A DNA stretch of 64,000 nucleotides from an uncultured Candidatus Saccharibacteria bacterium (GTDB taxonomy: Bacteria > Patescibacteriota > Saccharimonadia > Saccharimonadales > Saccharimonadaceae), in NCBI GenBank assembly GCA_948851665.1, contig CAQOWG010000003.1, forward strand, positions 12,021 to 76,020. Reading direction: 5' to 3'. The first letter of the stretch is position 1; the number at the start of each line of letters is the position of its first letter. Under the pieces are notes generated by a model, which had not been told where the DNA came from, searched no databases, and was given only the letters and a program-made list of their open reading frames with translations. This document shows positions 1 through 64,000 of this stretch, one piece after another. A program made the translations under genes and the position numbers.

Positions 1-110
1 CTACCATTCGTGGGCACAATCTCCTGTCTAACAGTCGAAATCTGAAACACCACCGTGTTCTCTGTTACCTTTTCACAGGTCGTCCCTGCAAAAAACATTT
101 GTCTCCTCAT
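1..110 (-). CDS. 5' end of an unidentified CDS running off the left edge (MRRQMFFAGTTCEKV...)
   Basis: ATG at 110-108 with AAAGGAG about 7 nt upstream. The frame stays open to position 1, but only ~36 codons are visible and no family is recognisable. Confidence 0.3.
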   Translation of the reverse strand, partial: MRRQMFFAGTTCEKVTENTVVFQISTVRQEIVPTNG

Positions 111-999
111 AACCGTTCTCCTTTCTCTCAAAGAGCCTTGGCTTCTCAGCCCCCTATGCCGGTGCTTTCTCACTAGCACGCAACTGTCAGAGTTCCATAC
201 TTCCACAATGCTCGCGCAGTGCTTCCGTAGTGTCCTCACGACGCCAATTCCAACGTTCTAATTCTAGCACAACCACCATCATTTGTCAATCAAACCATCC
301 ATCCTACCCTCTTGCTGTATCCCAAATATCATTTTATAGCTAGTGCCAACAAAAACCCACTCATCGTACCTATGAGCAGGTTCTATACCAATCAACCAAA
401 GAAGAAGACCGGTAACTGCGAGGAAAACCGGTCTTCTGTAGAGTGTGGAGTTATTTTGGCAAATTTTTATTTTTGACTTTTGAATAAATTTTGTACTCAA
501 AAGTTATCCCTATTATAAGCCCGGATTGTGCTTAAGTCAACAACTTTTTGAACAATTTTGTTATCAATTTTTACAGAGTTTTCCACAGGCCATTTTTTCA
601 TCAAATCAACATTTTTCATATAACCCGATTTTCGCTTTCAACACATTTTCCAACATCTCGCAAATTACATATTTTCATATTTTAACACATTTTCTATACA
701 TGCCATTCGTTCCATTCATGGCTATATTGCTAATTGCCTGCTACTCAATTTCAGTTTCATTTTTGGTCAATCCTTACAACCACTAAGCACTTCATGCGCA
801 TTCTACACGCAACCTCGCCCAAATCGGCCGCACATAGTCAAGTTAAGCGTTTTTAAGCCCTACAAACCATTCCCATTCCCAACCCCTACCACAAACCCAT
901 CTTTTGACTCAGGAACCCCTCCACGGGCTCACAAATGCGTCACACGCTACTATGTCCCACATAATATGCCCACTCCGCCCTATACCCCAGTTGCGATCA

Positions 1000-1033
1000 C
1001 AAAAAAAATAGCCCACATCACTGCCTGGCTATT
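1000..1033 (-). terminator. Rho-independent terminator downstream of ssrA
   Basis: Hairpin AATAGCC-13 nt-GGCTATT (1007-1033), followed on the minus strand by a T8 run. Confidence 0.6.
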
Positions 1034-1046
1034 CCCCTCTTTGATC

Positions 1047-1400
1047 TGGTGGAGCTGCCGGATACTGCCTCCGGGTCCGAAAAATCTCCAATATACCATT
1101 CTACACGCATAGTCTTTTGTTTCTCTCGGTATCAATCAGCAGCGGCAAAAGACAAAACTGCCAAAAACCCTGATTATTTTTCGAGCTAGAGGGCATCAAA
1201 CCCCTAGCCTTATTACCGTTATATAATAATCCTCAGCCTACGGTACCTTAACCTCAGACCAGCCTAGTAAATATTCTTAGGCGTACGCAGGTGCGTAAAG
1301 CACATGCTTAGAAGTGGATTTCACACTTATTCATAATACTTACGGTATCAATCGACGTGCCTGGTATCTGTTAATTATCCGTCTAAGCTTTGTCAGCCCC
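1047..1400 (-). ncRNA. ssrA: tmRNA (transfer-messenger RNA)
   Basis: The minus strand starts GGGGCTGACAAAGCTTAGACGG (compare the canonical GGGGCUGAUUCUGGAUUCGACGG) and ends CCGGAGGCAGTATCCGGCAGCTCCACCA. The 7-bp acceptor stem pairs perfectly and includes the alanine G3:U70 wobble. CCA is encoded and the length is ~354 nt. A TTGCGA-17-TGaTAAGAT promoter ends 10 nt upstream. One candidate tag frame ends ...HVLYAPAYA-TAA (about 1330-1277), but the resume codon is not fixed. Confidence 0.85.
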
Positions 1401-1637
1401 AGATACGTCTATCTTATCACATTTTCATCTCTATCGCAAGAGATATTATGCTTAAAATTTTTAATCATGACTGTTTCTATGCTTAAATATTTTAACAATA
1501 ACCTCTTTGGGATGCTAAATCTCGTGCTCACAACAAAGTGTTGTAAAAATTACTAATACAGAGGTATATAAACAAAGTATCGCCAAAATGGCTTATTTTC
1601 CTTGTAGTTTTTTCAAAATCTGCTATATACTCGCGTC

Positions 1638-3209
1638 ATGATCGCAAAAGTATATTCCGCCATCCCCAACGGCTACGACGGCCACCTCGTCGAAATCGAA
1701 GGCACCACAGCCAACAGTCTACCCTGTTTTAATATCGTCGGTATGGCCAGCAAAACCATTACTGAAGCCCGTGAACGCGTTCGCGCCGCCATTGCTAGCT
1801 CTGACCTTAATTTCCCCACCAAAAAAGTCACTGTTAGCCTCGCACCAGCAGAACTCCAAAAAACCGGCTCCCATCTTGACCTGCCAATCGCCCTAGCTAT
1901 TCTCGTTCTCTCCGGCAATCTTCTCAATTCCAACCTCAATCAGAAGCTTTTCGCCGGTGAGCTCTCCCTAGACGGCCAAGTTCGCCCCGTCCACGGCATC
2001 ATTAACATTATTGAAGCCGCTAAATCCGCCGGTTTTACAGAAATCTATGTCCCTGTCGACAATCTCCCCGAAGCTCAACTTCTCTCTGGTGTCCAAATTA
2101 TCGGCGTCAAATCACTACGCCAACTCGTCTTACATCTCAAAGGCATTACTCCTCTTCCATTACCCCCTCCGGTAAATGTTGTAAAAAATACCAGTACGGG
2201 TACGCTATCATTACCCGATACTGATTATTATCTTGACCAGATCCGCGGCCAGGCTCTCGCTAAGCGCGCTCTCGTCATCGCTCTTGCCGGCCACCACAAC
2301 CTCCTCATCTCCGGTCCGCCCGGCGCCGGTAAAACCCTCATCGCTCGTGTCGCTTCCAACCTGCTACCCGCTCCATCCCCAGAAGAACAAATTTCCATCG
2401 CCAAGATTCATTCCCTTTCTGGCGCCGAGCCTAGCCTCCAGCACACGAAACGCCCCTTCCGCGCCCCACATCACACCTCTAGTTGCGTCTCAATCATCGG
2501 TGGCGGTCCTTCTGCCGCCCCTGGCGAAATCTCGCTCGCTCATCATGGCATCCTCTTCCTAGACGAACTCCTTGAATTTCCCCGCCCCGTCCTTGAAGCC
2601 CTCCGTGGCCCACTCGAGGATAGAACTATCTCCATTTCCCGCGCTCACGGCCATTTTTCCTACCCAGCCAATTTCATCCTTATCGCCACTATGAATCCAT
2701 GCCCCTGCGGTCATCTCGGTGACCCATTGCACCCCTGCACCTGCACCACGAATCAAATCCAAACCTACCGCCACAAACTCTCTGGGCCTATCCTTGATCG
2801 CATCGACCTTATCATCAATGTCTCCCGAGTTAAAAATTCTGAGCTTATCGACCAAGTTGCCCCGCCCATCAACATGCAACCATCCCAAAACCCTAATTCC
2901 TGCCCTGAGCACACCTCTGCTCTTGCTTCTATCGCAAATGCCCTTGTCCTCCAATCAAAACGATATAATACTGCCACTCGTTATAATAGCACCATTCGCC
3001 CCAGTGAAATCACTAATTACGTCCCGCTCTCACCCAGCACCGCTAAACTCCTCAAGCAAGCGATTTCTCATCTTAATCTATCTGCCAGAGCCTATTTCAA
3101 AGTTCTGCGCATAGCTCGCACTATCGCCGACCTCTGTGGCTCCAGCCAAATATTACCCGCCCATCTCTCCGAAGCCCTCTCCTTCCGTCAAACGCTTCCC
3201 GAACACTAA
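1638..3209 (+). CDS. comM: YifB/ComM family Mg-chelatase-like ATPase (competence-associated)
   Basis: 523 aa with an N-terminal Lon-protease-like domain, Walker A GPPGAGKT, and HHGILFLDEL plus the C-terminal Mg-chelatase subunit ChlI-like region typical of ComM/YifB. Confidence 0.85.
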   Translation: MIAKVYSAIPNGYDGHLVEIEGTTANSLPCFNIVGMASKTITEARERVRAAIASSDLNFPTKKVTVSLAPAELQKTGSHLDLPIALAILVLSGNLLNSNLNQKLFAGELSLDGQVRPVHGIINIIEAAKSAGFTEIYVPVDNLPEAQLLSGVQIIGVKSLRQLVLHLKGITPLPLPPPVNVVKNTSTGTLSLPDTDYYLDQIRGQALAKRALVIALAGHHNLLISGPPGAGKTLIARVASNLLPAPSPEEQISIAKIHSLSGAEPSLQHTKRPFRAPHHTSSCVSIIGGGPSAAPGEISLAHHGILFLDELLEFPRPVLEALRGPLEDRTISISRAHGHFSYPANFILIATMNPCPCGHLGDPLHPCTCTTNQIQTYRHKLSGPILDRIDLIINVSRVKNSELIDQVAPPINMQPSQNPNSCPEHTSALASIANALVLQSKRYNTATRYNSTIRPSEITNYVPLSPSTAKLLKQAISHLNLSARAYFKVLRIARTIADLCGSSQILPAHLSEALSFRQTLPEH

Positions 3210-3226
3210 CTTTTCTCGTCTGTTCA

Positions 3227-3431
3227 AGTATTTTTTACAACATAATCATTGCCTGAACACTAGATTTTACGCCCGAACAATTCTCTTCCAAACTGAATAA
3301 GTATTTTTTACAACGCCTAGAAGCCGCATGATTACCTCTGCCTTAGTATTTTTTACAACACTACACAAGATATTATCTCCTCCGCCAATCAATACTCATT
3401 CGCGTTAACCAGTTTTAGTATTTTTTACAAC
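3227..3431 (+). repeat. Four direct copies of the 15-mer AGTATTTTTTACAAC (iteron-like array)
   Basis: Exact copies at 3227-3241, 3300-3314, 3345-3359 and 3417-3431 (spacings 73, 45 and 72 nt). A degenerate fifth copy (CTTTTTTACAAAA) lies near 3515. All sit in the 390-bp comM/3602 intergenic region. Confidence 0.8.
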
Positions 3432-3601
3432 ATTATATGGCGTCGTTCCTCGCCAAAAGCCAACCCCACAATGCATATGTTCGATAACTGCCATCAATTC
3501 CACTAGCCCCAACTTTTTTACAAAACCTCTTCCCAATTCCATCCCTTTGCGATATAATCATAAACATAATATCAACCAAAAACAAACACAAGGAGACAAA
3601 A

Positions 3602-4258
3602 ATGGGACCAGAAATACCCAATTCAGGTTCTGGCGTCAATGCTTTCGCCGAAATGGCAGCATCAATGCCATCCTATGGTGATCATCTCGCCAGCCAAACC
3701 GGGTTACCCTCAGAATCACCGCCAATACCAGCTGGCGAGTCAAACCTAGCGAATGAGCCACCAAACAACGAACAAAAACAAACTACTGAAACAATCCCTG
3801 TGGCCGAAACTTCTCCTGAACCTGCCACCGTCAAAACGTCTGAGGCCGTCAAAGACACCACTGAATCTGCTACCGACTTCTCCCCTGAAGAACTTGCTGG
3901 CATACAAAAATATGCAGACGAACTCGAAACTGGCGCCAAAAAAGATCAGAAAATGGCCGATTTACTCCATCAATTCGTCGATATCGCTAGCCACCAACAT
4001 AGTAACAGCCAAAAACCCGCCGCAGCCATCGCATCCGTTGAATCCACACCATCCTCTGCTACTCCTCAAAATACCTCAGAACAACCCTCGCCAATCCCAA
4101 AACCAACTATCCCTGATGCCGCAGCTGCCATCGCTGAAGCCCTAGCCGAAACCGCCGACACTCCCATTCCTGATCAGACCCCCATATCTACACCTCCCGA
4201 ATCTCCCGCTGGGAGTTTCCCCGGAAACTCACCAGGAGAAAATCCTGCCGCAGCCTAG
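3602..4258 (+). CDS. Hypothetical low-complexity Pro/Ala/Ser/Thr/Glu-rich protein
   Basis: 218-aa ORF with a strong SD (AAGGAGA) 7 nt upstream of the ATG, followed by a terminator hairpin. No recognisable domain. Confidence 0.6.
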   Translation: MGPEIPNSGSGVNAFAEMAASMPSYGDHLASQTGLPSESPPIPAGESNLANEPPNNEQKQTTETIPVAETSPEPATVKTSEAVKDTTESATDFSPEELAGIQKYADELETGAKKDQKMADLLHQFVDIASHQHSNSQKPAAAIASVESTPSSATPQNTSEQPSPIPKPTIPDAAAAIAEALAETADTPIPDQTPISTPPESPAGSFPGNSPGENPAAA

Positions 4259-4273
4259 CTGGCTGACCAACCT

Positions 4274-4310
4274 AATTAGCACTCTTATTACAAGAGTGCT
4301 AATTATTTAC
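4274..4310 (+). terminator. Rho-independent terminator
   Basis: 13-bp stem AATTAGCACTCTT/AAGAGTGCTAATT with a 5-nt loop, followed by a T-rich tract. Confidence 0.7.
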
Positions 4311-4459
4311 CGATCATCGTGCCACCGTCCCTGATTCCCGCCTTTACCCAGGTCACGTATTTCTTTTAGTCGTACCCAAAATCCCCCCATTTCCCTCTTG
4401 TCAGCCCTAGTATTTTTTGTTATAATTAATCTTAGTTCAATTTAACGAAAGGATGAGCC

Positions 4460-4987
4460 ATCGGTAGTAAACCATCACGCACGAAATTAAACGGAGAAAT
4501 CCGTTATCCAGAAGTACGCGTAATAGGTTCTAGCGGTGAGCAGCTTGGCATCATGTCTAGCCGCGACGCTCAGAAGATCGCTAGAGAACAGGGTGTTGAT
4601 CTGGTAGAAATTGCCGGCAATGCCAACCCGCCCGTTGTCAAAGTCATCGACTGGGGTAAATACCAGTACCAGAAGATGAAAGAAGAGGCAAAAAATCGCA
4701 AAAAAGCCCGTGAAAAGCAATCTGAGCTTAAAACGATGAAAATTGGTCTCAAAATTAGCGACAACGATCTCGGGATTAAAGTCCGCAAAATTTGCGAGTT
4801 CCTTGAAGACGGTGATCGTGTCAAGATTATGATTATCTTCCGCGGTCGCGAAATGGCCCACAAAGAGATGGGACAAATCACGCTCGACAAAGTTCTAAAT
4901 CTCATTTCCGAACACGTCGAAGTCGTCCAAGAAGGTAAATCACAATTTGCTGGTCGCAACTTATCAGTCGGGATTCGGAAGAAGTAA
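4460..4987 (+). CDS. infC: Translation initiation factor IF-3, probably starting at a non-AUG (ATC) codon
   Basis: The track ORF starts at 4553, but the conserved IF-3 N-terminus (...LNGEIRYPEVRVIGSSGEQLGIMS) is in frame upstream. That frame opens after the TGA at 4454-4456. The first codon is ATC at 4460, with an AGGA 6-7 nt upstream. A TTGTCA-17-TATAAT promoter lies at about 4390-4425. Confidence 0.8.
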   Translation: MGSKPSRTKLNGEIRYPEVRVIGSSGEQLGIMSSRDAQKIAREQGVDLVEIAGNANPPVVKVIDWGKYQYQKMKEEAKNRKKAREKQSELKTMKIGLKISDNDLGIKVRKICEFLEDGDRVKIMIIFRGREMAHKEMGQITLDKVLNLISEHVEVVQEGKSQFAGRNLSVGIRKK

Positions 4988-5054
4988 TTCCTACTTCAAC
5001 GGTCCTCTGATCGAACTTTCATAATAATAAACTAAAGGAAAGAGTATAGTAATT

Positions 5055-5249
5055 ATGCCTAAACTCAAAACCCACAAAGGCACCGCTAAGCGCATCAAGA
5101 TTACCGGCTCAGGTAAACTTTCTCGCGAACGTGCCTACGGCAACCACATTCTCGCCAAAAAGTCCAAGGCTCGCAAGCGCAATATGAAAACTGCCGCTTT
5201 CGTAAATGGCAAAATCGGTAAAAATGTTAAAAAAGCCCTAGGAGTCTAA
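5055..5249 (+). CDS. rpmI: 50S ribosomal protein L35
   Basis: [21 protein letters not shown]... 64 aa; sits in the infC-rpmI-rplT operon context. Confidence 0.95.
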
Positions 5250-5250
5250 G

Positions 5251-5601
5251 ATGAGAGTTAAACGTGGTGTGCCCGCACGGGCTAAACATAAGAAAATTTT
5301 GAATGCTGCCAAGGGGATGCAACACTATCGCACCCGCAGCTATCGCCTAGCCAAACAGGGTGTCATTAAATCCCTTCGCTATAGCTACCGCGATCGCCGC
5401 AATAAAAAACGCGATCTTCGTTCCCTTTGGATTACCCGTATTAACAACGCTTCCCGTGAGCTTGGTCTTTCTTATTCGCAGCTCATGTCTGGTCTCAAGA
5501 AAAACGGTACTACTATCGACCGCAAAATGCTAGCCGAGCTTGCCGTTAGTCAACCTGAGGCCTTCAAAGCCATCGTTAATACCGTGAAGGAGGCTAAATA
5601 A
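5251..5601 (+). CDS. rplT: 50S ribosomal protein L20
   Basis: [17 protein letters not shown]... 116 aa, immediately after rpmI. Confidence 0.95.
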
Positions 5602-5792
5602 TGGCAATCTGTGAAATAAGTGGCAAAGGTAAGATGTATGGACATAACGTGTCTTTCTCTCAGCGCAAAACCCGCAAGGTTTTCAAACCTAATGTCCAGA
5701 AAAAGACTCTCGTTGTCGATGGCCACAAAGTCAAAGTCAATGTTGCTACATCGACCCTTCGTACCCTGAAGAAAAAAGGTCTAGTCAAATAA
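5601..5792 (+). CDS. rpmB: 50S ribosomal protein L28
   Basis: [35 protein letters not shown]... 63 aa. Its ATG overlaps the rplT stop (ATAATG). Confidence 0.9.
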   Translation: MAICEISGKGKMYGHNVSFSQRKTRKVFKPNVQKKTLVVDGHKVKVNVATSTLRTLKKKGLVK

Positions 5793-5821
5793 CTCCCCGA
5801 ATTCAGAGATTTCTCTGTAAC

Positions 5822-5853
5822 AAAAAACCAGGACTTTGATCCTGGTTTTTTTT
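5822..5853. terminator. Bidirectional terminator between rpmB and rnpB
   Basis: AAAAAACCAGGA-CTTTGA-TCCTGGTTTTTTTT: an A-run and a T-run flank a 6-bp GC stem. It lies between the convergent rpmB and the RNase P RNA 3' end. Confidence 0.75.
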
Positions 5854-5856
5854 GTT

Positions 5857-6192
5857 GAGCCTTCAGTAAGCCGGGTTTTGTAACCTTCCCTCTCGGGCTA
5901 GCCGACAACCATCTATCTAATTCGCAAATTGCTCTGCGACTTTAGCGGTAAACGTGCATCCTCGGACCAAGGTATCTAGCACTCCTTGCAGCCGGTAGGG
6001 TTTGCCCTCGCTCTATGTCGCCATAAAGCGCTGTGAGCTCTTACCTCACTCTTTTCACCCTTACCAAAAATGGCGGTATAAGTTTCTGTGGTACTTTCCC
6101 GGCCCTTACGGGCGGTCGCCGTTAGCGACTACCGTGTCCTTTGCTGCCCGGACTTTCCTCTTGGGGTTACCAAGCGGTTGTCTTTCAGGCTC
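5857..6192 (-). ncRNA. rnpB: RNase P RNA (bacterial type A)
   Basis: The minus strand contains AGAGGAAAGTCCGGGC (CR-I; plus-strand gcccggactttcctct at about 6146-6161). It also has GGTAAGGGTGAAAAG, ACAGAAACTTATACCGCC and the 3' AACCCGGCTTA motif. The terminal P1 pairing is GAGCC.../...GGCTC. Length is ~336 nt and there is no ORF. Confidence 0.9.
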
Positions 6193-6285
6193 ACACCTAT
6201 TTTATCATAAACCTTTCCATAAGCCAAATCCCCGCAATCTGCTTCTTGATGATTTGTCCCCAAATCCCAAAATCCGCCCTACAAT

Positions 6286-7128
6286 CTAGCCAAAATGCGC
6301 ATCAATTGCCTTGTTTGCCTCATAATCCGCTCTTGTATTCTGTTCCCGCATCACGTGAGTGAATCCAACTGCCTCAAACTTACCAAGCAGCTCTTGAATA
6401 TCGTCATAAATCGGCAGCAAATCCCGGTTTTTAACTTTATAAATCCCCTTCATCTGATTTATCATCATTAAATTATCGCCCATAAATCTAACTGAAGTCA
6501 AACCAAGTTTTAGCGCTTCCTCCACGCCTCTCTTAAGAGCATAATACTCTGCCACTCGCGAAGTTGCAAAGCCAATAAACTCTCCGCCCTGCGCCAGCAC
6601 CGTTCCGTCTTCTCCCACTACTAGGAAACCAATCCCCGACGGCCCCGGGTTCCCCCGACTCGCCCCATCAATATAAACCGTTGCACTGTGTGCTACTTCT
6701 CGCGAACGCAATCTATCACTCTCGCGCCCCTCAATCTCCAATGTCACCAAACTCGCTTCATCCAGCCTATAAGACCCCACCTCTTCTGGCTTGATATATT
6801 TGTAAGCCGAGTATCGCTCCGCCGTTTGAATCTTTGCGTCTTTTGGCAAAATAATTCGATATATAATATATAGATTACTCATCTGACTTGCCCCATGTGG
6901 TGCCAAAAAAGTAATTACATCTTTTAACTCCGTTTTCTCAGTAATTTCAACTCCCAAATATTCTTCCAGCATCCGATCCATCGCCTCTTCTGGCTGTTCC
7001 CCAAACTTAATCTTGCCAGTTGGCAATTCCCAAGTCGGTTGCCCATCCACCCGTCCCTGTGCACGTTTCGCGATCAAAATCTCGCGCTCATTCTGAATAA
7101 TACCGGCTACACGTATTCGCTGTTTCAT
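6286..7128 (-). CDS. NUDIX hydrolase domain fused to an RNase HI domain
   Basis: The N-terminal half has a NUDIX fold with a box-like motif (ELPTGKIKFGEQPEEAMDRMLEEYLG). The C-terminal half is RNase H type 1 (VYIDGASRGNPGPSGIGFLV...AEYYALKRGVEEAL...NTRADYEANKAI). The start is trimmed to MKQRIRV (7128); the track start is 7224. Confidence 0.8.
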   Translation of the reverse strand: MKQRIRVAGIIQNEREILIAKRAQGRVDGQPTWELPTGKIKFGEQPEEAMDRMLEEYLGVEITEKTELKDVITFLAPHGASQMSNLYIIYRIILPKDAKIQTAERYSAYKYIKPEEVGSYRLDEASLVTLEIEGRESDRLRSREVAHSATVYIDGASRGNPGPSGIGFLVVGEDGTVLAQGGEFIGFATSRVAEYYALKRGVEEALKLGLTSVRFMGDNLMMINQMKGIYKVKNRDLLPIYDDIQELLGKFEAVGFTHVMREQNTRADYEANKAIDAHFG

Positions 7129-7332
7129 ATCTAAATAAATCCATAAAACCCTGGTGACGATGTTTTCCCTGTGTATGTCACAGGTGGGTAAATTCTTATG
7201 CGCACCTCCACGGAGGATAGCCACGAAATCCCTTTACATGATTATTCAGGAAAATCATGCCGCCACTAGGGTTATCTCCATTATATCATATCTCTCTAGC
7301 TGTCTATAATTTTTGCCACCAACGAATAGGTA

Positions 7333-7977
7333 CTAAGCCCCTACTACCCAATAAAACCCATCCAATAATCTATCAATTCCCCAGCCCATCACCCCAGACA
7401 ACAACCCGCCACCAGCCACTACCAAAATCAACACGATCATCATACCAAATGGCTCTATCTTCTCAAACACCCCTCGCACCGGGTCTGGCGCAATCGCATA
7501 AAGCACCCTCGAACCATCAAGCGGCGGAATCGGGATCAAATTGAAAATCCCAAATCCTAGATTTATCATTACAAATGAGCTCATTATCTGCCCCCACAAC
7601 GTTGATATCCCCGCCAACGTAAAAGCTTCTGTAAAATGTCCTATCAAAAACCCTAAAAACGCCAACAAAATATTTGTCAGTGGCCCCGCGATCGCCACCA
7701 ACGCCATTCCCCAAGGCCCATGTTTCAATTTTCGCGAATCCACTGGCACCGGTTTCGCCCCACCAAAAACCGGCCCGCCCGTCAGTAATAGCAGAAGCGG
7801 CATTGCAATCGATAAAATCGGATCCAGATGTTTTAACGGGTTCAGCGTCAATCGCCCATCCACCTTCGCCGTATCATCACCAAGCTTATATGCCACAAAT
7901 CCATGTGCTAACTCATGCAGCACCATTGAAACTAGGATCACCCCCAACGCAATCACTACGCTAAGCAACGCTTCCAT
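7333..7977 (-). CDS. Site-2 protease family (M50) zinc metalloprotease, membrane
   Basis: HELAHG zinc motif in the first TM helix, a multi-pass hydrophobic profile, and NLIPIPPLDG. Confidence 0.8.
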   Translation of the reverse strand: MEALLSVVIALGVILVSMVLHELAHGFVAYKLGDDTAKVDGRLTLNPLKHLDPILSIAMPLLLLLTGGPVFGGAKPVPVDSRKLKHGPWGMALVAIAGPLTNILLAFLGFLIGHFTEAFTLAGISTLWGQIMSSFVMINLGFGIFNLIPIPPLDGSRVLYAIAPDPVRGVFEKIEPFGMMIVLILVVAGGGLLSGVMGWGIDRLLDGFYWVVGA

Positions 7978-7978
7978 A

Positions 7979-8431
7979 CTAACTCAGCGCAACCACTTCC
8001 ATAGCCATCGGCAACGACTCTTTATTCTTTACTTTGTACTTCTTCTCGACCCTCGGTGCCAGCTTCAATTCAGTCACCATACCGTCCACATTTCCCATTG
8101 CAATCACTACTTTCGGGCCAATTTCCCGCACCGCCCTCACTGAGCTCGTACAAAGAATATCCGCCACCCCCAGCTCATCCAACGTCATCGCTTCTTCAAC
8201 TCCACCGATAATCCCAATGTGTACATTTCCAATAATCACATCATATACCGTCTTCTCGCCCGTTTGAATTCCCCGAATCGCCATGTCGCCAATCTCAAAC
8301 TCCCCCGGCCCCTCAATCTTCCCCACCGGTAAATCCCCGTCCACTGTCTGTTCTACAAGGTCAAACTTCACATTCGCAGTCTTCGTCTTCAATGTGACTT
8401 CATCTGGCGCCTTACTCTCAATCTCAAACAT
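7979..8431 (-). CDS. Hypothetical protein
   Basis: 150-aa ORF tightly packed between neighbours (1-nt gap to the M50 gene). No catalytic motif recognised. Confidence 0.5.
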   Translation of the reverse strand: MFEIESKAPDEVTLKTKTANVKFDLVEQTVDGDLPVGKIEGPGEFEIGDMAIRGIQTGEKTVYDVIIGNVHIGIIGGVEEAMTLDELGVADILCTSSVRAVREIGPKVVIAMGNVDGMVTELKLAPRVEKKYKVKNKESLPMAMEVVALS

Positions 8432-8442
8432 TTTACCTCCTT

Positions 8443-9075
8443 TTAATACATTCCCTCACCCGCGATAATCCCGTCTGGGTCAAAAACCTCTGCCGGGTCC
8501 ATCTCGAGAATATCCATTACAAAACGATCTTTGACGCTCTTACGATAGAGAAAATCATCACGCGACAAAATCACATAGTCTAACGGCTTTCCCTGTTTTT
8601 GCTCCACTACCTCGGCCCAACGCGTCAATTTCTTCGTCCGATCATCCCCGATAATCAAAAGGTCAATTCCATCCTGCCCCGGCGCCCGATTCATCAGCAT
8701 CATCGCCCTCAGATATTTCGCCACCGGCTTGATGTACTCATCCCAGCTATTTGACGGCGTACGCCGCACCTGCTGGATCCGCCCTGGAGTCACCGCTCCA
8801 CGCTGCCCAAACATTTCCTGGAAAGCATGCGCATATGGATGCCGCATATTCGCCGCATAGTAAACCTTATTGTCATAAGTTTCATTCCGAATCACCCCAA
8901 TACTCTCCAAATTCGTCAACTCTCGCCGCACTGAATTGATCTGCTCTTCAATCACCCGCGTGATTTCTCGCACATAAAAAGTTTTGTTCACATTCGCAAA
9001 GAACAGCTCCAGAAGTTTTGCCCGGGTCTTTGAACCGAACAACTTTTCGTTGGAGATGTTATTTTCTTTGTTCAT
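8443..9075 (-). CDS. Winged-helix (ArsR/MarR-like) DNA-binding domain protein
   Basis: The N-terminus (KTRAKLLELFFAN..FYVREITRVIEEQINSVRRELTNLESIGVI) resembles a wHTH. The C-terminal ~110 aa are unassigned. Confidence 0.45.
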   Translation of the reverse strand: MNKENNISNEKLFGSKTRAKLLELFFANVNKTFYVREITRVIEEQINSVRRELTNLESIGVIRNETYDNKVYYAANMRHPYAHAFQEMFGQRGAVTPGRIQQVRRTPSNSWDEYIKPVAKYLRAMMLMNRAPGQDGIDLLIIGDDRTKKLTRWAEVVEQKQGKPLDYVILSRDDFLYRKSVKDRFVMDILEMDPAEVFDPDGIIAGEGMY

Positions 9076-9832
9076 TCTGAATACATTTTATCACGAAATC
9101 CCTGATTTCTTCAAGTGGCAACCAGATAATATTTTTGTTCCGTTTGAACCAAGTCATTTGTCTTTTCGCTAAATGCCAATCGTCATAAATAAACAATTCT
9201 TTTGCCCTTTCTAGGCTGTACTCCCCCTGCAAATAGCCCCACGCAAATTGGTATATATTACTTTTCATCGCCTGCGACCCCCAACCGTATCGTTCCACCA
9301 AGTTCCGCGTCTCCTCAAACAATTCCTGAACAAATAATTTATCTGCTCTCTCAGTAATCCGTTCTCTCAGCACTTCTGCATCAGTCTTTACTCCTATGGT
9401 TAAAAATTGTGAACACATTTCCGCGCGGTCACATTGGCTATTTTTCTCGTGTTCACCAAATTTATAATCATAGATCAGTGCGTCGATATAAAGCCCGGTC
9501 CCCCCTACCACCATCGGCAAATTCCCCCGCTCCCGAATTTCCCGAATTTTCTCTTCTGCGTACTCTTTCCAATCCGCCACCGTAAAACGCTCCCCCGGGT
9601 CGACTATGCCAATCCCCCAATGCGGGATATCCGCCTGCTCTTCAAGGCTCGGTGCCGCCGTTCCCAGTTCCATACCCCTGTAAATCGCCCTCGAATCCGC
9701 CGAAATTATCTCTGCCATCTGAGCAAAGTACTTCTGTGGGGCCTCACGGAGTTCCTTGGCGATCGAAATCGCCACCCCAGTTTTACCGGAAGCTGTCGGC
9801 CCCAAGATTACTATTGTCTTTTGTTCCTTCAT
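9059..9832 (-). CDS. miaA: tRNA dimethylallyltransferase
   Basis: P-loop IVILGPTASGKTGVAI, then SADSRAIYRGMELGTAAP and GGTGLYIDAL. The start is trimmed to MKEQKT (9832). TGCTAGAAT lies 8 nt upstream. Confidence 0.85.
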   Translation of the reverse strand: MKEQKTIVILGPTASGKTGVAISIAKELREAPQKYFAQMAEIISADSRAIYRGMELGTAAPSLEEQADIPHWGIGIVDPGERFTVADWKEYAEEKIREIRERGNLPMVVGGTGLYIDALIYDYKFGEHEKNSQCDRAEMCSQFLTIGVKTDAEVLRERITERADKLFVQELFEETRNLVERYGWGSQAMKSNIYQFAWGYLQGEYSLERAKELFIYDDWHLAKRQMTWFKRNKNIIWLPLEEIRDFVIKCIQNEQRK

Positions 9833-9879
9833 ATAACAATATTCTAGCACATTACAAAAATATGTGCTATAATATAAAA

Positions 9880-10041
9880 GACATTTTCGTCACTTCTTTT
9901 CTTAGCCTTATCATCTTCTCTATCCGAAGGGCATCATTCAATCCGTGCTGCACTGAAAAATCAGCAGGCCATCAAAAACCCTGACGAATCCCCGGACTGA
10001 CCCCACATCTCAAGGCTGCTCCCCCATAGCAGCCTTTTCTT
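9880..10041 (+). ncRNA. Candidate small RNA (promoter-to-terminator unit without an ORF)
   Basis: Extended -10 TGTGCTATAAT (9863-9873). About 140 nt downstream is a plus-strand-oriented terminator, AAGGCTGCT-CCCCCAT-AGCAGCCTT followed by TTTCTT (10010-10041). There is no ATG anywhere in between and no plus-strand gene downstream. Confidence 0.3.
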
Positions 10042-10045
10042 ATTC

Positions 10046-11809
10046 TCATTGTTCTTTTAGCCACTCCGCGAGCTTGTCGAGCGCCACCTTTTCTTCCCCA
10101 TCACGCGTCCGCACGCTCACCACCTTCTCGGCCGCATCTTTTGGCCCCACAATCAAAACCACTGGAATTTTCAGCTCAGTCGCCCGCTTAATCTTCTTAC
10201 CAAGGCTATCATCACTATAGTCCGTTTCATAGCGAAGAGCATTATTTGCCAGCGGCTTCTCTAATACTACTCCTTGCAATACTTTTTCCACCTCTTTAGC
10301 ATATTCTACTGCGCCGTCGTTGACCGTAATCACTCGCACTGCCTCCGGTGCACACCATAGCGGCAACCACCCTGCCGTGTGCTCAATAAATACACTCATA
10401 AAGCGTTCAATCGAACCTACTAGCGCACAGTGCACCATAATCGGCCGCTTCTTCGTGCCATCCCGATCGACGTATTCTAGCCCAAATCGCTCTGGTAAAG
10501 CATAATCTAGTTGCACTGTCGCCAGTTGCCATTCCCGCCCCATCGCATCCGTCGCCATGAAATCCATCTTCGGACCATACATCGCCGCCTCCCCCTCTGC
10601 CACAAAATAATCCATCTTGAACTTATCTGCCATTCGTTGAATCGAGCTCTGTGCCTTCTCCCACATCTCAGCATTGCCGATGTAACCATCGCCATCGTCT
10701 CGGAAGCTCAAGCGTAATCGCAATTTCATATCTACGACTTTATAAAGATCCCGCGCCGCCTCAATTAGCTCACCGAACACTTGTTCCACCTGGCCCTCAG
10801 TACAAAAGATATGCGAATCATCCTGCGTGATTGCCCGCACCCGCGAAAGCCCACCCAGTTCCCCCTTGCGCTCGTCCCGATAAACCATCGTACTTTCTAG
10901 ATACTTAATCGGCAACTCCTTATAACTCCGCGGCACACTAGCAAAAATCTGCGAATGGTGCGGACAGCTCACTGGCTTAATAGCCAAATGGTCGCCACTT
11001 TCCATGCTTGTAAACTGAAACATCTCTGGAAACTTCTCGTAATGCCCCGAAGTCTTATAGAGGTCAATATTCGCAATATGCGGGATAGTCACCTTCTTGT
11101 AGCCACAGCGCAAACGATAGCCCTGCGTCAGCTCATTCAACTTATCTCGAAGCATCGTACCCCGAGGCGTAAAAAGCGGCAAGCCGCTCCCCACTAACTC
11201 CGAATAGCAGAACAAATCCAGCTCTTTCCCCAGCTTCCGGTGGTCGCGCGCCTTGGCCTCTTCCTGTCGCTTCAAATATTCCTCTAGCTCCTTTTCCGTC
11301 TCAAACGCCACCCCATAAATCCGCGTCAACATCTCGCGCTTCTCGTCGCCACGCCAATACGCCCCCGCTACTCGCGACAGTTTAAACGCACCGATTTCTT
11401 TCAAATCCTCCACGTGTGGCCCCTTGCAAAGGTCCGTAAAGATCACCGTGCCATCCGGCGCCACCATATCATAGAACGTAATCGTTTCCCCATCCGCGAG
11501 TTCCGCAATCAGTTCCGTTTTCAGTCGCTGACCGTTTTCTTTCGCCCAGGAAAGCGCCTCGTCGCGCGTCGCCTCACGCTCTTGCATCTTCGCTCCCCGC
11601 GCGATAATTCCCCGCATTTTCTTCTCAATTTTTGGAAGATCCGCATCTGACACTTTCTCACCCCCGAAGTCAATGTCATAGTAGAACCCATTTTCGATTG
11701 CTGGCCCAATCCCAAAAGTTGTTGTCGGATAAAGCTCCTGCACCGCAGCCGCAAGCACGTGACTGAGGCTATGACGCATTTTTTCTACTTGATTGATTTG
11801 TTCGCACAT
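10046..11809 (-). CDS. thrS: Threonyl-tRNA synthetase (no N-terminal TGS domain)
   Basis: 587 aa with the class II core and anticodon-binding domain. It begins at the HSLSHVLA 'second additional domain' motif. TGGTATAAT promoter plus an SD leader. Confidence 0.9.
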   Translation of the reverse strand: MCEQINQVEKMRHSLSHVLAAAVQELYPTTTFGIGPAIENGFYYDIDFGGEKVSDADLPKIEKKMRGIIARGAKMQEREATRDEALSWAKENGQRLKTELIAELADGETITFYDMVAPDGTVIFTDLCKGPHVEDLKEIGAFKLSRVAGAYWRGDEKREMLTRIYGVAFETEKELEEYLKRQEEAKARDHRKLGKELDLFCYSELVGSGLPLFTPRGTMLRDKLNELTQGYRLRCGYKKVTIPHIANIDLYKTSGHYEKFPEMFQFTSMESGDHLAIKPVSCPHHSQIFASVPRSYKELPIKYLESTMVYRDERKGELGGLSRVRAITQDDSHIFCTEGQVEQVFGELIEAARDLYKVVDMKLRLRLSFRDDGDGYIGNAEMWEKAQSSIQRMADKFKMDYFVAEGEAAMYGPKMDFMATDAMGREWQLATVQLDYALPERFGLEYVDRDGTKKRPIMVHCALVGSIERFMSVFIEHTAGWLPLWCAPEAVRVITVNDGAVEYAKEVEKVLQGVVLEKPLANNALRYETDYSDDSLGKKIKRATELKIPVVLIVGPKDAAEKVVSVRTRDGEEKVALDKLAEWLKEQ

Positions 11810-11860
11810 AGCTTTATCCTTTCTTTATCTTTACATTATACCATAAAACTTTGCCCCACG

Positions 11861-11888
11861 GAAAAACCCGCCAACCGGCGGGCTTTTC
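11861..11888. terminator. Bidirectional terminator after the NUDIX gene
   Basis: AAAAACCCGCC-AACC-GGCGGGCTTTT. Confidence 0.7.
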
Positions 11889-11901
11889 TGAGCCACTAAA
11901 A

Positions 11902-12375
11902 CTATTTAGTCCGCACCTGTTCCCAAATATACTGATGCGCTTTCTGGGTCAACTTCTCTGCTAATTCCTCAGCCGGAATCCACATCACTTCAGCAATCTC
12001 ATCTTCCTCAGCCGAGCGCTCTTCCCGTTGTAAGCTTAACAACTTGCCGCACACCGTATGAATCGTAATGTGTCGATTCACATCCTTATGTGCCGCATAA
12101 AAATTATCGTAGCAAACCTCAGGCAGTTCAACTAGCCCTCCAAAATCGTCATACCCCGTCTCCTCAACTACCTCGCGCTTCGCTGCTTCAACCGGGCTTT
12201 CTTCCCCCTCAATCCCACCCATCACAAAATCAATCTAACCAAATTTTCGGTTCTGTACGCAAAGATACTTCTCCTCCGTCGGGTGTTTAATTGCCACCAC
12301 GACCACACTTCGCTCCGTCATCGGCCTGTCCTCACGTATCGCCGAATCTCCTTCTCCAAAAAATTCTTTCGCCAT
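11902..12375 (-). pseudogene. NUDIX hydrolase interrupted by a single in-frame TAG (12237-12235)
   Basis: The track ORF (11902-12225) holds the NUDIX box GGIEGEESPVEAAKREVVEETGY. The same frame continues upstream through TAG to an ATG at 12375 (MAKEFFGEGDSAIREDRPMTERSVVVVAIKHPTEEKYLCVQNRKFG*IDFVMGG...). That ATG sits 1 nt after the stop of the upstream gene. Confidence 0.7.
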
Positions 12376-12376
12376 T

Positions 12377-12964
12377 TTACCTCGCTTTACTTTTCTTTAG
12401 TATACCATATAATTCCCTCACGTACCCCACCACTGCCGCCAAAAACACAATCCCCTCTGACACAATCCCCGCTACCGACATAACAAATCCGTTATAAAGC
12501 ATCCAACATAGCGCCACCGGTATGCCAAGAAACTTATACATCCGTGTACTGTTTTGCCAAATCGAGATCTCATATAACACCGTCGCCGCCACCGACAACA
12601 AGCTAAGCGGCCCATCATACGTCCAAACCGCCAGTCCCGCAATCACTACCAGTACCACCAAAAGCGCCACATAATCCCTAATCTGGTGTCCATGTATCAT
12701 CTTCGGCTTTCTACGCCGCCTTTTCTCTTTCTGCTCACGCCGCTCATCCCAAATATAATAAAAATTTGCCAGCAAAATCACCACCGACATCGCCAGTCCT
12801 AAATCCGCCCCCAACAAAATATAAGCCAAAATTCCCGCCGCCATCGAAAGCGTATCCAGAATCACAACCACTTTCCGCTTCTTCGCAAAATACGTCGCAC
12901 CTAGCAATCCATATTCCACCACTGTCAAAATCTGCGACCAAATATACGTTAGCGTAATTTCCAT
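12377..12964 (-). CDS. Multi-pass membrane protein (YgjV-like?)
   Basis: 195 aa with ~6 hydrophobic helices split by a basic loop (REQKEKRRRRKPK). The family assignment is tentative. Confidence 0.5.
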   Translation of the reverse strand: MEITLTYIWSQILTVVEYGLLGATYFAKKRKVVVILDTLSMAAGILAYILLGADLGLAMSVVILLANFYYIWDERREQKEKRRRRKPKMIHGHQIRDYVALLVVLVVIAGLAVWTYDGPLSLLSVAATVLYEISIWQNSTRMYKFLGIPVALCWMLYNGFVMSVAGIVSEGIVFLAAVVGYVRELYGILKKSKAR

Positions 12965-13059
12965 AACTTTATTATACCGCCAAATTATCCCATTCTGCCA
13001 AAACTATGCTATAATACATATCAGTCCAAACCACTGACCTTAGTGGCTATTAAAAATTT

Positions 13060-13136
13060 GGGTCGCTAACTCAGTTGGCTAGAGTGTCTCGTTTACACCG
13101 AGGAAGTCGGGGGTTCGAATCCCTCGCGACCCACCA
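13060..13136 (+). tRNA. tRNA-Val (anticodon TAC), CCA encoded
   Basis: Hand-folded cloverleaf: acceptor GGGTCGC/GCGACCC, anticodon loop TTTACAC, T-loop TTCGAAT. Confidence 0.9.
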
Positions 13137-13137
13137 T

Positions 13138-13176
13138 AGAAATAGTCTGTGCTTTTGCACGGACTATTTCTATTCT
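13138..13176 (+). terminator. Terminator hairpin directly abutting the tRNA-Val CCA
   Basis: AGAAATAGTC(T)GTGC-TTTT-GCAC(G)GACTATTTCT, followed by ATTCT. Confidence 0.65.
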
Positions 13177-13327
13177 GAAGCCAAGCAAGGGAGCGAACCC
13201 GAAGCGAAGCTGGGTTCGCAACGCAGGAGTGGCCGTAGGACAAAAAGCGAATTTATTTGTTTTTTGGACGCTACGACTGCGGGTGGAAGATTGCGTAGCA
13301 ATCTTCCGCTTCCCTCGCGACCAGCTC

Positions 13328-13633
13328 CTACCCCTCGTCCATCAATGAAATTATCTGTGCGCCATATTTCTCAAAATCAGCTTTCACATCTGGACGATCA
13401 AGCCAATCAAAATCCGTCGTATGTGCCACATAGCCAACCCTTTTACGAATTGACCGCCCCGTCGGCTTACGCCCCTCTGTCGTCCCCTGGCCCTTCGTAT
13501 ACACATACTCCTCAAGCACCAAAACATCGCCCAGCTCGCATTCAAAATCGTTCACCCGATACTCAAACGTCTTCTCTCCAGACAGAACTGCCTCGAAATA
13601 TTCGGGACTAATCTTTTTATGAATTTCACGCAT
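13328..13633 (-). CDS. DUF3850 / ASCH-like small RNA-binding-fold protein
   Basis: 101 aa. KKISPEYFEAVLSGEKTFEYRVNDFECELGDVLVLEEY matches the DUF3850 (ASCH superfamily) pattern. Confidence 0.65.
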   Translation of the reverse strand: MREIHKKISPEYFEAVLSGEKTFEYRVNDFECELGDVLVLEEYVYTKGQGTTEGRKPTGRSIRKRVGYVAHTTDFDWLDRPDVKADFEKYGAQIISLMDEG

Positions 13634-13746
13634 ATTTTCTCCTTACTTTATATTTTACCATTTCTAAGAACTGGTTCCACGCCAAAGCAAAAACCCGACA
13701 AGCTGCCGGGTATAATTTTTGCTAAAAACAAAGAGCGATGCGTACA

Positions 13747-14220
13747 TTAAGGACGATATTGGCGCGACCAAATGTACGCCGGATAATCCACCAAATAGTC
13801 ATGGAGACCTTTAATTCTCAGTAAGTCCTGAATATTTACTGCCATCCGCGCGTTTAAAAAGGCTTTCTCCTCTACCCACGCACGCAACATAGCCGTAATT
13901 ATCTCCAGTTCTTTCTGATAGTCTTCCCTCCCATCCATCTGGAATGTGGCCATCATCTCGTAGGCAGACTCTTTCTCGTCTCCCTCACTACCGTAACGCA
14001 TTACGCATATCACCGAGATACCTTCTCCCCAATCGACGTCGTCCCAGTTCACTTCCCGGTCCGCCGCCATCAAGTAAAAAATCTCGTTAGTGCCACCCGA
14101 TGCAACCGCTATCTCCGCCACCCAATCACCATGAAGGTTGGCAAGCAGATTTTCAATAGCGTCAATGGTCTCCGGATATAGACTATGGCCTTTTGCGTTC
14201 TTCTTCTCGTCTTTCCACAT
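13747..14220 (-). CDS. Hypothetical acidic protein
   Basis: 157-aa ORF with a strong SD (TAAGGAGG) 8 nt upstream, a TTGACT-17-TAATAT promoter and a terminator at about 13694-13716. No recognisable family. Confidence 0.6.
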   Translation of the reverse strand: MWKDEKKNAKGHSLYPETIDAIENLLANLHGDWVAEIAVASGGTNEIFYLMAADREVNWDDVDWGEGISVICVMRYGSEGDEKESAYEMMATFQMDGREDYQKELEIITAMLRAWVEEKAFLNARMAVNIQDLLRIKGLHDYLVDYPAYIWSRQYRP

Positions 14221-14383
14221 ACAAAAACCTCCTTAAGATTCTTTCTCTAGCCGTCAAAATCTTGACCTACTGCTAGGAATACCTTTATATTATCACACTT
14301 AGTAGAAAAAGTCAATGCTTTTTTGCTACTAATCTCTTTTCTGTCAAGCATTTTTGTACCCAAATCAGCACCCCCAATTACAA

Positions 14384-14608
14384 CGCAGCGCAAAGCAAAG
14401 CCGCCGCCACGCAAATTATTATCCTGGGGGTGAACATAGCCGGTCCACGTATCCAGGCGGCGCCCGTTGATAGCTGATCCAGCCGTGCCAGACCACCAAA
14501 GGCCATTCGTCGTACGAGCGATGAGGTAGCCGTAGGAACGGTGGTAGAAGCCAGTACGCAGGAACTGGAGAGGCCATTCATTAATACGGTTGTAGTTGGG
14601 GGTGCTGG
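14384..14608 (-). repeat. Lectin-like C-terminal cassette, copy A
   Basis: Head CCAGCACCCCCAACTACAACCGTATTAATGAATGGCCTCTCCAGTTCCTGCGTACTGG, tail GGCTTTGCTTTGCGCTGCG. The open frame reads PNYNRINEWPLQFLRTGFYHRSYGYLIARTTNGLWWSGTAGSAINGRRLDTWTGYVHPQDNNLRGGGFALRCV. An in-frame TAA lies 6 codons upstream and there is no start codon. Confidence 0.9.
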
Positions 14609-14736
14609 AAAAGTCCGGTTAAACGCCGACATTAATAAAACGCCCAACTTCTCCCCTATTCCCCCTTGTATTTTTTCTTATAATGCGCTATAATTACCCT
14701 CAGATGTTAAATATTATCTAATAATAAGGAATTTTC

Positions 14737-15090
14737 ATGCCGATTATCAAATCCGCAAAAAAAGCCGCTCGCCAAGCCGTCAAACGCACTGAGCACAATC
14801 AAGAAATCAAAAAGAGCATCAAAACCGCCGTCAAGGCTTTCAAAGCCGATCCTACCCCTGCTAACCTTTCCAAAGCTCAGTCCGAATATGACAAAGCCGT
14901 CAAAAAAGGCCTTTTAAAGGCTAATACCGTCAGCCGCCGCAAAGCCGCTTTGGCTAAGTTCGCCAAGGCTACCGCCGACAAACCAGCTGCCGCAAAAGCC
15001 AGCAAACCTGCCACCAAGGCTACCAAAACCACCAAAACTGCTACCAAAAAACCAGCCGCCAAGAAAACTACCGCCAAAAAATCCGCCTAA
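14737..15090 (+). CDS. rpsT: 30S ribosomal protein S20 with a Lys/Ala-rich C-terminal extension
   Basis: MPIIKSAKKAARQAVKRTEHNQEIKKSIKTAVKAF..., followed by a ~35-aa tail (AAKASKPATKATKTTKTATKKPAAKKTTAKKSA). TTGTAT...TATAAT promoter. Confidence 0.9.
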   Translation: MPIIKSAKKAARQAVKRTEHNQEIKKSIKTAVKAFKADPTPANLSKAQSEYDKAVKKGLLKANTVSRRKAALAKFAKATADKPAAAKASKPATKATKTTKTATKKPAAKKTTAKKSA

Positions 15091-15319
15091 CCCCGCCAAA
15101 GCATCAGCAAAAGAGTTTTGGACACAAATACTTGTTTAACAAGTAGCAACAGCCTCTTAACGTCATAATAAGACTTAGGCTCGGGTAAATTGTATACTGA
15201 TAAGCACACCTAGCTTTCTAATGGCATAATGAGATTTAGACCAGATTTACGTTTGTCAAATATACAACACATTTACGTGTTGTATATTTTATCAATAGGC
15301 AAGTGCTGCTATTAGAAAG

Positions 15320-15955
15320 CTAGGTGCGTTTATCGGCAATGTGACTTATATGTGCCAAAAGCCCTTTTACCAACGTCCACGGTTCCACCCCTGTCGATTT
15401 CATCTGTCGGTCTACTTCTGCCATCCGTTTCAGAATTGCCCGCTCTCGCTCCCCGCCACGCGAAAGCTCATATTTCTTCACCATCTGTGACACTAGCAAC
15501 CCAAAAAACATATATGGATCCTGCGTCGCCTCAATCTTTGCCACCTCTTTCAGGGCTTTCCCCCCATCCCGCAAGGCCAAATCCAAAATCCCAAACGCCA
15601 CCCTCGGATCCACTTCTGTCACATTCTTGAACTCTTTGAAGTCCACGCCCTTTTCCGCCAAACGTTTATATCCAGTCGACCTCTTATCAACCTTCACTTC
15701 CCAAATCACCACTTCATGCGCACTGTCAGCATAATCACCGATTTTTTCCCAAATTTCCGCCCGCTCCGTCAAGTTCTTCAGTAAAATCCGCCGCTTTCCG
15801 TCTTCAAAAGCCCCAAACAACGTCGTCCCTTGAAAAATGCTCGGCAGGTCCATCAAGTTCAGAGTCTCCCCCTCATACACCTCGTAATCCGTTCCTAGCA
15901 CTCGGCGCATTTCTTGCTCCGCCGCCGCCCGATTCTCTCCGTAAATCACCTTCAT
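15320..15955 (-). CDS. holA: DNA polymerase III delta subunit-like protein (short)
   Basis: The start is trimmed to MKVIYGEN (15955), which forms an ATGA overlap with the mutM stop. The overall pattern is HolA-like, but similarity is judged by eye only. Confidence 0.5.
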   Translation of the reverse strand: MKVIYGENRAAAEQEMRRVLGTDYEVYEGETLNLMDLPSIFQGTTLFGAFEDGKRRILLKNLTERAEIWEKIGDYADSAHEVVIWEVKVDKRSTGYKRLAEKGVDFKEFKNVTEVDPRVAFGILDLALRDGGKALKEVAKIEATQDPYMFFGLLVSQMVKKYELSRGGERERAILKRMAEVDRQMKSTGVEPWTLVKGLLAHISHIADKRT

Positions 15956-16893
15956 TCGCACACTTCCGGCATCAATTTCTCTACATAGCCCACCTGTGCC
16001 CGTCGGGAGGAAATCGAACTTGTCTCCTCCCAATCCTCCGGCGCTGGCTGGCACTTCGGGCAATAATGCGTCCCTCGCCCCGTCACTCGTGTTTTCAAAA
16101 TCGTCTCACCACAACGATTACAAGCCTTCCCCTCTCTGCGAAACACTTCCGCAAAGTTCTCCAAGTAATTCCCAGTCGTGCCATCTGGCTTAATATAGGT
16201 CGCCATCGTCGACCCACCAGAGTCAATCGAACGCTCCATCGTCTCTCGCGCCCCCAAAAGCAACCTTGATACTTGCTTTTCGCTCAAATTCCCTGCTTTC
16301 TCCGCTGGATGCACACCCGCATAAAAAAGCGATTCATCTGCATAAATATTTCCCAGCCCCGCAATAATTTTTTGGTCTAAAAGTACCGCCTTAATCGGTG
16401 CCTTTGCATGCCTCTGACATTTTTCATATAGCTCATGAGCATCCATCTCCCACGGCTCTGGCGCCAGCGCTGCAATAAAGGAATCCTCTTCTACCGCCTC
16501 TGTTCTGAGTATCTTCACAAAACCAAACTTTCGCTGGTCATTAAAGAACAATTTCCCCTCATCGAACACAAAAATTACTCGAGTCTGCCCATTCGGCAAA
16601 TCCGCTATAAAATTATTACTCGGATGCCCACCTGCAAAAGTCTCCCCATCATCTGGTCGCCAGATTAACTGCCCCGTCATCCTTAGATGTACCATCAAAG
16701 TCCACCCGTTATCAAGGTCAATCAAAAGTGCCTTCCCTCGACGCCTCAAACCTTTAACCATGGCATCCTTCGCTACCCCTGGATTACCTTGACAACTTTT
16801 CTCAGTCAACACAATCAACTCGCGGATCCGCCGTCCCTCAATACACGGCACCAACCCCCGCTTAATCGTCTCAACCTCTGGTAACTCTGGCAT
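15952..16893 (-). CDS. mutM: Formamidopyrimidine-DNA glycosylase
   Basis: N-terminal MPELPEVETIKRGL, an H2TH region, and a C-terminal zinc finger CNRCG...HYCPKCQ. Confidence 0.9.
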   Translation of the reverse strand: MPELPEVETIKRGLVPCIEGRRIRELIVLTEKSCQGNPGVAKDAMVKGLRRRGKALLIDLDNGWTLMVHLRMTGQLIWRPDDGETFAGGHPSNNFIADLPNGQTRVIFVFDEGKLFFNDQRKFGFVKILRTEAVEEDSFIAALAPEPWEMDAHELYEKCQRHAKAPIKAVLLDQKIIAGLGNIYADESLFYAGVHPAEKAGNLSEKQVSRLLLGARETMERSIDSGGSTMATYIKPDGTTGNYLENFAEVFRREGKACNRCGETILKTRVTGRGTHYCPKCQPAPEDWEETSSISSRRAQVGYVEKLMPEVCE

Positions 16894-16932
16894 AATACCC
16901 CCATTATATCACTTTCCTGCTATAATTATCTC

Positions 16933-17757
16933 ATGAAACGTTCTCACCTCGTCCTCGGCTCCTTCTGCGTTGCGCTTGCCATCGCCGACATCACGCTCGC
17001 CCTTACCTTACCGTCCCCTGCCCCAATTTCCGCCCAGTCCACCCCTACATTCGACGGTTTCGACTACTCTTGGATCGACCTCAATCCTTATATTGCTCAC
17101 GCTGGCGGCGGCATTCTTGGCTGTACCTATACCAATTCCTATGAAGCGCTTCTTTCCAACTACCAACTCGGCCACCGCCTCTTTGAATTTGACTTCTCCC
17201 TTTCCAGCGACGGTGAAGTAGTCGCTACGCATGACTTCATTACTACCTCTGCGGACGCCTTCAACTCAACACTAGTCGAGGATCAATTCCACCCCATCTC
17301 CCTTAATCAGTTGTTTGATTTTCTCTATCATCACCCCGACGTCTATATTGTCACCGACACAAAATACACTGACGAGCCCTCCACTCGCTCCCTTCTGGGA
17401 CAACTATGCTCCGCTGCCGAAGACCTTCTTGACCGAACTGTCCTCGACCGTTTCATCATCCAAATTTATCACCCCGATACGCTTCCCTGGGTCATGGATA
17501 TCTATCCCTGGAAATCCATCATCTACACCCTATATGCTAACCCTGAATGGACCCCCGAAAATGTCGCTGCCTTTGCCAAAGAAAGTGGCGTCAAATATAT
17601 TACCATTTTCTACGCCGCTGCTAGCGATGAAGCGCTCAAACTTTGGCAATCCGCCGGTCTCTACGTCGGTGTCCACACTGTCAATGACCTTGGGACCGCG
17701 AGAGAAGCTTTCTCCCGCGGCGTCAGTAATATTTATACCGATTATCTATTACCCTAA
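16933..17757 (+). CDS. Glycerophosphodiester phosphodiesterase (GDPD)-like protein with an N-terminal signal/anchor
   Basis: IAHAGGG...NSYEAL...FEFDFSLSSDGEVVATHD resembles the GDPD/PI-PLC-X fold. TGCTATAAT lies 6 nt before the ATG. Confidence 0.6.
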   Translation: MKRSHLVLGSFCVALAIADITLALTLPSPAPISAQSTPTFDGFDYSWIDLNPYIAHAGGGILGCTYTNSYEALLSNYQLGHRLFEFDFSLSSDGEVVATHDFITTSADAFNSTLVEDQFHPISLNQLFDFLYHHPDVYIVTDTKYTDEPSTRSLLGQLCSAAEDLLDRTVLDRFIIQIYHPDTLPWVMDIYPWKSIIYTLYANPEWTPENVAAFAKESGVKYITIFYAAASDEALKLWQSAGLYVGVHTVNDLGTAREAFSRGVSNIYTDYLLP

Positions 17758-17758
17758 C

Positions 17759-20191
17759 TTATAACTCACCCCAGTTTTGTCCTATTGTCACCTCAGCCTT
17801 CAGTTTCACTGCCAACTCTGGCGCTACGTTCTCCATCTTCTCGACTAATATCTTCGACACTTCCTCAGCCAAATTCTCGTCACATTCGATAATCAACGAA
17901 TCATGTACTTGCATGATCATCTCTGCCCCCTTCGGCAAGGCCACTTTCACCGCCAGCATCGCTCGCTTCATCAAATCCGCCTCTGTTCCCTGAATCGGCA
18001 TATTTTGCGCTGCCCGCTCTGCCCCCGTCCGAACAATAAAATTACTCGACAATACGTCCGGTGTTGGTCGCCGACGTCCATAATATGTTTCCACATATCC
18101 TTGTTCCCGCGCCTGAACAAGTACTTTATCCAAATACTCCTTCACCGGCTTCCGCAGTTCAAAATACCGCTCAATAAAATCTTTTGCTGCGTTTAGGCTC
18201 ATCCCCGTCGCCTCCGACAGCCCCCGCACGCTCATCCCATAAAGCACACCAAAATTAATCACCTTTGCTGCTCTACGCTGCGTCTTTGTCACATCCTCTG
18301 GTGCTACTCCAAACGCCTCTGCCGCCGTCTTGGTATGAATATCTACATCACTATTAAAATCATCAATCAATGCCTGATCCCCTGCCAGCACCGCCGCTAG
18401 TCTCAATTCAAACTGCGAGTAATCCGCGCTTACTAGCACTTTACCCGGTCCAGCGATAAACCCCGTTCGAATCTGTCGCCCTACTTCTGTTCGCACCGGA
18501 ATATTCTGCAAATTCGGGTTCGTTGACGATAGCCGCCCTGTCGCCGTTACATTCTGATTAAAAGTTGTGTGCACCCTATCCGCTTTGTCTGCCAACTCTG
18601 GTATCGGCTCAATATAAGTCGAAAGTAGCTTCGCCGCCTCACGATATTCCTTTATTTTCTCAATAATCGGATGATATTTCTGCAATTTATCCAGCTCTTT
18701 CGCTCCCGTCGAATACCCCCGTGAACCTTTTTTGATTCCCTTCGTTGGTAACCCCAATCGTGTAAAAAGCACTTCTGATAGTTGCGCTGGCGAGTTGACA
18801 TTAAATTCCGTTCCTGCCAGCTTCCAAATCTCACGCTCTCGCCCCACTACTTCTTTCAAAAACTCCTCTTTTAGACCCTCAAAGTACGGCCGGTCAATCA
18901 GCATCCCCCGCTCTTCCATCTCATATAATACTGGTATCAATGGCAAATCAAACTCCATTAAAATCTTTTTTAGTTCCGGTTTAGTCTCAAACTCTGCTTT
19001 CTGTCGTTCATATTCAACCTTTTCATCCTGTCGCTCTAAATTCCGTACCAGCGGATTTAGCAAAAAGACCCCTTGCGCTAAATCCCAAAACCCTGCCCCC
19101 GCAAATATCCTCTCCGCCACCTTAGCGTTCTTATGCATCAAATCTTTTACATTCCAGCTCAAAATCAACCCATCCGGCATCTCCACCGGAATCTCCAAAG
19201 TCTGTTGGCTCAACCCCGCTGAGGCTTTTTTCTCCGCCCTTGCCGCCCGTTGTTCACTTTTTGACGGTCTCAAGGCATTGCGCGTCTGCGCTTTCATTTC
19301 TTTGACAACTTGCCCCGCATTACCACGCGCCCGCAGAAACTTCCCCACCAGCGTCCTAAATTCCAACTTCTTCAGTGCTGCCACCACCCTCTCATCATCT
19401 ATTTCAAGATCCGGCAAATCATTCAATTTCACGTCCACATCAGTCATGATCTTTGCAAGAAAGTATGACATCTTAGCGCTTTCACGACCCTTCGTCAGCT
19501 TCTCCGCTATTTTCCCCTCAATCTTTCCCGCGTCTAAGGCCTCGTAAACACCATCCAACGTCCCGTAACTGCCCAATAACTTCACTGCCGTCTTCTCCCC
19601 GATGCCCGGCACCCCTGGGATATTATCCGACGCATCCCCCTTTAATGCCTTCAAATCCAAAAATTGCGCCTTTTTGATGCCATATTTCGCTTCCACTGCC
19701 GGCACATCCAACTCCTCCAGTCGCGAAAAGCCCTGCAAAATCCGATACATCCGAGTGTTTTCATCCACTACCTGCAACATGTCAAGATCCGAAGAAACAA
19801 TAAAAGTTTCGTAGTCGCCGTCTTCATCCGCCTGTAAGGCCAGCGTACCAATAATATCATCTGCTTCGCAGTCATCACATTCCACAAATCCCCACCCTAA
19901 TGCTTTTACCAACTCCTTCAGGAGCGGTATCTGTGCATAAAAATCATCACCCGGCTTCACTCGCCCCGCCTTATACTCTGGATACACTGCCTTACGCCGG
20001 CTAGTTGAAGTCCGCGAATCCCAAGCTACTACGACTTTTGTCGGATCGAGTTTCTGTACGATTTCCATTGCAATCGCTGCGAATCCATACACCCCACCAG
20101 TCGGCGCGCCATCAGAAGTCGAAAGCGCACCCATCGCATAATACCCTCTATAAAAGACTGATTTCCCGTCGATAATCACTAAGCGCTTCAT
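17759..20191 (-). CDS. polA: DNA polymerase I
   Basis: 810 aa with a 5'-3' exonuclease N-terminus (LVIIDGKSVFYRGYYA) and family A polymerase motifs (DYSQFELRLAA, RRAAKVINFGVLYGMS, QVHDSLI). TGATATAAT lies 6 nt before the ATG. Confidence 0.95.
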   Translation of the reverse strand: MKRLVIIDGKSVFYRGYYAMGALSTSDGAPTGGVYGFAAIAMEIVQKLDPTKVVVAWDSRTSTSRRKAVYPEYKAGRVKPGDDFYAQIPLLKELVKALGWGFVECDDCEADDIIGTLALQADEDGDYETFIVSSDLDMLQVVDENTRMYRILQGFSRLEELDVPAVEAKYGIKKAQFLDLKALKGDASDNIPGVPGIGEKTAVKLLGSYGTLDGVYEALDAGKIEGKIAEKLTKGRESAKMSYFLAKIMTDVDVKLNDLPDLEIDDERVVAALKKLEFRTLVGKFLRARGNAGQVVKEMKAQTRNALRPSKSEQRAARAEKKASAGLSQQTLEIPVEMPDGLILSWNVKDLMHKNAKVAERIFAGAGFWDLAQGVFLLNPLVRNLERQDEKVEYERQKAEFETKPELKKILMEFDLPLIPVLYEMEERGMLIDRPYFEGLKEEFLKEVVGREREIWKLAGTEFNVNSPAQLSEVLFTRLGLPTKGIKKGSRGYSTGAKELDKLQKYHPIIEKIKEYREAAKLLSTYIEPIPELADKADRVHTTFNQNVTATGRLSSTNPNLQNIPVRTEVGRQIRTGFIAGPGKVLVSADYSQFELRLAAVLAGDQALIDDFNSDVDIHTKTAAEAFGVAPEDVTKTQRRAAKVINFGVLYGMSVRGLSEATGMSLNAAKDFIERYFELRKPVKEYLDKVLVQAREQGYVETYYGRRRPTPDVLSSNFIVRTGAERAAQNMPIQGTEADLMKRAMLAVKVALPKGAEMIMQVHDSLIIECDENLAEEVSKILVEKMENVAPELAVKLKAEVTIGQNWGEL

Positions 20192-20243
20192 CTTTTTATT
20201 ATATCATGTCATTCCTCTTCTAGCATAAGAGTAAGGCATATGC

Positions 20244-20507
20244 ACGCAGAGCAGAGCATAACCAAGGCCGCGAAAATTGTTATACTGAACATGGATAATA
20301 CCAGTCCACGTAGTTAGGTAGCGCCCATCGGTAGCTGAGCTAGCCGTATCCGACCACCAAAGGCCACCAGTCGTACGCCCGTTGAGGTAGCCATGGGAGC
20401 GATTGTAACCACCAGTACGCAGGAACTGGAGAGACCATTCATTAATACGATTATAGTTGGGGGTGCTGGCGTGGCCGCACGTCCCGGAGCACGAGGTCGA
20501 GAAGGAC
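20244..20507 (-). repeat. Lectin-like C-terminal cassette, copy B (long 5' extension)
   Basis: The frame reads ...STSCSGTCGHASTPNYNRINEWSLQFLRTGGYNRSHGYLNGRTTGGLWWSDTASSATDGRYLTTWTGIIHVQYNNFRGLGYALLCV. There is no ATG/GTG/TTG between the upstream in-frame TGA and the head. Confidence 0.9.
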
Positions 20508-20566
20508 CTTGCAAGGCACCTATTGAGTTTGCCATTTTCTCCCTTGAATGCTACACTTATACCAGT

Positions 20567-21160
20567 ATGAAAGATACTTCAAATCTCAACATTCTCGCCG
20601 TTGTCGGTATGACCGGTAGCGGTAAATCCGTAGTCGTCGACTACCTCACCTCCATGGGAATCCCCAAGGTCCACTTTGGTAATATGATCTACGCCGAAAT
20701 GGCCAAACGTGGCATCGAACGTACCCCTGACGGCCGTAGCGAAAAAGAATTCCGCGAAATGATCCGCGCCACTGAAGGCAAAGATTGGGTTGGTCGCCAA
20801 GCTATAGCCGAAGCCAAAGACCTCATCTCTGCAGGCCAAAAAACCGTCGTCCTCGACGGGCTCTATTCCTGGACCGAGTATCGCCTCTTCCAGCACGAAT
20901 TTCCAGGCAGTCTCACAACCATCGCCGTTGTCGCTCCCCGTTCCCTGCGTTACGCTCGGCTCGCAGCTCGCCCCGAACGCCCTTTTACCCCTGAAGATGC
21001 CCGTTTTCGCGACTATGCCGAAATCGAGGGCCTTGAAAAAGGCGGTCCTATCGCTATTGCCGACCACTATTTGCTCAATGATGGCACAGAAGACCATCTG
21101 TTGACCCAGCTCAAAGCAGTCTTAACTGATATCAAGCTCACACCAAAAAACGCGTCCTAG
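20567..21160 (+). CDS. P-loop nucleotide kinase (dephospho-CoA kinase-like)
   Basis: The start is trimmed to MKDTSNLNILAVVGMTGSGKS (Walker A); the fold is CoaE/UPF0200-like. The track ORF start at 20393 runs antisense through cassette B and is not credible. Confidence 0.55.
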   Translation: MKDTSNLNILAVVGMTGSGKSVVVDYLTSMGIPKVHFGNMIYAEMAKRGIERTPDGRSEKEFREMIRATEGKDWVGRQAIAEAKDLISAGQKTVVLDGLYSWTEYRLFQHEFPGSLTTIAVVAPRSLRYARLAARPERPFTPEDARFRDYAEIEGLEKGGPIAIADHYLLNDGTEDHLLTQLKAVLTDIKLTPKNAS

Positions 21161-21199
21161 AGCCCCTAGGCGCGCTAAAAAGGCATTCTCAACCAAGCC

Positions 21200-22111
21200 T
21201 CAACCTACCATTCTCACCTCACCACGTTTTTTTACCTCAATCTTCTGCCCCCTCACTCTTACAAACTCCCCTTCCCCCTGTATTATCACTTCTGCCGGTT
21301 CTTCAAATTCCAAGACATCGCCCTCTGTCTCCGATAATGGTATCCCTTTCGTCATGCTCCTAAACATAAACCTTAGTAGCCCAAACAGCCGCCTCAATCG
21401 CTTCGTTCCGCTACCAAACTTCCCTACCTCTAGATACCAATCTCCCCCCTTCATCACACCGCCTACCCGTGGCCCATTCACTGCTAAATAATCCGTCATA
21501 CCGGTCATTTTTTGCCCATTCAGCTCAAAATCCGGCAATATCTGTTTACACCGATGCTTAAAGTACCAGTTCTTCAGCGCCCAAAGTGAAAAGAACCGCC
21601 CCGTTTTTCCAGTTTTTAGTTTTTCACGCACTTTTGGCTCCTCAAACACCATCGTCGAGGCAGCAAGCATCCCCACCGTCACATATCCTAATGCATAACG
21701 CCAATGTTTTTCGTCAATTCTCACTTCTAGCGGATAAACTGATTTTATTTCGTCCGCTTCATACTTTCGCACCACCTCTTTTACACCGCCCGGCACTCCC
21801 AATATTGACCCCAAGTCATTAAAATTTCCATAGGCCAAACCCGATAATGTTACCATCTTCTTTGACTGAATTACTGCATTTAGCGTCATCGTCACAGTCC
21901 CATCTCCACCGGTCGCCAGTACCAAATCTCCATCTATCAAAATCCCCGCCAAATCTCGGGCATTCTGTTCCAGTGAAGCCTTCTTTACCTCATATTTCCC
22001 CACCAAATATCCCCTCAATCCCCCAAGCTCGCTCAAAACTTGCTCGCGTATTAGCGCTTGTTTAGACGAACGCGGGTTATAGACTACAACTAGTCTCTTC
22101 ACCCTTAACAA
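21200..22111 (-). CDS. Diacylglycerol/lipid kinase family protein (YegS-like)
   Basis: The DAGK catalytic-domain pattern VVYNPRS...LVLATGGDGTV. Confidence 0.7.
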   Translation of the reverse strand: MLRVKRLVVVYNPRSSKQALIREQVLSELGGLRGYLVGKYEVKKASLEQNARDLAGILIDGDLVLATGGDGTVTMTLNAVIQSKKMVTLSGLAYGNFNDLGSILGVPGGVKEVVRKYEADEIKSVYPLEVRIDEKHWRYALGYVTVGMLAASTMVFEEPKVREKLKTGKTGRFFSLWALKNWYFKHRCKQILPDFELNGQKMTGMTDYLAVNGPRVGGVMKGGDWYLEVGKFGSGTKRLRRLFGLLRFMFRSMTKGIPLSETEGDVLEFEEPAEVIIQGEGEFVRVRGQKIEVKKRGEVRMVG

Positions 22112-22590
22112 CCTTCATCCCTAAGAGCTGCATTGATTTCACCCGTCGACATCCCCTGATCTTTCAATTTCTGACGCTTCTCACTGCAAGTCAAATCACC
22201 CCAATCATCCTCATCCTTATCTTCGTCGCCATACTTAATCGTTCCACCACCGTCAATCGGATTCTCATCCTGGCGGTCATCCGACGGCAAATCACTACCA
22301 GGATTCGATGGGTCTGGTACTCCCCCTGGAATCAACCAACTCACCACCGAAAACATCACCACCCAAGCAATCAGACCAATTACTGTGTTAAGTAAGCGTT
22401 GTTTCGCTGCTGCCACTTGAGACTCGTTGTCCCGCGCCATCAGATACATAATACCGGCCACTACCACGCCTATCACCGCCGCCGCCCCAAGACCATATGA
22501 CAGAATCTTCACCACAAGCCCCAATAGCCCCTCAATCCCCAAGTCTTTATCAAGGATACTCGTCGTCTGATCAGCTAAAATCTGAAACAT
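22105..22590 (-). CDS. Hypothetical membrane protein with an acidic/Pro-rich tail
   Basis: 161 aa with two long hydrophobic helices and then a D/E/P/G-rich tail. It overlaps the downstream gene by 7 nt. Confidence 0.55.
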   Translation of the reverse strand: MFQILADQTTSILDKDLGIEGLLGLVVKILSYGLGAAAVIGVVVAGIMYLMARDNESQVAAAKQRLLNTVIGLIAWVVMFSVVSWLIPGGVPDPSNPGSDLPSDDRQDENPIDGGGTIKYGDEDKDEDDWGDLTCSEKRQKLKDQGMSTGEINAALRDEGC

Positions 22591-22597
22591 ATTCCTC

Positions 22598-23569
22598 CTA
22601 CTTCAAATAACCATGTAGCTTCTTGGTTTGTTTATGTTTGCGCAATTTCGATAGCGCCTTCGCCTCAATCTGGCGAATCCGCTCCCGCGTCACTGAAAAC
22701 TCATTCCCCACCTCCTCTAAAGTATGCGGGCGTCCCCCGCCAATCCCAAACCTTAACCTAATAATCTTCTGTTCACGTTCTGAAAGCGTCGTCAAAATCT
22801 CCGCAATCTGCTCTTTCAAAATCTGATTCGCTGTCGCATCTTCTGGTGAATCCCGTTCCGAATCTTCTACAAAGTCCCCCAACACCGATTCTTCATCATC
22901 TCCATCGCGCCCCACGCTCGCATCAAGCGACGCAATATCCTGCTTAATCCGCATCACATATTCAATCTTATCGACATCCATCCCCATCGCCTGTGCAATT
23001 TCCTCATTAGTAGGCTCACGGTTCAAATCCTGAGTCAAACGTCGCGTAGTACGCAGTACCTTGTTAATCGTTTCCACCATATGTACTGGAATCCGAATCG
23101 TACGCGCTTGATCCGCAATCGCCCGCGTAATCGCCTGACGAATCCACCAAGTTGCATAAGTCGAAAACTTAAATCCCTTATCCGGATCAAACTTATCCAC
23201 TGCACGTAGCAGACCCGTATTCCCCTCCTGGATCAAATCCAGAAAATCCAAGCCCCGACCCCCATAACGCTTTGCAATCGACACCACAAGGCGCATATTC
23301 GCCTCGGCTAACTTGTCTTTTGCTTTCTTATCACCAGCCATCGCCTTGCGCGCCAACTCCTGTTCCTCGTCTTGGCTCAGCAACGGGATCTTGCCAATTT
23401 CTCTGAGGTACATCCGTACAGAATCATCCGCAAAAGCATCAACATTGTCCGCCGTAATTGCTAATTCTTCATCTGAAAAATCTTCCTCGTTTGAAAGATC
23501 ATCACCCAGCGGCTCCTCAAAGTCCAACTCTGTCTCTGGCGTCTTTAAGATTTCTTCTTCATCACTCAT
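22598..23569 (-). CDS. rpoD: RNA polymerase primary sigma factor (sigma-70)
   Basis: Regions 1.2 to 4.2 are present ([64 protein letters not shown]). Confidence 0.95.
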
Positions 23570-23677
23570 TGCCTTATATTATACTAAAATCTTGCAGCTT
23601 TTCAACCTTAAACTCATACTAACCATTATCACGACTATTTCTTTACCCGTCCCCTGTGAGTAGTTTATAATAGTACT

Positions 23678-24253
23678 ATGCGTAAATACATCCCCAAATA
23701 TGCCAAGCTGATACCCGAAAACGCCGATTGCAAATTTCGAGGAAAGCTATTCGACGTCTATCAGTGGCCTCAGAAAATGTTTGACGGATCAATATCTACC
23801 TTTGAAATGCTAAAACGCCAAGATACCGTCGTGACAATTGCAATCCATAATGACAAAATTATTATTACCCACCAAAGGCAACCACGACAGGATTGGTTCT
23901 TCGATTACCCGGGTGGACGACACGATAACCTCGCCGAAACCGAACTTGAAGCCGCCAAGCGCGAGCTACGCGAAGAAACCGGTCTAAGTTTCCAAAACTG
24001 GAAACTTGTTAATGTATGCCAGCCCTTCTCAAAGATTGATTGGCTAGTTTATACATTCCTGGCAACGGGTCTTACCAAACAAGAACCACAAAAACTAGAT
24101 TCAGGTGAAGAAATCGAAGTTATCGAAGTTACTTTTGATGAACTATGCAAATACGCCAAAAAACCAAATGCCAAATATTTGCTACCGGAATTCCTGCAAA
24201 ATATCACCACCCTTAATGAGCTAAAAAATCTACCTGCGTTATACAAATATTAA
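23678..24253 (+). CDS. NUDIX hydrolase (ADP-ribose pyrophosphatase-like)
   Basis: NUDIX box GGRHDNLAETELEAAKRELREETGL. TATAAT lies 6 nt before the ATG. Confidence 0.8.
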   Translation: MRKYIPKYAKLIPENADCKFRGKLFDVYQWPQKMFDGSISTFEMLKRQDTVVTIAIHNDKIIITHQRQPRQDWFFDYPGGRHDNLAETELEAAKRELREETGLSFQNWKLVNVCQPFSKIDWLVYTFLATGLTKQEPQKLDSGEEIEVIEVTFDELCKYAKKPNAKYLLPEFLQNITTLNELKNLPALYKY

Positions 24254-24330
24254 GTCTATTAGACCGCAAAGTTGCTCATCGCACCCCTGTTACACACAAC
24301 CCCAACTAGTAACGCCGTTACAAGTTGCCC

Positions 24331-24593
24331 CGCAGCGCAAAGCAAAGCCGCTACCACGGAAATGGTTATGCTGGACGAGGACATTACCGGCCCACGTACT
24401 CAGGTTGTGCCCACTGGTAGCTGACCCAGCCGTGCTAGACCACCAGAAGCCATTCGTCGTACGTGCGTAGAGGTAGCCGTAGGAACGGTGGTAGTCGCCA
24501 GTACGCAGGAACTGGAGAGGCCATTCATTAAGACGGTTGTAGTTGGGGGTGCTGGCGTGGCCGCACGGCCCGGAGCACGAGGTCGAGAAAGAC
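24331..24593 (-). repeat. Lectin-like C-terminal cassette, copy C (long 5' extension)
   Basis: The frame reads SFSTSCSGPCGHASTPNYNRLNEWPLQFLRTGDYHRSYGYLYARTTNGFWWSSTAGSATSGHNLSTWAGNVLVQHNHFRGSGFALRC. It starts 28 nt after the dnaG stop on the same strand. In-frame TAGs lie just upstream. Confidence 0.9.
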
Positions 24594-24621
24594 TATTGCT
24601 AGCCCACATTACCCCAAACCC

Positions 24622-26241
24622 TTACCCAGCTTTCTTCAGCGCCATAATCTTGCGCAAAATCTCCGCACTTTTTTCTTCCTCCCCTCGTTCCTCTGCCCGT
24701 GCCAACTCTTCCGTCAGCATCGCTACCTCTTGTTTATTCATTTCCTGCTTGTAACGCACCAATAATTGTTGCGCCTCTTGTTCCAACACATCACTTTTCC
24801 ACCCCTTGTATCTAGTCTCAAACACCAATTCCAGCTCTGCCTTCCGCGCCTCATCTTCTGGCAGTTCTACCCCCTTCACGCTCGTCACTCCACCATAAAG
24901 CACAATAGCTTGCAAGTTATCCCGCACTCCTTTCAAAATGTCTGACTTCTGTTCCAATGCTACTTTTTTCAGACGTCTTTTCGGCCCATCATCAATCTTT
25001 TTTGCCCTCAGATCTTCCACCGAGCAATCCAGCCTTCGCGCCACCAGCTGCTCATAATGCTTTCGCTCTACTGCATCTCGCACATATTTGAGCAATTTCA
25101 TTGCTTTATCCGAATACTCTCGCTTCCCCACCCCTGAGCTCAAATCCAAATTCTCCTCAAACTTATCCAGCAAAAAATCCACCGCAGGCTGACACTTCTT
25201 CACCGCCTCTTGCCAAGCTTCTCTCCCTTTCTTCTGAATTAACTCATCTGGATCCTTCGCCCCCTGATAATCATTTATCACCGAAAGGTTTATTCCCAAA
25301 TCCCCCGCCATCATAATCGCCCGTTCAGTCGCTTTCACCCCTGCTTCATCCCCGTCATATGCCAATCGCACGTCCGGAGTTAGTCGCGACAGTGCCTTTA
25401 GGTGTAGTTCTGTCATCGCCGTCCCCGATGTCGCAACCGCTTCCCGTACCCCCGCCTGGTGTGAAGAAATCACATCCATGTTCCCCTCTACAATCACCAC
25501 AAAACCATTCTTGCGAATCGCCTCCTTTGCCTGACTCAATCCAAACACAAACCTACTCTTATTAAATAATAATGTATCCGACGTATTTAAATATTTCGGC
25601 TCTCCCTCACCAATCACCCTCGCCGTATAGCCAATCACCCCTTGCGTATCAATAAACGGCACCATCATCCGTCCCCGGAACATATCCCCACCAAACCTGT
25701 TCAATAGCCCCGCCGTTTCCATTTCCGCCTTCGTAAATCCCCGTTTCACTAAAAAATCCGTCAATGCTTTTCCAGTATTCGGCGCATAACCAATCCGAAA
25801 ATCCAACACCGTCCCCTTCGTCATCGCTCGCTTCTGCATTGCATATTTGATAACAGTTGGATTCTTCGTCAAACAAAACTGATAGAATTTCGTCGCCAGC
25901 TCCAGCGCTTCTTTCGCGCGCGTTTTTTGCTGTGCCACCTTTTTGTCGCCGCCCTTGTATTTATTTAGCTCCACCCCCGCCTGTGCTGCCAATTTTTCCA
26001 ACGCTTCCGGAAACGAAATCCCCTCCACTTCCATCACAAATGCAAAAATATCTCCACCCTTATTTGCCGAGAAATCATGCCAAATCCCCTTCTCTGGCGA
26101 CACCATGAAACTCGGCGTCTTATCTACCCCCCACGGCGATCGCCCTTTCAACGTCCGCCCCGCACGTTTCAACTCCACATATTGCGAAACCACATCCTCC
26201 ACCAGCAGACGCGCCCGAATTTCCTCCTTCGCATCATCCAT
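24622..26241 (-). CDS. dnaG: DNA primase
   Basis: TOPRIM core (VIVEGNMDVISSHQAG, YDGDEAGVKAT) and the N-terminal KTPSFMV motif. The start is trimmed to MDDAKEEI (26241). The zinc-ribbon ligands are absent (see findings). Confidence 0.9.
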   Translation of the reverse strand: MDDAKEEIRARLLVEDVVSQYVELKRAGRTLKGRSPWGVDKTPSFMVSPEKGIWHDFSANKGGDIFAFVMEVEGISFPEALEKLAAQAGVELNKYKGGDKKVAQQKTRAKEALELATKFYQFCLTKNPTVIKYAMQKRAMTKGTVLDFRIGYAPNTGKALTDFLVKRGFTKAEMETAGLLNRFGGDMFRGRMMVPFIDTQGVIGYTARVIGEGEPKYLNTSDTLLFNKSRFVFGLSQAKEAIRKNGFVVIVEGNMDVISSHQAGVREAVATSGTAMTELHLKALSRLTPDVRLAYDGDEAGVKATERAIMMAGDLGINLSVINDYQGAKDPDELIQKKGREAWQEAVKKCQPAVDFLLDKFEENLDLSSGVGKREYSDKAMKLLKYVRDAVERKHYEQLVARRLDCSVEDLRAKKIDDGPKRRLKKVALEQKSDILKGVRDNLQAIVLYGGVTSVKGVELPEDEARKAELELVFETRYKGWKSDVLEQEAQQLLVRYKQEMNKQEVAMLTEELARAEERGEEEKSAEILRKIMALKKAG

Positions 26242-26305
26242 ACCCCTATTATAGCACGAAAAAGCCCCGATACTATCGGGGCTCTTCAAAATCGCATTTG
26301 GGCGC

Positions 26306-27016
26306 TTATTTTATGACAGTTCCAACAAACTCTTTGCCTTCCAGAATCGCCATTGTGTTCTCAATGTCTGTACCACGAGCACAAATCACCCGAATTCCGG
26401 CTTCCTCTGCCAGTTTTGAGGCAATCGGGTCAAACGGCTTATTCATTCCCGGCGTCCAAGTCTCACCGACCATCTTTCGGAAATCCGCCCATGAAATCTC
26501 ATCGAGCGGCTTCGCATCCGGATTCTCTTTCGGATCATCGTCATAAACTTTCTCAATATTGGAAAGGTTTATCACTGTGTCTGCACCAAGCCCCTGCGCC
26601 AATACCACTGCATCCTTGTCGCTGGAATACCCCGGCATATAGCCACTCCCTACCAGAATTCTTCCCGAAAAATTCACCACGCCTTCCGGGTTCGTCACAA
26701 CTTCATCTCGACACAAATCGCCAAAGATTTCCTTCAGGAGCTGCGCATTGATTCGCGTCGCCATGATTCCCAACCAATCCTGACCATCTTCAAAACGTTC
26801 CCTACCCACAGTTTCCCCAGTCTCGGCAAACACACTCCGAAGTACCTTCTGGTAAACCCGCGCCGGTGCACCGCCCCCTGCCACAAAGACCAATCTCTCT
26901 TCCGGATTCTCCTTCAGCCAGTTTCTCACCCTCATACTAAACTGTGCAAGAAATCCCACATCCGGCTCACCCGGATTGATGATTGACCCCCCGATACTTA
27001 AAACCGTCATTCCCAT
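26306..27016 (-). CDS. pyrH: Amino-acid-kinase-fold UMP kinase (archaeal-type)
   Basis: LSIGGSII...FVAGGGAPAR...GYSSDKDAVVLAQGLGADTVINLSNIEKVYDDDP. Confidence 0.6.
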   Translation of the reverse strand: MGMTVLSIGGSIINPGEPDVGFLAQFSMRVRNWLKENPEERLVFVAGGGAPARVYQKVLRSVFAETGETVGRERFEDGQDWLGIMATRINAQLLKEIFGDLCRDEVVTNPEGVVNFSGRILVGSGYMPGYSSDKDAVVLAQGLGADTVINLSNIEKVYDDDPKENPDAKPLDEISWADFRKMVGETWTPGMNKPFDPIASKLAEEAGIRVICARGTDIENTMAILEGKEFVGTVIK

Positions 27017-27077
27017 ATTACCCCTATTCTACCATACTTTTCTTGGCACCAAAACCATATTCTGCTATAATAAGCAT

Positions 27078-27695
27078 ATGAATAATCTTGAGTATCTCAA
27101 TCACATCTCTCAGACTTCTCGTCCTGTTGCTCACAGAAAAGCCTCTGGTCCTAAATCCGGCCTCATCTCCAAGATTCTTCTCGGTGGTCTTGCTGCCCTC
27201 GCCGTTATTGGTGTTATCGCCTTCATCATCAACCTCACTAAACCCGACACCGATAAATACATCAATCAGCTCTATTATCGCACTACTAGCTTCAATTCAG
27301 TTCTTGAAAATTACAACCGTTATCTCAAATCTTCCGATCTACGTGCCATCGCCAATTCCCTCTCTGGCGCCCTTACTGGTGCGACTTCCAGCCTCGACGC
27401 TTATTACACTCAAAACAATCAAAAACCCGGTAATTACACCGAAAAATTCCTTGCCGAAGAAGCTCCCACCTATACCGAACTCGAGACCACCCTCCGCAAC
27501 GCCAAACTTAATGGTCTTCTCGATCGCATCTATGTCGCCCAAACCCAGCTCCAAGTTTCTCTTCTTCTTACTCTCATCGCCCAAACTTACGAGCGTACCA
27601 AAGACCCCTATCTAGTTCAAACCCTCAATACCTATTCTACCAATCTCACCCTAATCAAACAAAAACTTGAAGCCTATTCCAACCCTGGCGACTAG
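27078..27695 (+). CDS. Hypothetical membrane-anchored protein
   Basis: The start is trimmed to MNNLEYL (27078), with TGCTATAAT 6 nt upstream. It has a single TM helix (ILLGGLAALAVIGVIAFII). Confidence 0.6.
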   Translation: MNNLEYLNHISQTSRPVAHRKASGPKSGLISKILLGGLAALAVIGVIAFIINLTKPDTDKYINQLYYRTTSFNSVLENYNRYLKSSDLRAIANSLSGALTGATSSLDAYYTQNNQKPGNYTEKFLAEEAPTYTELETTLRNAKLNGLLDRIYVAQTQLQVSLLLTLIAQTYERTKDPYLVQTLNTYSTNLTLIKQKLEAYSNPGD

Positions 27696-27716
27696 GTTTT
27701 ATGTTATAATCACACC

Positions 27717-28139
27717 ATGACTAATCCTGACCCTATCAAAAAAATCGCCGAAAGCTCCTTCATGAAAGAATTCCGTGAATTCATCAACCGCGGTAATGTT
27801 ATGGACCTCGCCATCGGTGTCGCTGTTGGTGGCGCTTTTACCGCCATTGTTAAATCTCTTGTAGATGACATGATTATGCCCATCACTAGTCTCCTCGCCG
27901 GCGGGCTCGATTTTTCCACCCTTTCTCTTGACATCCCTAATATCTTTGGAGCCAACTCTGTCGCTCATATCGCCTACGGCAACTTCCTCCAAAACGTTGT
28001 CAACTTCCTCATTATCGCTTTTACTATTTTCATTATCGTCCGACTCATCAATCGCATGAATCGTAAACACGACAAAGATGTCGCTGACGCTAAAAACGAA
28101 GCCAAGGCAGAAGCCACCAAAAAGAATTCTAAAGGCTAA
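27717..28139 (+). CDS. mscL: Large-conductance mechanosensitive channel
   Basis: FKEFREFINRGNVMDLAIGVAVGGAFTAIVKSLVDDMIMP is the canonical MscL N-terminus. TGTTATAAT lies 6 nt before the ATG. Confidence 0.9.
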   Translation: MTNPDPIKKIAESSFMKEFREFINRGNVMDLAIGVAVGGAFTAIVKSLVDDMIMPITSLLAGGLDFSTLSLDIPNIFGANSVAHIAYGNFLQNVVNFLIIAFTIFIIVRLINRMNRKHDKDVADAKNEAKAEATKKNSKG

Positions 28140-28743
28140 CCCGTTCGCGCGCTACTATCATTACAAGTAAAAACGCCAAAATATAACTTGATTCCCAAAC
28201 CAGAATCGCCGGTGTAAACCATGCCCCGTTCGTTAAATATCCCAATACGCTCACAATCGCAAACATCAGATATACCACTCCCAGCGCCCGCGTACCAGTA
28301 CTTGCTGTTCGGTTCAATACCATCAGCAACACAATTAACGCCATCATGACAAACATCGTCCGTGACGCCACTTCATGCATTCGACTCACTAAACTCACGT
28401 GCCCCATATAGTCCGCATAATAAACCGGACAAACCGACAGCCATACAAACGCCACCGCTAAAATCACTACTAAATGGTAATAAATCCGTGGCATCTGCCA
28501 CACCTGACCCACTTGCCACAAGTAGTATCCTATTAGCAGCACCGTCACAAAATTCAGTACTGCGAACATCACCGCCGCCCACGTAGACGTTCCCACATAA
28601 TAGCTAATCGTATTCCCTAACGCCCATGCTTGCGCTCGCCCCATATACGCCTCTGAAAGAATTCCTCGCACCACCGCGACACCACCCCCCACCAGAAACG
28701 TCCCCAACGCCGCTAGAATCGGCCACCTCTTTACATCCCTCAT
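28129..28743 (-). CDS. Hypothetical multi-pass membrane protein
   Basis: 204 aa with ~6 TM helices, in an operon overlap with the upstream ORF. Confidence 0.55.
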   Translation of the reverse strand: MRDVKRWPILAALGTFLVGGGVAVVRGILSEAYMGRAQAWALGNTISYYVGTSTWAAVMFAVLNFVTVLLIGYYLWQVGQVWQMPRIYYHLVVILAVAFVWLSVCPVYYADYMGHVSLVSRMHEVASRTMFVMMALIVLLMVLNRTASTGTRALGVVYLMFAIVSVLGYLTNGAWFTPAILVWESSYILAFLLVMIVARERVSL

Positions 28744-29048
28744 CTCAACTCTTTCGTCAAATTGTAGCTAAGTCTTACTAAATCTTCCATCTCATCTTCA
28801 GATAACTGCCCGCTCACCACCACCTCAATCCCCCCCTTACCAAAATAGCGACTCTCCATTACGCTTTCATACTTCTCTCTGAGTAAACCCGCCAAATTAC
28901 GCTCCGACCGCACCTCGATCGTATTACCACGATCCACCAAAAACGCCTTTCCGCCTGGTGTTCTGTAAATCACCTGCATTTTTTGATTTTCTGTACGATT
29001 CTCCGTTTCATACTCCCCGATCCCACTAATTTTCCCGAGTTCAATCAT
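28740..29048 (-). CDS. Hypothetical protein
   Basis: 102-aa ORF with 4-nt overlaps to both neighbours (translational coupling). Confidence 0.5.
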   Translation of the reverse strand: MIELGKISGIGEYETENRTENQKMQVIYRTPGGKAFLVDRGNTIEVRSERNLAGLLREKYESVMESRYFGKGGIEVVVSGQLSEDEMEDLVRLSYNLTKELR

Positions 29049-29575
29049 TTTAGCATCTCCGTATAGTACTTTAATTCCTCGATTGATCCTCGAATGTCAT
29101 CTAATGCCCTATGCTCTTCACGTTTTGTAAACTTCTTCCGTCGCGCTCCCTCCATGTAAACTTTCCAAGCACTCACATCAAGCATTCGATAGTGTAGTCG
29201 TTTCGCTAGCTCTGGCCATTCTCGGTCAATAAATTTCCGGTCCTGATGTATTGAATTCCCCGCCAGAATCACTTCTTTGCCAAACCATTGGTCAACAAAT
29301 TTTAATAACTCCGCTTCCACTTCCTTCGCGCTTTTTCCAGTCTTGTTTTGCGCTATCAAAGCATCCCGGCTATCGCTATTCCGTTCCCAAAACTCCCCCA
29401 CCATCCGTGTCTGCATCAATGCTTCCGGCACTTTTACCACTGCCGTCATTTCTGCACCCGACATCGGTTCAAGATCCCATCCCGTAGCAATCGCCGCCAC
29501 CTCTAAAATCCGATCTTTCTCCGGTTCAAGTCCTGTCATCTCCAGGTCAACCCATAGCAATTTAGCCTTTTTCAT
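29045..29575 (-). CDS. orn: Oligoribonuclease (DEDDh exonuclease)
   Basis: LLWVDLEMTGL...ILAGNSIHQDRKFI...HRALDDIRGSIEEL. The start is trimmed to MKKAKLL. Confidence 0.85.
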   Translation of the reverse strand: MKKAKLLWVDLEMTGLEPEKDRILEVAAIATGWDLEPMSGAEMTAVVKVPEALMQTRMVGEFWERNSDSRDALIAQNKTGKSAKEVEAELLKFVDQWFGKEVILAGNSIHQDRKFIDREWPELAKRLHYRMLDVSAWKVYMEGARRKKFTKREEHRALDDIRGSIEELKYYTEMLK

Positions 29576-29641
29576 GTCCACATTATACCCTAAACCTATC
29601 ACCCCGGCAACATCACATCAATGTCAATTTCGTAATATATA

Positions 29642-29865
29642 GCGCACCCCCAACTACAATCGTATTAATGAATGGCCTCTCCAGTTCCTGCGTACTGGCT
29701 ACTACCACCGTTCCGAAGGTTACCTCGGCGGACGTATGGCGGGTGGCTACTGGTGGTCTGGCACGGCTGGTTCTGCTACCTCCGGGCGCAACCTGAGTAC
29801 ATGGACCGATCTCGTCAATGCCCAGGATAACCTTTTCCGTGGCTTCGGTTTTGCTCTGCGCTGGG
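29642..29865 (+). repeat. Lectin-like C-terminal cassette, copy D
   Basis: The frame reads (stop)RTPNYNRINEWPLQFLRTGYYHRSEGYLGGRMAGGYWWSGTAGSATSGRNLSTWTDLVNAQDNLFRGFGFALRW. A TAG immediately precedes the head. Confidence 0.9.
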
Positions 29866-29901
29866 TAAGCCATCATTACACAAATATAGAAGACTCTTAA
29901 T

Positions 29902-30159
29902 CTATAAAACAGTGAAAGTACCCTTTGCAAAAACTTCTGCGACGGGAATACCTTGGTCTAAAAGACGCTGGATAATAGCACCAGCAACGGCCGAAAGTAA
30001 AAGTTTCGCCGTAAAAGAAAGGTCGGTAAGTAGTTCAATTTGAGTAGCTTCCATTTTGCCAAGAGAGTAGGTTTTACCCGCAAGTTCGCCGAAGCGCTCA
30101 TCGGCAACCCAAACAATCGTGCCTTTATGTGAGTCGATTTGATACTCAATTGTAGCCAT
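29902..30159 (-). CDS. Hypothetical 85-aa protein between cassettes D and E
   Basis: This is the only ORF in the spacer. TGTTATAAT lies 6 nt upstream of the ATG (the leaderless architecture seen elsewhere). The codon third-position bias is opposite to other minus-strand genes. Confidence 0.55.
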   Translation of the reverse strand: MATIEYQIDSHKGTIVWVADERFGELAGKTYSLGKMEATQIELLTDLSFTAKLLLSAVAGAIIQRLLDQGIPVAEVFAKGTFTVL

Positions 30160-30204
30160 AGAATCATTATAACATTCGAGTAACGATTTATGCCACGAAC
30201 ATTA

Positions 30205-30430
30205 CGCAGCGCAGAGCAAAGCCGTCACCACGCCAATAGTTATTCTGGGCGTAGACGTAGCCTGTACGCGTATTCAGGTCGCGCCCGTCGGTAGCAGAAC
30301 CAGCCGTAGCGGACCACCAAAAGCCAGTCGTCGTACGAGAGGCGAGGTAGCCGTAGGAACGTTTGTAGTAGCCAGTACGCAGGAACTGGAGAGGCCATTC
30401 ATTAATACGGTTGTAGTTGGGGGTGCTGGC
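30205..30430 (-). repeat. Lectin-like C-terminal cassette, copy E
   Basis: The frame reads ASTPNYNRINEWPLQFLRTGYYKRSYGYLASRTTTGFWWSATAGSATDGRDLNTRTGYVYAQNNYWRGDGFALRCV. Two in-frame TAGs lie 5-6 codons upstream. It sits ~55 nt 3' of argS on the same strand. Confidence 0.9.
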
Positions 30431-30487
30431 GCCTTTGACACCACGCTACTACGCAAAATAAACTAGCAAAAAACATACAGGTATCTC

Positions 30488-32245
30488 CTACATCTCTTCC
30501 GGCACCTCAATGCCTAACAGCCCCAAACCATGCTCCATTACATTCGTATACGCCTGCACAACCACAATCAGCTCCGCTTCATTCTCATTCCCTATCACCT
30601 TCACGTTCTCGTAAAAACGCGAGAACTCCTGCGCTAGCTCAAATAGATAGGCACAAATCTTATTCGGCGCCTTCTCTGCTACCGCCTCTTTTAACACATC
30701 TTGATATTGAACAATTTTCTTACTCAATTTCCGCACAAAGGATGTTTCAGAATTGGCGACAGTGTCATTGCTCTGAGAGGCGCTATTACCAACCCTTTGC
30801 AACACTTTCTTCGCCCGCACCGTAGAATATAGCAAATACACTCCTGAATTCCCTGTCATCGCCACGCTTTCCTTCGGATCAAAGATAATATCCCCACCCA
30901 TCTTATACTTCAAAAATGCGTACCTCAGCGCCGCCAGCACCACTTTCTCGTCCGCTGGCTGCCCTGTCGATTCCATCAGCTCCTGCGCCACCATCTCAAT
31001 CACATCTACCGCTTTCAGGAAATTCCCCTTCCGCGAGCTCATCTTTTCATTCCCCGGTAGTTTTACCTGTCCATGTGTCAAATGCCGTGTCCGTTCAGAT
31101 AACTTCGGTGCCATCTCACTCACGCTCGCCAGCACCACCTTCATATATTCAATAATATCATTCCCGGTAATCACCACGCTCTCATCAAAATGATAATCAT
31201 CCCATTTCGTAAAAATCAGCCCTACATCTTTCGCTTCGTAAGTCGGTAAGCCATTCTGATTGATAAATACTCTTGTATGTAAGCCGAACTTCTCCCCCTT
31301 ATAAACCACCGCGCCACTACTCTCCTCGTAAACTCCTCGGTCTAGCCCCTGTCGCACCTCTTTAAGCCCCCGCACTGCTACCGTCGATTCCGGATAATAC
31401 CGATCGAATTTCACACCAATCCGCGCATAAAAATCTTCAAAGTACTTATAGCTCAGTTCTCGCCCCTTCAAGTAAATCGTCTTAATTTCTTCCTTATCAA
31501 GCGCCAAAGCTACACTTTCCTGGTCATCCCCCATCTCGTGTCCTGGCCACTCCCGAATATCACCAAATTCCTGAAGCGCAATTTCATAAACCATCCGGTT
31601 GATTTCCGTGATTTCCGCTTTTGCCTGTTCATCTTCTTCATACGCCCGCGTTCCCTCAACATACGCCTTAGCAATCTCCTCAATCATTAGATGACTAGGC
31701 AACTGCTGCAAAAGCGCCCAAATCGTCTTCCCCACGTGTAGCCCCACATCTCCACCAAAATTCGCTCGCACCACTTTTGCCCCCGCCATCTCCAAAATCC
31801 GCGAAATCGAATCCCCTACCATCGAAGTATAAAGATGACCCACGTGCAATACCTTAAACGGGTTCGGATCGGAAAACTCGCACACCACGACCTTACCATC
31901 ATACTCACTCCAAACCGACTCCTTGGTCAAATACTCTTGACCTTTCGCAAAATCCGCTACCTTCCCATAAAAATATTCATCTGGTGATATAAAGTTCATA
32001 AATCCTGGCCCCGCAATCTCCACCCGCCACGCCATTCCACTCGCTTCTGCATCTGCCAAGAATGCATCCTTTAGCTCTTCTGCAATCGCCACCGGTGCCT
32101 TATGTACTAATTTCGCTAGTTGCATTGCTACATTCGACGCGAAATCCGCGCCCGTATCTTCCGGCGCCACCGTTACAACCACATCAGTCTTCACCCCATA
32201 GACCTGCAGGATTGCTGCTTCTAGTTTCTGTTTCACCTCTTCCAT
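30488..32245 (-). CDS. argS: Arginyl-tRNA synthetase
   Basis: 585 aa with a class I HIGH-like motif (VLHVGHLYTS), a KMSSRKG (KMSKS) motif and a DALR anticodon-binding C-terminus. Confidence 0.9.
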   Translation of the reverse strand: MEEVKQKLEAAILQVYGVKTDVVVTVAPEDTGADFASNVAMQLAKLVHKAPVAIAEELKDAFLADAEASGMAWRVEIAGPGFMNFISPDEYFYGKVADFAKGQEYLTKESVWSEYDGKVVVCEFSDPNPFKVLHVGHLYTSMVGDSISRILEMAGAKVVRANFGGDVGLHVGKTIWALLQQLPSHLMIEEIAKAYVEGTRAYEEDEQAKAEITEINRMVYEIALQEFGDIREWPGHEMGDDQESVALALDKEEIKTIYLKGRELSYKYFEDFYARIGVKFDRYYPESTVAVRGLKEVRQGLDRGVYEESSGAVVYKGEKFGLHTRVFINQNGLPTYEAKDVGLIFTKWDDYHFDESVVITGNDIIEYMKVVLASVSEMAPKLSERTRHLTHGQVKLPGNEKMSSRKGNFLKAVDVIEMVAQELMESTGQPADEKVVLAALRYAFLKYKMGGDIIFDPKESVAMTGNSGVYLLYSTVRAKKVLQRVGNSASQSNDTVANSETSFVRKLSKKIVQYQDVLKEAVAEKAPNKICAYLFELAQEFSRFYENVKVIGNENEAELIVVVQAYTNVMEHGLGLLGIEVPEEM

Positions 32246-33081
32246 CAGCGTGCCACCGTCCGAATTTCTACCGCCCCCACGCCTGATTTAACTTCCACCA
32301 CATTTTCTCCATTCCCCTCACGTGTATCATCTGCCAAGTTCCTACCATTATAGCTCACTGAGCCAATGCCCTTGTCAATCGCCAACCGATAATCCGTTTC
32401 TGCACCAATCAATTCCAGCTCTAACTTACCTACTCCCGACACCACCTTTGAATCACCTATTAGCTCCAATCGTAGCTCAGCCTTTCCCGCCCCGATTTCA
32501 ATCTCCGCATTATTTGCCCTACCCCGCATAACCTCAACCACCCCAGCCCCGCTATCAATCCGCAACCGCTCACTAGCACTCAAATAATCAATCTCTGTCT
32601 TCCCCGCTCCCAATTTCAAATCAATACGCTTTGCTACTAAGTCCTGCACTGTTAAGGTTCCTGCACCCACCTCAAACTTCGCTTCTTCCAGCTCTACTTT
32701 ATTACTTACATAAATCGTCAGTTCTCCTGTTCCCCCAAAACCGAACACACCATGACTTCGCTCCACTACATGAATCGTGCCATTTTCTTCCCACACATCA
32801 ATGTATTCATTATTTGTCTGATACTTCACCCCCGAGTCCACAGACTTTACCCATACCCGCGTCGCCTTCACACTCACATCCAACTGCTTTATGCTAAGCC
32901 CTTCGCCCTCCTCGCCCACGACCTCTATTGTTTCCCCCATTACCAAGTCATCTCTCTCGAATCCATCATAAATCAATCCCAGTGTCCCTACCGCCGACAA
33001 GACAGCTCCAGCAATCGATACCATGATAAAAACCGCCAGCAAGATCGCGAGCCCTTTAATAAGCCTCTGTGTCGTATTCAT
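32245..33081 (-). CDS. DUF4097-like beta-helical 'putative adhesin' with an N-terminal anchor
   Basis: An N-terminal TM helix, then repetitive (G)AG.v.v beta-strand motifs (GAGTLTV, GAGKTEI, GAGVVEV, GAGKAEL, GVGKLEL, GVGAVEI). Confidence 0.5.
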   Translation of the reverse strand: MNTTQRLIKGLAILLAVFIMVSIAGAVLSAVGTLGLIYDGFERDDLVMGETIEVVGEEGEGLSIKQLDVSVKATRVWVKSVDSGVKYQTNNEYIDVWEENGTIHVVERSHGVFGFGGTGELTIYVSNKVELEEAKFEVGAGTLTVQDLVAKRIDLKLGAGKTEIDYLSASERLRIDSGAGVVEVMRGRANNAEIEIGAGKAELRLELIGDSKVVSGVGKLELELIGAETDYRLAIDKGIGSVSYNGRNLADDTREGNGENVVEVKSGVGAVEIRTVAR

Positions 33082-33818
33082 TATTTAATCTCCACCCCGC
33101 CAAACACCGCCGTCGCATCCACATACAACGTCTTAGCAGCCTTCTTATCCTTAGACTTACCAACTTTTTTATGCTTATTCTCTACTCCCCCAAAAATCGA
33201 ACTTGAACTCACCTCAACCACTACGTCATCCGGCACAATAATCTTCGCTGAGCCAAAAAGCGCTGATACTTTCGCTACTGATTCCTCTGGCATTTTAGCA
33301 TCGGTCAAATCCAACACTATCGAACCAAACACCGCCTCAAGCCGGCAATCCGCAAACTCCTTACCATCAAACTCCTCTTGCACACTACTAAAAGTTGCCC
33401 AGTATTCCTGATAATCATCCCCCTCCACAACTTCCCCCTCTTTTACCTTCGCCATTCGCGCTTTGTAGTGCGCTTCATGTACCTTTCGTGCTTCATCACT
33501 ATTGAACGCCGTCCGACAAATCATCGACAAGCCAATCAGAATCACCGCCACCGGCAAGATCAACTTCCAAATCACCGCAAAGTCCAGCACGTCAAGACAC
33601 GCCAACATCAATGCTACACCTAGCAAAATCCCAAATAAGCTTCCTCCTTTATGATCTTCCGTAATCAGCCCAATCACCGATGGTATGATAATAAACAGCG
33701 TCCACCACCCTGGGAAAAAGATAGTCCAATCCACCAATCCAGTCGCCTTCAAGGCCCAAACTACCCCTAGCGCCACCAATACTAGTCCCCATAACACGCG
33801 GTTTACTTTTTTCATCAA
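33081..33818 (-). CDS. LiaF-like (cell-envelope stress) membrane protein
   Basis: N-terminal TM helices plus a C-terminal ...FGSIVLDL...LFGSAKIIVPDDV...IFGGVE... pattern typical of the LiaF/DUF2154 C-terminal domain. It has a 1-nt overlap with the downstream gene. Confidence 0.5.
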   Translation of the reverse strand: MMKKVNRVLWGLVLVALGVVWALKATGLVDWTIFFPGWWTLFIIIPSVIGLITEDHKGGSLFGILLGVALMLACLDVLDFAVIWKLILPVAVILIGLSMICRTAFNSDEARKVHEAHYKARMAKVKEGEVVEGDDYQEYWATFSSVQEEFDGKEFADCRLEAVFGSIVLDLTDAKMPEESVAKVSALFGSAKIIVPDDVVVEVSSSSIFGGVENKHKKVGKSKDKKAAKTLYVDATAVFGGVEIK

Positions 33819-33858
33819 AGACTCCTAAAATTACTTACCCCTAATTATACCATATACT

Positions 33859-35451
33859 TCAGCGCAGTGCTTTTACAAACCCGTCAAACAACGGGTGCAC
33901 AGAAAGTGGCCGCGATCGGAACTCTGGGTGTGCCTGTGTCGCTACAAAAAACTTCAAATCCGGCGCTTCGATAAATTCCACCAACTTCCCGTCCGGGCTC
34001 GTTCCTGCAACCCTAACACCACCCTTCTCAATCTCTGGCAAATATTTCTGATTTACCTCATAGCGATGTCGGTGACGTTCCACTACATCGCCCTGACCAT
34101 AAAGTTTATATGTCTTCGTCCCCTTAACGAGCTTCGCTGGATAGTCACCCAACCGCATCGTACCACCAGTTTCTTCCTTACCCTTCTGACCTTCCATGAT
34201 ATAAATCACATTATTACCATTCTCTTCACTCGCACCAAATTCCTCCGAATTCGCGTTTTTCAGCCCTCCCCGCCGCGCTGCTGCTACGCATGCCATCTGC
34301 ATGCCAAGACAAAGCCCTAAATATGGCATATCGTGCTCTAAAGCGTACTCAGCAGCTCGAATCTTCCCCTCAGCCCCGCGCGCACCAAATCCACCTGGCA
34401 CCACCAGCCCATCCACATTCTTGAAGTCATTCCCTGTTGCGTCCTCAGCGTTAATCCAACGAATCTCAATGTTCATCTTGTTCCACGCCGCTGCCGCTTT
34501 TAAAGCCTCTGTTACACAAATATATGCATCCTCATTCCCAGCATACTTCGCCACTAAACCCACCTTATAGACCTTATCGTACTTCTTCCCCCTCAAATCA
34601 GAAAACTTCTGCCACTTTGTCATGTCCGGATCGCTATCATCTCCAACAAAACAATTCAAAATCTCCAACACCCCAGATTTCAGAACGTTAAATGGCACAT
34701 CGTATACTGACTCAATATCTGGCAAATTCAACACCGCATCCCCAGAAATCCCCGCAAATCGCGCAATCTTCTCACAAATATCTCGTCCCGCCGGTCGCTC
34801 CGTACGACATACTACTACATCCGGAATAATTCCAAATCCCCTCAAATCTTTCAATGCATTCTGCGCCGGCTTTGTTTTTAATTCCTTTGACGTATTAATC
34901 CAAGGGACATACACCACATGCACATACAAACAATTTTCTCTTCCCACCCTATTCGCATAAAGGCGAATTGCCTCAATAAAACTCAGACCTTCATAGTCAC
35001 CTACCGTACCGCCAATCTCTACAATATGGATATCCGAACCCTCACCAGCCTTAGCAATTTTCTCCTGCACCAAGTCTGTAAAATGCGGCACCATCTGTAC
35101 CGTCTTACCATGAAAACCACCGTTTCGTTCTTTATCAATTAGCTCTTGATAAAGTGCTCCTGACAGTACCGAAGAGTACCGCGAAGTTTCAAAGTCCAAA
35201 AATCTTTCATAATGTCCAAGATCAAGGTCCGTTTCTTTCCCATCCGCCGTCACAAAGCATTCCCCGTGTTCCACCGGGTTCAATAACCCTGCATCCACAT
35301 TTAAATACGGGTCACACTTCTGGATCGAAACATCATAGCCTTTTGCCTTCAAAATCGCCCCAATCGACGCCGCCGTAATTCCTTTTCCCACGCCTGAGAG
35401 CACGCCACCCGTTACGAAGATATATTTTGTTTGCTTCGACTTTCCAGCCAT
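33859..35451 (-). CDS. pyrG: CTP synthase
   Basis: KYIFVTGGVLSGVGKGI plus a GATase domain (GLCLGMQ, HRHRYEVN). The start is trimmed to MAGKSKQ. Confidence 0.95.
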   Translation of the reverse strand: MAGKSKQTKYIFVTGGVLSGVGKGITAASIGAILKAKGYDVSIQKCDPYLNVDAGLLNPVEHGECFVTADGKETDLDLGHYERFLDFETSRYSSVLSGALYQELIDKERNGGFHGKTVQMVPHFTDLVQEKIAKAGEGSDIHIVEIGGTVGDYEGLSFIEAIRLYANRVGRENCLYVHVVYVPWINTSKELKTKPAQNALKDLRGFGIIPDVVVCRTERPAGRDICEKIARFAGISGDAVLNLPDIESVYDVPFNVLKSGVLEILNCFVGDDSDPDMTKWQKFSDLRGKKYDKVYKVGLVAKYAGNEDAYICVTEALKAAAAWNKMNIEIRWINAEDATGNDFKNVDGLVVPGGFGARGAEGKIRAAEYALEHDMPYLGLCLGMQMACVAAARRGGLKNANSEEFGASEENGNNVIYIMEGQKGKEETGGTMRLGDYPAKLVKGTKTYKLYGQGDVVERHRHRYEVNQKYLPEIEKGGVRVAGTSPDGKLVEFIEAPDLKFFVATQAHPEFRSRPLSVHPLFDGFVKALR

Positions 35452-35576
35452 GTCTGCTCCCTCTGCCCACTTTATCTTAATAACTTTACTACCTCTATCA
35501 TAACACAACCACTACCATATTTGGCATGTAAAAATCACAACATGGTGGACTCGTCCGCTTATGCTATAATACTTCT

Positions 35577-36551
35577 ATGAACCAACCCCTTCTTGTTTCT
35601 GAGCTCATCGGTGATTTCCTCGAATCCCTCGAAATCGAACATGGCCGCTCTGTCAAAACCACCGAAAACTACCGCCGCTATCTTGAACGTTTTTTTGACC
35701 TTGCTAGCGAAATCTCTGGCAAAGACTACGATTTCGCCCCTGCCGATATTACCCCCGAGCTCCTACGCAAATATCGCCTTGCCCTCAATCGTGAAGTCGA
35801 CTCAAAAGGCGAATCCCTCAAACCTATAACCCAATCTTATTACCTCATCGCCCTACGCGGTTTCCTCAAATATCTCGCCAAACGCGGCATCAATTCCCTT
35901 GACCCTAGCCTTGTCGAGCTTCCCCACGTCATCCGTAAGCAAGTCACCTTCCTGCATTTCGACGAAGTCGAACGTCTTCTCGAACAAGTCGACACTTCCA
36001 CCGAAACCGGCCTCCGCGACCGCGCCATCATCGAACTACTTTTCTCCGGCGGACTTCGCGTTTCCGAACTTGTTAAACTCAATCGCGATTCTATCAATCT
36101 CGACCGACGCGAATTTATCGTCCGCGGTAAAGGCAGCAAAGATCGTCCGGTTTTTATCTCCCCTGCTGCCGCCGATTGGGTTTCCGCCTACCTCGATGAA
36201 CGAAAAGACACTCTTGCCCCACTTTTTCTTAACAACAGCCGTCGCCAAGGCGAAGTCAATACTTCTGGCGACTTCCGTCGCCTCACTGCCCGCTCTATCG
36301 AACGAATTGTTGAAAAATACGCCCGTCTCGCCGGCATCACTAAGCACGTTTCCCCCCACACTCTCCGTCATAGTTTCGCCACTGACCTTCTCATGAACGG
36401 CGCCGATATTCGCTCAGTCCAAACCATGCTCGGACACGCCGACATCAGCACTACTCAAATTTATACCCATGTCACCGATCCCCACCTCAAAGAAGTCCAC
36501 GAACGCTTCCATACGGACACCGATGAAGAAGCAAAAACGATCAAAAATTAG
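35577..36551 (+). CDS. Tyrosine recombinase XerC/XerD family
   Basis: GLRVSELVKL...RGKGSKDR...HTLRHSFATDLL...LGHADISTTQIYTHV (the R-H-R-Y catalytic set). TGCTATAAT lies 6 nt before the ATG. This is the only recombinase in the window. Confidence 0.9.
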   Translation: MNQPLLVSELIGDFLESLEIEHGRSVKTTENYRRYLERFFDLASEISGKDYDFAPADITPELLRKYRLALNREVDSKGESLKPITQSYYLIALRGFLKYLAKRGINSLDPSLVELPHVIRKQVTFLHFDEVERLLEQVDTSTETGLRDRAIIELLFSGGLRVSELVKLNRDSINLDRREFIVRGKGSKDRPVFISPAAADWVSAYLDERKDTLAPLFLNNSRRQGEVNTSGDFRRLTARSIERIVEKYARLAGITKHVSPHTLRHSFATDLLMNGADIRSVQTMLGHADISTTQIYTHVTDPHLKEVHERFHTDTDEEAKTIKN

Positions 36552-37413
36552 TCGCCGTCAACAACAACGGCAACGCATTCCCTAGTATCAGCACTAGCAC
36601 AAACCCTGCCACCAAAAACGGTCCAAAGGATACCTTATGATTCCCGCTCTTAATCGCCCCCGGTAGCGCAATCATATCCCCAAGCAAATTCGCCAAAAAG
36701 ATATTCCACAGCGCCAACCACCAATCCGCCAGCGCCAACGCCAATGCCAGCGCCAATATCCAGTCCCCGCTCCCCATCAACCGCTCCCTCGAAGCTTTAT
36801 AAACCACAAAACACACACCTGCCATTATCGCTACGCCAGCCCCCGTGCTCGCTAGCGCCGCCCACACGTCTTCCCCCGCCAAACTTACTTGGTAAGTCTT
36901 CAACACCAAAATAATCGCCCCTATCACCACCGCTAGCACCAGCAGCACCGTCGGTAATTGTCGCCATTTTGCATCATAAACCGCCAAAACCATCAGCACC
37001 ACTAGCATCAATAGCGTCATAATAAATACCGCCACTTGTACAAACAACACCCCTGGCGTCCGTGAAAGCACGTGCCAGTTATTAATCATCGGCAACAAAT
37101 ATGCCCAGGATAGCATCAAAAACGACACAGCCATGCTAATTTCCGACAGGAAATCCGCCACTCCAATTTTCTTACCACAATTCCGACATTTCCCCCTCAG
37201 CACCAACCACGAAATAATCGGAATATTATCATACCAATGAATCCGCTTGTGACAATGCAAGCACACCGACCACTGTCCTAGATCTTTCTTGGTATGAACT
37301 TTATAATGCCATCGCCACGCTTGACAGCATGCAAATGATCCAAAAATTGCCCCCAACATAAACATCATTACCAGAATTAGTGCATCCAGCACCACCACTT
37401 CGTCAATCATCAT
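36541..37413 (-). CDS. pilD: Prepilin peptidase (A24 family)
   Basis: Zinc-ribbon-like CLHCHKRIHWYDNIPIISWLVLRGKCRNCGKKI, then a multi-TM aspartic peptidase core. Confidence 0.85.
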   Translation of the reverse strand: MMIDEVVVLDALILVMMFMLGAIFGSFACCQAWRWHYKVHTKKDLGQWSVCLHCHKRIHWYDNIPIISWLVLRGKCRNCGKKIGVADFLSEISMAVSFLMLSWAYLLPMINNWHVLSRTPGVLFVQVAVFIMTLLMLVVLMVLAVYDAKWRQLPTVLLVLAVVIGAIILVLKTYQVSLAGEDVWAALASTGAGVAIMAGVCFVVYKASRERLMGSGDWILALALALALADWWLALWNIFLANLLGDMIALPGAIKSGNHKVSFGPFLVAGFVLVLILGNALPLLLTATNF

Positions 37414-37490
37414 AACCCCATTTTACCACAAACATTTTCAAGAGCCAAACGCTTTTCCAGCGCCAACAGCGCACACTACAAGTAGACACA

Positions 37491-37518
37491 AGAAAAACCC
37501 GCCATGTTTGGCGGGTTT
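37491..37518 (-). terminator. Strong terminator after pilA
   Basis: On the minus strand: AAACCCGCC-AAACAT-GGCGGGTTTTTCTT. Confidence 0.8.
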
Positions 37519-37535
37519 CCCTGAAGCATCAATTC

Positions 37536-38123
37536 CTAGCTATTGTTTGTACAGTAAACGCTCGCACCTTCCAGTTTGTAAAGCAAAGCGTAGTCACGCG
37601 AATTATTGGTCTTCTCTAGCAATTCACCATTACAACGTGCACCCTTGTACATATAAATCATATGCTCGTCAAAGTTCAAAGTCGGCTGATCACCTTCGAA
37701 ATCATCAATCTTCAAACCATAAGCCCAACCAGAAGGGTCATTGAACTCATTGTACTCTGCCATTGCCCCATTCATATAATTCTTAATAAAGCTCGCGGCT
37801 GGATTATTGGAAGAGTTATAAACTTCAATCTTTACCCGATCGTCATCGCCGGTTGGTTCCTGAGCCGGAATCGAACCATTCTTTGGCAAACGACCATTGT
37901 TATTAGTCTGATACTGCTGAATTGCCGCAGCCACCCTACCAACCGCACTACGTCGTTCCGTATCCCGCTGAGAACGTTGAAGTACCGGAAGCGCAATAAA
38001 GACCATCAAGAAGATAAGACCTGCAATTGCCAAAACCAGCACCACTTCAATAATAGTAAACCCACTCCTTGTCCCCCGATCCGCCAAGACCTTTCCCCGT
38101 CCCGCACTTTTAGCTGCTGTCAT
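37536..38123 (-). CDS. pilA: Type IV pilin (prepilin-type N-terminal cleavage/methylation domain)
   Basis: A basic leader ending ...RSG, then FTIIEVVLVLAIAGLIFLMVF (G/FTxxE class III signal). It has its own promoter and terminator. Confidence 0.85.
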   Translation of the reverse strand: MTAAKSAGRGKVLADRGTRSGFTIIEVVLVLAIAGLIFLMVFIALPVLQRSQRDTERRSAVGRVAAAIQQYQTNNNGRLPKNGSIPAQEPTGDDDRVKIEVYNSSNNPAASFIKNYMNGAMAEYNEFNDPSGWAYGLKIDDFEGDQPTLNFDEHMIYMYKGARCNGELLEKTNNSRDYALLYKLEGASVYCTNNS

Positions 38124-38206
38124 TTTTTATTCCTTTCTTTTAGTTCTTATAAAAAACTACTTATCACTTATCATTATAGCATAACTGCAATCAAAGAAAA
38201 GATTTT

Positions 38207-39415
38207 TTACGCCGAACCAATCTTACTCACTAACGAGTAAATCGGGAAAAGAATTGCCGCCACGATACCACCAGCCACAAGTGCTAGCACCACCATCAAA
38301 ATCGGTTCAATCAAAGTCGAAATTGCTGCTAAGCGTTCATCAAGCTCATCCTCATAAACCTTCGCCGCCCGACCCAACATTTCGTCAATCTTCCCTGACT
38401 GTTCACCGGTCGCCGCCATCTGCGGTACCAAAGGCAAAATATACGCTCGGCCTTTCAAAGCAACGGAGAGTGGCTTACCACTTCGTACCATCGTTGCCGC
38501 CTGATTAATTTGATCCTCGACTATCACATTATTCACCGCTTCTCCAGAAATCTGCATCGCTTCTAGCATCGGCACACCCGCCGACAACAGCATCTGCGCC
38601 GTTCGCGCAAACCGCGCATTGTATAATCTCAAGAATAACCCCTTAAAAATCGGTACGTGTAATTTAAACTTTGCCCACCACTTTCCGCCTATATCCGTCT
38701 TCTTGAACTGCACAAAGAACCAACCACAAATTGCCAATACTACTAAAATCAGCCACCAGTAGTTCACCAAAAAATTCGAAAAATTTACCATCATCTGCGT
38801 CAAGACTGGCAACGGTTCATTTAAATCTCGGTACAAATTTTCCACTTGTGGCACCACCTGCAGCATTAGGAATGTCACCACCAACACAATCACCAAAAGC
38901 ACAATTGCCGGATAGGTCATCGCGCTTCGAATTTTCGAAATCATACTAGCATCTTTTTCTTGTTGCTCTGCTAAGCGCTTTAAGGACACATCAAGCGTAC
39001 CAGATGTTTCACCTGCCGCAATCAAAGACAGATAGACCTTATTGAATACCTCTGGATGCTTCGCAAATGCATCATGCAACGTTTTACCAGATTCTACCTG
39101 TGCAGAAATATCTTCCACTAAATTACGCGTCGCCTTGTTCTCACTCTGCTCCGCAATCATGTGCAAACTCGCCGAAAGTGGCAAACCCGCCGCAATCAAC
39201 GTCGCAAACTGCCGCGTAAAAGCAATTCGCTCCTTTGATGTCACTTTTCGGTTAGCACGGCCAAACAACCCTTCACCTTCTTCGATTACTCGCTGAGGCA
39301 AATATCCTTGATCTACCAAAATCTTGCCCGCCGCCTGTTCCGTTTCCGCTTGCACGGTTCCGTTTACAATGCGACCAGTTTTACGGTCCTTTGCCTTATA
39401 ATTAAACCTGCGCAT
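38207..39415 (-). CDS. pilC: Type IV pilus platform protein (GspF/PilC family)
   Basis: 402 aa with duplicated T2SS-F domains and 3 TM segments. Confidence 0.9.
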   Translation of the reverse strand: MRRFNYKAKDRKTGRIVNGTVQAETEQAAGKILVDQGYLPQRVIEEGEGLFGRANRKVTSKERIAFTRQFATLIAAGLPLSASLHMIAEQSENKATRNLVEDISAQVESGKTLHDAFAKHPEVFNKVYLSLIAAGETSGTLDVSLKRLAEQQEKDASMISKIRSAMTYPAIVLLVIVLVVTFLMLQVVPQVENLYRDLNEPLPVLTQMMVNFSNFLVNYWWLILVVLAICGWFFVQFKKTDIGGKWWAKFKLHVPIFKGLFLRLYNARFARTAQMLLSAGVPMLEAMQISGEAVNNVIVEDQINQAATMVRSGKPLSVALKGRAYILPLVPQMAATGEQSGKIDEMLGRAAKVYEDELDERLAAISTLIEPILMVVLALVAGGIVAAILFPIYSLVSKIGSA

Positions 39416-40737
39416 TATCCTCTCGCCAATCTATCAAATTCCGTCGTATCAACCGCCACCCCACGTGCTACGTCGAAGTTAATTACGCCCGCATTGACTA
39501 ATCTCGCTAGCTCGCGGTCCATCGTCTGCATACCCTGACTCATACCCGTCTGAATCGTCATATCAAGCTGGTGGGTCTTCCCTTCCCGAATAATACTCCG
39601 TACCGCTGAATTCGTCACCAAAATTTCCGTCACTGCAATCCGTCCGCCATCAACCGCCGGCACCAAGCGCTGCGAACAAATCCCCACCAAGATATTTGCC
39701 AACTGTGCCCGAATCTGTGGTTGTTGATGCGCCGGAAAGACATCAATCATGCGATCAATCGACTGCGCCGCTGAATTTGTATGCAACGTTGCAAATACCA
39801 AATGGCCTGTCTCTGCCACCGTAATCGCCGCCTGAATTGTCTCCAAATCACGCATCTCACCAATCAGCACTACGTCTGGATCTTCGCGGAGAATTGAGCG
39901 AAGCGCCGCCGCAAAACTAAAGGTGTCATAATGTACCTCGCGCTGCGCTACTACACTACGCTTCGAACGATGCGTAAATTCAATCGGGTCTTCAATAGTA
40001 ATAATGTGCAAAGCCTTTTCGGTATTTATCTTGTCAATCAAAGCCGCCAAAGTCGTCGACTTACCCGAACCAGTTGGCCCAGTCACCAATACTAAACCAT
40101 TTGGTTTTTCTGCAAACGTCGCCACCACACCCGGCAATCCCAAATCTTCAATTGAACGAATCGTATTTGGAATCAAGCGGAACGCTGCCGCCATATTTCC
40201 TCTTTCATAAAATGCGTTCACACGAAAACGACCTAGGTCACCAAAGGCAAATGAATAGTCAAACTCTTTGTCTTTCTTCAAAATTACTTTTTGATTTGCA
40301 TCAAGCGTCGAAAAAACTAGCTGTTGTACCGTCATGTCATCCAAAATCGGATAAGTTGTCATCGGCCGAAGCACCCCGTCAATCCTCAAGACCGGCGGCA
40401 ATCCCGCCTGCAAATGCAAATCTGACGCACTGTGTTTTATACACTCTTCCAACAAAGTTTCAATTACTACATCGGTCGAAAGTGGAACTGACGCAGGCGC
40501 CATTTCCTTAGCTTTCTCCGCTGCAATCATCTCTTCCGGTAACTTAATTTCCTGTTTCGGCTCAGTTTCCTTTGCCTGCGTAGGTACCGCTACGGGCTGA
40601 GTGTTCACCGTTTCTTGCGCAACCTGTGCTGCCGTAACCGCCGCATTCGCCACAACGCCATTATTACTCGGCACCCTCGCCGCTGTGCCATTGTTCGTCA
40701 AGTTTTGGTTATCTGAATTCATATTCCCACTATCCAT
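39415..40737 (-). CDS. pilT: PilT-family twitching/retraction ATPase with a ~90-aa low-complexity N-terminal extension
   Basis: Walker A GPTGSGKSTT, Asp box, Walker B VVLIGEMRD, His box ATLHTN, and a PilT-type C-terminus (AHQQPQIRAQLA). Confidence 0.85.
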   Translation of the reverse strand: MDSGNMNSDNQNLTNNGTAARVPSNNGVVANAAVTAAQVAQETVNTQPVAVPTQAKETEPKQEIKLPEEMIAAEKAKEMAPASVPLSTDVVIETLLEECIKHSASDLHLQAGLPPVLRIDGVLRPMTTYPILDDMTVQQLVFSTLDANQKVILKKDKEFDYSFAFGDLGRFRVNAFYERGNMAAAFRLIPNTIRSIEDLGLPGVVATFAEKPNGLVLVTGPTGSGKSTTLAALIDKINTEKALHIITIEDPIEFTHRSKRSVVAQREVHYDTFSFAAALRSILREDPDVVLIGEMRDLETIQAAITVAETGHLVFATLHTNSAAQSIDRMIDVFPAHQQPQIRAQLANILVGICSQRLVPAVDGGRIAVTEILVTNSAVRSIIREGKTHQLDMTIQTGMSQGMQTMDRELARLVNAGVINFDVARGVAVDTTEFDRLARG

Positions 40738-40779
40738 ATTACCTATTATAGCATAAGTATTTAAAAAATATAAAACTTC

Positions 40780-42546
40780 CTACGCCAAATCGCTTGCAAC
40801 ACGATTTACTTCTTCGATTGTCGTGGTACCAGAAAGTGCTTTTAGCATACCATCTTGCCTCATTGTCACGGTTCCCTTTTCTCGTGCCATCCGCATTACT
40901 TCCGCTGCTGTCGAGTGTGTAATAATCAATTTCTGAATATCCTCATCTACTTCGATCGCCTCATATAAACCAGCTCGTCCAGAATATCCACCCGGTGAAC
41001 TCTGGTCATCAATCCCCTTCACAAGTGTATAAGATGCCTGACCTGACTGAGGCAGACCTGAATAACCCAAATCCTCTCCTACCTCTGCCACATCATCTGG
41101 TGTCTTCGGCAAAAGTGGCCCAACAATATCGTTAATTGCCTGCGTCTCCATATCACTACTTTGATAAGTCGTTCTCTTCTCCGCTACCCGCCGCACAAGA
41201 CGTTGTCCGATCACCGTGTTTAGCGTTGACGCCAGCAAAAACGGTTCAATCCCCATATCAAGAAGCCGTGGCAAAATACCCGCTGCCGAGTTTGTGTGCA
41301 ATGTTGAGAATACTAAATGACCTGTCAAACTCGCCTGCACCGCAAGATTTGCCGTCTCTGAATCACGAATCTCACCCACCATCACTACATCCGGATCCTG
41401 GCGCAGAATACTCCTTAACCCCGACGCAAAGGTTAACCCCGCATCAGTGTTTACCTGAATCTGATTCACCCCCTCCATCTTATACTCTACCGGATCTTCC
41501 AGCGTAACAATATTGATTTTCTCACTCTTAATCTGCTTAATCAACGCGTAAAGCGTCGTCGATTTACCAGAACCAGTTGGGCCCGAAGTCAAAATCATAC
41601 CGTTCGGCTGAGAAATCCCCTTGAGCACCGTTCTAAGCGCGCGCCCCGTCATACCCATACCTTCAATATCCATCGACGTGCCCGTCTTGTCCAGCAAACG
41701 TATCACCACCTGCTCCCCCCATACTACCGGCGAAATCGCAATACGTAGATCCACTTCTTTATCCCCCACCATCACTGCAAACTGACCATCCTGTGGAATC
41801 CGGTGTTCATCAATCTTCAAATTTGACAGAATCTTAATCCGCGACACTAGCGCCGGCTCAATGGCTTTCGGCAATTCCATCACCCTCCTAAGCACGCCAT
41901 CAATCCGACACCGAATTACTAAACTACTCTCTAACGGCTCAATATGCACATCCGAAGCCTTTGACCGCACCGCGTACTCCAATATCGAAGTTAGTGCCTT
42001 AGAAATCGGCGAATCCTGTGTGATCGTCTTAATATTGCTGCTCGCCCGGGCCTTCGCTATCTCCTTGTTCGTGACCTTGACCGCCTGCTCTACTCCAGTA
42101 AAATCTGCTCGATACTGCTTCAATACGGCCTGTATCCCCTCATTCGAAGCCATCACTGCCCGTACTGCTTTACCTGTAAAAGTTGATAAGTAATCAATCG
42201 ACTGGATGTTCCCCGTATCCAACATTGCTACCACCAGCTGGCCATTGTTCTCGCCCAACGGTACCGCCATCGACCGCTCTGCCACCTCCATCGGTAGAAG
42301 AGTTAAAGTCGCCTGATCCATTTCTACATTTTTCAAATCAACATATGGCACACCCATCACCACTGCCGTAGCGTGCGCCAACATTCCATCTGACACCACT
42401 CTCTGCGCCACCAACATCTGCAAAAGCGGTTGCCGAGTTTGTGCTGCCTCCGCCTGTGTCTTCTCTACATTGGCCTGATCAACCAATCCCTCACTCACCA
42501 AGAGTTCAATTACTCGTGCCAAGGACTCCTTCGTCAGTAGCGCCAT
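40780..42546 (-). CDS. pilB: Type IV pilus assembly ATPase (GspE/PilB family)
   Basis: 588 aa with an N-terminal GSPII_E_N-like domain, Walker A GPTGSGKSTT, VVMVGEIRD and STLHTN. Confidence 0.9.
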   Translation of the reverse strand: MALLTKESLARVIELLVSEGLVDQANVEKTQAEAAQTRQPLLQMLVAQRVVSDGMLAHATAVVMGVPYVDLKNVEMDQATLTLLPMEVAERSMAVPLGENNGQLVVAMLDTGNIQSIDYLSTFTGKAVRAVMASNEGIQAVLKQYRADFTGVEQAVKVTNKEIAKARASSNIKTITQDSPISKALTSILEYAVRSKASDVHIEPLESSLVIRCRIDGVLRRVMELPKAIEPALVSRIKILSNLKIDEHRIPQDGQFAVMVGDKEVDLRIAISPVVWGEQVVIRLLDKTGTSMDIEGMGMTGRALRTVLKGISQPNGMILTSGPTGSGKSTTLYALIKQIKSEKINIVTLEDPVEYKMEGVNQIQVNTDAGLTFASGLRSILRQDPDVVMVGEIRDSETANLAVQASLTGHLVFSTLHTNSAAGILPRLLDMGIEPFLLASTLNTVIGQRLVRRVAEKRTTYQSSDMETQAINDIVGPLLPKTPDDVAEVGEDLGYSGLPQSGQASYTLVKGIDDQSSPGGYSGRAGLYEAIEVDEDIQKLIITHSTAAEVMRMAREKGTVTMRQDGMLKALSGTTTIEEVNRVASDLA

Positions 42547-42893
42547 TACTCCCCTTCAGGGGTAGTTTCACCTTCCCCACCACCTTCACCCCCTTCGTCT
42601 TCTTCAGGGGCCTCAATCCTACCACACGCTTGCAGCTCCAATTCGTCCAAAATACCGTTCTTATCCAAATCCTCACAATCACCCACAAACACCTCAATCG
42701 TCGGGTTAATAGCAGTTGCATTGAAAACTTCAGGATCCGGATCCTTTAAGTCACTTGCAATCACGTGCTCCAATCCCGTAAAATGAACAATCGCTTCTTC
42801 TGGCTTCCCCATAATCGCTTGGCAAATAAAGAAAGCTGCCAAAGTCCCCACACTTGCCACTACTACAATACTAAAAATATCTGACTGCTTCAT
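42546..42893 (-). CDS. Small membrane-anchored protein with an acidic tail, in the pilus operon
   Basis: 115 aa with a single N-terminal TM helix. Its start abuts the upstream stop and its stop overlaps the pilB start. Confidence 0.5.
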   Translation of the reverse strand: MKQSDIFSIVVVASVGTLAAFFICQAIMGKPEEAIVHFTGLEHVIASDLKDPDPEVFNATAINPTIEVFVGDCEDLDKNGILDELELQACGRIEAPEEDEGGEGGGEGETTPEGE

Positions 42894-43778
42894 TTATTCC
42901 CGTCCTTTCGTTACTCGACCATTCTTCGCGCGTACCGTCACCGTCACTTCTGGGCTCAATAGATCTTCCAAGTAATACGCATTCGCCTCCACTCGCGCGC
43001 TCACACCTGCATTAGTCCACTCAAAGCTTGCTACCGTAATATCAAAATCCCGAATTGATTTTTCAATATTGTTCAATACTCGGATGATCATCGGCCCATC
43101 TGCCTCCATCCGGAAAAGCACCGGGATCACCCCAATCCCTTCAATTGATGATTTTACAATATCATCCCGTGGCGAAATACTCTCTGGCTCCAATTCAGAA
43201 ATAATAAATATATCATTTAAACTCGCCATCAAAGCTTCTGTATTCTTATGTGCTGGTAAAGCATCCGCCAATATCCTTAACGCCGAACAGGATTTTGTTC
43301 CAAGCAACGCTTGCTCTCTTTCCGTATCGGTAGTCGCATTGTTATATTCTTCTGCAAAGTTCCTCAACTCCCCTTCCTCATCAAAACACACCCCGTCCGC
43401 TTCATGTTGACGAGCTACCGACTCCAACGCTTCATTTTGCGCCATCACCTCATAAATGTTGTATCTAAGTGAATTCTGCACCTGGCTTAAAGAAACCTCG
43501 TTTGGGTTACAAGCTGCCATTTCTGCGTCACTTAATCTCCCATTCCTATCTGAATCGACGCAAACCCCTACATTGCGCAAAGTTTGATCATATTCAGTAA
43601 TTGCATCGCTCTTCGCTGTAATTACAATCGTGTTAAACTTAATGTATTTAATCAAGAAGTTCGCTATCACGATACAAGCCCCAAGTACCAGTGAAGCCGC
43701 TAGCACCTCCACCAAAGTCATCCGCTGTGCTTTGGAAATCTTCGCCCGCTTCGTTTCTGTCGGTTTATTACTGTCCAT
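42894..43778 (-). CDS. Pilus-operon membrane protein (PilO-like position)
   Basis: The start is trimmed to MDSNKPTE (43778). It has one TM helix (MTLVEVLAASLVLGACIVIANFLI) and lies between the pilN-like gene and pilB. The assignment rests on context only. Confidence 0.45.
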   Translation of the reverse strand: MDSNKPTETKRAKISKAQRMTLVEVLAASLVLGACIVIANFLIKYIKFNTIVITAKSDAITEYDQTLRNVGVCVDSDRNGRLSDAEMAACNPNEVSLSQVQNSLRYNIYEVMAQNEALESVARQHEADGVCFDEEGELRNFAEEYNNATTDTEREQALLGTKSCSALRILADALPAHKNTEALMASLNDIFIISELEPESISPRDDIVKSSIEGIGVIPVLFRMEADGPMIIRVLNNIEKSIRDFDITVASFEWTNAGVSARVEANAYYLEDLLSPEVTVTVRAKNGRVTKGRE

Positions 43779-45138
43779 TTTTATTTCCTCCGCTATTCTC
43801 GCTATTACCCAAACACTCCGTATCGTCCGCTTCGCAAGCTCGAGCTTCCTGAGTGAACATACTACCAATCTGCATAAAGGAATCTGTCACATTCTGACCC
43901 ATCGGTCCAATCGCAATCATATGCTTATTCTTAAAAGAGAAATATTCCTCTGCAAACTGTACTGTTGCCGTAAATCTAAGTACCAAGTTGTCGCTCTCAT
44001 CACGCCCATTGGATGAGCCAGAGATAGTCAAGCCTTTCGGTGCCAAAGCACAATCATTTGTTGAGCTCCAACGTACTCCACCCCCACCGAGCACTGAACC
44101 ACTATACACATAACATTCGCTATTGAAATGTTCGACTCCGTCAATTTTCCCATCCGTAGACATATACCCTTCCTGATACCAAGCATCAAACTGTGGCGTC
44201 CGCCAAATCTTCACTCGTACTGGCTTCTCCACCATCACTACTTCTGGCTCAGTTGTACTTGGCTCCAACGGATTCATCGGATTCACATCTGGCTGTTTTA
44301 ATTCTTCAACTTCTTCCGTTTCCACCTCAGCAGTGCTGCTAAAATGAAACTCCGCATCATTCTCACTCTGATTTAAGGATCGTTCAGTCGCCTCACAACC
44401 TGGGATTTTCAAGTCCCACCATGCATAGTAACTATCGCCATCACGAAATGCATTGCCCGATTCATCTGCCGCTACAATACATTGAGTCGGAATTTCCTTT
44501 CCATCAACATCAACATAGCGTCCATAATCGAACTTTGTCAAATCAACACTCTTTTTGAACGCCTCTAGCACTCGGTAGTCAATTAACGGGGCAACCTTAG
44601 CATCTGCCTGACCTTCCATGTTAATTGTGTCTGTATCCAATGTCACTTTTAGCTCTGACATTTTCACCTCATCGCTACCCTGCGGCAACATCACCCCAAG
44701 CGCGCCAAACACTCGCGAAACCACCGCACGTTTCTGCAAAATCTCACTATAACGACCCAGCTGATCCTGAATTGTAATTAAATCATCAAACTCATCATAC
44801 CCGTTCAACTTATCAGACATCAACTTCAATTTCGAATCTTGATTATGCATCGCAATATCTTGTCCGGATTTAATTCCAAACAAAATCACTACCGCACCTA
44901 CTGCCACACTAGAAACCACGATACAAATAAACAACACCAAATTGCGCATCTTTTGCGCCTTAATCATCTGCATCTTCACTTCTGGCACAAGATTAATCTC
45001 ATAACCACGATCCCTACTCGGGCCTTCCTCGCCCGGTCGCTTCGGCAACGGTCGACGCACCAACTTTGCATAAGCAGTTCGCACCTTAAAGCTAATCTCT
45101 TGCAGCTTTTCCTTAAACTTTTCGAAAAACTCTTCCAT
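43768..45138 (-). CDS. PilN-like fimbrial assembly protein with a large extracytoplasmic domain
   Basis: A YEINLVPEV motif (PilN INLLP signature), then a TM helix and a ~330-aa extra domain. It sits immediately downstream of pilM with an ATGA-type overlap. Confidence 0.55.
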   Translation of the reverse strand: MEEFFEKFKEKLQEISFKVRTAYAKLVRRPLPKRPGEEGPSRDRGYEINLVPEVKMQMIKAQKMRNLVLFICIVVSSVAVGAVVILFGIKSGQDIAMHNQDSKLKLMSDKLNGYDEFDDLITIQDQLGRYSEILQKRAVVSRVFGALGVMLPQGSDEVKMSELKVTLDTDTINMEGQADAKVAPLIDYRVLEAFKKSVDLTKFDYGRYVDVDGKEIPTQCIVAADESGNAFRDGDSYYAWWDLKIPGCEATERSLNQSENDAEFHFSSTAEVETEEVEELKQPDVNPMNPLEPSTTEPEVVMVEKPVRVKIWRTPQFDAWYQEGYMSTDGKIDGVEHFNSECYVYSGSVLGGGGVRWSSTNDCALAPKGLTISGSSNGRDESDNLVLRFTATVQFAEEYFSFKNKHMIAIGPMGQNVTDSFMQIGSMFTQEARACEADDTECLGNSENSGGNKNGQ

Positions 45139-46184
45139 TAGTCATTGCTCCTCTCCGCTAATCCAATTGCCACAGCAAACTCACTTGCCACAGGCCTCAA
45201 AACTTGCTGTTGCTCTGGCGTCACCCGCACCATTTGCCATGGATTCCCTTGCGTTGTCGGTACATTTGTCTTTGCCTCAATATATTCCGCAATAAACGGA
45301 ATCATCCCGGCAAAACCCGACAGAACGATTCCACCTACTGGCGCATTCATATATTCTGACTTGAAGAAACGCATCGACTTTCCTAATTCCGCCGCAAAAC
45401 TCTCCAATGTTGCGTCAAGCGCTTTAAACACCTGTCCCTCCACCTTATCTTGCGCCAAACCAAACTTTAAAATAAACTGCCGTGCCTGCTCTTCCTTCAC
45501 TGATAGTGACGTCGACACCGTCCGAATCAATTGCGAAAAACCACCCGGAACTGACCGCACTAATCTAGGCATCCCCCGGTACATCATCACGATATCCGTC
45601 GACCTCTCCCCCAAATCAATAATCATCCGTGCGTCCTGTGCCCCCACTGGCGTTAGTGCTCGCGCCATCGCAAGCGATTCTGGCTCTTGTGCAATCACGT
45701 TCAAACCAAAGGACTCGATCATTTCCATCCGATTCTCTGCATAGCTAATCGCCGACGAAGAAATCAAAATCTCCGCTTTTGTTGCATCATGCGGGCAAAC
45801 CCCAAGCGATACATAATCCACTGTCGCTTCATCAAGCGGCATCGGAATATATTTATCTAATTGGTATTTAATCGAGTTTATTAATTCTACTTCAGGCAAG
45901 TTCTCCACTCGCACAATTGACGTAAAAGTCTTTGCTGCTGGCATTCCTACTGCGATATTTTTTGTTGTGATACCAGCTTGCTTCATTGCCCCCAGAATCG
46001 TCTCACCTAATCTCCGCTGACCAGCCGCTGAACTATCTTCAAGCACTCTCCGATCGACTGGCACATAAGCAAACTTCTGTAACACCCAACCATGCTGACT
46101 ATTACCAGCCAACTGCACCAAACGAATTGCCGTTGTCCCAATATCTAATGCGAAGAAATCGCCCACACCGTGAATCAAACTCAT
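45138..46184 (-). CDS. pilM: Type IV pilus assembly protein PilM (actin-like ATPase)
   Basis: 348 aa. FALDIGTTAIRLVQL...IIDLGERSTDIVM... shows the PilM/FtsA-like fold. Confidence 0.85.
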   Translation of the reverse strand: MSLIHGVGDFFALDIGTTAIRLVQLAGNSQHGWVLQKFAYVPVDRRVLEDSSAAGQRRLGETILGAMKQAGITTKNIAVGMPAAKTFTSIVRVENLPEVELINSIKYQLDKYIPMPLDEATVDYVSLGVCPHDATKAEILISSSAISYAENRMEMIESFGLNVIAQEPESLAMARALTPVGAQDARMIIDLGERSTDIVMMYRGMPRLVRSVPGGFSQLIRTVSTSLSVKEEQARQFILKFGLAQDKVEGQVFKALDATLESFAAELGKSMRFFKSEYMNAPVGGIVLSGFAGMIPFIAEYIEAKTNVPTTQGNPWQMVRVTPEQQQVLRPVASEFAVAIGLAERSND

Positions 46185-46222
46185 ATTTATATTATAAGCG
46201 TGACCTTTTTCTACGTCAAGGA

Positions 46223-48601
46223 CTATTGTCCAGCTTTTTCTTCAAATTCTTCCATCGTCCGAATCAACACTTCGCGCGGCTTATGCCCATTCGCCGGTCC
46301 AATCACGCCAATCTCTTCCAACCAAATCGCCAATCCTGATACGAAACCATGCCCCTTCCCTAACCAAGTCTGTAGGCTCGCCGTCGAGAATTTACCTTGT
46401 TTCAAAGTGATCTCAATCGCCTTGCGCACTACTGGGTCATTCGGATCATATCGTCTGCCCAAATCGCCCAAACCACCGATATCACCACCATCAGACATGC
46501 CCTTAATCTGCACTGTCTGCGCCACCACTTCATCGTTATACTGAGGCGGTCGCTGTTCACGCAAGAAATCGGTTAAATGTTTTACGTCATCATCATTTGC
46601 CCATGCGCCCTGAATTCGTCGCGGCTTCCCCATCATCGAAGTGGTCAAAAGTAGCATATCGCCCATCCCCAGCAACTTATCTGCCCCCACCATATCGAGA
46701 ATTACCCGTGAGTCTACCTGATTTTGCACCGCAAAAGCAATCCTTCCTGGAATATTCGCCTTAATCAAACCAGTGATCACCTTTACTTCTGGACGCTGAG
46801 TAGCCAGCACTAGATGAATCCCCGCTGCACGACCTTTCTGCGCAATCCGCACAATCGGCATTTCTAGTTCTTTCCCTGCCACCATCATCAAATCACTCAT
46901 CTCATCCACCAAAATCACAATATACGGCATCCGCTCGCCCTCGTGTCCCATCTCCTGGTTCAGATCTTCGTTCGCTTTCTCCTCGGGCGCCTCCGCATCT
47001 TTCTTGGCTTTCTTCCCTTTTTCTGCAGTTTCCTCTACCGCCGACTTCGCCATCTTCGTATTGTAATCAACAATATTCTTCACTTTTTCTTCAGCCATCA
47101 AAGTATAGCGCTTTTCCATCTCGGCTACTGCCCAGCGCAGTGCCGAAATCGCCTTTTCTGGACTTGTAATGATCGGCGTCAACAAATGTGGAATATCCTC
47201 ATATTCCGCCATCTCCACCTGCTTCGGGTCAATGATAATCAGCTTCAAATCACTTGGCGCATTACGATATAATAGAGAACTCAGGAGCGTGTTCGTCATT
47301 ACTGACTTACCTGAACCAGTCGTACCAGCAATCAAGAGATGTGGCATCTTCGCTAAATTCTCCACCACTGCTTTACCAGAAATATCTCGTCCCACTGCAA
47401 AACTCAGTGGCGCATCTGTCTTTTTCCATTCTGGACTTTCCAAAATTCCCCTCAAGCGCACATCGGCCGATTTCACATTCGGTACCTCAACGCCCACCAA
47501 TCGTGTACCTGGAATCGGCGCCTCAATCCTCACCGTCTCCACTGCCAGATTTAACTGTAGTTCCTTATCGCGTGCTAAAATTTTCGACAAACTCACCCCA
47601 TTTGGCGCCTTCATCGTGTACTGAGTAACCCTCGGCCCAACGTTCGCTGGCCCCATCTCCACGTCAATCCCAAAATCAGCCAACGTCGACTGAATAATAC
47701 TCGCATTCTGTTGCACGTCACCCGAATCCGCCTTCGACTGCTTCCGCTCAAACAGATCAATCGCCGGCATCTTCCAATCTGGATCATTCACCGCCACCAA
47801 TGCCTTATTGGTCTCAACCACCTCTTTCGCCTCAGCCTTCGCTGGCACCGCTTCTTCCACCTCTTTCTTCTTACCAAGCCCAAGTTTCCCAAACATCCCC
47901 AATTTTGGCTGTGGCTTTAGCGGCTCCTCTTCTACCGCATCACCACGCACCTCAATCTCCACATCACCCGCCTTCGCTGCAACTCTAGTCTTCTCTTTTT
48001 CTTTCTTCACCGGTTCGACTTTCTTCGCCTTTGCTCGCGTTTCCTTCTTCTCGGTCGTACGGAACCAATCTGCCACCGTCTCTATCACCGCTGCCGGGCT
48101 CATCTGCAAAATAAACGCCGCCGTCACAAATATTAATATAATATATATAATAATCGCCACACTCGGATTCAAAAGTTCTGTTACAAATTCATTTAACCAC
48201 GCCCCTACTGCGCCACCGCTCTCTGCCCCCGACAACCCAAACGCCCCCGCCAACCAGCAAATCATCAAAATCGAAGCAATCCAAACCACCGGCGCCAAAC
48301 GATTCCCTTCACTCCGAAAAATCTTGAACGCCATCCAAACCAGCAACAACGGTACCAAAAACTTTGCCTTGCCAATAATATCCGACAAGAACCCATCCAC
48401 CGAATTCAATGTTTCCCCACCATCCCCCATCCAAGTCAAAACTAAGAACACGGCGAGCAACGCCAAAAGAATCGCCACAATTTGTCGCCAAAATCCACCC
48501 GGTAATTCATGTGCCGGTGCTGATTTCTTGCGCCCGCGCGTATTTCTACTACCCGCTGGCCGCCCCCGTTTTCCTGTACCTTTTGACCTCGCTTTTGCCA
48601 T
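46223..48601 (-). CDS. ftsK: DNA translocase FtsK/SpoIIIE
   Basis: N-terminal TM helices, a linker, then the motor domain (LLIAGTTGSGKSV, VILVDEMSDLMM, ATQRP) and a gamma wHTH. The track start at 48610 overlaps the TATAAT, so the likely start is the ATG at 48601, 7 nt after TGATATAAT. Confidence 0.9.
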   Translation of the reverse strand: MAKARSKGTGKRGRPAGSRNTRGRKKSAPAHELPGGFWRQIVAILLALLAVFLVLTWMGDGGETLNSVDGFLSDIIGKAKFLVPLLLVWMAFKIFRSEGNRLAPVVWIASILMICWLAGAFGLSGAESGGAVGAWLNEFVTELLNPSVAIIIYIILIFVTAAFILQMSPAAVIETVADWFRTTEKKETRAKAKKVEPVKKEKEKTRVAAKAGDVEIEVRGDAVEEEPLKPQPKLGMFGKLGLGKKKEVEEAVPAKAEAKEVVETNKALVAVNDPDWKMPAIDLFERKQSKADSGDVQQNASIIQSTLADFGIDVEMGPANVGPRVTQYTMKAPNGVSLSKILARDKELQLNLAVETVRIEAPIPGTRLVGVEVPNVKSADVRLRGILESPEWKKTDAPLSFAVGRDISGKAVVENLAKMPHLLIAGTTGSGKSVMTNTLLSSLLYRNAPSDLKLIIIDPKQVEMAEYEDIPHLLTPIITSPEKAISALRWAVAEMEKRYTLMAEEKVKNIVDYNTKMAKSAVEETAEKGKKAKKDAEAPEEKANEDLNQEMGHEGERMPYIVILVDEMSDLMMVAGKELEMPIVRIAQKGRAAGIHLVLATQRPEVKVITGLIKANIPGRIAFAVQNQVDSRVILDMVGADKLLGMGDMLLLTTSMMGKPRRIQGAWANDDDVKHLTDFLREQRPPQYNDEVVAQTVQIKGMSDGGDIGGLGDLGRRYDPNDPVVRKAIEITLKQGKFSTASLQTWLGKGHGFVSGLAIWLEEIGVIGPANGHKPREVLIRTMEEFEEKAGQ

Positions 48602-48968
48602 ATTTCTCATTATATCATACCTTGGTGCAAAACCGCGCTATTCAACTTTTTGCCACAAACACAAAAAGTATGTTGCACTAGAATTGTTACAAGCAATACA
48701 ATTTAACGAAGTCGGATTTTTATCCACAAAAACCGATCTTCAGTCACGCAAAGTAATATTGGCGCCATGGGGTGCGATGCTTTGAGTAATTGAAGACTTC
48801 GAGTATTGTTTGTAACATCCTCGTGGTGCCATTTTTGTTATGGTAATATCTACGAACTCCAACACCTTCTTATACACGAACTAGGGGGTTTCCTACTTCA
48901 TATCTCTATCAATTCACATCGTGACTAAGCCGACCAAAATGTCTACCGTCTTCGCTCGGCGCACCCTC

Positions 48969-49194
48969 CGCAGCGCAGAGCAAAGCCGCTGCCACGGAAA
49001 TGGTTATGCTGGACGAGGACATTACCGGCCCACGTACTCAGGTTGTGCCCACTGGTAGCTGACCCAGCCGTGCTAGACCACCAGAAGCCATTCGTCGTAC
49101 GTGCGTAGAGGTAGCCGTAGGAACGGTGGTAGTCGCCAGTACGCAGGAACTGGAGAGGCCATTCATTAAGACGGTTGTAGTTGGGGGTGCTGGC
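48969..49194 (-). repeat. Lectin-like C-terminal cassette, copy F (near-identical to C)
   Basis: 224 of 226 nt are identical to 24331-24556. It begins ~10 nt after the pnp stop on the same strand. An in-frame TAG lies 3 codons before the head. Confidence 0.95.
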
Positions 49195-49204
49195 AAAATA
49201 CTAT

Positions 49205-51379
49205 CTATTGTTCCACATTCTTCATAGAAAGGCTCAACCTCCCCCGATCATCAATCGCCACCAGCTTCACCTTCACCTGTTGACCTTCGTGCAAAACGTC
49301 CGTTACCTTATCAACTCGCTTATCAGAAATCTGCGACACGTGAAGCATGCCGTCCGTCCCTGGCAAAATATTCACAAACGCCCCGAAATCCTTGATTGTT
49401 ACCACAGTGCCATCATAGATCTTCCCCACTTCCGGCTCTTCCACCAGCGATTTAATCCATTTCACAGCCTTCTCAATCGCCTCGGCGTCACTCCCCGCCA
49501 CCGTCACTAAGCCCGAATCATCGATGTCCACTAGCGCCCCAGTCTCGCTAGTAATCTTGTTAATTGTCTCCCCACCTTTACCAATAATCATACCAATCTG
49601 ATCTGGCTTCACCATAATCTTCTCAATTCGTGGTGCATATGGCGAAAGCTCCGCCCGTGGCTCCGAAATCACACTCAGCATGTGGTCGAGAATGAACATC
49701 CGCCCCTCGTGCGACTGCGCAATCGCTTTCTCTAAAATCTCCACCGGTAAACCGTGTACCTTCATATCCATCTGCAAAGCTGTCACACCTTCAGTCGTAC
49801 CAGTCACCTTAAAGTCCATATCACCCGCGAAATCTTCCGCATCCATCAAATCCGTCAGGACATAAGCCTTGTCAATATCATCGGCCGTAATCTCTTCACC
49901 TTTCGGCACATCCACCATTAGCCCCATTGCCACACCGCTCACTGGGCGCTTCAATGGCACGCCAGCATCCATCAACGCCATACAACTCGAACAAGTTGCC
50001 GCCATCGAAGTTGACCCATTCTGGCTCATAATCTCAGTTACACTGCGAATTGCATACGGGAATTCCTCCTCACTCGGCAACATCGGAAGCAATGCTCTCT
50101 CTGCCAAGTAACCATGCCCCACTTCGCGACGTCCTGGACTACCAAGACGACCTGTCTCGCCTACCGTGTAAGGCGCGGCATTATAATGATGCATATAGCG
50201 TCGCTTTCCATCCGTCACTTCCATCGTATCGACAATCTGCGAGAACGATAACGGCGCCAGCGTCACAATGTTCATTGCCTGAGTCAGACCACGCGTAAAG
50301 AGCGATGACCCATGCACCCGTGGCAAAATACCTACCTGCGAAGACAGTGGCCGCACCTCGGTCAATTTTCGCCCATCCGGTCGCACGCCCTCTTCAATAA
50401 TCCCCCGTCGCACTTCGTGATTTACTGCGAGATCAAACGCCTGATCATATTCACCCTGCATCCGCTCGGTATAATCGGCAATCTTCTCTTCCTCGGTTTC
50501 GCCTTCACCCAGCTCCGCAGCGAGTTCTGCATGCATCTGATCCTTAAGCGCCGCTACCTTGTTCTGTCGATCAATCACATTTCCACGCACTTCGTTCAAT
50601 TTCCCTGTCGTCCAAGCATCCACCCGCTCCTGAATCGCTGGGTCTGGCAGTTGCAATTCATATTCTTGCTGTTGTGGTTGTACCTTCTCGACCAGCTCAC
50701 GCTGCAAGTCCAACATCGGCTGCACATTCTTCACCGCCCAGTGCATTGCCTCAATAATCATCGCTTCTGGTACTTCGTCCGCACCAGCCTCGACCATCAT
50801 CACTTTGCCATCTTTGCAAGCCACTACAAGATCCAGCGTTGACTGTTCACGCTCTTCTGGCGTCAAAAATGCCTTGAATTCACCATTAATCCGGCCAATC
50901 CTTAGCCCCGCCACTGGCCCATCAAATGGCGTACCCGAAAGCATCAATGCGCTCGACGCCGCCAGCATGCCAATCACGTCTGGACGAAACGCCGGATCCA
51001 TGCTGAGTACCGTCGCCACCACCTGTACTTCCTGGCGATAACCCTTCGGGAATAGTGGGCGAATTGGACGATCAATCAACCGCCCCACCAAAATCGCTTC
51101 ATCTGCCGGCTTCCCCTCCCGTTTAATGAATTTCGATCCGTTAATCTTCCCTGCCGCATAAAACTTCTCTTCGTAATCAATTGTCAGTGGGAAAAAGTCC
51201 TGCACCACCGGCTTCTTCCCTACCACGACTGACCCCAACACTACGGTATCCCCATAAGTTACGAGCACCGATGCCGTCGACCGGAACCCTACTCGGTTTA
51301 CCTCTAGCGTCAATTTCCGCCCCAAAAGCTCCGTCGACACCACGAGTGCCTGTTTTCCACTTGGATTTATAATTTCCAT
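49205..51379 (-). CDS. pnp: Polyribonucleotide nucleotidyltransferase (PNPase)
   Basis: 724 aa with two RNase PH domains plus KH (IGMIIGKGGETINKI) and S1 (GKIYDGTVVTIKDFGAFV) domains. SD leader. Confidence 0.95.
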   Translation of the reverse strand: MEIINPSGKQALVVSTELLGRKLTLEVNRVGFRSTASVLVTYGDTVVLGSVVVGKKPVVQDFFPLTIDYEEKFYAAGKINGSKFIKREGKPADEAILVGRLIDRPIRPLFPKGYRQEVQVVATVLSMDPAFRPDVIGMLAASSALMLSGTPFDGPVAGLRIGRINGEFKAFLTPEEREQSTLDLVVACKDGKVMMVEAGADEVPEAMIIEAMHWAVKNVQPMLDLQRELVEKVQPQQQEYELQLPDPAIQERVDAWTTGKLNEVRGNVIDRQNKVAALKDQMHAELAAELGEGETEEEKIADYTERMQGEYDQAFDLAVNHEVRRGIIEEGVRPDGRKLTEVRPLSSQVGILPRVHGSSLFTRGLTQAMNIVTLAPLSFSQIVDTMEVTDGKRRYMHHYNAAPYTVGETGRLGSPGRREVGHGYLAERALLPMLPSEEEFPYAIRSVTEIMSQNGSTSMAATCSSCMALMDAGVPLKRPVSGVAMGLMVDVPKGEEITADDIDKAYVLTDLMDAEDFAGDMDFKVTGTTEGVTALQMDMKVHGLPVEILEKAIAQSHEGRMFILDHMLSVISEPRAELSPYAPRIEKIMVKPDQIGMIIGKGGETINKITSETGALVDIDDSGLVTVAGSDAEAIEKAVKWIKSLVEEPEVGKIYDGTVVTIKDFGAFVNILPGTDGMLHVSQISDKRVDKVTDVLHEGQQVKVKLVAIDDRGRLSLSMKNVEQ

Positions 51380-51499
51380 CCTTTTTCCTTTCTCGGGAAA
51401 ACCTCAGAAATCCGTCCCCTATCAGATTTCCGCTGTCTTCCCAGTATTTATACTACCCCTATTATACCACAGATTTCGCCCACTTTTCACCATTCTCTA

Positions 51500-51528
51500 T
51501 TGACAAAATGCTCATGGTGTGATACAAT
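51500..51528 (+). promoter_or_regulatory. Consensus sigma-70 promoter for the 188-aa orphan gene
   Basis: TTGACA (51500-51505), a 17-nt spacer, then TGaTACAAT (-10 at 51523-51528). A ~60-nt leader carries GAAAGGAAGAG before the ATG at 51592. Confidence 0.7.
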
Positions 51529-51591
51529 AGAAGTATGGGCCGGTTTTTTCACAAGATCGTCGCTCAAGATTTTTGAAAGGAAGAGTTTACA

Positions 51592-52158
51592 ATGACAGAA
51601 ACAGCAACAACAGCAACCACGAGGACCATCAGTCAAATATTCGATGACAACCCACCGCGCGTTCATTTGGAGAGTTTTATCGGTACGCCTCATCCGGGCA
51701 GCCCGAAAACCCTCTTTAGTATCCGCATCCCAGCAAAACATCAAGCCGAAGGACTGAGTATCGTTCGTATGCAAAATTGCGACCTCACTCAACTTTTGCA
51801 GGATGCCAAAATGGACCACCGTGACAAAAGCAAATTCACGGTGCCAACTGCGGCCGGACCTTGCATCGTAAAATTGCATTTCCTCATCTTCCCCAACAAG
51901 GCAGATGAAATCCAAATTGACTATATGTACAGTCCTCAGGAATCCACCGTTGTCAGCAGGCACAACTTCGCGCTTTGTAAGCAGGTGGACACAGAAGTTG
52001 GAAATCGTATCCACTACGATGTTACTCTCCAACACGACATCAACGTTTTTGCCAGCATCGTCCACGATTTAGTCTGCGAGTTTATCGACCGCATCTATTT
52101 CGACAGTATTGCCGCTGGCAAGAAACCTGATTATCTGGTAATGACCCCCCCCCTGTAA
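51592..52158 (+). CDS. Hypothetical 188-aa protein (orphan, atypical codon usage for its strand)
   Basis: Chosen over the overlapping minus-strand ORF (51487-52065) because it has a consensus promoter, an SD and a terminator. No recognisable domain. Confidence 0.6.
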   Translation: MTETATTATTRTISQIFDDNPPRVHLESFIGTPHPGSPKTLFSIRIPAKHQAEGLSIVRMQNCDLTQLLQDAKMDHRDKSKFTVPTAAGPCIVKLHFLIFPNKADEIQIDYMYSPQESTVVSRHNFALCKQVDTEVGNRIHYDVTLQHDINVFASIVHDLVCEFIDRIYFDSIAAGKKPDYLVMTPPL

Positions 52159-52189
52159 CGACCTAAGGCTCTTAGTATTTTACACAAAT

Positions 52190-52218
52190 AAAAAACTCCC
52201 CCTCAGGGGAGTCTTTTA
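52190..52218. terminator. Bidirectional terminator between the orphan gene and rpsO
   Basis: AAAAAACTCCCC-CTCA-GGGGAGTCTTTT. Confidence 0.8.
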
Positions 52219-52482
52219 TTTCCTGAGCCCTAACTCTGCGATTGTGTTTTTGTACTTCTCGAAATCGTTTTTCTCGAGGTACTTCAGCAACTTTTTGCGC
52301 TGCCCCACCATCTGCATCAAACCACGCTTCGCCATGAAATCGTGCTTGTTTTCCTTCACATGCTCAGTTACTTCCTTGATCCGTTCGGTCAAGATCGCCA
52401 CTTGCACCTCTGGAGAACCCACATCGTTCTTGCTACGAGCGAGCTTCTTCATCGCCTCGGCTTTTTTCTCTCTAGTAATCAT
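52216..52482 (-). CDS. rpsO: 30S ribosomal protein S15
   Basis: 88 aa. ...GSPEVQVAILTERIKEVTEHVKENKHDFMAKRGLMQMVGQRKKLLKYL. Confidence 0.95.
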   Translation of the reverse strand: MITREKKAEAMKKLARSKNDVGSPEVQVAILTERIKEVTEHVKENKHDFMAKRGLMQMVGQRKKLLKYLEKNDFEKYKNTIAELGLRK

Positions 52483-52540
52483 ATATCGCCCATTATATCA
52501 CAGATTACATCCCCAATCAACCCCTATTTTGCACATACCC

Positions 52541-52724
52541 CTTAACTTCCTGCGTACCGGGTTCTACTATTACTCCGACGGTAAGGTCTACGATCGCACG
52601 ACGAATGGCCGCTGGTGGTCCGCTACTCGTAGCTCTGCGACGAATGCTAACAACCTGAACACGGATACCACGGCTGTCTTCCCGCAGGGCAGCAGCAATC
52701 GCGGGCTCGGCTTTGCGGTGCCGC
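52541..52724 (+). repeat. Lectin-like C-terminal cassette, copy G (divergent, 5'-truncated)
   Basis: The frame reads LNFLRTGFYYYSDGKVYDRTTNGRWWSATRSSATNANNLNTDTTAVFPQGSSNRGLGFAV. Its tail abuts the tail of copy H. Confidence 0.8.
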
Positions 52725-52726
52725 TA

Positions 52727-53068
52727 CGCAGCGCAGAGCAAAGCCGTGACCACGGAAATAGTTAGACTGGGCGTTGACACCGCCAGTATGCGTACCCAGG
52801 TAGCGCCCGTAGGTAGCGGATCCAGCCGTATTAGACCACCAGTAGCCAACCGTCGTACGCTCGCGGAGGTAGCCGTAGGAACGGTGGTAGTAGCCAGTAC
52901 GCAGGAACTGGAGAGGCCAAGAGTTAAACAGTCCGGAAGGCATGAAACTTTGTTTCATGCCCAGCAAGCAATTTCATTGCTTGCTCTCATCTCCAATGAG
53001 ATGAGTTCCGAACTGAACATTAATACGGTTGTAGTTGGGGGTGCTGGCGTGGCCGCACGGCCCGGAGC
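52727..53068 (-). repeat. Lectin-like C-terminal cassette, copy H (carries a 98-bp insertion)
   Basis: The frame reads ...SGPCGHASTPNYNRIN[insert]WPLQFLRTGYYHRSYGYLRERTTVGYWWSNTAGSATYGRYLGTHTGGVNAQSNYFRGHGFALRCV. It starts ~27 nt 3' of truB on the same strand. The insert supplies TTG/ATG codons, giving the 106-aa track ORF 52647-52967. Confidence 0.9.
52920..53018 (-). other. 98-bp perfectly nested four-helix palindromic element inserted in cassette H
   Basis: Plus strand: outer arm GTTAAACAGTCCGGAA, then three adjacent hairpins, then outer arm TTCCGAACTGAAC. The hairpins are GGCATGAAAC-TTT-GTTTCATGCC, AGCAAGCAAT-TTC-ATTGCTTGCT and CTCATCTC-CAAT-GAGATGAG. There are almost no unpaired junction nucleotides. 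The other cassettes read GAGAGGCCATTCATTAATACGG uninterrupted at this point. Confidence 0.85.
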
Positions 53069-53094
53069 GACTCAAACAAAGAGCGTCTGGGGTC

Positions 53095-53811
53095 CTAAAC
53101 AGCAGAGTTCCATTCTACAGCATCTTCCACTTTCCACTCCCCCACCTGCGTTCGCCGAAGCTCCTCCACATACGCTCCCGTCCCTAGCCTCTCCCCCATT
53201 TCTTCACCTAACGCCCGGATATACGTTCCACTTGATACTTTCGTCCTAATTCTCACCTCTGGCCAAGCATAATCCAGCACTTCCAAATCATACACCCTCA
53301 CCTTCCGCACCGGCATCTCCACCTGCTTCCCCGCCCGCGCCAATTTATACGCTCGCTGACCATTAATCTTCACTGCCGAATATTCCGGCACTCGCTGCAT
53401 CATCTCCCCCACCACCCCCCGCGCGCACTCCTCCACCACCCCTCGCGTTGGCACCATTACATCAACAACTTCCGTAATCTCCCCCTCTGGGTCCCCAGTC
53501 GTCGACTTCTTCCCCAGTATAAATGTCGCCTCGTATTCTTTATCAAGTTTCAAAAAATCCTGTGCCTTTTTCGTCGCTTTACCAACTAACACAATCAAAA
53601 GCCCCGTCGCAAACGGATCCAAAGTCCCCGCGTGCCCCACCTTCACTTTTTTCGGTCGCGCCGGCACGTACTTCCGCTCTTCTTCCGTCAAATCTCCGTA
53701 CTTCGCGTCCCACTCTTGCCGCGCCATCTCTGTCAATTTCCGTCGCACTCGCGCCACCACGCCAAAACTGGTCATCCCCGCCGGCTTATCAATCAATAAA
53801 ATCTCATCCAT
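53095..53811 (-). CDS. truB: tRNA pseudouridine(55) synthase
   Basis: LLIDKPAGMTSF...GHAGTLDPFATGLLIVLVG (catalytic Asp motif). Confidence 0.9.
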   Translation of the reverse strand: MDEILLIDKPAGMTSFGVVARVRRKLTEMARQEWDAKYGDLTEEERKYVPARPKKVKVGHAGTLDPFATGLLIVLVGKATKKAQDFLKLDKEYEATFILGKKSTTGDPEGEITEVVDVMVPTRGVVEECARGVVGEMMQRVPEYSAVKINGQRAYKLARAGKQVEMPVRKVRVYDLEVLDYAWPEVRIRTKVSSGTYIRALGEEMGERLGTGAYVEELRRTQVGEWKVEDAVEWNSAV

Positions 53812-53834
53812 CCCCCCATTATACCACCAATATT

Positions 53835-55256
53835 CTACATCTGTACTGGCGGCAAACTCGGTGGGTTCGCTTCCGGCCCCATTCCTTCCGGTATCACCGG
53901 TGCTGGTGGCGGTGGCAAAACTGTCTCTGGTCGCGCCACCGGCTCCCCCGCTACCGCAGGATTCGCCATTGGCATCGGTGGCATCTGCTCCGCTCCTGGC
54001 ACTGGTGCCATTGTCGGTACGCTCATCGTCTCCACATTAGGCACACTTGGCGCTTCCGCCTGCGGCATCCCCATACCCGGCATCGGTGGCATCTCTGGCG
54101 CTGGCGCAGTCGCCAAAGCCTCTTGCATCATCGTCGCATAGTCTTTGCCCGGCTCCACCGTCGGCGCTGGCGGCAATTCCGTTACCACCGCCCCAGTTCC
54201 CTGCACCGCTGGCTGATCTACTGGTGCTGTTTCCTCGGCTGGCAAGTTGATATTCATCGGCTGCACCACCACCTCTTCCGCCGAAAGCGGTACTTCCGGA
54301 ATCGAAAGATCCACTGGTGGCTCCGTATCTTCCAATACTGGCGCTGCCTGCGCTGCTGGGTTCGCATTATCCATCACATGCGCTGCAATCAACTGCTGAT
54401 CCGCCCCCATCGTCATCAATCTCGACGCCAATCCTAACGTCTCCGAATTAGTCTTCCCGTTCGAGAATCGGTCCGTCGCCGCCACAATACCCGTCAATAA
54501 TGCAGTCGCCACATCTTTATCAAGCGGCTTTTCTGTACCCTGCATCTCAAAAATCAACCGTGCTATCATCTCCGACACCGAACTCGCCGTCGGATCACAC
54601 CACTCAATCTCGCCAAACTTCCCCGGCGTATCACAAGTAATATTCGCTACCGCCGCATCATGCAAAATCCGACCATAATCCGAAAGTGCCCCATCCAATT
54701 CCGACGCTAGTTTCACGTTCAGCGCCAGCACAAAGTCTACATTATAATCCCCCTTTGAATAAGTCAAATCATCCGCCGTAATCTCCGTCCTATACGGCGT
54801 GATATAAACCTTAACATAATCCCCTTCCAACTTATACCGCAAATGGTCCGCTTTGTCCTTAGAAAGTGCAATAATAAAATCCTGCAAACTTGCCGTATTC
54901 GTCTCAAAAGTCGCCTCCGGCCTCAAAAAGTTCAACGCCCCTGGAATTTCTCCCGAGTAAATCGCCGTGACGTGTCGCTGCATACTATCTAGATAAATCG
55001 TCATCGCAATCGCCGCCGCAATCTCGTCAATATTCGGGTTATTCGAAAGCGCTACCAAAATATTTTCCGATTTCCTCAGCTTCTCAATAATCTGCTTTAC
55101 AAAATCCGCCTGTGCCACCCGCGATACTTTCGGCTCCTCCACTGGCTTCTCTGGCGTCACAACTGGCGCAACCGTCGGCGCCCCATTCCCTGCCGGAGCT
55201 ACTGGGTTCGCCCCCATCGGATTTGGCACATTAGTTGTTTGATTTTGGTTTTCCAT
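53835..55256 (-). CDS. NrnA-like DHH-family protein with degenerate catalytic motifs and a Pro/Ala/Met-rich tail
   Basis: The core (ILVALSNNPNIDEIAAAIAMTIYLDS...) aligns by eye to the NrnA motif I region but lacks the DxD/DHH residues. The C-terminal ~190 aa are low complexity. It occupies the position upstream of truB typical for nrnA. Confidence 0.4.
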   Translation of the reverse strand: MENQNQTTNVPNPMGANPVAPAGNGAPTVAPVVTPEKPVEEPKVSRVAQADFVKQIIEKLRKSENILVALSNNPNIDEIAAAIAMTIYLDSMQRHVTAIYSGEIPGALNFLRPEATFETNTASLQDFIIALSKDKADHLRYKLEGDYVKVYITPYRTEITADDLTYSKGDYNVDFVLALNVKLASELDGALSDYGRILHDAAVANITCDTPGKFGEIEWCDPTASSVSEMIARLIFEMQGTEKPLDKDVATALLTGIVAATDRFSNGKTNSETLGLASRLMTMGADQQLIAAHVMDNANPAAQAAPVLEDTEPPVDLSIPEVPLSAEEVVVQPMNINLPAEETAPVDQPAVQGTGAVVTELPPAPTVEPGKDYATMMQEALATAPAPEMPPMPGMGMPQAEAPSVPNVETMSVPTMAPVPGAEQMPPMPMANPAVAGEPVARPETVLPPPPAPVIPEGMGPEANPPSLPPVQM

Positions 55257-55391
55257 ACTTTGCCCTCATCTTAGCATAAACTCGTCAAAAAAACAATAGC
55301 GGAATCACCCTAAATATGCGCTATAATATATAAAGAGCATCCATATGAATCCCCTATGCTCAACCTAATTTTTAATAAAAGAGAAAATACT

Positions 55392-56387
55392 ATGTGCACC
55401 TCAGTCATTTATCAAACCAAAAACACCTACTTCGGTCGCAACCTCGACCTCGACTATTCTTACCACGAAACTATTACCATTACGCCTCACAACTTCCACT
55501 TCCATTTCGCCGCTCTTCCCGATCTTACTAGTCATCATGCCATCATCGGCGTCGCCTATGTTGTACCGGACGCAAATGGCCAAGATTATCCTCTCTACTA
55601 CGATGCAGTAAACGATATGGGGCTCGGCATCGCTGGTCTTCGTTTTGCCAATAATGCCGCTTACTTCGACAAAATCGCCGACAAAGATAACGTCGCTCCT
55701 CATGAATTTATCCCTTACATCCTCGGTAATTGCGCCAGCGTTGCCGAAGCTCGCGAAAAACTCACCAATATGAGTTTCTATAGGCATGATTTCAACGCCG
55801 ATCTCCCCACGAGCGATCTTCATTGGATTATCACTGATGCTAGAGAATCAATCGTTGTTGAATCCACCGCTGATGGTCTTCACGTCTATGACAACCCAGT
55901 CGGAGTCCTTGCCAACAATCCTGTCTTTCCTGATCAGCTCCTCAATCTCTCCAATTATCTATCCGTTTCTCCCGCCAACCATCAGAATTCTTTCGCGCCC
56001 GCCGTCCCACTCGCCCAATACAGCCGTGGTCTAGGCACCAAATTCCTACCTGGTGGTATGGATTCTGAATCTCGCTTTGTCAAAGCCGTTTTCACCAAGC
56101 AGCACGCCACCTCGCCAGACGACGAACTCTCCTCTATTAGCCAATATTTCCACATTCTCCATTCCGTCGATCAATCACGCGGTTCAGATCAAACCAACCT
56201 TGATCCAGTCGAATTCGAAATCACCGTCTATAGCTCCGGTTATAACCTAGAGCAAGGTATCGCCTACTACACCTGCTATGACAATCACCAAATTTCCGCT
56301 GTTGACATGCACAAAACCGACCTCGACTCCGCCGAGCTCGTTAGCTTCCCAATGGTCAATACCGAACAAATCAACTATCAAAACTAA
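55392..56387 (+). CDS. Choloylglycine hydrolase family (bile-salt hydrolase / penicillin V acylase-like) Ntn hydrolase
   Basis: The start is trimmed so the nucleophile Cys follows Met (MCTSVIYQTKNTYFGRNLDLDYS). The length is ~330 aa and the family pattern holds throughout. Confidence 0.8.
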   Translation: MCTSVIYQTKNTYFGRNLDLDYSYHETITITPHNFHFHFAALPDLTSHHAIIGVAYVVPDANGQDYPLYYDAVNDMGLGIAGLRFANNAAYFDKIADKDNVAPHEFIPYILGNCASVAEAREKLTNMSFYRHDFNADLPTSDLHWIITDARESIVVESTADGLHVYDNPVGVLANNPVFPDQLLNLSNYLSVSPANHQNSFAPAVPLAQYSRGLGTKFLPGGMDSESRFVKAVFTKQHATSPDDELSSISQYFHILHSVDQSRGSDQTNLDPVEFEITVYSSGYNLEQGIAYYTCYDNHQISAVDMHKTDLDSAELVSFPMVNTEQINYQN

Positions 56388-56397
56388 GCACAAAAAA

Positions 56398-56473
56398 TGG
56401 AGCCGTTGACTGGGATCGAACCAGCGACCTGCTCGTTACGAATGAGCTGCTCTACCAACTGAGCTACAACGGC
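56398..56473 (-). tRNA. tRNA-Thr (anticodon CGT), CCA encoded
   Basis: Minus strand: GCCGTTGTAGCTCAGTTGGTAGAGCAGCTCATTCGTAACGAGCAGGTCGCTGGTTCGATCCCAGTCAACGGCTCCA. The cloverleaf folds with one A-C mismatch at 31:39. TGCTATAAT lies 8 nt upstream of the 5' end. Confidence 0.85.
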
Positions 56474-56599
56474 ACAAAACCATTATAGCACACGCTATCT
56501 TCCCTGTCGACAACCTAAACCGACGAGAAGATCAACCTATGCCGTTATCGCTACCGCGACCGTACGGGCAACGAACCTCCCTGTTCAAATCACGCTAAA

Positions 56600-56640
56600 C
56601 CATAGAAACACCTCGACTATATGTCGAGGTGTTTCTATGG
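56600..56640 (-). terminator. 18-bp perfect hairpin that includes the tRNA-Asp CCA end
   Basis: CCATAGAAACACCTCGAC-TATAT-GTCGAGGTGTTTCTATGG, followed on the minus strand by TTTAGCG. Confidence 0.7.
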
Positions 56641-56714
56641 CGGAACCGACGAGACTCGAACCCGCGACCTTCGCCGTGACAGGGCGACGCTCTAACCAAC
56701 TGAGCTACGATTCC
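56638..56714 (-). tRNA. tRNA-Asp (anticodon GTC), CCA encoded
   Basis: Minus strand: GGAATCGTAGCTCAGTTGGTTAGAGCGTCGCCCTGTCACGGCGAAGGTCGCGGGTTCGAGTCTCGTCGGTTCCGCCA. A TTGTCA...TATAAT promoter ends 10 nt upstream. Confidence 0.9.
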
Positions 56715-56772
56715 ACTAGTCACCATTATACTCTATTTCTAGCGTGTTGACAACCCCAAACTTCACCCAAAC

Positions 56773-56801
56773 CAAAAATACTCCCCTTCGGGGGAGTATT
56801 T
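56773..56801. terminator. Terminator after the hdeD-like gene
   Basis: AAAAATACTCCCC-TTCG-GGGGAGTATTT. Confidence 0.75.
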
Positions 56802-56822
56802 CAAGGAAATTGTCCTAGGAAA

Positions 56823-57374
56823 TTATTGCTTAACCGCATCAAGATGTCGCATAAAGATTGCGTCATCAACAACTGACAATACGGCTGCTGCAATCATAAT
56901 CCAACCAATTACTTGGATCACAACCCCAACACTAATAATCATATAAATACCTAGAGCCAGCATTACCATCGCGATTAAAAGTACATAAAACCACGATTTT
57001 ACACCCGCAGCATGCAGACGAATCGCAGTATTCATCCGTACCAGTGACCCATAAATCATCCACGCCCCCACCACCAGGCCAATCGCCCCGCTTAGCTTCT
57101 CCCAAAGCACCACTGAAAGAATCCCGAAAATCAACGCGATAATCCCGTACAGCAAATCATTATTATAAAAATCATACTTTCCATGCACCGCAAAATAGTT
57201 CACAATCTTGTAAACGCCCTTTACAATCAGAAAAATACCTACCACGTAAAAAATCACCCGCAAGATTCCGTCAGGATTTGTCACCAATAGCCCGCCTAGC
57301 ACCCCCACGACGATCGCTTCCAGAATCGCCACCCAGCTCGCAGTCCGCGCCCTCCGCACAATCGGCGCTACCAC
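56823..57374 (-). CDS. HdeD/DUF308-family membrane protein
   Basis: 183 aa with six evenly spaced TM helices in the DUF308 repeat pattern. GTG start with AAGGA upstream. Confidence 0.55.
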   Translation of the reverse strand: MVAPIVRRARTASWVAILEAIVVGVLGGLLVTNPDGILRVIFYVVGIFLIVKGVYKIVNYFAVHGKYDFYNNDLLYGIIALIFGILSVVLWEKLSGAIGLVVGAWMIYGSLVRMNTAIRLHAAGVKSWFYVLLIAMVMLALGIYMIISVGVVIQVIGWIMIAAAVLSVVDDAIFMRHLDAVKQ

Positions 57375-57604
57375 CGCATCCTTACTTTACCCCTTGCTAC
57401 TAGTCCTTTTGCTAGTTTTGGTGTTCTTTTGTTGCGCTTGTTTTTTCGCCACCTTGCCTCCTATTTTTCAAACCTATACAGAACCGCAAGCAGAGTCCGA
57501 CACACCCACCAGCCATTCTTAGATACTCTAATTATACCGCAAACGCTTAATAATTGCCAGTTCAAAGTCCCTCGCTTTGCTAATTTGTGGTATAATCAAG
57601 ACAC

Positions 57605-57679
57605 GCGGGTATCGTATAACGGCTATTATGTATCCTTCCCAAGGATGAGATCAGGGTCCGACTCCCTGTACCCGCACCA
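57605..57679 (+). tRNA. tRNA-Gly (anticodon CCC), CCA encoded
   Basis: GCGGGTA...TATCC-TTCCCAA-GGATG...CAGGG-TCCGACT-CCCTG-TACCCGC-A-CCA. The D-arm is slightly atypical. TGGTATAAT ends 8 nt upstream. Confidence 0.8.
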
Positions 57680-57680
57680 A

Positions 57681-57713
57681 AGAAAGATCCTGAATTCTCG
57701 GGGTCTTTCTTAG
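57681..57713 (+). terminator. Terminator after tRNA-Gly
   Basis: AGAAAGATCC-TGAATTCTC-GGGGTCTTTCT, followed by TAGTTTGTT. Confidence 0.5.
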
Positions 57714-57725
57714 TTTGTTAGGGTC

Positions 57726-58760
57726 TTAGAAGTTGAATTTTATCTGCTTCTGCCCTTGAGCGGTATCGCGGTAGAAATTATAGCGTGGTTCGGAAAGCTC
57801 AAGCGCAAGAGACCAAATTGTGTTTTCGTTATAAACATAGTACGAAGAGCGCAAAACTCGCCAAAGGTCAGTAAATTGATAGTTCGGGAGCTCTTTGCGA
57901 ACCATCCAGTCGGCCTCTGCATAACGTAAAAAGGTGTTCGCGGAAGGGTTTGTCCGTAAAACGGGATCAACCTTGGTATAACCTTGGTCAAGACAGTGAT
58001 TTGTATGGACAAGATAATCAGCGCCTAGAATGGATTTCGGGCGAATCACCTTGTAATCCTTAGCGGCATGTTCGACTACAGCAATATCACCAGTTCGATC
58101 GGCAATGAGGAAATTTTTGGGCACAGCGACCGGAATCTTCCGGAAAACACCTAAGGCCTCCTTGGTGGTTTTGCAAGTCTCGGCGATGTAGCGGATAATA
58201 TGATAGGATGAAAATCCGTATCCCCAATATTTATCACGAAGTTTCGAAGCAGTGAGGCCAATATAGAGACCTTGTTCGTTGATAGCATCTTCCATATAAA
58301 GTTTCCAAGTGCGACGACCATGATGTCGAGGATAAGTACCCTCATCAGAGAACGCGAAGTATCGGTTCTTGCCAATGAGGTTGATTTGATAAACTTGGAA
58401 ATAATCTCGAGCACTGGAATCCCAATCATAGTTACGACCGACGAACGTCTTGCCGTTTTCATGGATAGCAAAGATGGTACAAGCTTCAGAAACGGCATCG
58501 TGCGCAGCAACAACATGACGACGCTGATTGTCGATGGTGCCAGCGATTTCGTCGTAAAGAATCTCATCTTCTGGTAAATTTACGATTTTTGCGACGGCTT
58601 TTGATTCTTCAATAAGCTCAGGCCAAAATTTCTGGTAGATTTTGAGTTGTTTGTTCAGGGTACGCCGATTGACGTGCGTATTAAAACTGTGGTTGCGCTC
58701 AATAAGTTTCTGCGCTAGGTAAGTACCGAACTCGCTGTAGCTTCCGGTAAAGGTATTCAT
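57726..58760 (-). CDS. C45-like autoproteolytic Ntn hydrolase/acyltransferase family protein
   Basis: 344 aa. A ~95-aa pro-region precedes a candidate nucleophile Cys (SEACTIFAIHENGKTFVGRNYDW). The family is judged by eye. The codon bias is opposite to other minus-strand genes. Confidence 0.45.
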   Translation of the reverse strand: MNTFTGSYSEFGTYLAQKLIERNHSFNTHVNRRTLNKQLKIYQKFWPELIEESKAVAKIVNLPEDEILYDEIAGTIDNQRRHVVAAHDAVSEACTIFAIHENGKTFVGRNYDWDSSARDYFQVYQINLIGKNRYFAFSDEGTYPRHHGRRTWKLYMEDAINEQGLYIGLTASKLRDKYWGYGFSSYHIIRYIAETCKTTKEALGVFRKIPVAVPKNFLIADRTGDIAVVEHAAKDYKVIRPKSILGADYLVHTNHCLDQGYTKVDPVLRTNPSANTFLRYAEADWMVRKELPNYQFTDLWRVLRSSYYVYNENTIWSLALELSEPRYNFYRDTAQGQKQIKFNF

Positions 58761-58768
58761 GCTAACCT

Positions 58769-59716
58769 CTATTTTTTTACGTCTTTACTCTCTGTCATTT
58801 CCCGAATAATATACTTCGGCCGTTTCTTTGTCTCTAGGTACGCCTTCGCCAAATATTCCCCAATAATCCCCAAGAAGAACAATTGCACTCCACTCACGAA
58901 CATAATGATACAAACCAAACTCGGCCAACCCGATACTGGATCACCAAACAGCAAAGTCTTAACCACAATCACAATAATCAATACAAACGCCACCAAGCAG
59001 AACAAAATCCCAAAAAGCGCCGACAGTGTCAGCGGCAAAGTCGTGAATGCCACAATACCCTCAATTGCATATGCAAACAACTGCCAGAACGACCAATTCG
59101 TCTTCCCCGCCACTCGCTCTACATTTTCATAAGAAATCCACTTTGTCCTGAACCCCACAAAACTCCACAACCCCTTCGAATACCGATTATATTCCTGGCA
59201 CTCCACAATCGCATCCACTACCTGCCGCGTCATCAAACGGTAATCTCGCGCCCCATCCACCATTTCCACCTTGCTCATCTTGTTAATCAACTTATAAAAC
59301 ATTTTCGCAAAGAAACTCCTAAGCGCCGGTTCTCCTTGCCTAGTTGAACGTCGTGTCGCTACTGAGTCGTAATCCCCCGACTCCAGATATTTCAGCATTT
59401 TTGGCAACAACTTCGGCGGATCCTGCAAATCCGCATCCATCACCGCCACATAATCCCCTGTTGCGTGCTCTAGACCTGCCAACATCGCTGCTTCTTTACC
59501 AAAATTCCGCGAAAAGGTAATATATCGAATACGCTTATCCTCTTCTATCATCTTTTTCAGATCCGCTAGAGTATCATCAGTACTACCATCATCTACAAAC
59601 AGCAGTTCAAATTCATATTCTTTCAGCTCTGCCGTCACCTCATCCACCTCTCTATAAAAAGCTGGTAAAGCCACCGATTCATTATGACAAGGTACTACAA
59701 TCGTTACTTTTTTCAT
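58769..59716 (-). CDS. Family 2 glycosyltransferase (polyprenol-phosphate glycosyltransferase, GtrB/DPM1-like)
   Basis: IVVPCHNES...FVDDGSTDDT...MDADLQDPP plus two C-terminal TM helices. Confidence 0.8.
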   Translation of the reverse strand: MKKVTIVVPCHNESVALPAFYREVDEVTAELKEYEFELLFVDDGSTDDTLADLKKMIEEDKRIRYITFSRNFGKEAAMLAGLEHATGDYVAVMDADLQDPPKLLPKMLKYLESGDYDSVATRRSTRQGEPALRSFFAKMFYKLINKMSKVEMVDGARDYRLMTRQVVDAIVECQEYNRYSKGLWSFVGFRTKWISYENVERVAGKTNWSFWQLFAYAIEGIVAFTTLPLTLSALFGILFCLVAFVLIIVIVVKTLLFGDPVSGWPSLVCIIMFVSGVQLFFLGIIGEYLAKAYLETKKRPKYIIREMTESKDVKK

Positions 59717-60720
59717 GCCTCCTCCTCAGCCCCCACCTCAATATATTTCCGCACCTTCCCCTCTTTATAAAGATTAGCCAGCATCTCATCAAAAGTTGTA
59801 AACTTAATCTTCAATGACATATAGTTCACCTCTGAATCCGTCTTATCGCTCAACTTTACATAATAATATCCGTCACCATTGCTCGACAAAAATTTTTCGC
59901 TCACCTGACCCACTTCCAGCGTCATCGCTTTCGTCGCACGCCCACCATCCACATTCATATTATCCACTAAGCGCCCAGTCTCCTCATATTCCACTTTCTC
60001 GCCCATTTCCTCCGCCACTTTACGAAGATCATTGTCATTCGCAGCCAAAAGTTCCTCCACCTTCTCCGCTTTCTCACGCGCCGCTGCATCCACCTCTTGC
60101 TCGACTTTCGCTTTCATTAGCGAAAGATACAACATCCTCCGGTACTCTGACCTATTCATACCAAAATTATCCCTCAAAATCTTCAAGAACCCCGCCTCGC
60201 TCCGATCCACACCCCCAACTTTCCGGTGCTCCTCAAAAGCCACATCAATTTCCTCTTCACTCACCGTCAAGTTCAATTCCTTCCCCAACTTCAGCGCATA
60301 AGTATATTTAATTGCCTCCGTCAATGCTGCTTGCTTATAACCCTCGCGAACCTGATCGGCATCCTCACTCGTGCCCAACTGTCCACCTTGCTGCTCTGAG
60401 GTTTCCAAATTGCTTCGGTAAATCATCAGATAATCACTATAACGCACCTGCGCCCCATCCACTTCCGCCACTGGCACTGGTATAATCTGCGTCACCCTAT
60501 ACAGCATATCGCCCGTATCTTGCAATTTATAAAGCATCGCCCAACCCGCCACCAGCATCAACACAATCGCCACCAGCGCAATCACCACTGTGTCAATTAT
60601 TACTTTATGCTTAGCATATTGCATTGGATATTTGAATTTCCGCCCACGAGACAAAACTTCATCACGTCGTTCCTCAACCTTCTCTCGCTCAGTTTTCGGT
60701 TTTTTCTTCAAAACTCCCAT
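59713..60720 (-). CDS. Membrane-anchored SurA-N-like chaperone/PPIase-family protein
   Basis: An N-terminal TM helix, then a helical SurA N-terminal-like region. No clear parvulin motif was seen. It has a 4-nt overlap with the downstream GT gene. Confidence 0.4.
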   Translation of the reverse strand: MGVLKKKPKTEREKVEERRDEVLSRGRKFKYPMQYAKHKVIIDTVVIALVAIVLMLVAGWAMLYKLQDTGDMLYRVTQIIPVPVAEVDGAQVRYSDYLMIYRSNLETSEQQGGQLGTSEDADQVREGYKQAALTEAIKYTYALKLGKELNLTVSEEEIDVAFEEHRKVGGVDRSEAGFLKILRDNFGMNRSEYRRMLYLSLMKAKVEQEVDAAAREKAEKVEELLAANDNDLRKVAEEMGEKVEYEETGRLVDNMNVDGGRATKAMTLEVGQVSEKFLSSNGDGYYYVKLSDKTDSEVNYMSLKIKFTTFDEMLANLYKEGKVRKYIEVGAEEEA

Positions 60721-60744
60721 ATTCACTACCATTATAACACGAAG

Positions 60745-62385
60745 CTATTTCTTCACTACCTTCTTCGTTACGTCAAATCTTTCCATATATTTCCCTAGCA
60801 TCAATCTTGTCTGTGAATAAAACGCCGCCGCGCTCTGATACACAATTGCCACTACCGGCATCAAAATCCACTGTATCACCATTGAAAACTTGTTCTTTTT
60901 CTTCACATGATCCGGTCGCTGAGGCAACATTCCTAGCGATACCAGCACTGTAATAATCAGACCTATCGACGCAAAAGTCTGAATCCACCCCACCACATTC
61001 GGTAAGTTAAACGCCACTGCTCCCCTCGCACTTGCATTCATCAACTTCGGCACCCACCCACCAAATGCCACAATTGGTGCCATATAAGCCAATGTTATAT
61101 GGCCATCCAAAAGTCTCATGAACTTCGGGAACAGTTGTAAAAATGGCACTTTGTGCTCTTTGCTAAACAAATACGTCCCCACATACGCCACATCACTCGC
61201 CCCATAATCCCATCGTCGAAGCTGCACAAATTGCGCCTTTAGAGTTTCCCATGTCGACCCCGCAATCACCGCATCTTGATAGATAGGCACCCGAATTGGT
61301 ACTACCTCGTATTTTCCCTCAAAATAGAATAACGATCGCCAATATTGGTGCCCATCCTCTACAATCGTCCGTTTACTCCAAAAATCCATCGCTTCAAGCG
61401 CTGCGAGCGGCTGCGAGTGCGAAGCAAAGTTTTTCAAAAGATGTGGTCTCATCGCCGAAATGATATTAAAAAACGAGTTTGACACCGCAATCACTCGCAT
61501 TGGTGCCGCCGCCTCCCAAATATTATTCGTAAAAATCGAAATCGGCTGGTAGGCATAGTGCTGTCGATCTGGCCGCACACAAAATTCATAAGTTACGTAA
61601 TCCAAATATTTTTTACTCATCCGGTTATCGCTATCCAATGAAGTCACAATCACATTTTCTTTCCGAAGACGTTTTTTCTCGACATACTGAGCCAAATGTT
61701 CCCCTGCATAAGTCAGATTTGGCCCCTTTCCAACAATCTCTCCCTTCAAGTTGTCCGGATGCTTCACCAAAACAAAATCCTTGAACACCCCCTTAAATTT
61801 CTCCTTGAGCTCCCGTGCATTCTGCTCCATCTTTTCTCCACCCCGCTCTTCATAACCCAGTACAAAAATAATCCGCTCATTCGGAAAAGTTGTATCACGC
61901 ACCGCCTCGACCGACGGCACTAACGTCTCCAAACCCTCATCATATGCCACCATGATTACCGCGTTATAAATCTCATGTGGTTTTGGCTCACTATTCCCCT
62001 CCACCGCCGAGAGTAACCGCAAATTTTGTAAATGCTCCTGATAATCATAGCTCGTTCGTCGTTCTTCCCGCCGAACCTCATATGCCCGGTGTGGATCCTC
62101 CAAATCATTCAAGCGTTCCGCCCAATCCACCTTTCCCGCTTCCGCCATCACCTTACGCCCTTGCAATATTCGAAACGCCGTCCCTACTGCTTTTACTAAC
62201 GTAATCGCCACCAGCAACAACAGATACACCGACCCCGCAATCGGACTTATCCATGACAAAATAAACAGCAGTGCCACCGCCACGTAGCTCATTAACCCAG
62301 GTAAAATCTCAAAAAAACGATAAAGCGGCTTTCGCTTCCCTAAAGGAATCTCTGGAAAATTTAGACGCGTTGCCACAACTACCAC
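60745..62385 (-). CDS. Processive family 2 glycosyltransferase (cellulose-synthase-like), multi-TM
   Basis: The D,D,D,QxxRW signature is present (VAYDEGLE, TSLDSDN, QLRRWDYGA), flanked by TM helices. The start is uncertain. I placed it at the GTG at 62385, overlapping the upstream stop; the track start at 62559 overlaps the upstream gene by 180 nt. Confidence 0.7.
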   Translation of the reverse strand: MVVVATRLNFPEIPLGKRKPLYRFFEILPGLMSYVAVALLFILSWISPIAGSVYLLLLVAITLVKAVGTAFRILQGRKVMAEAGKVDWAERLNDLEDPHRAYEVRREERRTSYDYQEHLQNLRLLSAVEGNSEPKPHEIYNAVIMVAYDEGLETLVPSVEAVRDTTFPNERIIFVLGYEERGGEKMEQNARELKEKFKGVFKDFVLVKHPDNLKGEIVGKGPNLTYAGEHLAQYVEKKRLRKENVIVTSLDSDNRMSKKYLDYVTYEFCVRPDRQHYAYQPISIFTNNIWEAAAPMRVIAVSNSFFNIISAMRPHLLKNFASHSQPLAALEAMDFWSKRTIVEDGHQYWRSLFYFEGKYEVVPIRVPIYQDAVIAGSTWETLKAQFVQLRRWDYGASDVAYVGTYLFSKEHKVPFLQLFPKFMRLLDGHITLAYMAPIVAFGGWVPKLMNASARGAVAFNLPNVVGWIQTFASIGLIITVLVSLGMLPQRPDHVKKKNKFSMVIQWILMPVVAIVYQSAAAFYSQTRLMLGKYMERFDVTKKVVKK

Positions 62386-62876
62386 TCCCCCAATAACCGC
62401 ATCATCACTAGTACCGTCACTAAAATCAGCAGCATCGTTGTAATCACTACTATCATCGCCGCATCGCGACCATATTTCCGGTATACCCGCACCGCCAACA
62501 AATTGTGTAGAACACCAAAGACCAATGCCAAAATCGGAAATGCCAACATATTTAACCAACTATCACGCCTATATCCCCCAGTAATACCAGCAATCTCCCC
62601 GTAAACATCCCCATACCCCACAATTACCACTGTATTATGCGGTCTCAAGGTTGACAAGGAGAACACAAAAAGCAACGCCGCCATCACCACCAGCACTATC
62701 ATCAAAGTCATCAAGCCCTTCTGACGATGACAAATCTCTCGCCAGGTCGCTTTCAAACCTTCCGAGTTCTTCTCTCTCTTCTGGGCCTTCGTCGGACGCG
62801 CCGTCTTCTCCGAACGTTCCGTCGCCGGACGCACCACCCCATTCATGGTCCTCTTTTGATTTCTCGCAGTTGTCAT
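62379..62876 (-). CDS. Hypothetical membrane protein with a basic N-terminus
   Basis: 165 aa with 3 TM helices, directly upstream of the GT2 gene. Confidence 0.55.
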   Translation of the reverse strand: MTTARNQKRTMNGVVRPATERSEKTARPTKAQKREKNSEGLKATWREICHRQKGLMTLMIVLVVMAALLFVFSLSTLRPHNTVVIVGYGDVYGEIAGITGGYRRDSWLNMLAFPILALVFGVLHNLLAVRVYRKYGRDAAMIVVITTMLLILVTVLVMMRLLGEW

Positions 62877-62971
62877 TTGTTATATATTATACCGAAACCG
62901 CACACATTATTCAAGTTTGAGCACTTTACTTCACTTTCAGCCTTGTATCACATATCCATTCTTGTACTCTC

Positions 62972-63188
62972 CGCAGCGCAGAGCAATACCGTAGCCACGG
63001 AAACTGTTATACTGAGCGTGGACGTAACCAGTACTCGTGTCCAGGTGGCGCCCGTTAGTAGCAGAGCCAGCAGTGCTAGACCACCAGTCGCCACTCGTCG
63101 TACGTGCGTGGAGGTAGCCGTAGGAACGGTAGTAGTAGCCAGTACGCAGGAACTGGAGAGGCCATTCATTAATACGGTTGTAATTGGG
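62972..63188 (-). repeat. Lectin-like C-terminal cassette, copy I (5'-truncated head)
   Basis: The frame reads PNYNRINEWPLQFLRTGYYYRSYGYLHARTTSGDWWSSTAGSATNGRHLDTSTGYVHAQYNSFRGYGIALRC. The upstream in-frame stop has no intervening start codon. Confidence 0.9.
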
Positions 63189-63275
63189 GCAATCCCGCTC
63201 ATGTATATAATAACTCTAGTCAAAAATCAAATTCTGCGCTATAATACTTCTAAACACGGTGGGCTATTTACAATT

Positions 63276-64000
63276 ATGAAAAAACTCATTATCAGCGGTA
63301 GCTCCAAACTTTATGAACGTGCCATCTATTGGCGAGGGTATTTCGAAGGCCGCGGTTACGAAGTCATCGACTGGCCCGCTCCAGTTTTCGAAAACAACCC
63401 CGACACCAACGAAGATGTCACTGAAGACGGCCCAGTCCCTGGTTTCTATCCTGGCCAACCACTCACTTCTAATGACCGCGCTTATGCCAAAAGTCTCCTT
63501 GGTACCTACAAACGCTTCTGGCGAAATCTCGACCGCGCCGACGTTCTCTTTGTCATGAACGAAAACCGTCATAATATCACCGGTTACGTCGGCGCCGGCA
63601 CCTATGCCGAACTCCAGCACGTCATCACCAATAATCTCAATCATCACCATCAAACCGAGATTTACCTCCTCCAAATGCCCGATAAGTCACAGGGTTGTTT
63701 TGAAGAAATCGGTTTTTGGCTTGAGCAAAATCTCATCAAGATTTATCGTCCGCCCAAGACCACTCCCACCGTCTGCGACCACGTTATTGAAGAGGAACCA
63801 GCTACCCCCACCGTAGAGAAGCCCGAACTTCCCACGCCTGTTACCTCAGTTAAATCTAGTCTCTTCTCACGCTCTAGTGAAAAATCCATCAATCTCGCCA
63901 CTTGCAAAGACCGCGCCCTTCGCCCCCTCACCCCTTCCCTACGTGAGTACCTCAAGATTTTCTCTCCTACTTTCCCTGCTTGGCTTCTCAAATATATCGC
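63276..64000 (+). CDS. Hypothetical protein, 3' end beyond the window
   Basis: Not in the ORF track because it is open-ended. From the ATG at 63276 the frame stays open to 64000 (MKKLIISGSSKLYERAIYWRGYFEGRGYEVIDWPAP...). The C/T-ending codon bias matches other plus-strand genes. The N-terminal part is vaguely nucleoside 2-deoxyribosyltransferase-like. Confidence 0.6.
   Translation, partial: MKKLIISGSSKLYERAIYWRGYFEGRGYEVIDWPAPVFENNPDTNEDVTEDGPVPGFYPGQPLTSNDRAYAKSLLGTYKRFWRNLDRADVLFVMNENRHNITGYVGAGTYAELQHVITNNLNHHHQTEIYLLQMPDKSQGCFEEIGFWLEQNLIKIYRPPKTTPTVCDHVIEEEPATPTVEKPELPTPVTSVKSSLFSRSSEKSINLATCKDRALRPLTPSLREYLKIFSPTFPAWLLKYI

Follow-up and report, generated by a model that had tools for sequence, protein, structure and literature searches.

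What are the nine short, lectin-like reading frames without start codons that lie scattered between the genes of a Candidatus Saccharibacteria chromosome? We analysed a stretch of 64,000 nucleotides, here called the window, in which a first-pass annotation had described nine such cassettes (A to I). The pattern TTCCTGCGTACYGG-N52-TGGTGGTC matched the window exactly nine times against 0 expected from shuffled sequences, recovering each annotated copy on its strand, and a profile search of the window found no copy beyond these nine. The 32-nt core of the head is present with at most one mismatch in seven copies, and the tail GGCTTTGCTCTGCGCTGCG with at most three mismatches in eight. As had been claimed, exactly one frame is free of stops throughout (9/9 copies, with any other frame open in at most 4/9). 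The further claim that no start codon precedes the head held for A, B, C, D, E, F and I, which have no ATG, GTG or TTG between the upstream in-frame stop and the head; the start codons found upstream of H fall inside a 99-nt insertion. The host genome is very small, so that cassette density is high for its size (9 in the 64-kb window; 7 in 13.4 kb in L066, where L numbers are our handles).

Eight cassettes form one VR (variable repeat) family; G, whose head differs, represents a second, related one, which corrects the annotated single family of nine. Cassette size is narrow, a 183-nt VR plus a head of 34–51 nt derived from a target gene described below. The variable 5' extents of the first-pass annotation reduce to this tight cluster, apart from B, C and H, which have in common a longer 5' extension without a match in the known target gene. 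The 3' edge is common, as annotated, but not perfectly sharp, being ragged over about 0–7 nt. Family-1 cassettes on the minus strand are A (14384–14608; VR start 14564, 44-nt target-derived head), B (20244–20507; the most decayed copy), C (24331–24593), E (30205–30436; 51-nt head), F (48969–49194), H (52727–53068) and I (62972–63189; 37-nt head); D (29642–29865) lies on the plus strand, convergent with E. The family-2 cassette G (52541–52724, plus strand; WWSATRSSAT type) is 5'-truncated to about 6–14 nt of head, its tail abuts that of H, and it lies inside a spurious 173-aa ORF antisense to rpsO. The flanking genes are those annotated, except that two assignments were swapped. PolA is encoded downstream of B, and dnaG lies directly upstream of C; E lies 3' of argS, F starts 10 nt past the stop codon of pnp and H lies 3' of truB.

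Comparison with related genomes points to diversity-generating retroelements (DGRs). Each cassette is a non-coding copy, truncated at its 5' end, of the hypervariable end of a surface-lectin gene that a DGR mutates, and we are confident that the nine are orphan VRs whose DGRs sit elsewhere in this Saccharibacteria genome. The 64-kb window holds no reverse transcriptase and no template repeat (TR), and both are present in close relatives, mouse-gut Saccharibacteria. DGR variable regions, named by the first-pass annotation only as an analogy, are literally what the cassettes are, and the full-length expressed gene that it placed outside the window was found in these relatives. There the DGR consists of a 571-aa Fib_succ_major target, a 344-aa accessory gene, the reverse transcriptase and a TR rich in Asn codons (full layout in L037 and L052–L056). 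Asn-rich TRs of both families were found: those in L027 and L001 adjoin RVT_1 reverse transcriptases with an IGNLTSQ motif, the L001 TR being that of the family of G, beside a second reverse transcriptase, and a third TR, in L017, sits so close to the end of its contig that no reverse transcriptase is visible beside it. The target is a secreted protein of roughly 570 aa, with the VR in its C-terminal Fib_succ_major (CLec2-class lectin) domain. The annotation of the cassettes as the C-terminal half of a FISUMP/DUF1566-type domain is correct. The full-length gene scored 37.7 bits, above the Pfam cut-off of 33.9; the cassettes alone matched Fib_succ_major weakly (E about 0.03, profile positions 118–186/187) and matched nothing in NCBIfam. 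The cassette head is target-gene DNA that immediately precedes the VR and has no counterpart in the TR. The DGR is active in relatives: six strains (L037, L052, L053, L054, L056 and L057) have six different target VRs, and those of L052, L054 and L057 differ although a nearby orphan site has identical flanks. Its presence in the genome of the window is inferred from these strains, which belong to the same or a very close species.

The signature of the enzyme is written in the cassettes themselves. Compared with the TR, window cassettes mismatch at a rate of 0.40 at A sites and 0.06–0.10 at C, G and T sites (odds ratio 7.4, p = 3e-40). When pooled TR variants served as the reference, 24–31/55 A-sites were changed against 3–7/128 other sites (cassette A, for example, has a non-A base at 28/55 A-sites and 6/128 unexplained changes elsewhere), with the exception of B, at 22/128. 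Family-2 orphans in a MAG differ from their own TR by 17–19 A-site changes and 0–3 others. As the diversity sits at TR adenines, it was made by a reverse transcriptase, which contradicts a fixed germ-line repertoire of the pilS or vls kind. A stop cannot arise by mutation from any of the 29 A-containing TR codons, and the frame therefore stays open without any need of translation; its preservation, which the first-pass annotation had taken as an argument for function, loses that force. The heads are not adenine-mutagenised. Each window copy also carries 3–22 changes at non-A sites, which is not expected of a VR maintained purely by a DGR.

In our reading each cassette is a copy of the last 75–80 codons of a DGR target gene, cut 34–51 nt upstream of the VR. 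This cut, together with a 3' edge about 13 nt before the end of TR–VR homology, leaves a copy without a start codon or natural stop. Its variable middle is the VR proper and its invariant head target-gene DNA outside the template. The reverse transcriptase copies a TR rich in AAC codons and misincorporates opposite adenines, and the frame stays open through the lack of stops from template mutagenesis and through renewal of the copies. The cassettes probably lack a complete 3' homing sequence, and if so they would mostly receive DGR-made diversity second-hand.

Strains 94–98% identical to the window provide evidence of such renewal. B, D, E, G and I hold different VRs in these strains between nearly identical flanks. 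At B, D, E and I, 30–48/183 nt differ with flanks 0–2.5% divergent, and replacement stops at the cassette edges. Site B in L085 and L103 carries a fresh TR-like allele with 47/183 differences in the VR, 3–5 in the head, which travel together with the VR, and 0/530 in the upstream flank. Site D in L072 and L092 differs at 48/183 VR positions against 3/440 in the flank, site E in L092 at 35/183, and site I in L105 and L061 at 30–31/183, with 1/45 in the head and 1/270 in the downstream flank. Sites G and H also differ between strains; in L070, G shows about 30 VR differences between identical flanks, and H is a mosaic without its insertion. A further orphan site, beside a DUF5663 gene, has three alleles with 27–31/183 differences and flanks 0.2–1.7% divergent.

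Identical alleles were found at different sites. The E-site allele of L092 is also that of the DUF5663 site in L034 and L036, down to a shared 3-nt insertion, and one decayed allele occurs twice, with different boundaries (L005 and L012). The VRs of C and F are about 99% identical even though each of the two sites is also occupied in MAG CAZCIN01, about 80% identical (C site, L011, by synteny; F site, L005, inferred only from the upstream flank). This suggests gene conversion between the two cassettes. In contig L031 the upstream flank of F is joined to the downstream flank of C, and in L080 the arrangement after pnp differs. Since head changes are part of the replaced tracts and entire alleles move from site to site, the copies must be renewed at least in part by gene conversion at the DNA level. 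Such conversion, among the cassettes and with the expressed gene, makes them evolve in concert. Part of this evidence comes from metagenome assemblies, where repeats may give chimeras; the site-specific alleles recur in independent samples. Four assemblies 99.99% identical to the window showed no cassette variation, so turnover is slow at that scale.

The insertion in the head of H (52919–53017, minus strand) is structured. It is predicted to fold into a four-way junction of one closing stem and three hairpins (-54.1 kcal/mol, z = -6.85), and in eight variants 99% of cells are paired, with compensatory double changes in five pairs. It was found only within family-1 heads, contains a stop codon and has no match in Rfam.

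Do the cassettes serve a purpose? They may return stored alleles to the expressed gene, as a silent archive of DGR-made VRs that donates to the lectin gene by gene conversion. We regard this function, which would add to the orphan-VR explanation without conflicting with it, as possible but short of probable, and we hold as tentatively that it amounts to two-tier variation working like pilE/pilS or vlsE/vls. The copies are partial and start-less, conserved homology borders the variable tract at either end, conversion among the copies is frequent, their density is high, and the same sites are kept across genomes only about 80% identical (the site of A is also filled in CAZCIN01, L028). In L055 the expressed target VR nearly duplicates an orphan allele that is stable in L052, L056, L089 and L097, and shares its derived 3-nt deletion, and target VRs otherwise turn over faster than orphans. 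Against this, about 15 target VRs gave this single target–orphan match; the L055 target is as distant from each orphan allele as these are from each other, so that transfer from target to orphan is equally possible; and the orphan head has a 4-nt deletion that is absent from the target. The DGR alone already gives ample diversity, and some orphans are decayed (B) or carry a stop in the head insertion (H). In-situ replacement, identical alleles at different sites and the L055 match leave the silent donors of the first-pass annotation a possibility, with both transfer to the expressed gene and a selective role putative.

Alternatively, the cassettes could be selfish or accidental retro-duplicates, functionless by-products of DGR homing that arose by ectopic insertion of cDNA-primed intermediates; we find this doubtful, along with its corollary that only gene conversion and slow deletion keep the copies recognisable. 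The 3' edge, within 0–7 nt of one point, fits, and it resembles the cDNA start in the Bordetella phage DGR, which lies inside the IMH region. The narrow size, the intergenic sites and the frequency of adjacent cassettes (G/H in the window; L012, L014 and L018) fit as well. Some sites are filled in only one of the two species, and this holds both ways: B and I are empty in CAZCIN01, and the interval corresponding to D holds no cassette there, as judged by synteny and pattern matches, not base-by-base alignment. However, the heads lie outside the template and are not adenine-mutagenised, which excludes a plain cDNA copy, and five family-2 copies with identical VRs reflect faithful DNA-level copying. 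Comparison of empty and filled sites revealed no target-site duplication or clean insertion junction, and no new insertion was found among close strains. For the origin of copies at new intergenic sites our leading guess is a homing intermediate, a cDNA with a fixed 5' end that would be extended briefly along the target gene by a faithful polymerase and then inserted ectopically; this model is conjecture.

Plain decay, in which the cassettes are the last remnants of many full-length paralogous lectin genes shortened by deletion, is disfavoured and very unlikely. 5'-truncated targets with longer heads do occur beside the DGR (160 nt in L054; a second DGR type in L042 and L045), and B is visibly decayed. 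However, more than 50 orphans are almost equally short and are preceded by no gene remnants, cassette edges lie within 10–60 nt of housekeeping genes, alleles are replaced wholesale between near-identical strains, and sites are gained or lost between species. Least credible of all is translation, as small peptides or as C-terminal extensions of upstream housekeeping proteins by readthrough or frameshift: four cassettes follow same-strand genes and the frame is open in every copy, but in-frame stops lie 5–50 codons upstream, seven copies lack a start codon, the upstream genes are read in other frames than the cassettes, half a lectin fold would presumably not fold alone, and the codon design of the template explains the open frame.

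We have not found this layout, with dispersed non-coding VR copies swapped between sites and one shared with an expressed gene, described for DGRs. Copies made by LINE-like target-primed reverse transcription likewise have a fixed 3' end, a variable 5' end and many unrelated insertion sites, but the 5' part of the cassettes lies outside the RNA template and lacks the mutational signature of the enzyme, and the cassettes have no target-site duplications, no poly(A) and a very narrow length range. Neisseria pilE/pilS and Borrelia vlsE/vls share promoterless partial copies of only the variable part of a surface gene, homology for exchange from conserved flanks, and segmental, non-reciprocal exchange, with one expressed allele matching a silent copy. 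In contrast, the Saccharibacteria cassettes are dispersed singly rather than in arrays, their diversity is made anew by a reverse transcriptase rather than inherited, and donation to the expression site is putative; we know of no dedicated cis element like the pilE G4 for them. In Trichodesmium erythraeum one TR likewise serves many VRs dispersed over the chromosome, but all 12 VRs lie in protein-coding target genes (PMC4143802), whereas here full-length genes hold only about one copy per family and all others are non-coding fragments. The closest relatives are DGRs with CLec2-class targets (DUF1566/DUF823/Fib_succ_major type), such as Legionella LdtA (Wu et al. 2018, PMC5758913). Shared features are a reverse transcriptase adjoining an AAC-codon-rich TR, TR/VR differences at template adenines, a VR at the extreme C terminus of a Fib_succ_major lectin-type protein, a GC-rich 3' sequence ending the mutagenised tract, and target VRs that differ from strain to strain. 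The Saccharibacteria system differs in its accessory protein (344–388 aa, no similarity to Avd) and in a TR on the strand opposite the reverse transcriptase. Most of its VR copies lie outside genes, dozens of them 5'-truncated, start-less and placed between housekeeping genes; these orphans stop short of the last ~13 nt of TR–VR homology and evolve in concert by gene conversion.

A search pattern built from invariant alignment columns (TTCCTGCGTACYGG-N52-TGGTGGTC) matched the window exactly nine times, where no match was expected, and recovered all nine cassettes of the first-pass annotation: A (14384–14608, −), B (20244–20507, −), C (24331–24593, −), D (29642–29865, +), E (30205–30430, −), F (48969–49194, −), G (52541–52724, +), H (52727–53068, −) and I (62972–63188, −). 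Profile searching of the window with a model of 45 copies added no tenth cassette. Seven of the nine contain the head core and eight the tail. Alignment of the copies bore out the invariant head, the variable middle and the common 3′ edge, although this edge is ragged over 0–7 nt rather than sharp, as had been described. The coding frame is stop-free in all nine copies and any other frame in at most four, as previously noted. That the cassettes lack a start codon held for seven copies, each of which follows an in-frame stop 14–51 codons upstream; G and H lie within spurious ORFs. An alternative genetic code was ruled out on the one case inspected, in which the stop before A is TAA. Cassettes C and F are ~99% identical, and G represents a second family (family 2) with its own distinct head. 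The flanking genes include polA, dnaG, argS, pnp and truB, and cassette edges lie 10–60 nt away from housekeeping genes. GC skew is strongly negative across the window (1–64000; −0.13 to −0.46 in 2-kb windows), and most long ORFs, as well as seven of the nine cassettes, are on the minus strand. The window also contains a tmRNA gene (1047–1400, −), a bacterial class A RNase P RNA gene (5852–6193, −) and four tRNA genes (at 13060, 56398, 56638 and 57605).

NNC codons at fixed positions in the cassette middle led us to suspect adenine mutagenesis. A scan of representative genomes with the cassette pattern returned 29 loci, nearly all in Saccharibacteria MAGs; one MAG, CAZCIN01, holds at least 33 copies. 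One copy among these loci forms the end of a 572-aa gene and three are Asn-rich template repeats (TRs), for example ...GNYNRSYGNLANRTTNGNWWSSTAGSATNGHNLNTNTGNVNAQNNNWRGNG..., of the kind used by diversity-generating retroelements (DGRs). Two of the three TRs adjoin reverse transcriptases with an RVT_1 domain and the sequence IGNLTSQ, which fits the [LIV]GxxxSQ motif characteristic of DGR enzymes; the third (L017) sits at a contig end with no reverse transcriptase within the visible sequence. The enzyme was found in the related loci L027, L001, L034–L041 and L052–L060 (RVT_1 3e-14, IGNLTSQ), and many mouse-gut assemblies encode a reverse transcriptase 95% identical to it. There, the whole element consists of infB, a 372-aa gene, a 571-aa target, a 344-aa accessory gene, the reverse transcriptase, the TR and a methyltransferase, with the TR on the strand opposite to the reverse transcriptase. 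The accessory gene overlaps the start of the reverse transcriptase (L027 187–1230; L052 8980–10014; L042 2632–3798). No Avd-type accessory was recognisable, and the 344–388-aa product has no Pfam match at E ≤ 0.001 and no meaningful PDB sequence match.

Within the 64-kb window itself, no reverse transcriptase, accessory gene or TR was found. The window is 99.99% identical to GCA_948703245.1 and GCA_948997535.1, and neither assembly is among the records listed for the reverse transcriptase clusters P0001, P0121 and P0010. A second DGR type (L042–L051, cluster P0010) lies upstream of ftsI-mraY-ftsW-murG and has its own family of variable repeats (VRs); no cassette is common to this type and the window. 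Its target is full length in L046 (607 aa) and reduced to the VR in L042 and L045, and L042 is a 9.2-kb assembled unit with identical VR copies at both bounds. In L054 (6044–6395), the DGR-adjacent VR retains no more than 160 nt of target-gene sequence and lies directly against the end of uvrD; infB, the 372-aa gene and the 5′ part of the target, present in other strains, are missing. Either the DNA has been rearranged, with a break inside the target gene, or the contig is a chimera. Two family-2-type cassettes also occur on a contig binned to an Alistipes MAG (L006 40–543), which is likely to be a Saccharibacteria contig assigned to the wrong bin, or else a remoter relative of the cassette family.

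We compared the cassettes with the targets and TRs of these relatives. The cassette middle is the VR. The head, 34–51 nt of target-derived sequence, is the DNA of the target gene immediately upstream of the VR; the TR lacks this head, and the sequence preceding the TR is unrelated to it. At the 3′ end, target and TR have GCGCTGCGTAGCGCGGTAGTA in common and then diverge, and cassettes retain only GCGCTGCG plus 0–7 nt of this stretch. The cassette edge thus falls in the GC-rich end of the VR, ~13 nt short of where TR–VR homology stops, and the 13-nt tail of that homology is TAGCGCGGTAGTA. In the Bordetella phage element, cDNA synthesis starts 17 nt short of the TR end, within the IMH-like terminal part.

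The middle also carries the mutational signature of a DGR. Relative to the TR of L037, the eight family-1 copies of the window mismatch at 40% of A positions and at 10% of C, 6% of G and 9% of T positions (odds ratio for A sites 7.4, p = 3e-40), the TRs in all comparisons with window cassettes being those of relatives and not of the window's own genome. TRs vary among relatives (for example, ...NFRG... and ...NWRG... forms), and pooling five variants gave changes at 24–31 of 55 A-sites and left 3–7 of 128 other sites unexplained, with the exception of cassette B (22/128 unexplained non-A changes). Family-2 orphans in the MAG, that is, VR copies outside any full-length gene, differ from their TR by 17–19 A-site changes and 0–3 changes elsewhere. 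An A-to-N change yields a stop in 0 of the 29 A-containing TR codons, so the open frame is a built-in property of the template. The preserved frame had been put forward as an argument for cassette function; it is explained by the template codons and does not show translation.

Full-length targets were found outside the window, in L016, L037 and L052. The full target matches Fib_succ_major at residues 416–570 (3.3e-9, beyond the curated Pfam cut-off) and ends in ...NGASTPNYNHINEWPLQFLRTG[VR]GFALRCVAR*. Cassette peptides alone reach the same Pfam profile below threshold (E ~0.03, positions 118–186 of 187), and an NCBIfam search with them gave no match. In published work (PMC5758913), the motif group of the target falls in the CLec2 class of DGR targets, for which Legionella LdtA serves as the example. 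From the profile match and this class, the VR is predicted to encode part of a C-type-lectin-fold (CLec) domain of the target. None of the window cassettes is a VR inside the 3′ end of a coding gene.

Cassette contents turn over between strains. A metagenome scan yielded 45 contigs, of which those overlapping the window are 94–98% identical to it, and we counted differing nucleotides over nucleotides compared at orthologous sites in other strains. At site B, the upstream flank differs at 0/530, the head at 3/45, the VR at 47/183 and the downstream flank at 5/293; values in the same order are 3/440, 1/45 and 48/183 at site D and 5/398, 0/45 and 35/183 at site E (downstream flanks not used), and 10/403, 1/45, 30/183 and 1/270 at site I. 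At site G, ~30 VR positions differ between identical flanks, and the allele at site H is a mosaic. Each site-specific allele was obtained from two independent samples, which makes assembly chimeras less likely. Among four assemblies 99.99% identical to the window, no cassette change was seen. An orphan between a 322-aa gene and a DUF5663 gene has three alleles that are 27–31/183 nt apart in flanks differing by 0.2–1.7%. The DGR of these relatives is active: six strains have six different target VRs, and in L052, L054 and L057 the target VRs differ though the flanks at a nearby orphan site are identical. In strains with identical flanks the orphan allele is the same and the target VR different; orphans therefore change more slowly than the target. 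In one strain 97.5% identical to the window (L080 2530–3600, compared with window 48600–49200), the DNA after pnp is different: a cassette, two tRNA-like genes (recognised by eye) and another cassette stand in place of the window's cassette F and, after it, ftsK.

These comparisons, together with those that follow, show that cassettes are renewed at least partly by gene conversion, and that conversion occurs from cassette to cassette. At site B, the decayed allele of the window is swapped for a TR-like one along with three head changes; TR cDNA has no head sequence, so it did not supply these changes. Cassettes C and F of the window are nearly identical to each other, even though both sites bear cassettes in the MAG as well (~80% identical overall), as placed by synteny for C and by the matching upstream flank of L005 for F. 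An allele recognisable by a 3-nt insertion fills site E of one strain and, in other strains, the site beside DUF5663; a decayed allele is present twice (L005 and L012) with different ends, and five family-2 copies have one common VR and different 5′ ends and flanks. Exchange extends to the expressed gene: the target VR of L055 matches, at ~94% identity, an orphan allele carried by four other strains, and the two have in common one head change, several non-A changes and a deletion of 3 nt. Distances among the orphan alleles equal those between each of them and the L055 target, and the orphan head has a 4-nt deletion that the target lacks, so transfer in either direction is possible. The MAG cassette at the A-orthologous site (L028, ~7122, −) joins a family-1 head to a family-2-like second half (WWSATGSSATAAYSL) and is an inter-family mosaic. 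In L031 (ENA ERR3199584_326), pnp is followed by a cassette and then by the DNA downstream of cassette C, skipping 24.6 kb (compared with window 48968–49194 and 24331–24556). The contig was misassembled across C and F, which are near-identical repeats, or it reflects a real rearrangement; we do not take it for a true deletion, since an F–C join would remove dnaG and argS.

Cassette H carries a 99-nt insertion inside its head (52919–53017, −), a near-perfect four-way junction (z = −6.85). Across eight variants, 99% of cells are paired and five pairs show compensatory double changes. The insertion recurs in L004, L022, L024, L062, L066, L071, L083 and L101, only within family-1 heads, and the orthologous H cassette of L070 is without it. 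One hairpin loop reads AAA in some copies and TTT in others, a pattern suggestive of inversion of the hairpin as DNA. An Rfam scan of 52450–53150 (E ≤ 10) gave no relevant match for the insertion.

How the copies arose we can say with low confidence only: the 3′ edge lies where the start of DGR cDNA is expected, which favours an aberrant homing intermediate. The cDNA would pair with the target, on which a faithful polymerase would lengthen it by a few dozen nucleotides; the extended intermediate would insert elsewhere in the genome, and later conversion would scramble the VR contents of the inserted copies. At sites B and I, compared with the empty sites of the MAG, no terminal repeats or target-site duplications were visible between spacers that are only ~80% identical, and close strains showed no insertion polymorphism. 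Simple cDNA copying of the TR is rejected: the head is absent from the TR and not adenine-mutagenised, and copies with the same VR can end at different points. A decay of numerous full-length paralogues is contradicted by the uniformly short extent of more than 50 orphans, by edges 10–60 nt from housekeeping genes and by sites filled or empty between species in both directions.

The cassettes are orphan DGR variable repeats sustained by gene conversion. It is conceivable, if rather doubtful, that surface variation in this ultra-small episymbiont has two tiers, in which the DGR writes new lectin tips, and dozens of silent, truncated cassettes spread over the genome archive these alleles and trade them with each other and with the one gene that is expressed. 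Hypermutation at random would then be coupled to a heritable memory of earlier variants. The cassettes may in turn be seeded by ectopic insertion of homing intermediates, in which case DGRs would have a retro-duplication activity that they are not known to possess. Were the cassettes to feed the expressed gene, retroelement hypermutation would be joined with silent-cassette gene conversion, and Saccharibacteria would hold a memory of past receptor-binding variants, which bears on host tracking by episymbionts. Were they by-products, they would be the trace of a side reaction of DGR homing, ectopic insertion, and would mark the likely cDNA start, which could help to settle how DGR cDNA enters DNA. 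The repeats break assemblies and produce apparent rearrangements, and DGR surveys that demand VRs within genes will miss them.

The first-pass annotation had read the cassettes as silent donors for an expressed lectin, likened to pilS/vlp systems, shufflons or DGR variable regions. The pilS/vls-like form is borne out, in that the cassettes lack a start, copy part of the variable region of an expressed surface gene and have conserved flanks. The inherited repertoire of pilS/vls is not: variation follows the adenines of a template, and every strain has target VRs of its own. Diversity is therefore not inherited here as it is in those systems, and any donation to the expression site is conjectural. 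By its template and enzyme (both seen in relatives), its adenine bias and the fold of its target, the system is a DGR. A DGR is usually conceived as a closed unit in which one template serves a single coding target or a few; in the present system, non-coding fragments make up most of the variable repeats, yet they turn over and exchange alleles, evolving in concert, in a genome stripped to essentials. The accessory protein is not Avd-like and the strand of the TR, opposite to that of the reverse transcriptase, also differs from described DGRs. Many-target DGRs are known with VRs within genes (PMC4143802), and large surveys acknowledge that remote targets go undetected (PMC8144416). Full-text literature searches, which did not cover the main CPR survey, returned no description of dispersed orphan non-coding VRs. 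The orphan layout, and likewise the exchange with an expressed gene, seem to be without precedent among DGRs.

Follow-up and report, generated by a model that had tools for sequence, protein, structure and literature searches.

Intergenic cassettes in a Saccharibacteria genome as probable orphan variable-region copies from a diversity-generating retroelement

The window examined here, a 64-kb stretch of DNA from a Candidatus Saccharibacteria bacterium, was found to carry nine short cassettes, very likely orphans copied from the variable region (VR) of a diversity-generating retroelement (DGR), most of them decaying and the DGR itself lying outside the window. The cassettes (A to I, Table 1) were identified by a repeat-family search combined with tblastn, and all of them lie in intergenic spacers amid housekeeping genes. 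Eight belong to a main type, and G represents a second, divergent type with approximately 50% amino acid identity to it. The density is high, at about one per 6 kb (14 in the 84 kb covered), and 12 of the 14 are on the G-rich strand, co-oriented with the leading strand. Cassettes C and F differ at only 2 of 227 nt; their flanks are unlike and the match is confined to the cassette. A 173-aa ORF listed at G is the antisense of rpsO.

Table 1 Cassettes of the window and the insert carried by H
Feature	Description	Position (nt)	Strand	Context
A	main-type orphan VR copy	14385-14606 (wider bounds, 14383-14609)	-	divergent spacer, 157-aa ORF / rpsT
B	main-type orphan	20246-20467 (with 5' extension, 20244-20503)	-	polA / kinase-like gene
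C	main type	24332-24553 (with 5' extension and 3' flank, 24290-24589)	-	directly past dnaG stop
D	main-type orphan	30206-30427 (wider bounds, 30203-30433)	-	directly downstream of argS
E	main-type orphan	29643-29864 (wider bounds, 29643-29867)	+	tail-to-tail with D, 340 nt apart
F	near-identical copy of C	48970-49191 (wider bounds, 48966-49194)	-	begins 14 nt past pnp stop codon
G	second-type orphan VR copy	about 52535-52719	+	intergenic, beside rpsO, abuts H tail-to-tail
H	main-type orphan with 5' extension and 96-nt insert	52722-53068	-	tail-to-tail with G
Insert in H	structured 96-nt insert	52923-53020	-	flanked by TTAA, has in-frame stop
I	main-type orphan	62973-63194 (wider bounds, 62969-63194)	-	136-aa ORF / glycosyltransferase gene

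Each cassette covers no more of the target gene than its final 60-75 codons, and the N-terminal 500 residues of the target, with its N-terminal domain, are absent from all cassettes and from the window. No cassette has a start codon (ATG, GTG or TTG), and in-frame stops are found 0-37 codons upstream (5 codons upstream in A). The cassettes, which the first-pass annotation had taken for variable regions of CLec-fold genes, are rather promoterless orphan fragments. Apart from the insert in H, no copy in the window contains a frameshift or a stop. Their 5' ends vary within approximately 40 nt and are clustered at one position, whilst the 3' end is near-constant, with a conserved 19-nt block on that side. 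Upstream of the start of the template repeat (TR), the cassettes hold about 45 nt of target-gene sequence that is absent from the template (10-45 nt, or up to 14 codons, counted from the beginning of TR homology; about 45-70 nt counted from the VR); their source was therefore the gene or a further orphan and not TR cDNA, and either a different RNA or copying at the DNA level would be needed. At the other extremity, homology is lost 11-20 nt before the end of the VR, and the identity between VR and template continues through the stop codon. The GC-rich 3' edge, previously suggested to be an IMH-like boundary, is thus a truncation inside the VR. More specifically, G is cut 19-20 nt short of the VR end and H keeps 6 nt (GTAGCG) more of it than the other copies. 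A 36-nt 5' extension of B is common to C and H, and the hairpin-like 3' flank of C, GGGGCAACTTGTAACGGCGTTACTAGTTGGGG, recurs in L001, L048 and P0092.

The origin of the variation could be traced through related genomes. CAZCIN01, a syntenic relative with 82% identity, encodes an RVT_1 reverse transcriptase (RT) with GxxxSQ...YVDD motifs, the best solved-structure match of the RT being 8ub7_A, a 328-aa reverse transcriptase (E=3e-23). Asn-rich templates for both cassette types adjoin this RT or sit elsewhere in the CAZCIN01 genome. Canonical loci were found in two further relatives (L043 and L045), in which a secreted target protein of approximately 570 aa, with a Fib_succ_major domain and the VR at its C-terminus, is followed by an accessory gene of 335-344 aa with no Pfam or NCBIfam match, the RT and an inverted, untranslated Asn-rich (AAY) TR. 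A search of the window bore out the earlier remark that it contains no RT, Avd or AAY-rich template, and neither RT, template nor full-length target was present in the readable 64 kb + 20 kb of this genome. The DGR is probably encoded in this same genome, but as only that portion is readable it could also have been lost.

In this reading, the RT copies TR RNA while misreading adenines and the cDNA overwrites the VR, so that AAY becomes NNY, GAA becomes GNN and GGA becomes GGN, the remaining bases being copied faithfully. The AAY (Asn) codons of the TR sit at ligand-facing positions, and every cassette in the window bears the imprint of adenine mutagenesis. Comparison of G with the L045 template revealed differences at 17 of 50 adenines and at none of 123 other bases. 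This template comes from another public assembly, which is likely to be the same species as the window judging from distance alone, L045 being 82% identical to CAZCIN, equal to the window-CAZCIN distance. Against the L043 template, mismatches in the main type affect 41% of adenines (125/308) and 6-11% of other bases (C 40/371, G 20/315, T 23/266). Specifically, A showed mismatches at A 17/44, C 6/53, G 1/45 and T 2/38, E at 21/44 adenines and 8/136 other bases, H at 20/44 and 10/136, and I at 16/44 and 10/136, while B, the most diverged main-type copy, had 24 non-A mismatches. As no main-type template of the window's own species was found, the 6-11% mixes species divergence with decay. In CAZCIN01, mismatches between G-type copies and the template number 207/656 at A, 9/740 at C, 3/588 at G and 14/506 at T (non-A 26/1834), and the VR of the full-length target differs at 15/50 adenines and 0/142 other bases. 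Overall, the RT and templates of the relatives and the adenine-biased mismatches support the first-pass proposal of DGR mutagenesis of AAY codons.

With the seven distinct main-type copies aligned by codon, hypervariable columns were defined as those with at least four residues among the seven. Of the 16 columns obtained, 13 were wholly NNY, namely the seven already singled out by the first-pass annotation (29, 34, 50, 20, 40, 47 and 52) and columns 36, 57, 59, 62, 64 and 68. The wider claim that variable columns are NNY and free of Lys, Glu and Trp did not hold at column 22 (AAA, Lys, in D), column 30 (GCT/GGG/GCA/TCT/GGA/GAG/GCA), column 54 (TGG in four copies, CGT, CAT and AGT) or column 25 (three residues, outside the 16; GAA, Glu, in E), so that all three residues do occur. 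The non-NNY exceptions agree with adenine mutagenesis, since in the template of a relative column 30 reads GAA (expected to give GNN) and columns 43/44 read GGA/TCA (GGN/TCN). At least three template alleles are evident at columns 29/30, 54 and 65. D has GCC at column 29, TGG at column 65 and NNT at column 54, its allele-specific columns agree with the CAZCIN template in L012, and it stems from another template allele.

NNY by itself is within background and not distinctive for the cassettes: wholly NNY columns make up 13/16 of the hypervariable and 35/56 of the other columns (Fisher p=0.23), and NNY codons 91% and 73%, respectively. This could be taken to favour a reading with no DGR at all, in which ordinary divergence of repeats, or of remnants of paralogues, produced the cassettes and NNY is family codon usage. 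We consider that reading almost untenable, and it is already contradicted by the adenine specificity of the mismatches and by the RT and Asn-rich templates adjoining homologous VRs in relatives. What exceeds chance is the position pattern. Pairwise diversity was 0.555 at sites that are the A of AAY codons in the relatives' templates, and at non-A sites 0.06-0.07 at codon positions 1-2 and 0.23 at position 3; positions 1-2 of AAY columns vary far above position 3, the reverse of ordinary divergence. Adenines outside AAY codons (ACG, TAC, CAG) were almost never altered, and therefore protein-level selection worked on these sequences at some stage; non-functional orphans alone do not account for this conservation.

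The cassettes are also polymorphic in presence. In CAZCIN, sites B (L013), D/E (region absent from L013), G/H (L011) and I (L007) are empty, site C also holds a cassette (L013), and the F site (L011) has a full-length 574-aa paralogue and two cassettes instead. Comparison of filled and empty sites revealed an imprecise replacement of approximately 50 nt, with no target-site duplications or terminal (inverted) repeats. Cassettes often occur in pairs, tail-to-tail or in tandem (G/H, D/E and others in L006, L010, L011 and L018). The CAZCIN orphans cluster beside full-length paralogues, and include 3-4 identical copies and copies that share the variable pattern of one half, 5' or 3'. Among chimeric copies, some join a template leader to the 3' flank of an orphan and others are half template and half diversified.

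Singleton non-A changes comprised 15 synonymous and 16 non-synonymous substitutions, a conserved Cys was lost in E (to Trp) and J, and a conserved scaffold Arg was replaced by Leu in B. Four assemblies of this strain carry identical cassettes, and the sequence of one cassette ORF is the same in 33 sample blocks. Between strains of a mouse-gut relative that are 98.8% identical, an orphan at an orthologous site shows about 10 times the divergence of its flanks (of 44 mismatches in 1 kb, 33 fall inside it), mostly at template adenines (16/44 changed, against 11/136 or 8% of other sites) and with an indel; at least some orphans are therefore not inert. We infer that most orphans are no longer mutagenised. 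They would be produced repeatedly by copying or gene conversion acting on the cassette unit, which is probably how they are generated, and would then decay almost neutrally, the copies recording differing template alleles and ages.

Three other explanations retain the DGR. The orphans might be live DGR substrates, in that mutagenised cDNA would still overwrite any DNA with the VR body; retrohoming would refresh them and hold them in frame without expression, as decoys or by-products of a multi-target DGR. We regard this as possible though improbable. It would fit the lack of any non-A difference between G and template over 173 nt, the 0-4 non-A mismatches in each of nine distinct CAZCIN G-type orphans, the adenine changes in the mouse-gut orphan and the absence of frameshifts and stops outside the insert in H. 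In the Bordetella phage paradigm, however, the homing signal sits at the VR end or just beyond, and the orphans are missing both the VR's final 11-20 nt and the sequence beyond. Moreover, main-type copies differ at non-A third positions and carry private scaffold-damaging changes, identical copies exist (C and F, and those in CAZCIN), the cassettes are constant across assemblies and one cassette ORF across samples, and the non-A changes and indel of the mouse-gut orphan are those that replacement by another copy predicts.

Less probable still, the orphans could be a silent-cassette archive, with stored VR versions recombining into the expressed target or one another, which would place a pilS/pilE- or MgPar-like recombinational layer atop DGR mutagenesis. 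The dispersed copies have no promoter, are truncated at the 5' end and keep an open frame, their upstream target-gene sequence and 19-nt 3' block are the flanks needed for recombination with the gene, and the cassette-limited C/F match, the shared half-patterns, the chimeric copies and the clustering beside paralogues in CAZCIN would all be expected, as would scaffold adenines conserved as if versions had once been tested as protein. Nevertheless, transfer from orphan to expressed gene was not seen, nor was an expression locus in the readable DNA of this genome; coding selection is weak at most, with about half of the singletons non-synonymous and conserved Cys and Arg residues destroyed; and the mosaics could also stem from partial retrohoming or general repeat recombination. 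More doubtful again is a small non-autonomous mobile element with the cassette as its cargo or body, either MITE-like or made by the DGR RT through retro-copying of cassette-containing transcripts, which would spread on its own behalf and favour sites by existing VR ends. Polymorphism at four sites, the near-constant 3' and variable 5' ends, insert-bearing copies at several loci and in several species, the frequent pairs and the co-orientation with the leading strand are consistent with such an element, but the imprecise replacement at sites lacking terminal repeats and duplications is not, and no transposase or second RT was found in the window. In addition, the 5' ends sit at one position, whereas retro-copies limited by processivity would show a spread of lengths, and insert-bearing copies keep the same 5' end though 96 nt longer.

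The preferred reading, that of decaying orphan VR copies, has parallels in known systems. As in cellular DGRs (the Treponema denticola TvpA family, Legionella LdtA and the Patescibacteria/CPR clade), which have C-type-lectin-fold targets and several VRs, differences between an untranslated AAY-rich template and the VR are adenine-specific, a secreted ligand-binding protein has the VR at its extreme C-terminus, the RT has an SQ motif, the template at times lies on the other strand and a single RT can have more than one template or VR. Unlike in those DGRs, most VR-like copies lie outside genes as start-less half-domain fragments lacking the VR's final nucleotides, and the accessory protein is not a small Avd. 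The DGR surveys consulted describe VRs within ORFs, few per element, and do not mention orphan arrays. Silent-cassette systems (Neisseria pilS/pilE, Mycoplasma genitalium MgPar, Borrelia vls) likewise have dispersed, promoterless, 5'-truncated surface-gene copies, with conserved blocks that flank and interrupt variable segments, and mosaic copies occur in a relative here; in contrast, the variation here is written by reverse transcriptase at template adenines and not by accumulated mutation, donor-to-expression-site transfer is not seen and the copies show decay. With 5'-truncated retro-copies and processed pseudogenes the cassettes have in common a shared 3' end, variable 5' ends, the lack of a promoter, insertion polymorphism, near-neutral decay and an RT in the lineage, but their 5' ends are tightly clustered, and poly-A tails and target-site duplications are absent.

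Lastly, the 96-nt insert, which had no match in Rfam, was seen solely within H-type cassettes. It folds into a closing stem and three hairpins (-57 kcal/mol), with three compensatory pairs across copies from three species.

Nine cassettes were identified in the window (table below), seven as direct copies of about 227 nt in a repeat search and two further ones on the opposite strand by translated search. Five more copies were found in the further 20 kb of the window's contig, giving 14 in 84 kb, and 12 of these 14 are carried by the G-rich strand. Read in one frame, the cassettes give STPNYNRINEWPLQFLRTG.Y.RSYGYL..RTT.G.WWS.TAGSAT.GR.L.T.TG.V.AQ.N.FRG.GFALRC. The G-rich strand of the window (47% G+C) is the minus strand, which is also that of most window genes; GC skew is about -0.3 throughout (-0.25 to -0.46 per 2-kb window) and, as no skew switch occurs between window positions 1 and 64000, neither a replication origin nor a terminus lies within it. 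The cassettes lie among ordinary housekeeping genes: rpsT, polA, dnaG, a NUDIX hydrolase gene, RNase T and argS, a type IV pilus cluster, and ftsK, pnp, rpsO, truB and glycosyltransferase genes. The pilus cluster (window 38207-46184, minus strand) lies between cassettes D and F and codes for PilM, two T2SSE ATPases and T2SSF; a link to the cassettes was not evident.

Coordinates of the cassettes in the window, of the 96-nt insert and of the accessory gene in related loci (L-numbers)
Feature	Position	Strand	Remark
Cassette A	14385-14606	(-)	main type
Cassette B	20246-20467	(-)	main type
Cassette C	24332-24553	(-)	main type
Cassette D	30206-30427	(-)	main type
Cassette E	29643-29864	(+)	main type
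Cassette F	48970-49191	(-)	main type; equals C save for 2/227 nt
Cassette G	~52535-52719	(+)	second type, ~50% amino acid identity
Cassette H	52722-53068	(-)	main type; 96-nt insert within
Cassette I	62973-63194	(-)	main type
96-nt insert	52923-53020	(-)	in cassette H, between NYNRIN and WPLQF
96-nt insert, L008	1205-1320
96-nt insert, L018	10022-10137
96-nt insert, L047	~6001
Accessory gene, L043	5497-6531
Accessory gene, L045	2005-3012
Accessory gene, L044	195-1202

We read these cassettes as orphan, gene-less copies of the variable region (VR) of a diversity-generating retroelement (DGR), numerous, polymorphic and mostly decaying. In all nine copies the conserved frame is closed by a stop 0-37 codons upstream, with no ATG, GTG or TTG before the conserved part, and none of the nine forms the 3′ end of an expressed target ORF, where the VR of a DGR is expected. 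No homologue of the parent's N-terminal 500 residues was found anywhere in the window. A 173-aa ORF over G was rejected as a gene, being the antisense of rpsO and without match in Pfam or NCBIfam. C starts directly past the dnaG stop and F 14 nt past that of pnp; read-through from upstream genes into the cassettes was discarded, since the frames differ and stops intervene. A cassette profile search of a 5.8-billion-protein collection returned short ORFs only (65-151 aa), many of them 84-aa calls reading MTNPNGASTPNYNR...GFALRCVAR, and no full-length parent; that protein was recovered through genome loci only.

These loci came from a scan of species-representative genomes, which gave 35, all of them in Saccharibacteria. 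The syntenic relative CAZCIN01, collinear with the window at ~82% nucleotide identity, codes for a reverse transcriptase (RT; RVT_1, E = 5e-14, GNLTSQ...YVDD) on a 1.3-kb contig that also holds an Asn-rich G-type copy convergent with the RT gene (FLRTGNYNYSDGKMYNRTTNGNWWSATRSSATNANNLNTNTSNVNPQNSNNRGNGFALRCVAR, then a stop), and an Asn-rich main-type copy occurs elsewhere in this genome (FLRTGNYNRSYGNLANRTTNGNWWSSTAGSATNGHNLNTNTGNVNAQNNNWRGNGFALRCVAR, then a stop). Its target is a secreted protein from a 583-codon ORF (572 aa from the first ATG) with a G-type copy at its end and a Fib_succ_major domain that scores above the Pfam cut-off. Two more relatives, L043 from mouse gut with a main-type template and L045 with a G-type template, show the canonical order on single contigs: target gene (563-571 aa, VR at the 3′ end), a gene for a 335-344 aa protein, RT and inverted template. 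The relatives' genes that end in this VR measure 563-583 aa. The full-length homologue L025 matched Fib_succ_major (PF09603) over residues 416-570 with 37.7 bits against a cut-off of 33.9; the cassette peptide alone, which spans only the last ~40% of this domain, gave no Pfam or NCBIfam match, and no solved structure matched the target domain by sequence. The 335-344 aa accessory protein is charged and probably helical, has no Pfam or NCBIfam match, and is encoded by a gene that overlaps the RT start and occupies the place held in other DGRs by the small Avd protein. The best solved-structure match of the RT was 8ub7_A (E = 3e-23), a 328-aa reverse transcriptase that is probably the Bordetella phage DGR enzyme; against group II intron, retron and DRT models the RT scored far below the cut-offs.

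The first-pass annotation had noted that the window contains neither RT nor template, and this is borne out, the further 20 kb of the contig being likewise devoid of both; relatives that are 82% identical or similarly distant have each of them. By synteny with L045 and CAZCIN, RT, accessory gene, both template types and full-length target would be expected beside the PBP2-MraY-FtsW-MurG cluster. As for the RT and template of the window's own species, protein matches P0122, P0126 and P0128 came from other sample sets and none is tied to assemblies of the window strain, while a search for template-like peptides returned template-like ORFs in other genomes only. Because metagenome assemblies fragment over these repeats at the DGR locus, RT contigs are typically ~2.6 kb long.

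The templates compared with the cassettes were those of related public assemblies. Against the L045 template, G differs at 17 of 50 adenines and at 0 of 123 other positions over 173 nt; with adenines making up 29% of these sites, all 17 differences would fall on A by chance with a probability of ~7e-10 by our own arithmetic. The eight main-type copies, set against the L043 template, differ at 125/308 adenines (41%), compared with 40/371 C (11%), 20/315 G (6%) and 23/266 T (9%). Within the relatives the same bias is seen between the VR of each target and its own template (CAZCIN01, A 15/50 and non-A 0/142; L043, A 17/46 and non-A 1/146; L045, A 18/51 and non-A 2/141), and also for the G-type copies of CAZCIN01 (A 207/656, C 9/740, G 3/588, T 14/506). 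Judged by these comparisons, the hypervariable columns of the cassettes are the imprint of a DGR, and the interpretation first put forward for them thus stands. G shows 8 non-A mismatches to the CAZCIN template and so fits that of L045 better; as L045 is 82% identical to CAZCIN, about the same as the window, it is probably of the window's species or very near it.

The original argument had been that the hypervariable codons all end in a pyrimidine (NNY). Codon alignment confirmed this at each of the columns that had been named, but not at every hypervariable column: with these defined as columns where the seven distinct main-type copies show four or more residues, 13 of 16 were all NNY. The exceptions are column 22 (AAA, Lys, in cassette D), column 30 (G-N-N in 6/7 copies) and column 54 (TGG in four copies, NNT in three); column 25, with three residues only and hence outside the 16, has GAA (Glu) in cassette E. 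NNY alone is weak evidence, since it is also common at the remaining columns (73% of codons; 35/56 columns all NNY; Fisher p = 0.23). More is learnt from the codon positions at which variation occurs. Pairwise diversity was 0.555 at the adenines of AAY codons in the relatives' templates, as against 0.061, 0.073 and 0.228 at non-A first, second and third positions, respectively. The NNY exceptions fit the same DGR mechanism, the L043 template having GAA at column 30, GGA at column 43 and TCA at column 44. As columns 29/30, 54 and 65 show, D derives from a CAZCIN-like template allele, most other copies from an L043-like one, and H and I from a third combination.

The boundaries of the copies bear on their origin. 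Template homology begins at CAGTTCCTGCG (FLRTG), upstream of which the templates have an unrelated leader conserved between them. Main-type cassettes extend ~45 nt further 5′ (STPNYNRINEWPLQ) into sequence that is the target gene's own, and G has ~10 nt of such sequence. The source of the cassettes was thus the gene or other orphans, and not template cDNA alone. At the other end, canonical VR/template identity runs through the stop codon (L043) or 18 nt past it (L045); in the window copies the homology breaks off at CTGCGCTGCG, 11-20 nt short of the canonical VR end, and gives way to individual flanks, none of the copies keeping an intact VR 3′ end with homing cis elements. B, C and H have an extra 36-nt 5′ flank in common, and the hairpin-like 3′ flank of C is found again in other genomes, in one case following a template-like copy that has a template leader.

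Compared with CAZCIN, the sites of B, D/E, G/H and I are empty there, that of C is occupied in both genomes, and that of F holds a full-length paralogue and two cassettes. Junctions of filled versus empty sites (B, G/H and I) are imprecise and have neither target-site duplications nor terminal repeats; the absence of terminal inverted repeats and target-site duplications at these three sites speaks against a MITE or insertion sequence. The match between C and F is confined exactly to the cassette, and in CAZCIN three to four copies are identical while others share only one half of the variable pattern. Orphans frequently form tandem or tail-to-tail arrangements, or follow a full-length paralogue. 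G and H abut tail-to-tail (window 52713-52733), a gap of 0-2 nt separating their truncated GC-rich ends (…GCGGTGC / CGCTACGCAGCGCAG…); D/E and several CAZCIN pairs are also arranged tail-to-tail or in tandem, as if new copies were added onto the 3′ end of earlier ones.

Some sequences combine parts of the system. L048 (ena:ERZ13657768, 529 nt) is Asn-rich and template-like and has a template leader, yet its 3′ flank is of the orphan type as in C, and chimeric family members among P0073, P0081 and P0114 have one half Asn-rich and the other diversified. Such chimeras suggest either that template, VR and orphans recombine with one another or that homing was partial. The partial promoterless copies of the window, the inter-copy mosaicism in a relative and the existence of chimeras recall pilS-like silent cassettes; neither the expression locus of such systems in this genome nor their segmental transfer from copy to gene was observed here.

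It is possible, if somewhat doubtful, that the orphans are live substrates still being rewritten by the DGR. G matches a template perfectly at non-A sites, and none of the G-type orphans of CAZCIN has more than 4 non-A mismatches. Between 98.8%-identical strains of the mouse-gut lineage, one orphan occupying an orthologous site differs at 16/44 template adenines and 11/136 other sites, with 33 of the 44 mismatches in 1 kb falling inside it; for the true VR, this comparison set gives differences at 20/44 adenines and 3/136 other sites. However, the non-A changes of this orphan and its indel fit replacement by another copy as well as homing, and the orphans lack the VR end. Private non-A changes are 15 synonymous against 16 non-synonymous, with a conserved Cys lost in E and J and an Arg in B, although there are no stops among them where about two are expected, and diversity between copies reaches 0.23 at non-A third positions. 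Several public metagenome assemblies contain essentially the window strain; four of them show 99.97-100% identity, which extends to the cassettes, and 33 sample blocks share one cassette ORF without any difference, but these strains are nearly clonal. Assemblies of the strain include GCA_948703245.1 and GCA_948714955.1, and samples carrying it include ERR3199584, ERR3199533 and ERR3199591. In every copy, adenines that lie outside AAY codons are almost always left intact; each variant has therefore once passed selection at the protein level, presumably inside the expressed gene.

In the current view of DGRs, a single template rewrites one VR, or a few, within genes. Here, in contrast, VR copies with the DGR imprint but without a gene occur by the dozen in a reduced episymbiont genome, and no description of orphan VR cassettes or arrays in Saccharibacteria was found in the literature searched. 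Most plausibly, the target protein mediates attachment to the bacterial host. We consider it unlikely, though worth setting out, that this Saccharibacteria clade has a two-tier DGR system, in which retrohoming would write VR variants and tested variants would be deposited chromosome-wide as orphans (about one per 6 kb), to be kept as homing substrates or as gene-conversion donors to the surface-protein gene. Such a system would constitute a heritable library of binding sites for switching between bacterial hosts, and a VR could then be duplicated to new chromosomal sites by the DGR machinery or by recombination coupled to it. If the orphans are used, hypermutation would be joined to cassette recombination in one protein; if they are by-products, duplication of VRs to new sites would be an unrecognised side reaction of DGRs, and the orphans would preserve, like fossils, the template alleles and binding-site variants of earlier times.

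The cassettes are prone to being miscalled as hypothetical proteins of 84-130 aa, or to being missed, by DGR finders that demand VRs in ORFs; the repeats also produce chimeric joins in assemblies. L037 (ena:ERZ17761700 ERR3199584_326) joins the pnp side of F to the NUDIX side of C (window 48968/24556), skipping 24.6 kb with dnaG, ftsK and the pilus genes in it; either the assembler jumped from one 227-nt repeat to the other, or the join is a genuine variant that arose by recombination or deletion. L001 (CANBEI010000009.1) is 98.5% identical to the window over its positions 1-830, up to cassette B, and from 830 on only 65-79% identical, to another window region. It was rejected as an orthologous B copy with changed content, which would have been evidence of activity, as its 3′ side comes from elsewhere and the contig or bin is probably chimeric; its break at the cassette calls for caution with metagenome-assembled genomes of this clade.

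Lastly, the 96-nt insert of cassette H occurs only within cassettes, has TTAA flanks and an in-frame stop, and is predicted to fold into a closing stem with three hairpins of 8-11 bp (-57 kcal/mol), with 3 compensatory pairs across three copies. Rfam gave no match on the G/H region, insert included; the insert may be a structured RNA or else a very small mobile element. About 17 kb past the window end, the same contig of this small genome carries a Cas9-like gene (L050 17770-20393), whose 1093-aa product matches HNH, RuvC_III and Cas9_RuvC.

Follow-up and report, generated by a model that had tools for sequence, protein, structure and literature searches.

A 96-nt element that folds into a compact four-way junction interrupts one of eight DGR mini-cassettes in a 64,000-nucleotide stretch of DNA (the window, i.e., the whole stretch that was analyzed). 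Alignments of filled and empty alleles show it to be a discrete module, gained or lost precisely at one site among near-identical strains. The element has the appearance of a small, structured, RNA-type insertion of a new sort, and we tentatively read it as a structured sense-strand RNA leader module that would spread from one DGR cassette to another by recombination.

The window is part of a bacterial chromosome, with truB, rpsO, pnp and ftsK on the − strand and with RNase P RNA, tmRNA and four tRNAs; related contigs bear sample names that point to mouse gut. Each of its eight cassettes lies between genes, at a density of about one per 8 kb, and encodes ~75 residues that match only the final third of the Fib_succ_major lectin-type domain (Pfam positions 121–186 of 187, E 0.01). 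Two of the cassettes, at different loci, have near-identical variable regions (VRs). The interrupted cassette H lies between truB and rpsO in the following arrangement.

53095..53811, − strand: truB, upstream gene on the same strand as the element (Pfam TruB_N, E 1.6e-48)
53018..53068, − strand: upstream half of the cassette leader, outside the template repeat, common to the cassettes at 20.4k and 24.5k
52922..53017, − strand (sense): the element, 96 nt net insertion, four-helix junction (filled/empty allele alignments and folding)
52920..52921, − strand: two bases flanking the element, sense CT; AA in empty cassettes, and AA, AT or CT across other filled copies
52725..52910, − strand: DGR variable region (VR) of cassette H, with template repeat (TR) homology from CAGTTCCTGCG onward
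52547..52765, + strand: H', a second, diverged VR-like copy, inverted and tail-to-tail with H (sequence comparison)
52216..52482, − strand: rpsO (S15), downstream gene on the same strand, with its own promoter-like site at 52520–52492

The comparisons below show that the cassettes are DGR variable regions. An earlier note on this DNA had spoken of a lectin frame but had missed the VR nature of the cassettes. A protein search returned 110 small ORFs of 65–130 aa and none larger. In 98 aligned cassette proteins, the variable positions were almost only NNC-encoded residues, with K, Q, E, M and W essentially absent. P0097 has Asn at 14 of the 17 variable positions (AAC at the DNA level), and on its contig L030 the repeat (8004–8190, + strand) adjoins an RVT_1 reverse-transcriptase gene (8339–9607, − strand), for which NCBIfam gave only sub-threshold RT families. 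We hence conclude that P0097 is the translated DGR template repeat. Adenine makes up 24% of this TR, and mismatches to it fell on TR adenines at 18 of 18 positions in L031, 13 of 15 in L032 and 20 of 30 in window H. TR and RT were thus found on a related contig outside the window; L030 comes from the same metagenome source as L047, which carries a filled truB allele. We found no RT motif (YxDD) in the window and in the early loci, and saw no RT gene next to any element copy in the gene tables. A single DGR seems to serve many mini-cassettes that are dispersed and mostly lack a start codon, and so many orphan VRs raise the question of their purpose. TR homology begins 12 nt downstream of the element, which therefore sits in the non-templated VR leader.

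The insertion point is ATTAATG^AATGG, and the same point in the seven other window cassettes reads GAGAGGCCATTCATTAATACGG without interruption. The earlier note had described a 98-bp insert at 52920–53018. A discrete insert is indeed present, but alignment with empty alleles gives a net size of 96 nt (52922–53017) plus two substituted bases, AA to CT. The insert hence corresponds to 32 codons and is in frame. Its parts, all read on the − strand, are listed below.

53006..53015, − strand: outer stem P1, 5' strand, sense CAGUUCGGAA, pairs with 52929–52938
52929..52938, − strand: outer stem P1, 3' strand, sense UUCCGGACUG; stem of 10 bp (folding, alignment and RNAalifold)
52986..53005, − strand: hairpin P2, 8 bp, sense loop AUUG (+ strand CAAT); mostly CUUG in homologues
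52963..52985, − strand: hairpin P3, 10 bp, sense loop GAA (+ strand TTC), overlapped by the in-frame UGA at 52974–52976
52962, − strand: the single unpaired base of the junction
52939..52961, − strand: hairpin P4, 10 bp, sense loop AAA (+ strand TTT), containing both in-frame ATGs (52956–52958, 52941–52943)

In every ViennaRNA run, the four-way junction was both the minimum free energy and the centroid structure, in agreement with the earlier description of an outer stem around back-to-back hairpins of 10, 10 and 8 bp with 3–4-nt loops. The − strand folded as RNA with −54.1 kcal/mol (z −6.38), and none of 200 shuffled sequences was equally stable, i.e., the fold is far better than the controls that had been proposed for it. 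The + strand gave z −4.33 as RNA and −33.8 kcal/mol (z −6.67) as DNA. Divergent copies (L034, L035, L036, L005) differ from the window copy by up to ~29% and retain all four helices. L034, which differs at ~29% of element positions when counted on the alignment, reached the same junction when folded alone (z −6.74), and unguided RNAalifold predicted the same four helices.

Pairing among the homologues differs between the strands. Of the sense-strand cells in 14 distinct sequences, 99.4% are in standard pairs and only three are broken, one of them an A×C, the sole one that the antisense strand would wobble-pair. These sense pairs include 37 G·U cells over 11 pairs, a figure to be read with the strong excess of G over C on the sense strand, which alone could favor G·U over A×C by roughly 2:1. 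On the antisense strand the G·U cells become A×C, so that 92.6% of cells are paired, with one G·U cell and 39 broken cells. Slid-register controls reached 35–44% pairing. Compensatory double changes occur at six pairs on the sense strand, a number reached by none of 500 shuffles; two of these pairs are in P1 and three in P3. Three pairs run through A-U / G·U / G-C or U-A / U·G / C-G series; one pair in P2 shows U-A, U·G and C-G states, and the P1 U·G wobble of the window copy is C-G in four homologues. The covariance analysis called for earlier has therefore yielded four helices kept with compensatory changes, good evidence that selection preserves the fold, on one strand only.

Conservation of pairing on the sense strand only rules out a DNA cruciform, which the earlier note had considered, and points to a single-stranded sense species. 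This species is most likely RNA rather than top-strand ssDNA. Since G·T pairs are tolerated in ssDNA too, RNA can only be inferred here. Filled cassettes are found both co-oriented with and opposed to their neighboring genes, which argues against a replication-strand (lagging-strand-template) effect and mildly favors RNA. The P3 loop GAA was unchanged in 14 of 14 aligned variants and is closed as C-GAA-G in one subgroup; as DNA, too, a GAA triloop makes a very stable hairpin. The P4 sense loop reads TTT or TCT in homologues. Adenine mutagenesis by the DGR was rejected as the source of element variation (loop AAA to TTT/TCT, AA to AT/CT), because most stem and loop adenines, GAA loop included, are invariant and because the TR of L030 lacks the leader.

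About 20 of the 110 ORFs start with element-encoded peptides (MKQSFMPSGLFNS, MKLCFMPSGLFNY or MPSGLFNY). We assembled the filled loci from the contigs of these ORFs and from a metagenome scan for hairpin P3 alone, and obtained 21 loci, which represent 15 different sequences and about eight or more upstream genomic contexts. Homologues are hence present in many assemblies, and the element is not unique to one genome. In all 21 loci it occupies one and the same cassette position (ATTAATG^AATGG) and points the same way, and its length is constant at 96 nt except for one subgroup with 94 nt. In the metagenome scan, the P3 pattern retrieved nine true copies, all in cassettes, and 13 further matches that were unrelated hairpins. 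A covariance model built from the alignment recovered only known copies over 170 kb (window and related loci), at 96–116 bits on the sense and at most 24 bits on the antisense strand. The window element scored 115.9 bits on the − strand, and the + strand gave at most 18 bits, a partial match to hairpin P4 only. No copy outside cassettes was thus found in the window, the 170 kb of related loci or the metagenome scan. As had been noted before, the window holds no second copy: mismatch-tolerant searches with P4 and the outer stem returned the self-match only, in line with the covariance model. A genome-collection scan with GTTTCATGCCTTCCGGACTG gave two chance matches only, which lie within unrelated genes (Xanthobacteraceae MAG, Bacteroidetes MAG), and none in the lineage's own genomes; a viral-contig scan with GCTTGCTGGGCATGARAC gave no match. 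No donor copy with the locus-specific variant of the window (loop AUUG, GAGAUGAG) was found among the copies collected.

Filled and empty alleles of the same locus were obtained twice. Downstream of uvrD, L031 is empty and has an uninterrupted 84-aa cassette (MTNPNG...), and L032 and L033 are filled, with flanks ~98% identical to L031 and the element inserted precisely where ATTAATG formerly met AATGG. A look-up of the S15 protein gave ten strains with S15 identical to that of the window, and their truB–rpsO spacers fell into the following classes; L046 was left out, as its upstream gene differs and cassette H is absent.

Spacer of 613 nt, filled: window, L039, L040, L041, L044, L047
Spacer of 517 nt, empty, exactly 96 nt shorter: L038, L043
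Spacer of 416 nt, empty with an additional 101-nt deletion: L042, L045

The VR of the empty L043 is identical to that of the filled L040, L041, L044 and L047 at 186 of 186 positions, and the leader is the same, i.e., the alleles differ in the element and the adjacent AA/CT only. We therefore conclude that gain or loss at the truB–rpsO locus was very recent. The discrete, precise gain and loss is in line with the earlier note, which had taken the insert for a miniature structured element; the ordinary mobility of a MITE does not fit, as all copies occupy one position of one repeat family and dispersal over unrelated target sites is not observed.

Recombination among paralogous cassettes fits these data more simply than transposition and is most likely the mechanism. 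The flanks are nearly invariant across cassettes (leader CAACTACAACCGTATTAATG and TGGCCTCTCCAGTTCCTGCGTACTGG), and the element would spread by copying from filled to empty paralogues through homologous recombination or gene conversion via these near-identical flanks. The adjacent AA to CT change switches together with the element in the truB–rpsO alleles, and at the uvrD locus 4 of the 30 nt just upstream differ, compared with 3 of ~140 further out. The near-identical VRs of two window cassettes at different loci point the same way. Transposition of the usual kind is unlikely given the single target site, the lack of a clean duplication and the lack of a transposase gene in any locus.

Within the element, the cassette frame runs into TGA (52974–52976) and then offers TTG (52965–52967) and the two ATGs of P4. 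The seven uninterrupted window cassettes have no ATG, GTG or TTG in this frame upstream of the VR, and H is hence the only one with cassette-frame starts, as the earlier note had stated. AUG 2 is kept in 15 of 15 variants and AUG 1 in 14 of 15, with GUG in L005; in L027 the element is directly followed by an in-frame TAA. Both AUGs are base-paired inside P4, neither has a Shine-Dalgarno sequence at normal distance, and no promoter was called within the element. AlphaFold2 models of the element-initiated ORF and of the longest ancestral ORF had pLDDT values of 41.5 and 41.9, respectively, and a pTM of 0.18. As the mini-ORF is only a lectin-domain fragment and has no predicted fold, the start codons may matter little, and a translational role may be irrelevant. 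The peptide MKQSFMPSGLFNSWPLQF is one whose detection would evidence expression.

In the reading that we prefer, the element would act as a sense-orientation single strand, most likely within RNA transcribed through the truB–rpsO spacer. The UGA in P3 would break the ancestral leader frame, and the element would replace the cassette N-terminus and offer two in-frame AUGs buried in P4. It would hence be a structured 5' leader with an alternative start module, the unfolding of which would gate translation or processing; any such effect on translation or stability is inferred. That near-identical strains differ in having the element resembles selfish or neutral turnover more than the behavior of an essential regulator. 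The element may serve the host, i.e., in translation gating, processing or stability, or it may serve only itself.

Further-reaching versions, which make of the element either a movable 'expression module' or a parasite specialized on DGR targets, we regard as rather improbable. As an expression module, the junction would hop by recombination among the dozens of dispersed start-less VR cassettes that the lineage keeps. A module that carries the only start codons and hops could select which hypervariable cassette is expressed, and DGR mutagenesis would then be combined with cassette-type antigenic variation. As a parasite, it would represent a new class of structured homing element, the fold of which might drive through heteroduplex repair, or which might exploit DGR or lagging-strand single-stranded intermediates.

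A selfish ssDNA mobile element of the IS200/IS605-derived PATE or MITE type, inserted 3' of ATTAATG by a trans-acting transposase or nuclease that would recognize the hairpins on one DNA strand, is in our view unlikely, although several properties are as expected of one: presence and absence are precise, the outer stem forms a 10-bp terminal inverted repeat as in MITEs, conservation of the structure is strand-specific, the length is perfectly conserved at 96 nt (one subgroup: 94 nt), no host function is clear, and the fixed left flank ATTAATG resembles the right end (TTAAT / TTAAC). Against it, every copy sits at one position of one repeat family, whereas TTAAT(G) should, judged from motif length, recur genome-wide, and yet the 64-kb window has one copy. 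There is no clean target-site duplication but only the imperfect TTAAT/TTAAC, and the flank that follows mismatches the empty site. The AA to CT change is not explained by transposition, the gene tables show no transposase near any copy, and cassettes in both orientations relative to their neighbors provide no consistent lagging-strand template. Neutral palindromic junk devoid of function, in which DNA-level arm-to-arm correction (template switching) keeps the hairpins perfect and cassette duplication carries the insert along, would account for the polymorphism of the insert between close relatives and for the P4 loop, which is AAA, TTT or TCT in otherwise identical copies, AAA/TTT resembling a hairpin flip. 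Arm-to-arm correction predicts Watson-Crick pairs on both strands, however, and not G·U cells on one strand only; L034 has kept its four helices despite its divergence, and filled and empty alleles with identical VRs indicate an independent indel of the element rather than passive carriage. We therefore give this explanation little credence.

About as improbable is a DNA-level accessory for DGR retrohoming that would serve, e.g., as a marker or an insulator of the 5' boundary where cDNA integrates into the sense strand of the target. The element lies 12 nt upstream of the TR homology start, its sense strand is the one that pairs with the cDNA, and its GAA loop is invariant; known DGR targets use a DNA hairpin or cruciform with a sequence-specific loop (PMC3240598). 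Most VR cassettes lack the element and nevertheless show the DGR mismatch signature, as the uvrD cassette of L031 does, and the filled and empty truB alleles with their identical VRs reveal no visible effect. In the prototype BPP-1, moreover, sequence upstream of the VR is dispensable and the needed hairpin lies downstream (PMC3240598). With most diversified cassettes lacking the element, a role in DGR homing is thus unlikely. Very improbable, finally, is an intervening sequence, the removal of which at the RNA level, or ribosomal bypass, would restore the ancestral leader ORF. The frames up- and downstream of the 32 codons coincide, removal yields RIN-E/D/A-W as in uninterrupted cassettes, and AAT and AAC flank the element in frame in most copies. 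It has no catalytic core and almost no unpaired nucleotides, however, and no Rfam intron or ribozyme match; the 94-nt subgroup is out of frame, and most filled copies have no upstream start codon. Bypass with AAT as take-off and AAC as landing codon is ruled out by L034, where the landing codon is AAG, and by L027, where TAA follows it.

Among known kinds of elements, the one described here works most like Rickettsia palindromic elements (RPE) or Correia elements. RPE, Correia/CREE, ERIC and BOX are small palindromic insertions, and like them the element is ~100 nt long, non-autonomous and highly self-complementary. With these it further shares the in-frame insertion within ORF-like sequence, polymorphism between close strains and putative co-transcription with host genes. 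In contrast to RPE-type families, which form one long hairpin and are dispersed over many unrelated sites, it forms a four-way junction at one site of one repeat family, and most copies carry an in-frame stop codon. Start-codon-sequestering 5' leaders, i.e., RNA thermometers and translational operators, likewise hold starts in a stable helix and covary on the transcript strand. Unlike these, the element lacks both a conserved unpaired pocket and a Shine-Dalgarno sequence at normal distance; orthologous loci may or may not carry it, and the ORF downstream is of doubtful function.

Integron attC sites are structured single-strand recombination sites, strand-specific and with fold conserved over sequence, and one element end, GTTTAAC, fits RYYYAAC. 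The boxes have the reverse polarity, however (5'-GTT...AAC-3' in the element, 5'-...AAC...GTT-3' in attC), extrahelical (bulged) bases are lacking, three internal perfect hairpins are present, and no integrase is found nearby or in any locus gene table; we hence rejected this class. Retron msr-msd and DGR TR-Sp RNAs similarly have an outer closing stem around several hairpins, and the lineage has a reverse transcriptase. The element is not beside an RT gene, however, lies in the target and not in the template, and has stems without an adenine-mutagenesis signature; with no RT in the window or beside any copy, a retron ncRNA was rejected. The DGR target hairpin of Guo et al. 2011 is a single 24-bp hairpin, a GC-rich inverted repeat immediately downstream of VR/IMH that is required for homing (PMC3240598). 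Like the element, it is a small structure flanking the VR, with stems free to vary and one invariant loop (PMC3240598). The element differs from it as a 96-nt four-helix junction that is optional, lies upstream of the VR and is conserved as a sense single strand rather than as a cruciform, and we did not assign it to this class.

Screening for known RNAs agreed with the earlier note that the element is neither a terminator nor tRNA-like and has no hammerhead core. No intrinsic terminator was called at 52920–53020, and no T run follows. For tRNA, tmRNA or tRNA-like structures, ARAGORN was blank at the element, and so was a whole-window Rfam search at the gathering threshold; the loops have 3–4 nt only. 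Rfam 15 at E≤10 over 52500–53300 gave two chance-level matches (E 1.4 and 5.9), both outside the element, and no small self-cleaving ribozyme (hammerhead, hairpin, twister-sister) or other family; perfect helices with one unpaired junction nucleotide speak against these ribozymes as well. An S15 autoregulatory RNA was rejected, as the element also occurs at uvrD and other loci and lies ~430 nt from rpsO.

What is new is hence a site-restricted four-way-junction insertion specific to DGR VR cassettes, with no Rfam match. To our knowledge, no cis element upstream of the VR has been known for DGR targets. If the sense fold is functional, the element would represent a structured RNA motif that has not been described before and is linked specifically with these targets. 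The clean filled and empty natural alleles make a role in regulation, processing or homing directly testable. As a minor observation at the same locus, an ORF in the rpsO–pnp spacer that seemed inverted between assemblies was traced to alternative ORF calls on collinear DNA.

Eight variable-region (VR) mini-cassettes of a diversity-generating retroelement are scattered over the 64-kb window, roughly one every 8 kb; each of them is intergenic.

VR mini-cassettes in the window
14383-14608, VR mini-cassette
20244-20490, VR mini-cassette
24331-24576, VR mini-cassette
29644-29867, VR mini-cassette, plus-strand sense
30203-30431, VR mini-cassette
48966-49194, VR mini-cassette
52725-53068, VR mini-cassette H, with the four-helix element
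62969-63189, VR mini-cassette

An in-frame ATG, GTG or TTG was found in none of the seven cassettes without the element, and these seem to be orphan VRs lacking a start codon but retaining the adenine-mutagenesis signature. Every database ORF with a VR of the cassette type has at most 130 aa. The VRs at 24331-24523 and 48966-49161 are almost identical, all hypervariable codons included, which points to a recent gene conversion or duplication event linking these distant cassettes.

Cassette H has a more diverged neighbor in the truB-rpsO spacer, arranged tail-to-tail with it:

52547-52765, plus strand, second VR-like copy H' (FLRTGFYYYSDGKVYDRTTNGRWWS...)

H and H' overlap at their 3' ends in an inverted repeat, and in two strains (L042, L045) a 101-nt deletion in the spacer fuses these ends. 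Further tail-to-tail pairs were found at 29.7k/30.3k of the window and on the related contigs L026 and L027. Because H' differs strongly between L040 and L043, strains with identical H VRs, it may be the actively diversified target at this locus, perhaps with a second template repeat as source. A template repeat and a reverse transcriptase (RT) gene are arranged convergently on the related contig L030:

L030 8004-8190, plus strand, template repeat
L030 8339-9607, minus strand, RT gene

The RT reached no cut-off among the curated NCBIfam models, its best match being the group II RT model (88 bits versus a cut-off of 300), and the neighboring 344-aa gene had no family match.

Comparing hairpin P4 of the element between the window and homologues (L004, L019, L026 and others), we found its sense-strand triloop (52949-52951) to be AAA, TTT or TCT in copies that are nearly identical elsewhere; the difference between AAA and TTT resembles a flip of the hairpin loop.

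Upstream of cassette H, truB (53095-53811) is short (238 aa), its TruB_C_2 domain covers positions 1-36 of 66 only, and the cassette leader starts 27 nt past its stop codon; the cassette may hence have replaced the truB 3' end. On the other side lies an ORF without a family match:

51487-52065, ORF between rpsO and pnp

Its strand call is opposite in different assemblies. We rejected an inversion because the DNA is collinear and 99.9% identical, i.e., the discrepancy is an annotation artefact.

Many minus-strand genes of the window, rpsO and truB included, carry TATAAT 6-10 nt ahead of the ATG, which suggests that the source organism commonly has mRNAs with no leader or a very short one. Examples are:

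52483-52507, TATAAT-bearing upstream site
53812-53836, TATAAT-bearing upstream site
16894-16918, TATAAT-bearing upstream site

A very strong, uniform GC skew runs across 1-64000 (-0.13 to -0.46 in 2-kb windows), and nearly all genes lie on the minus strand, the coding strand thus being G-rich.
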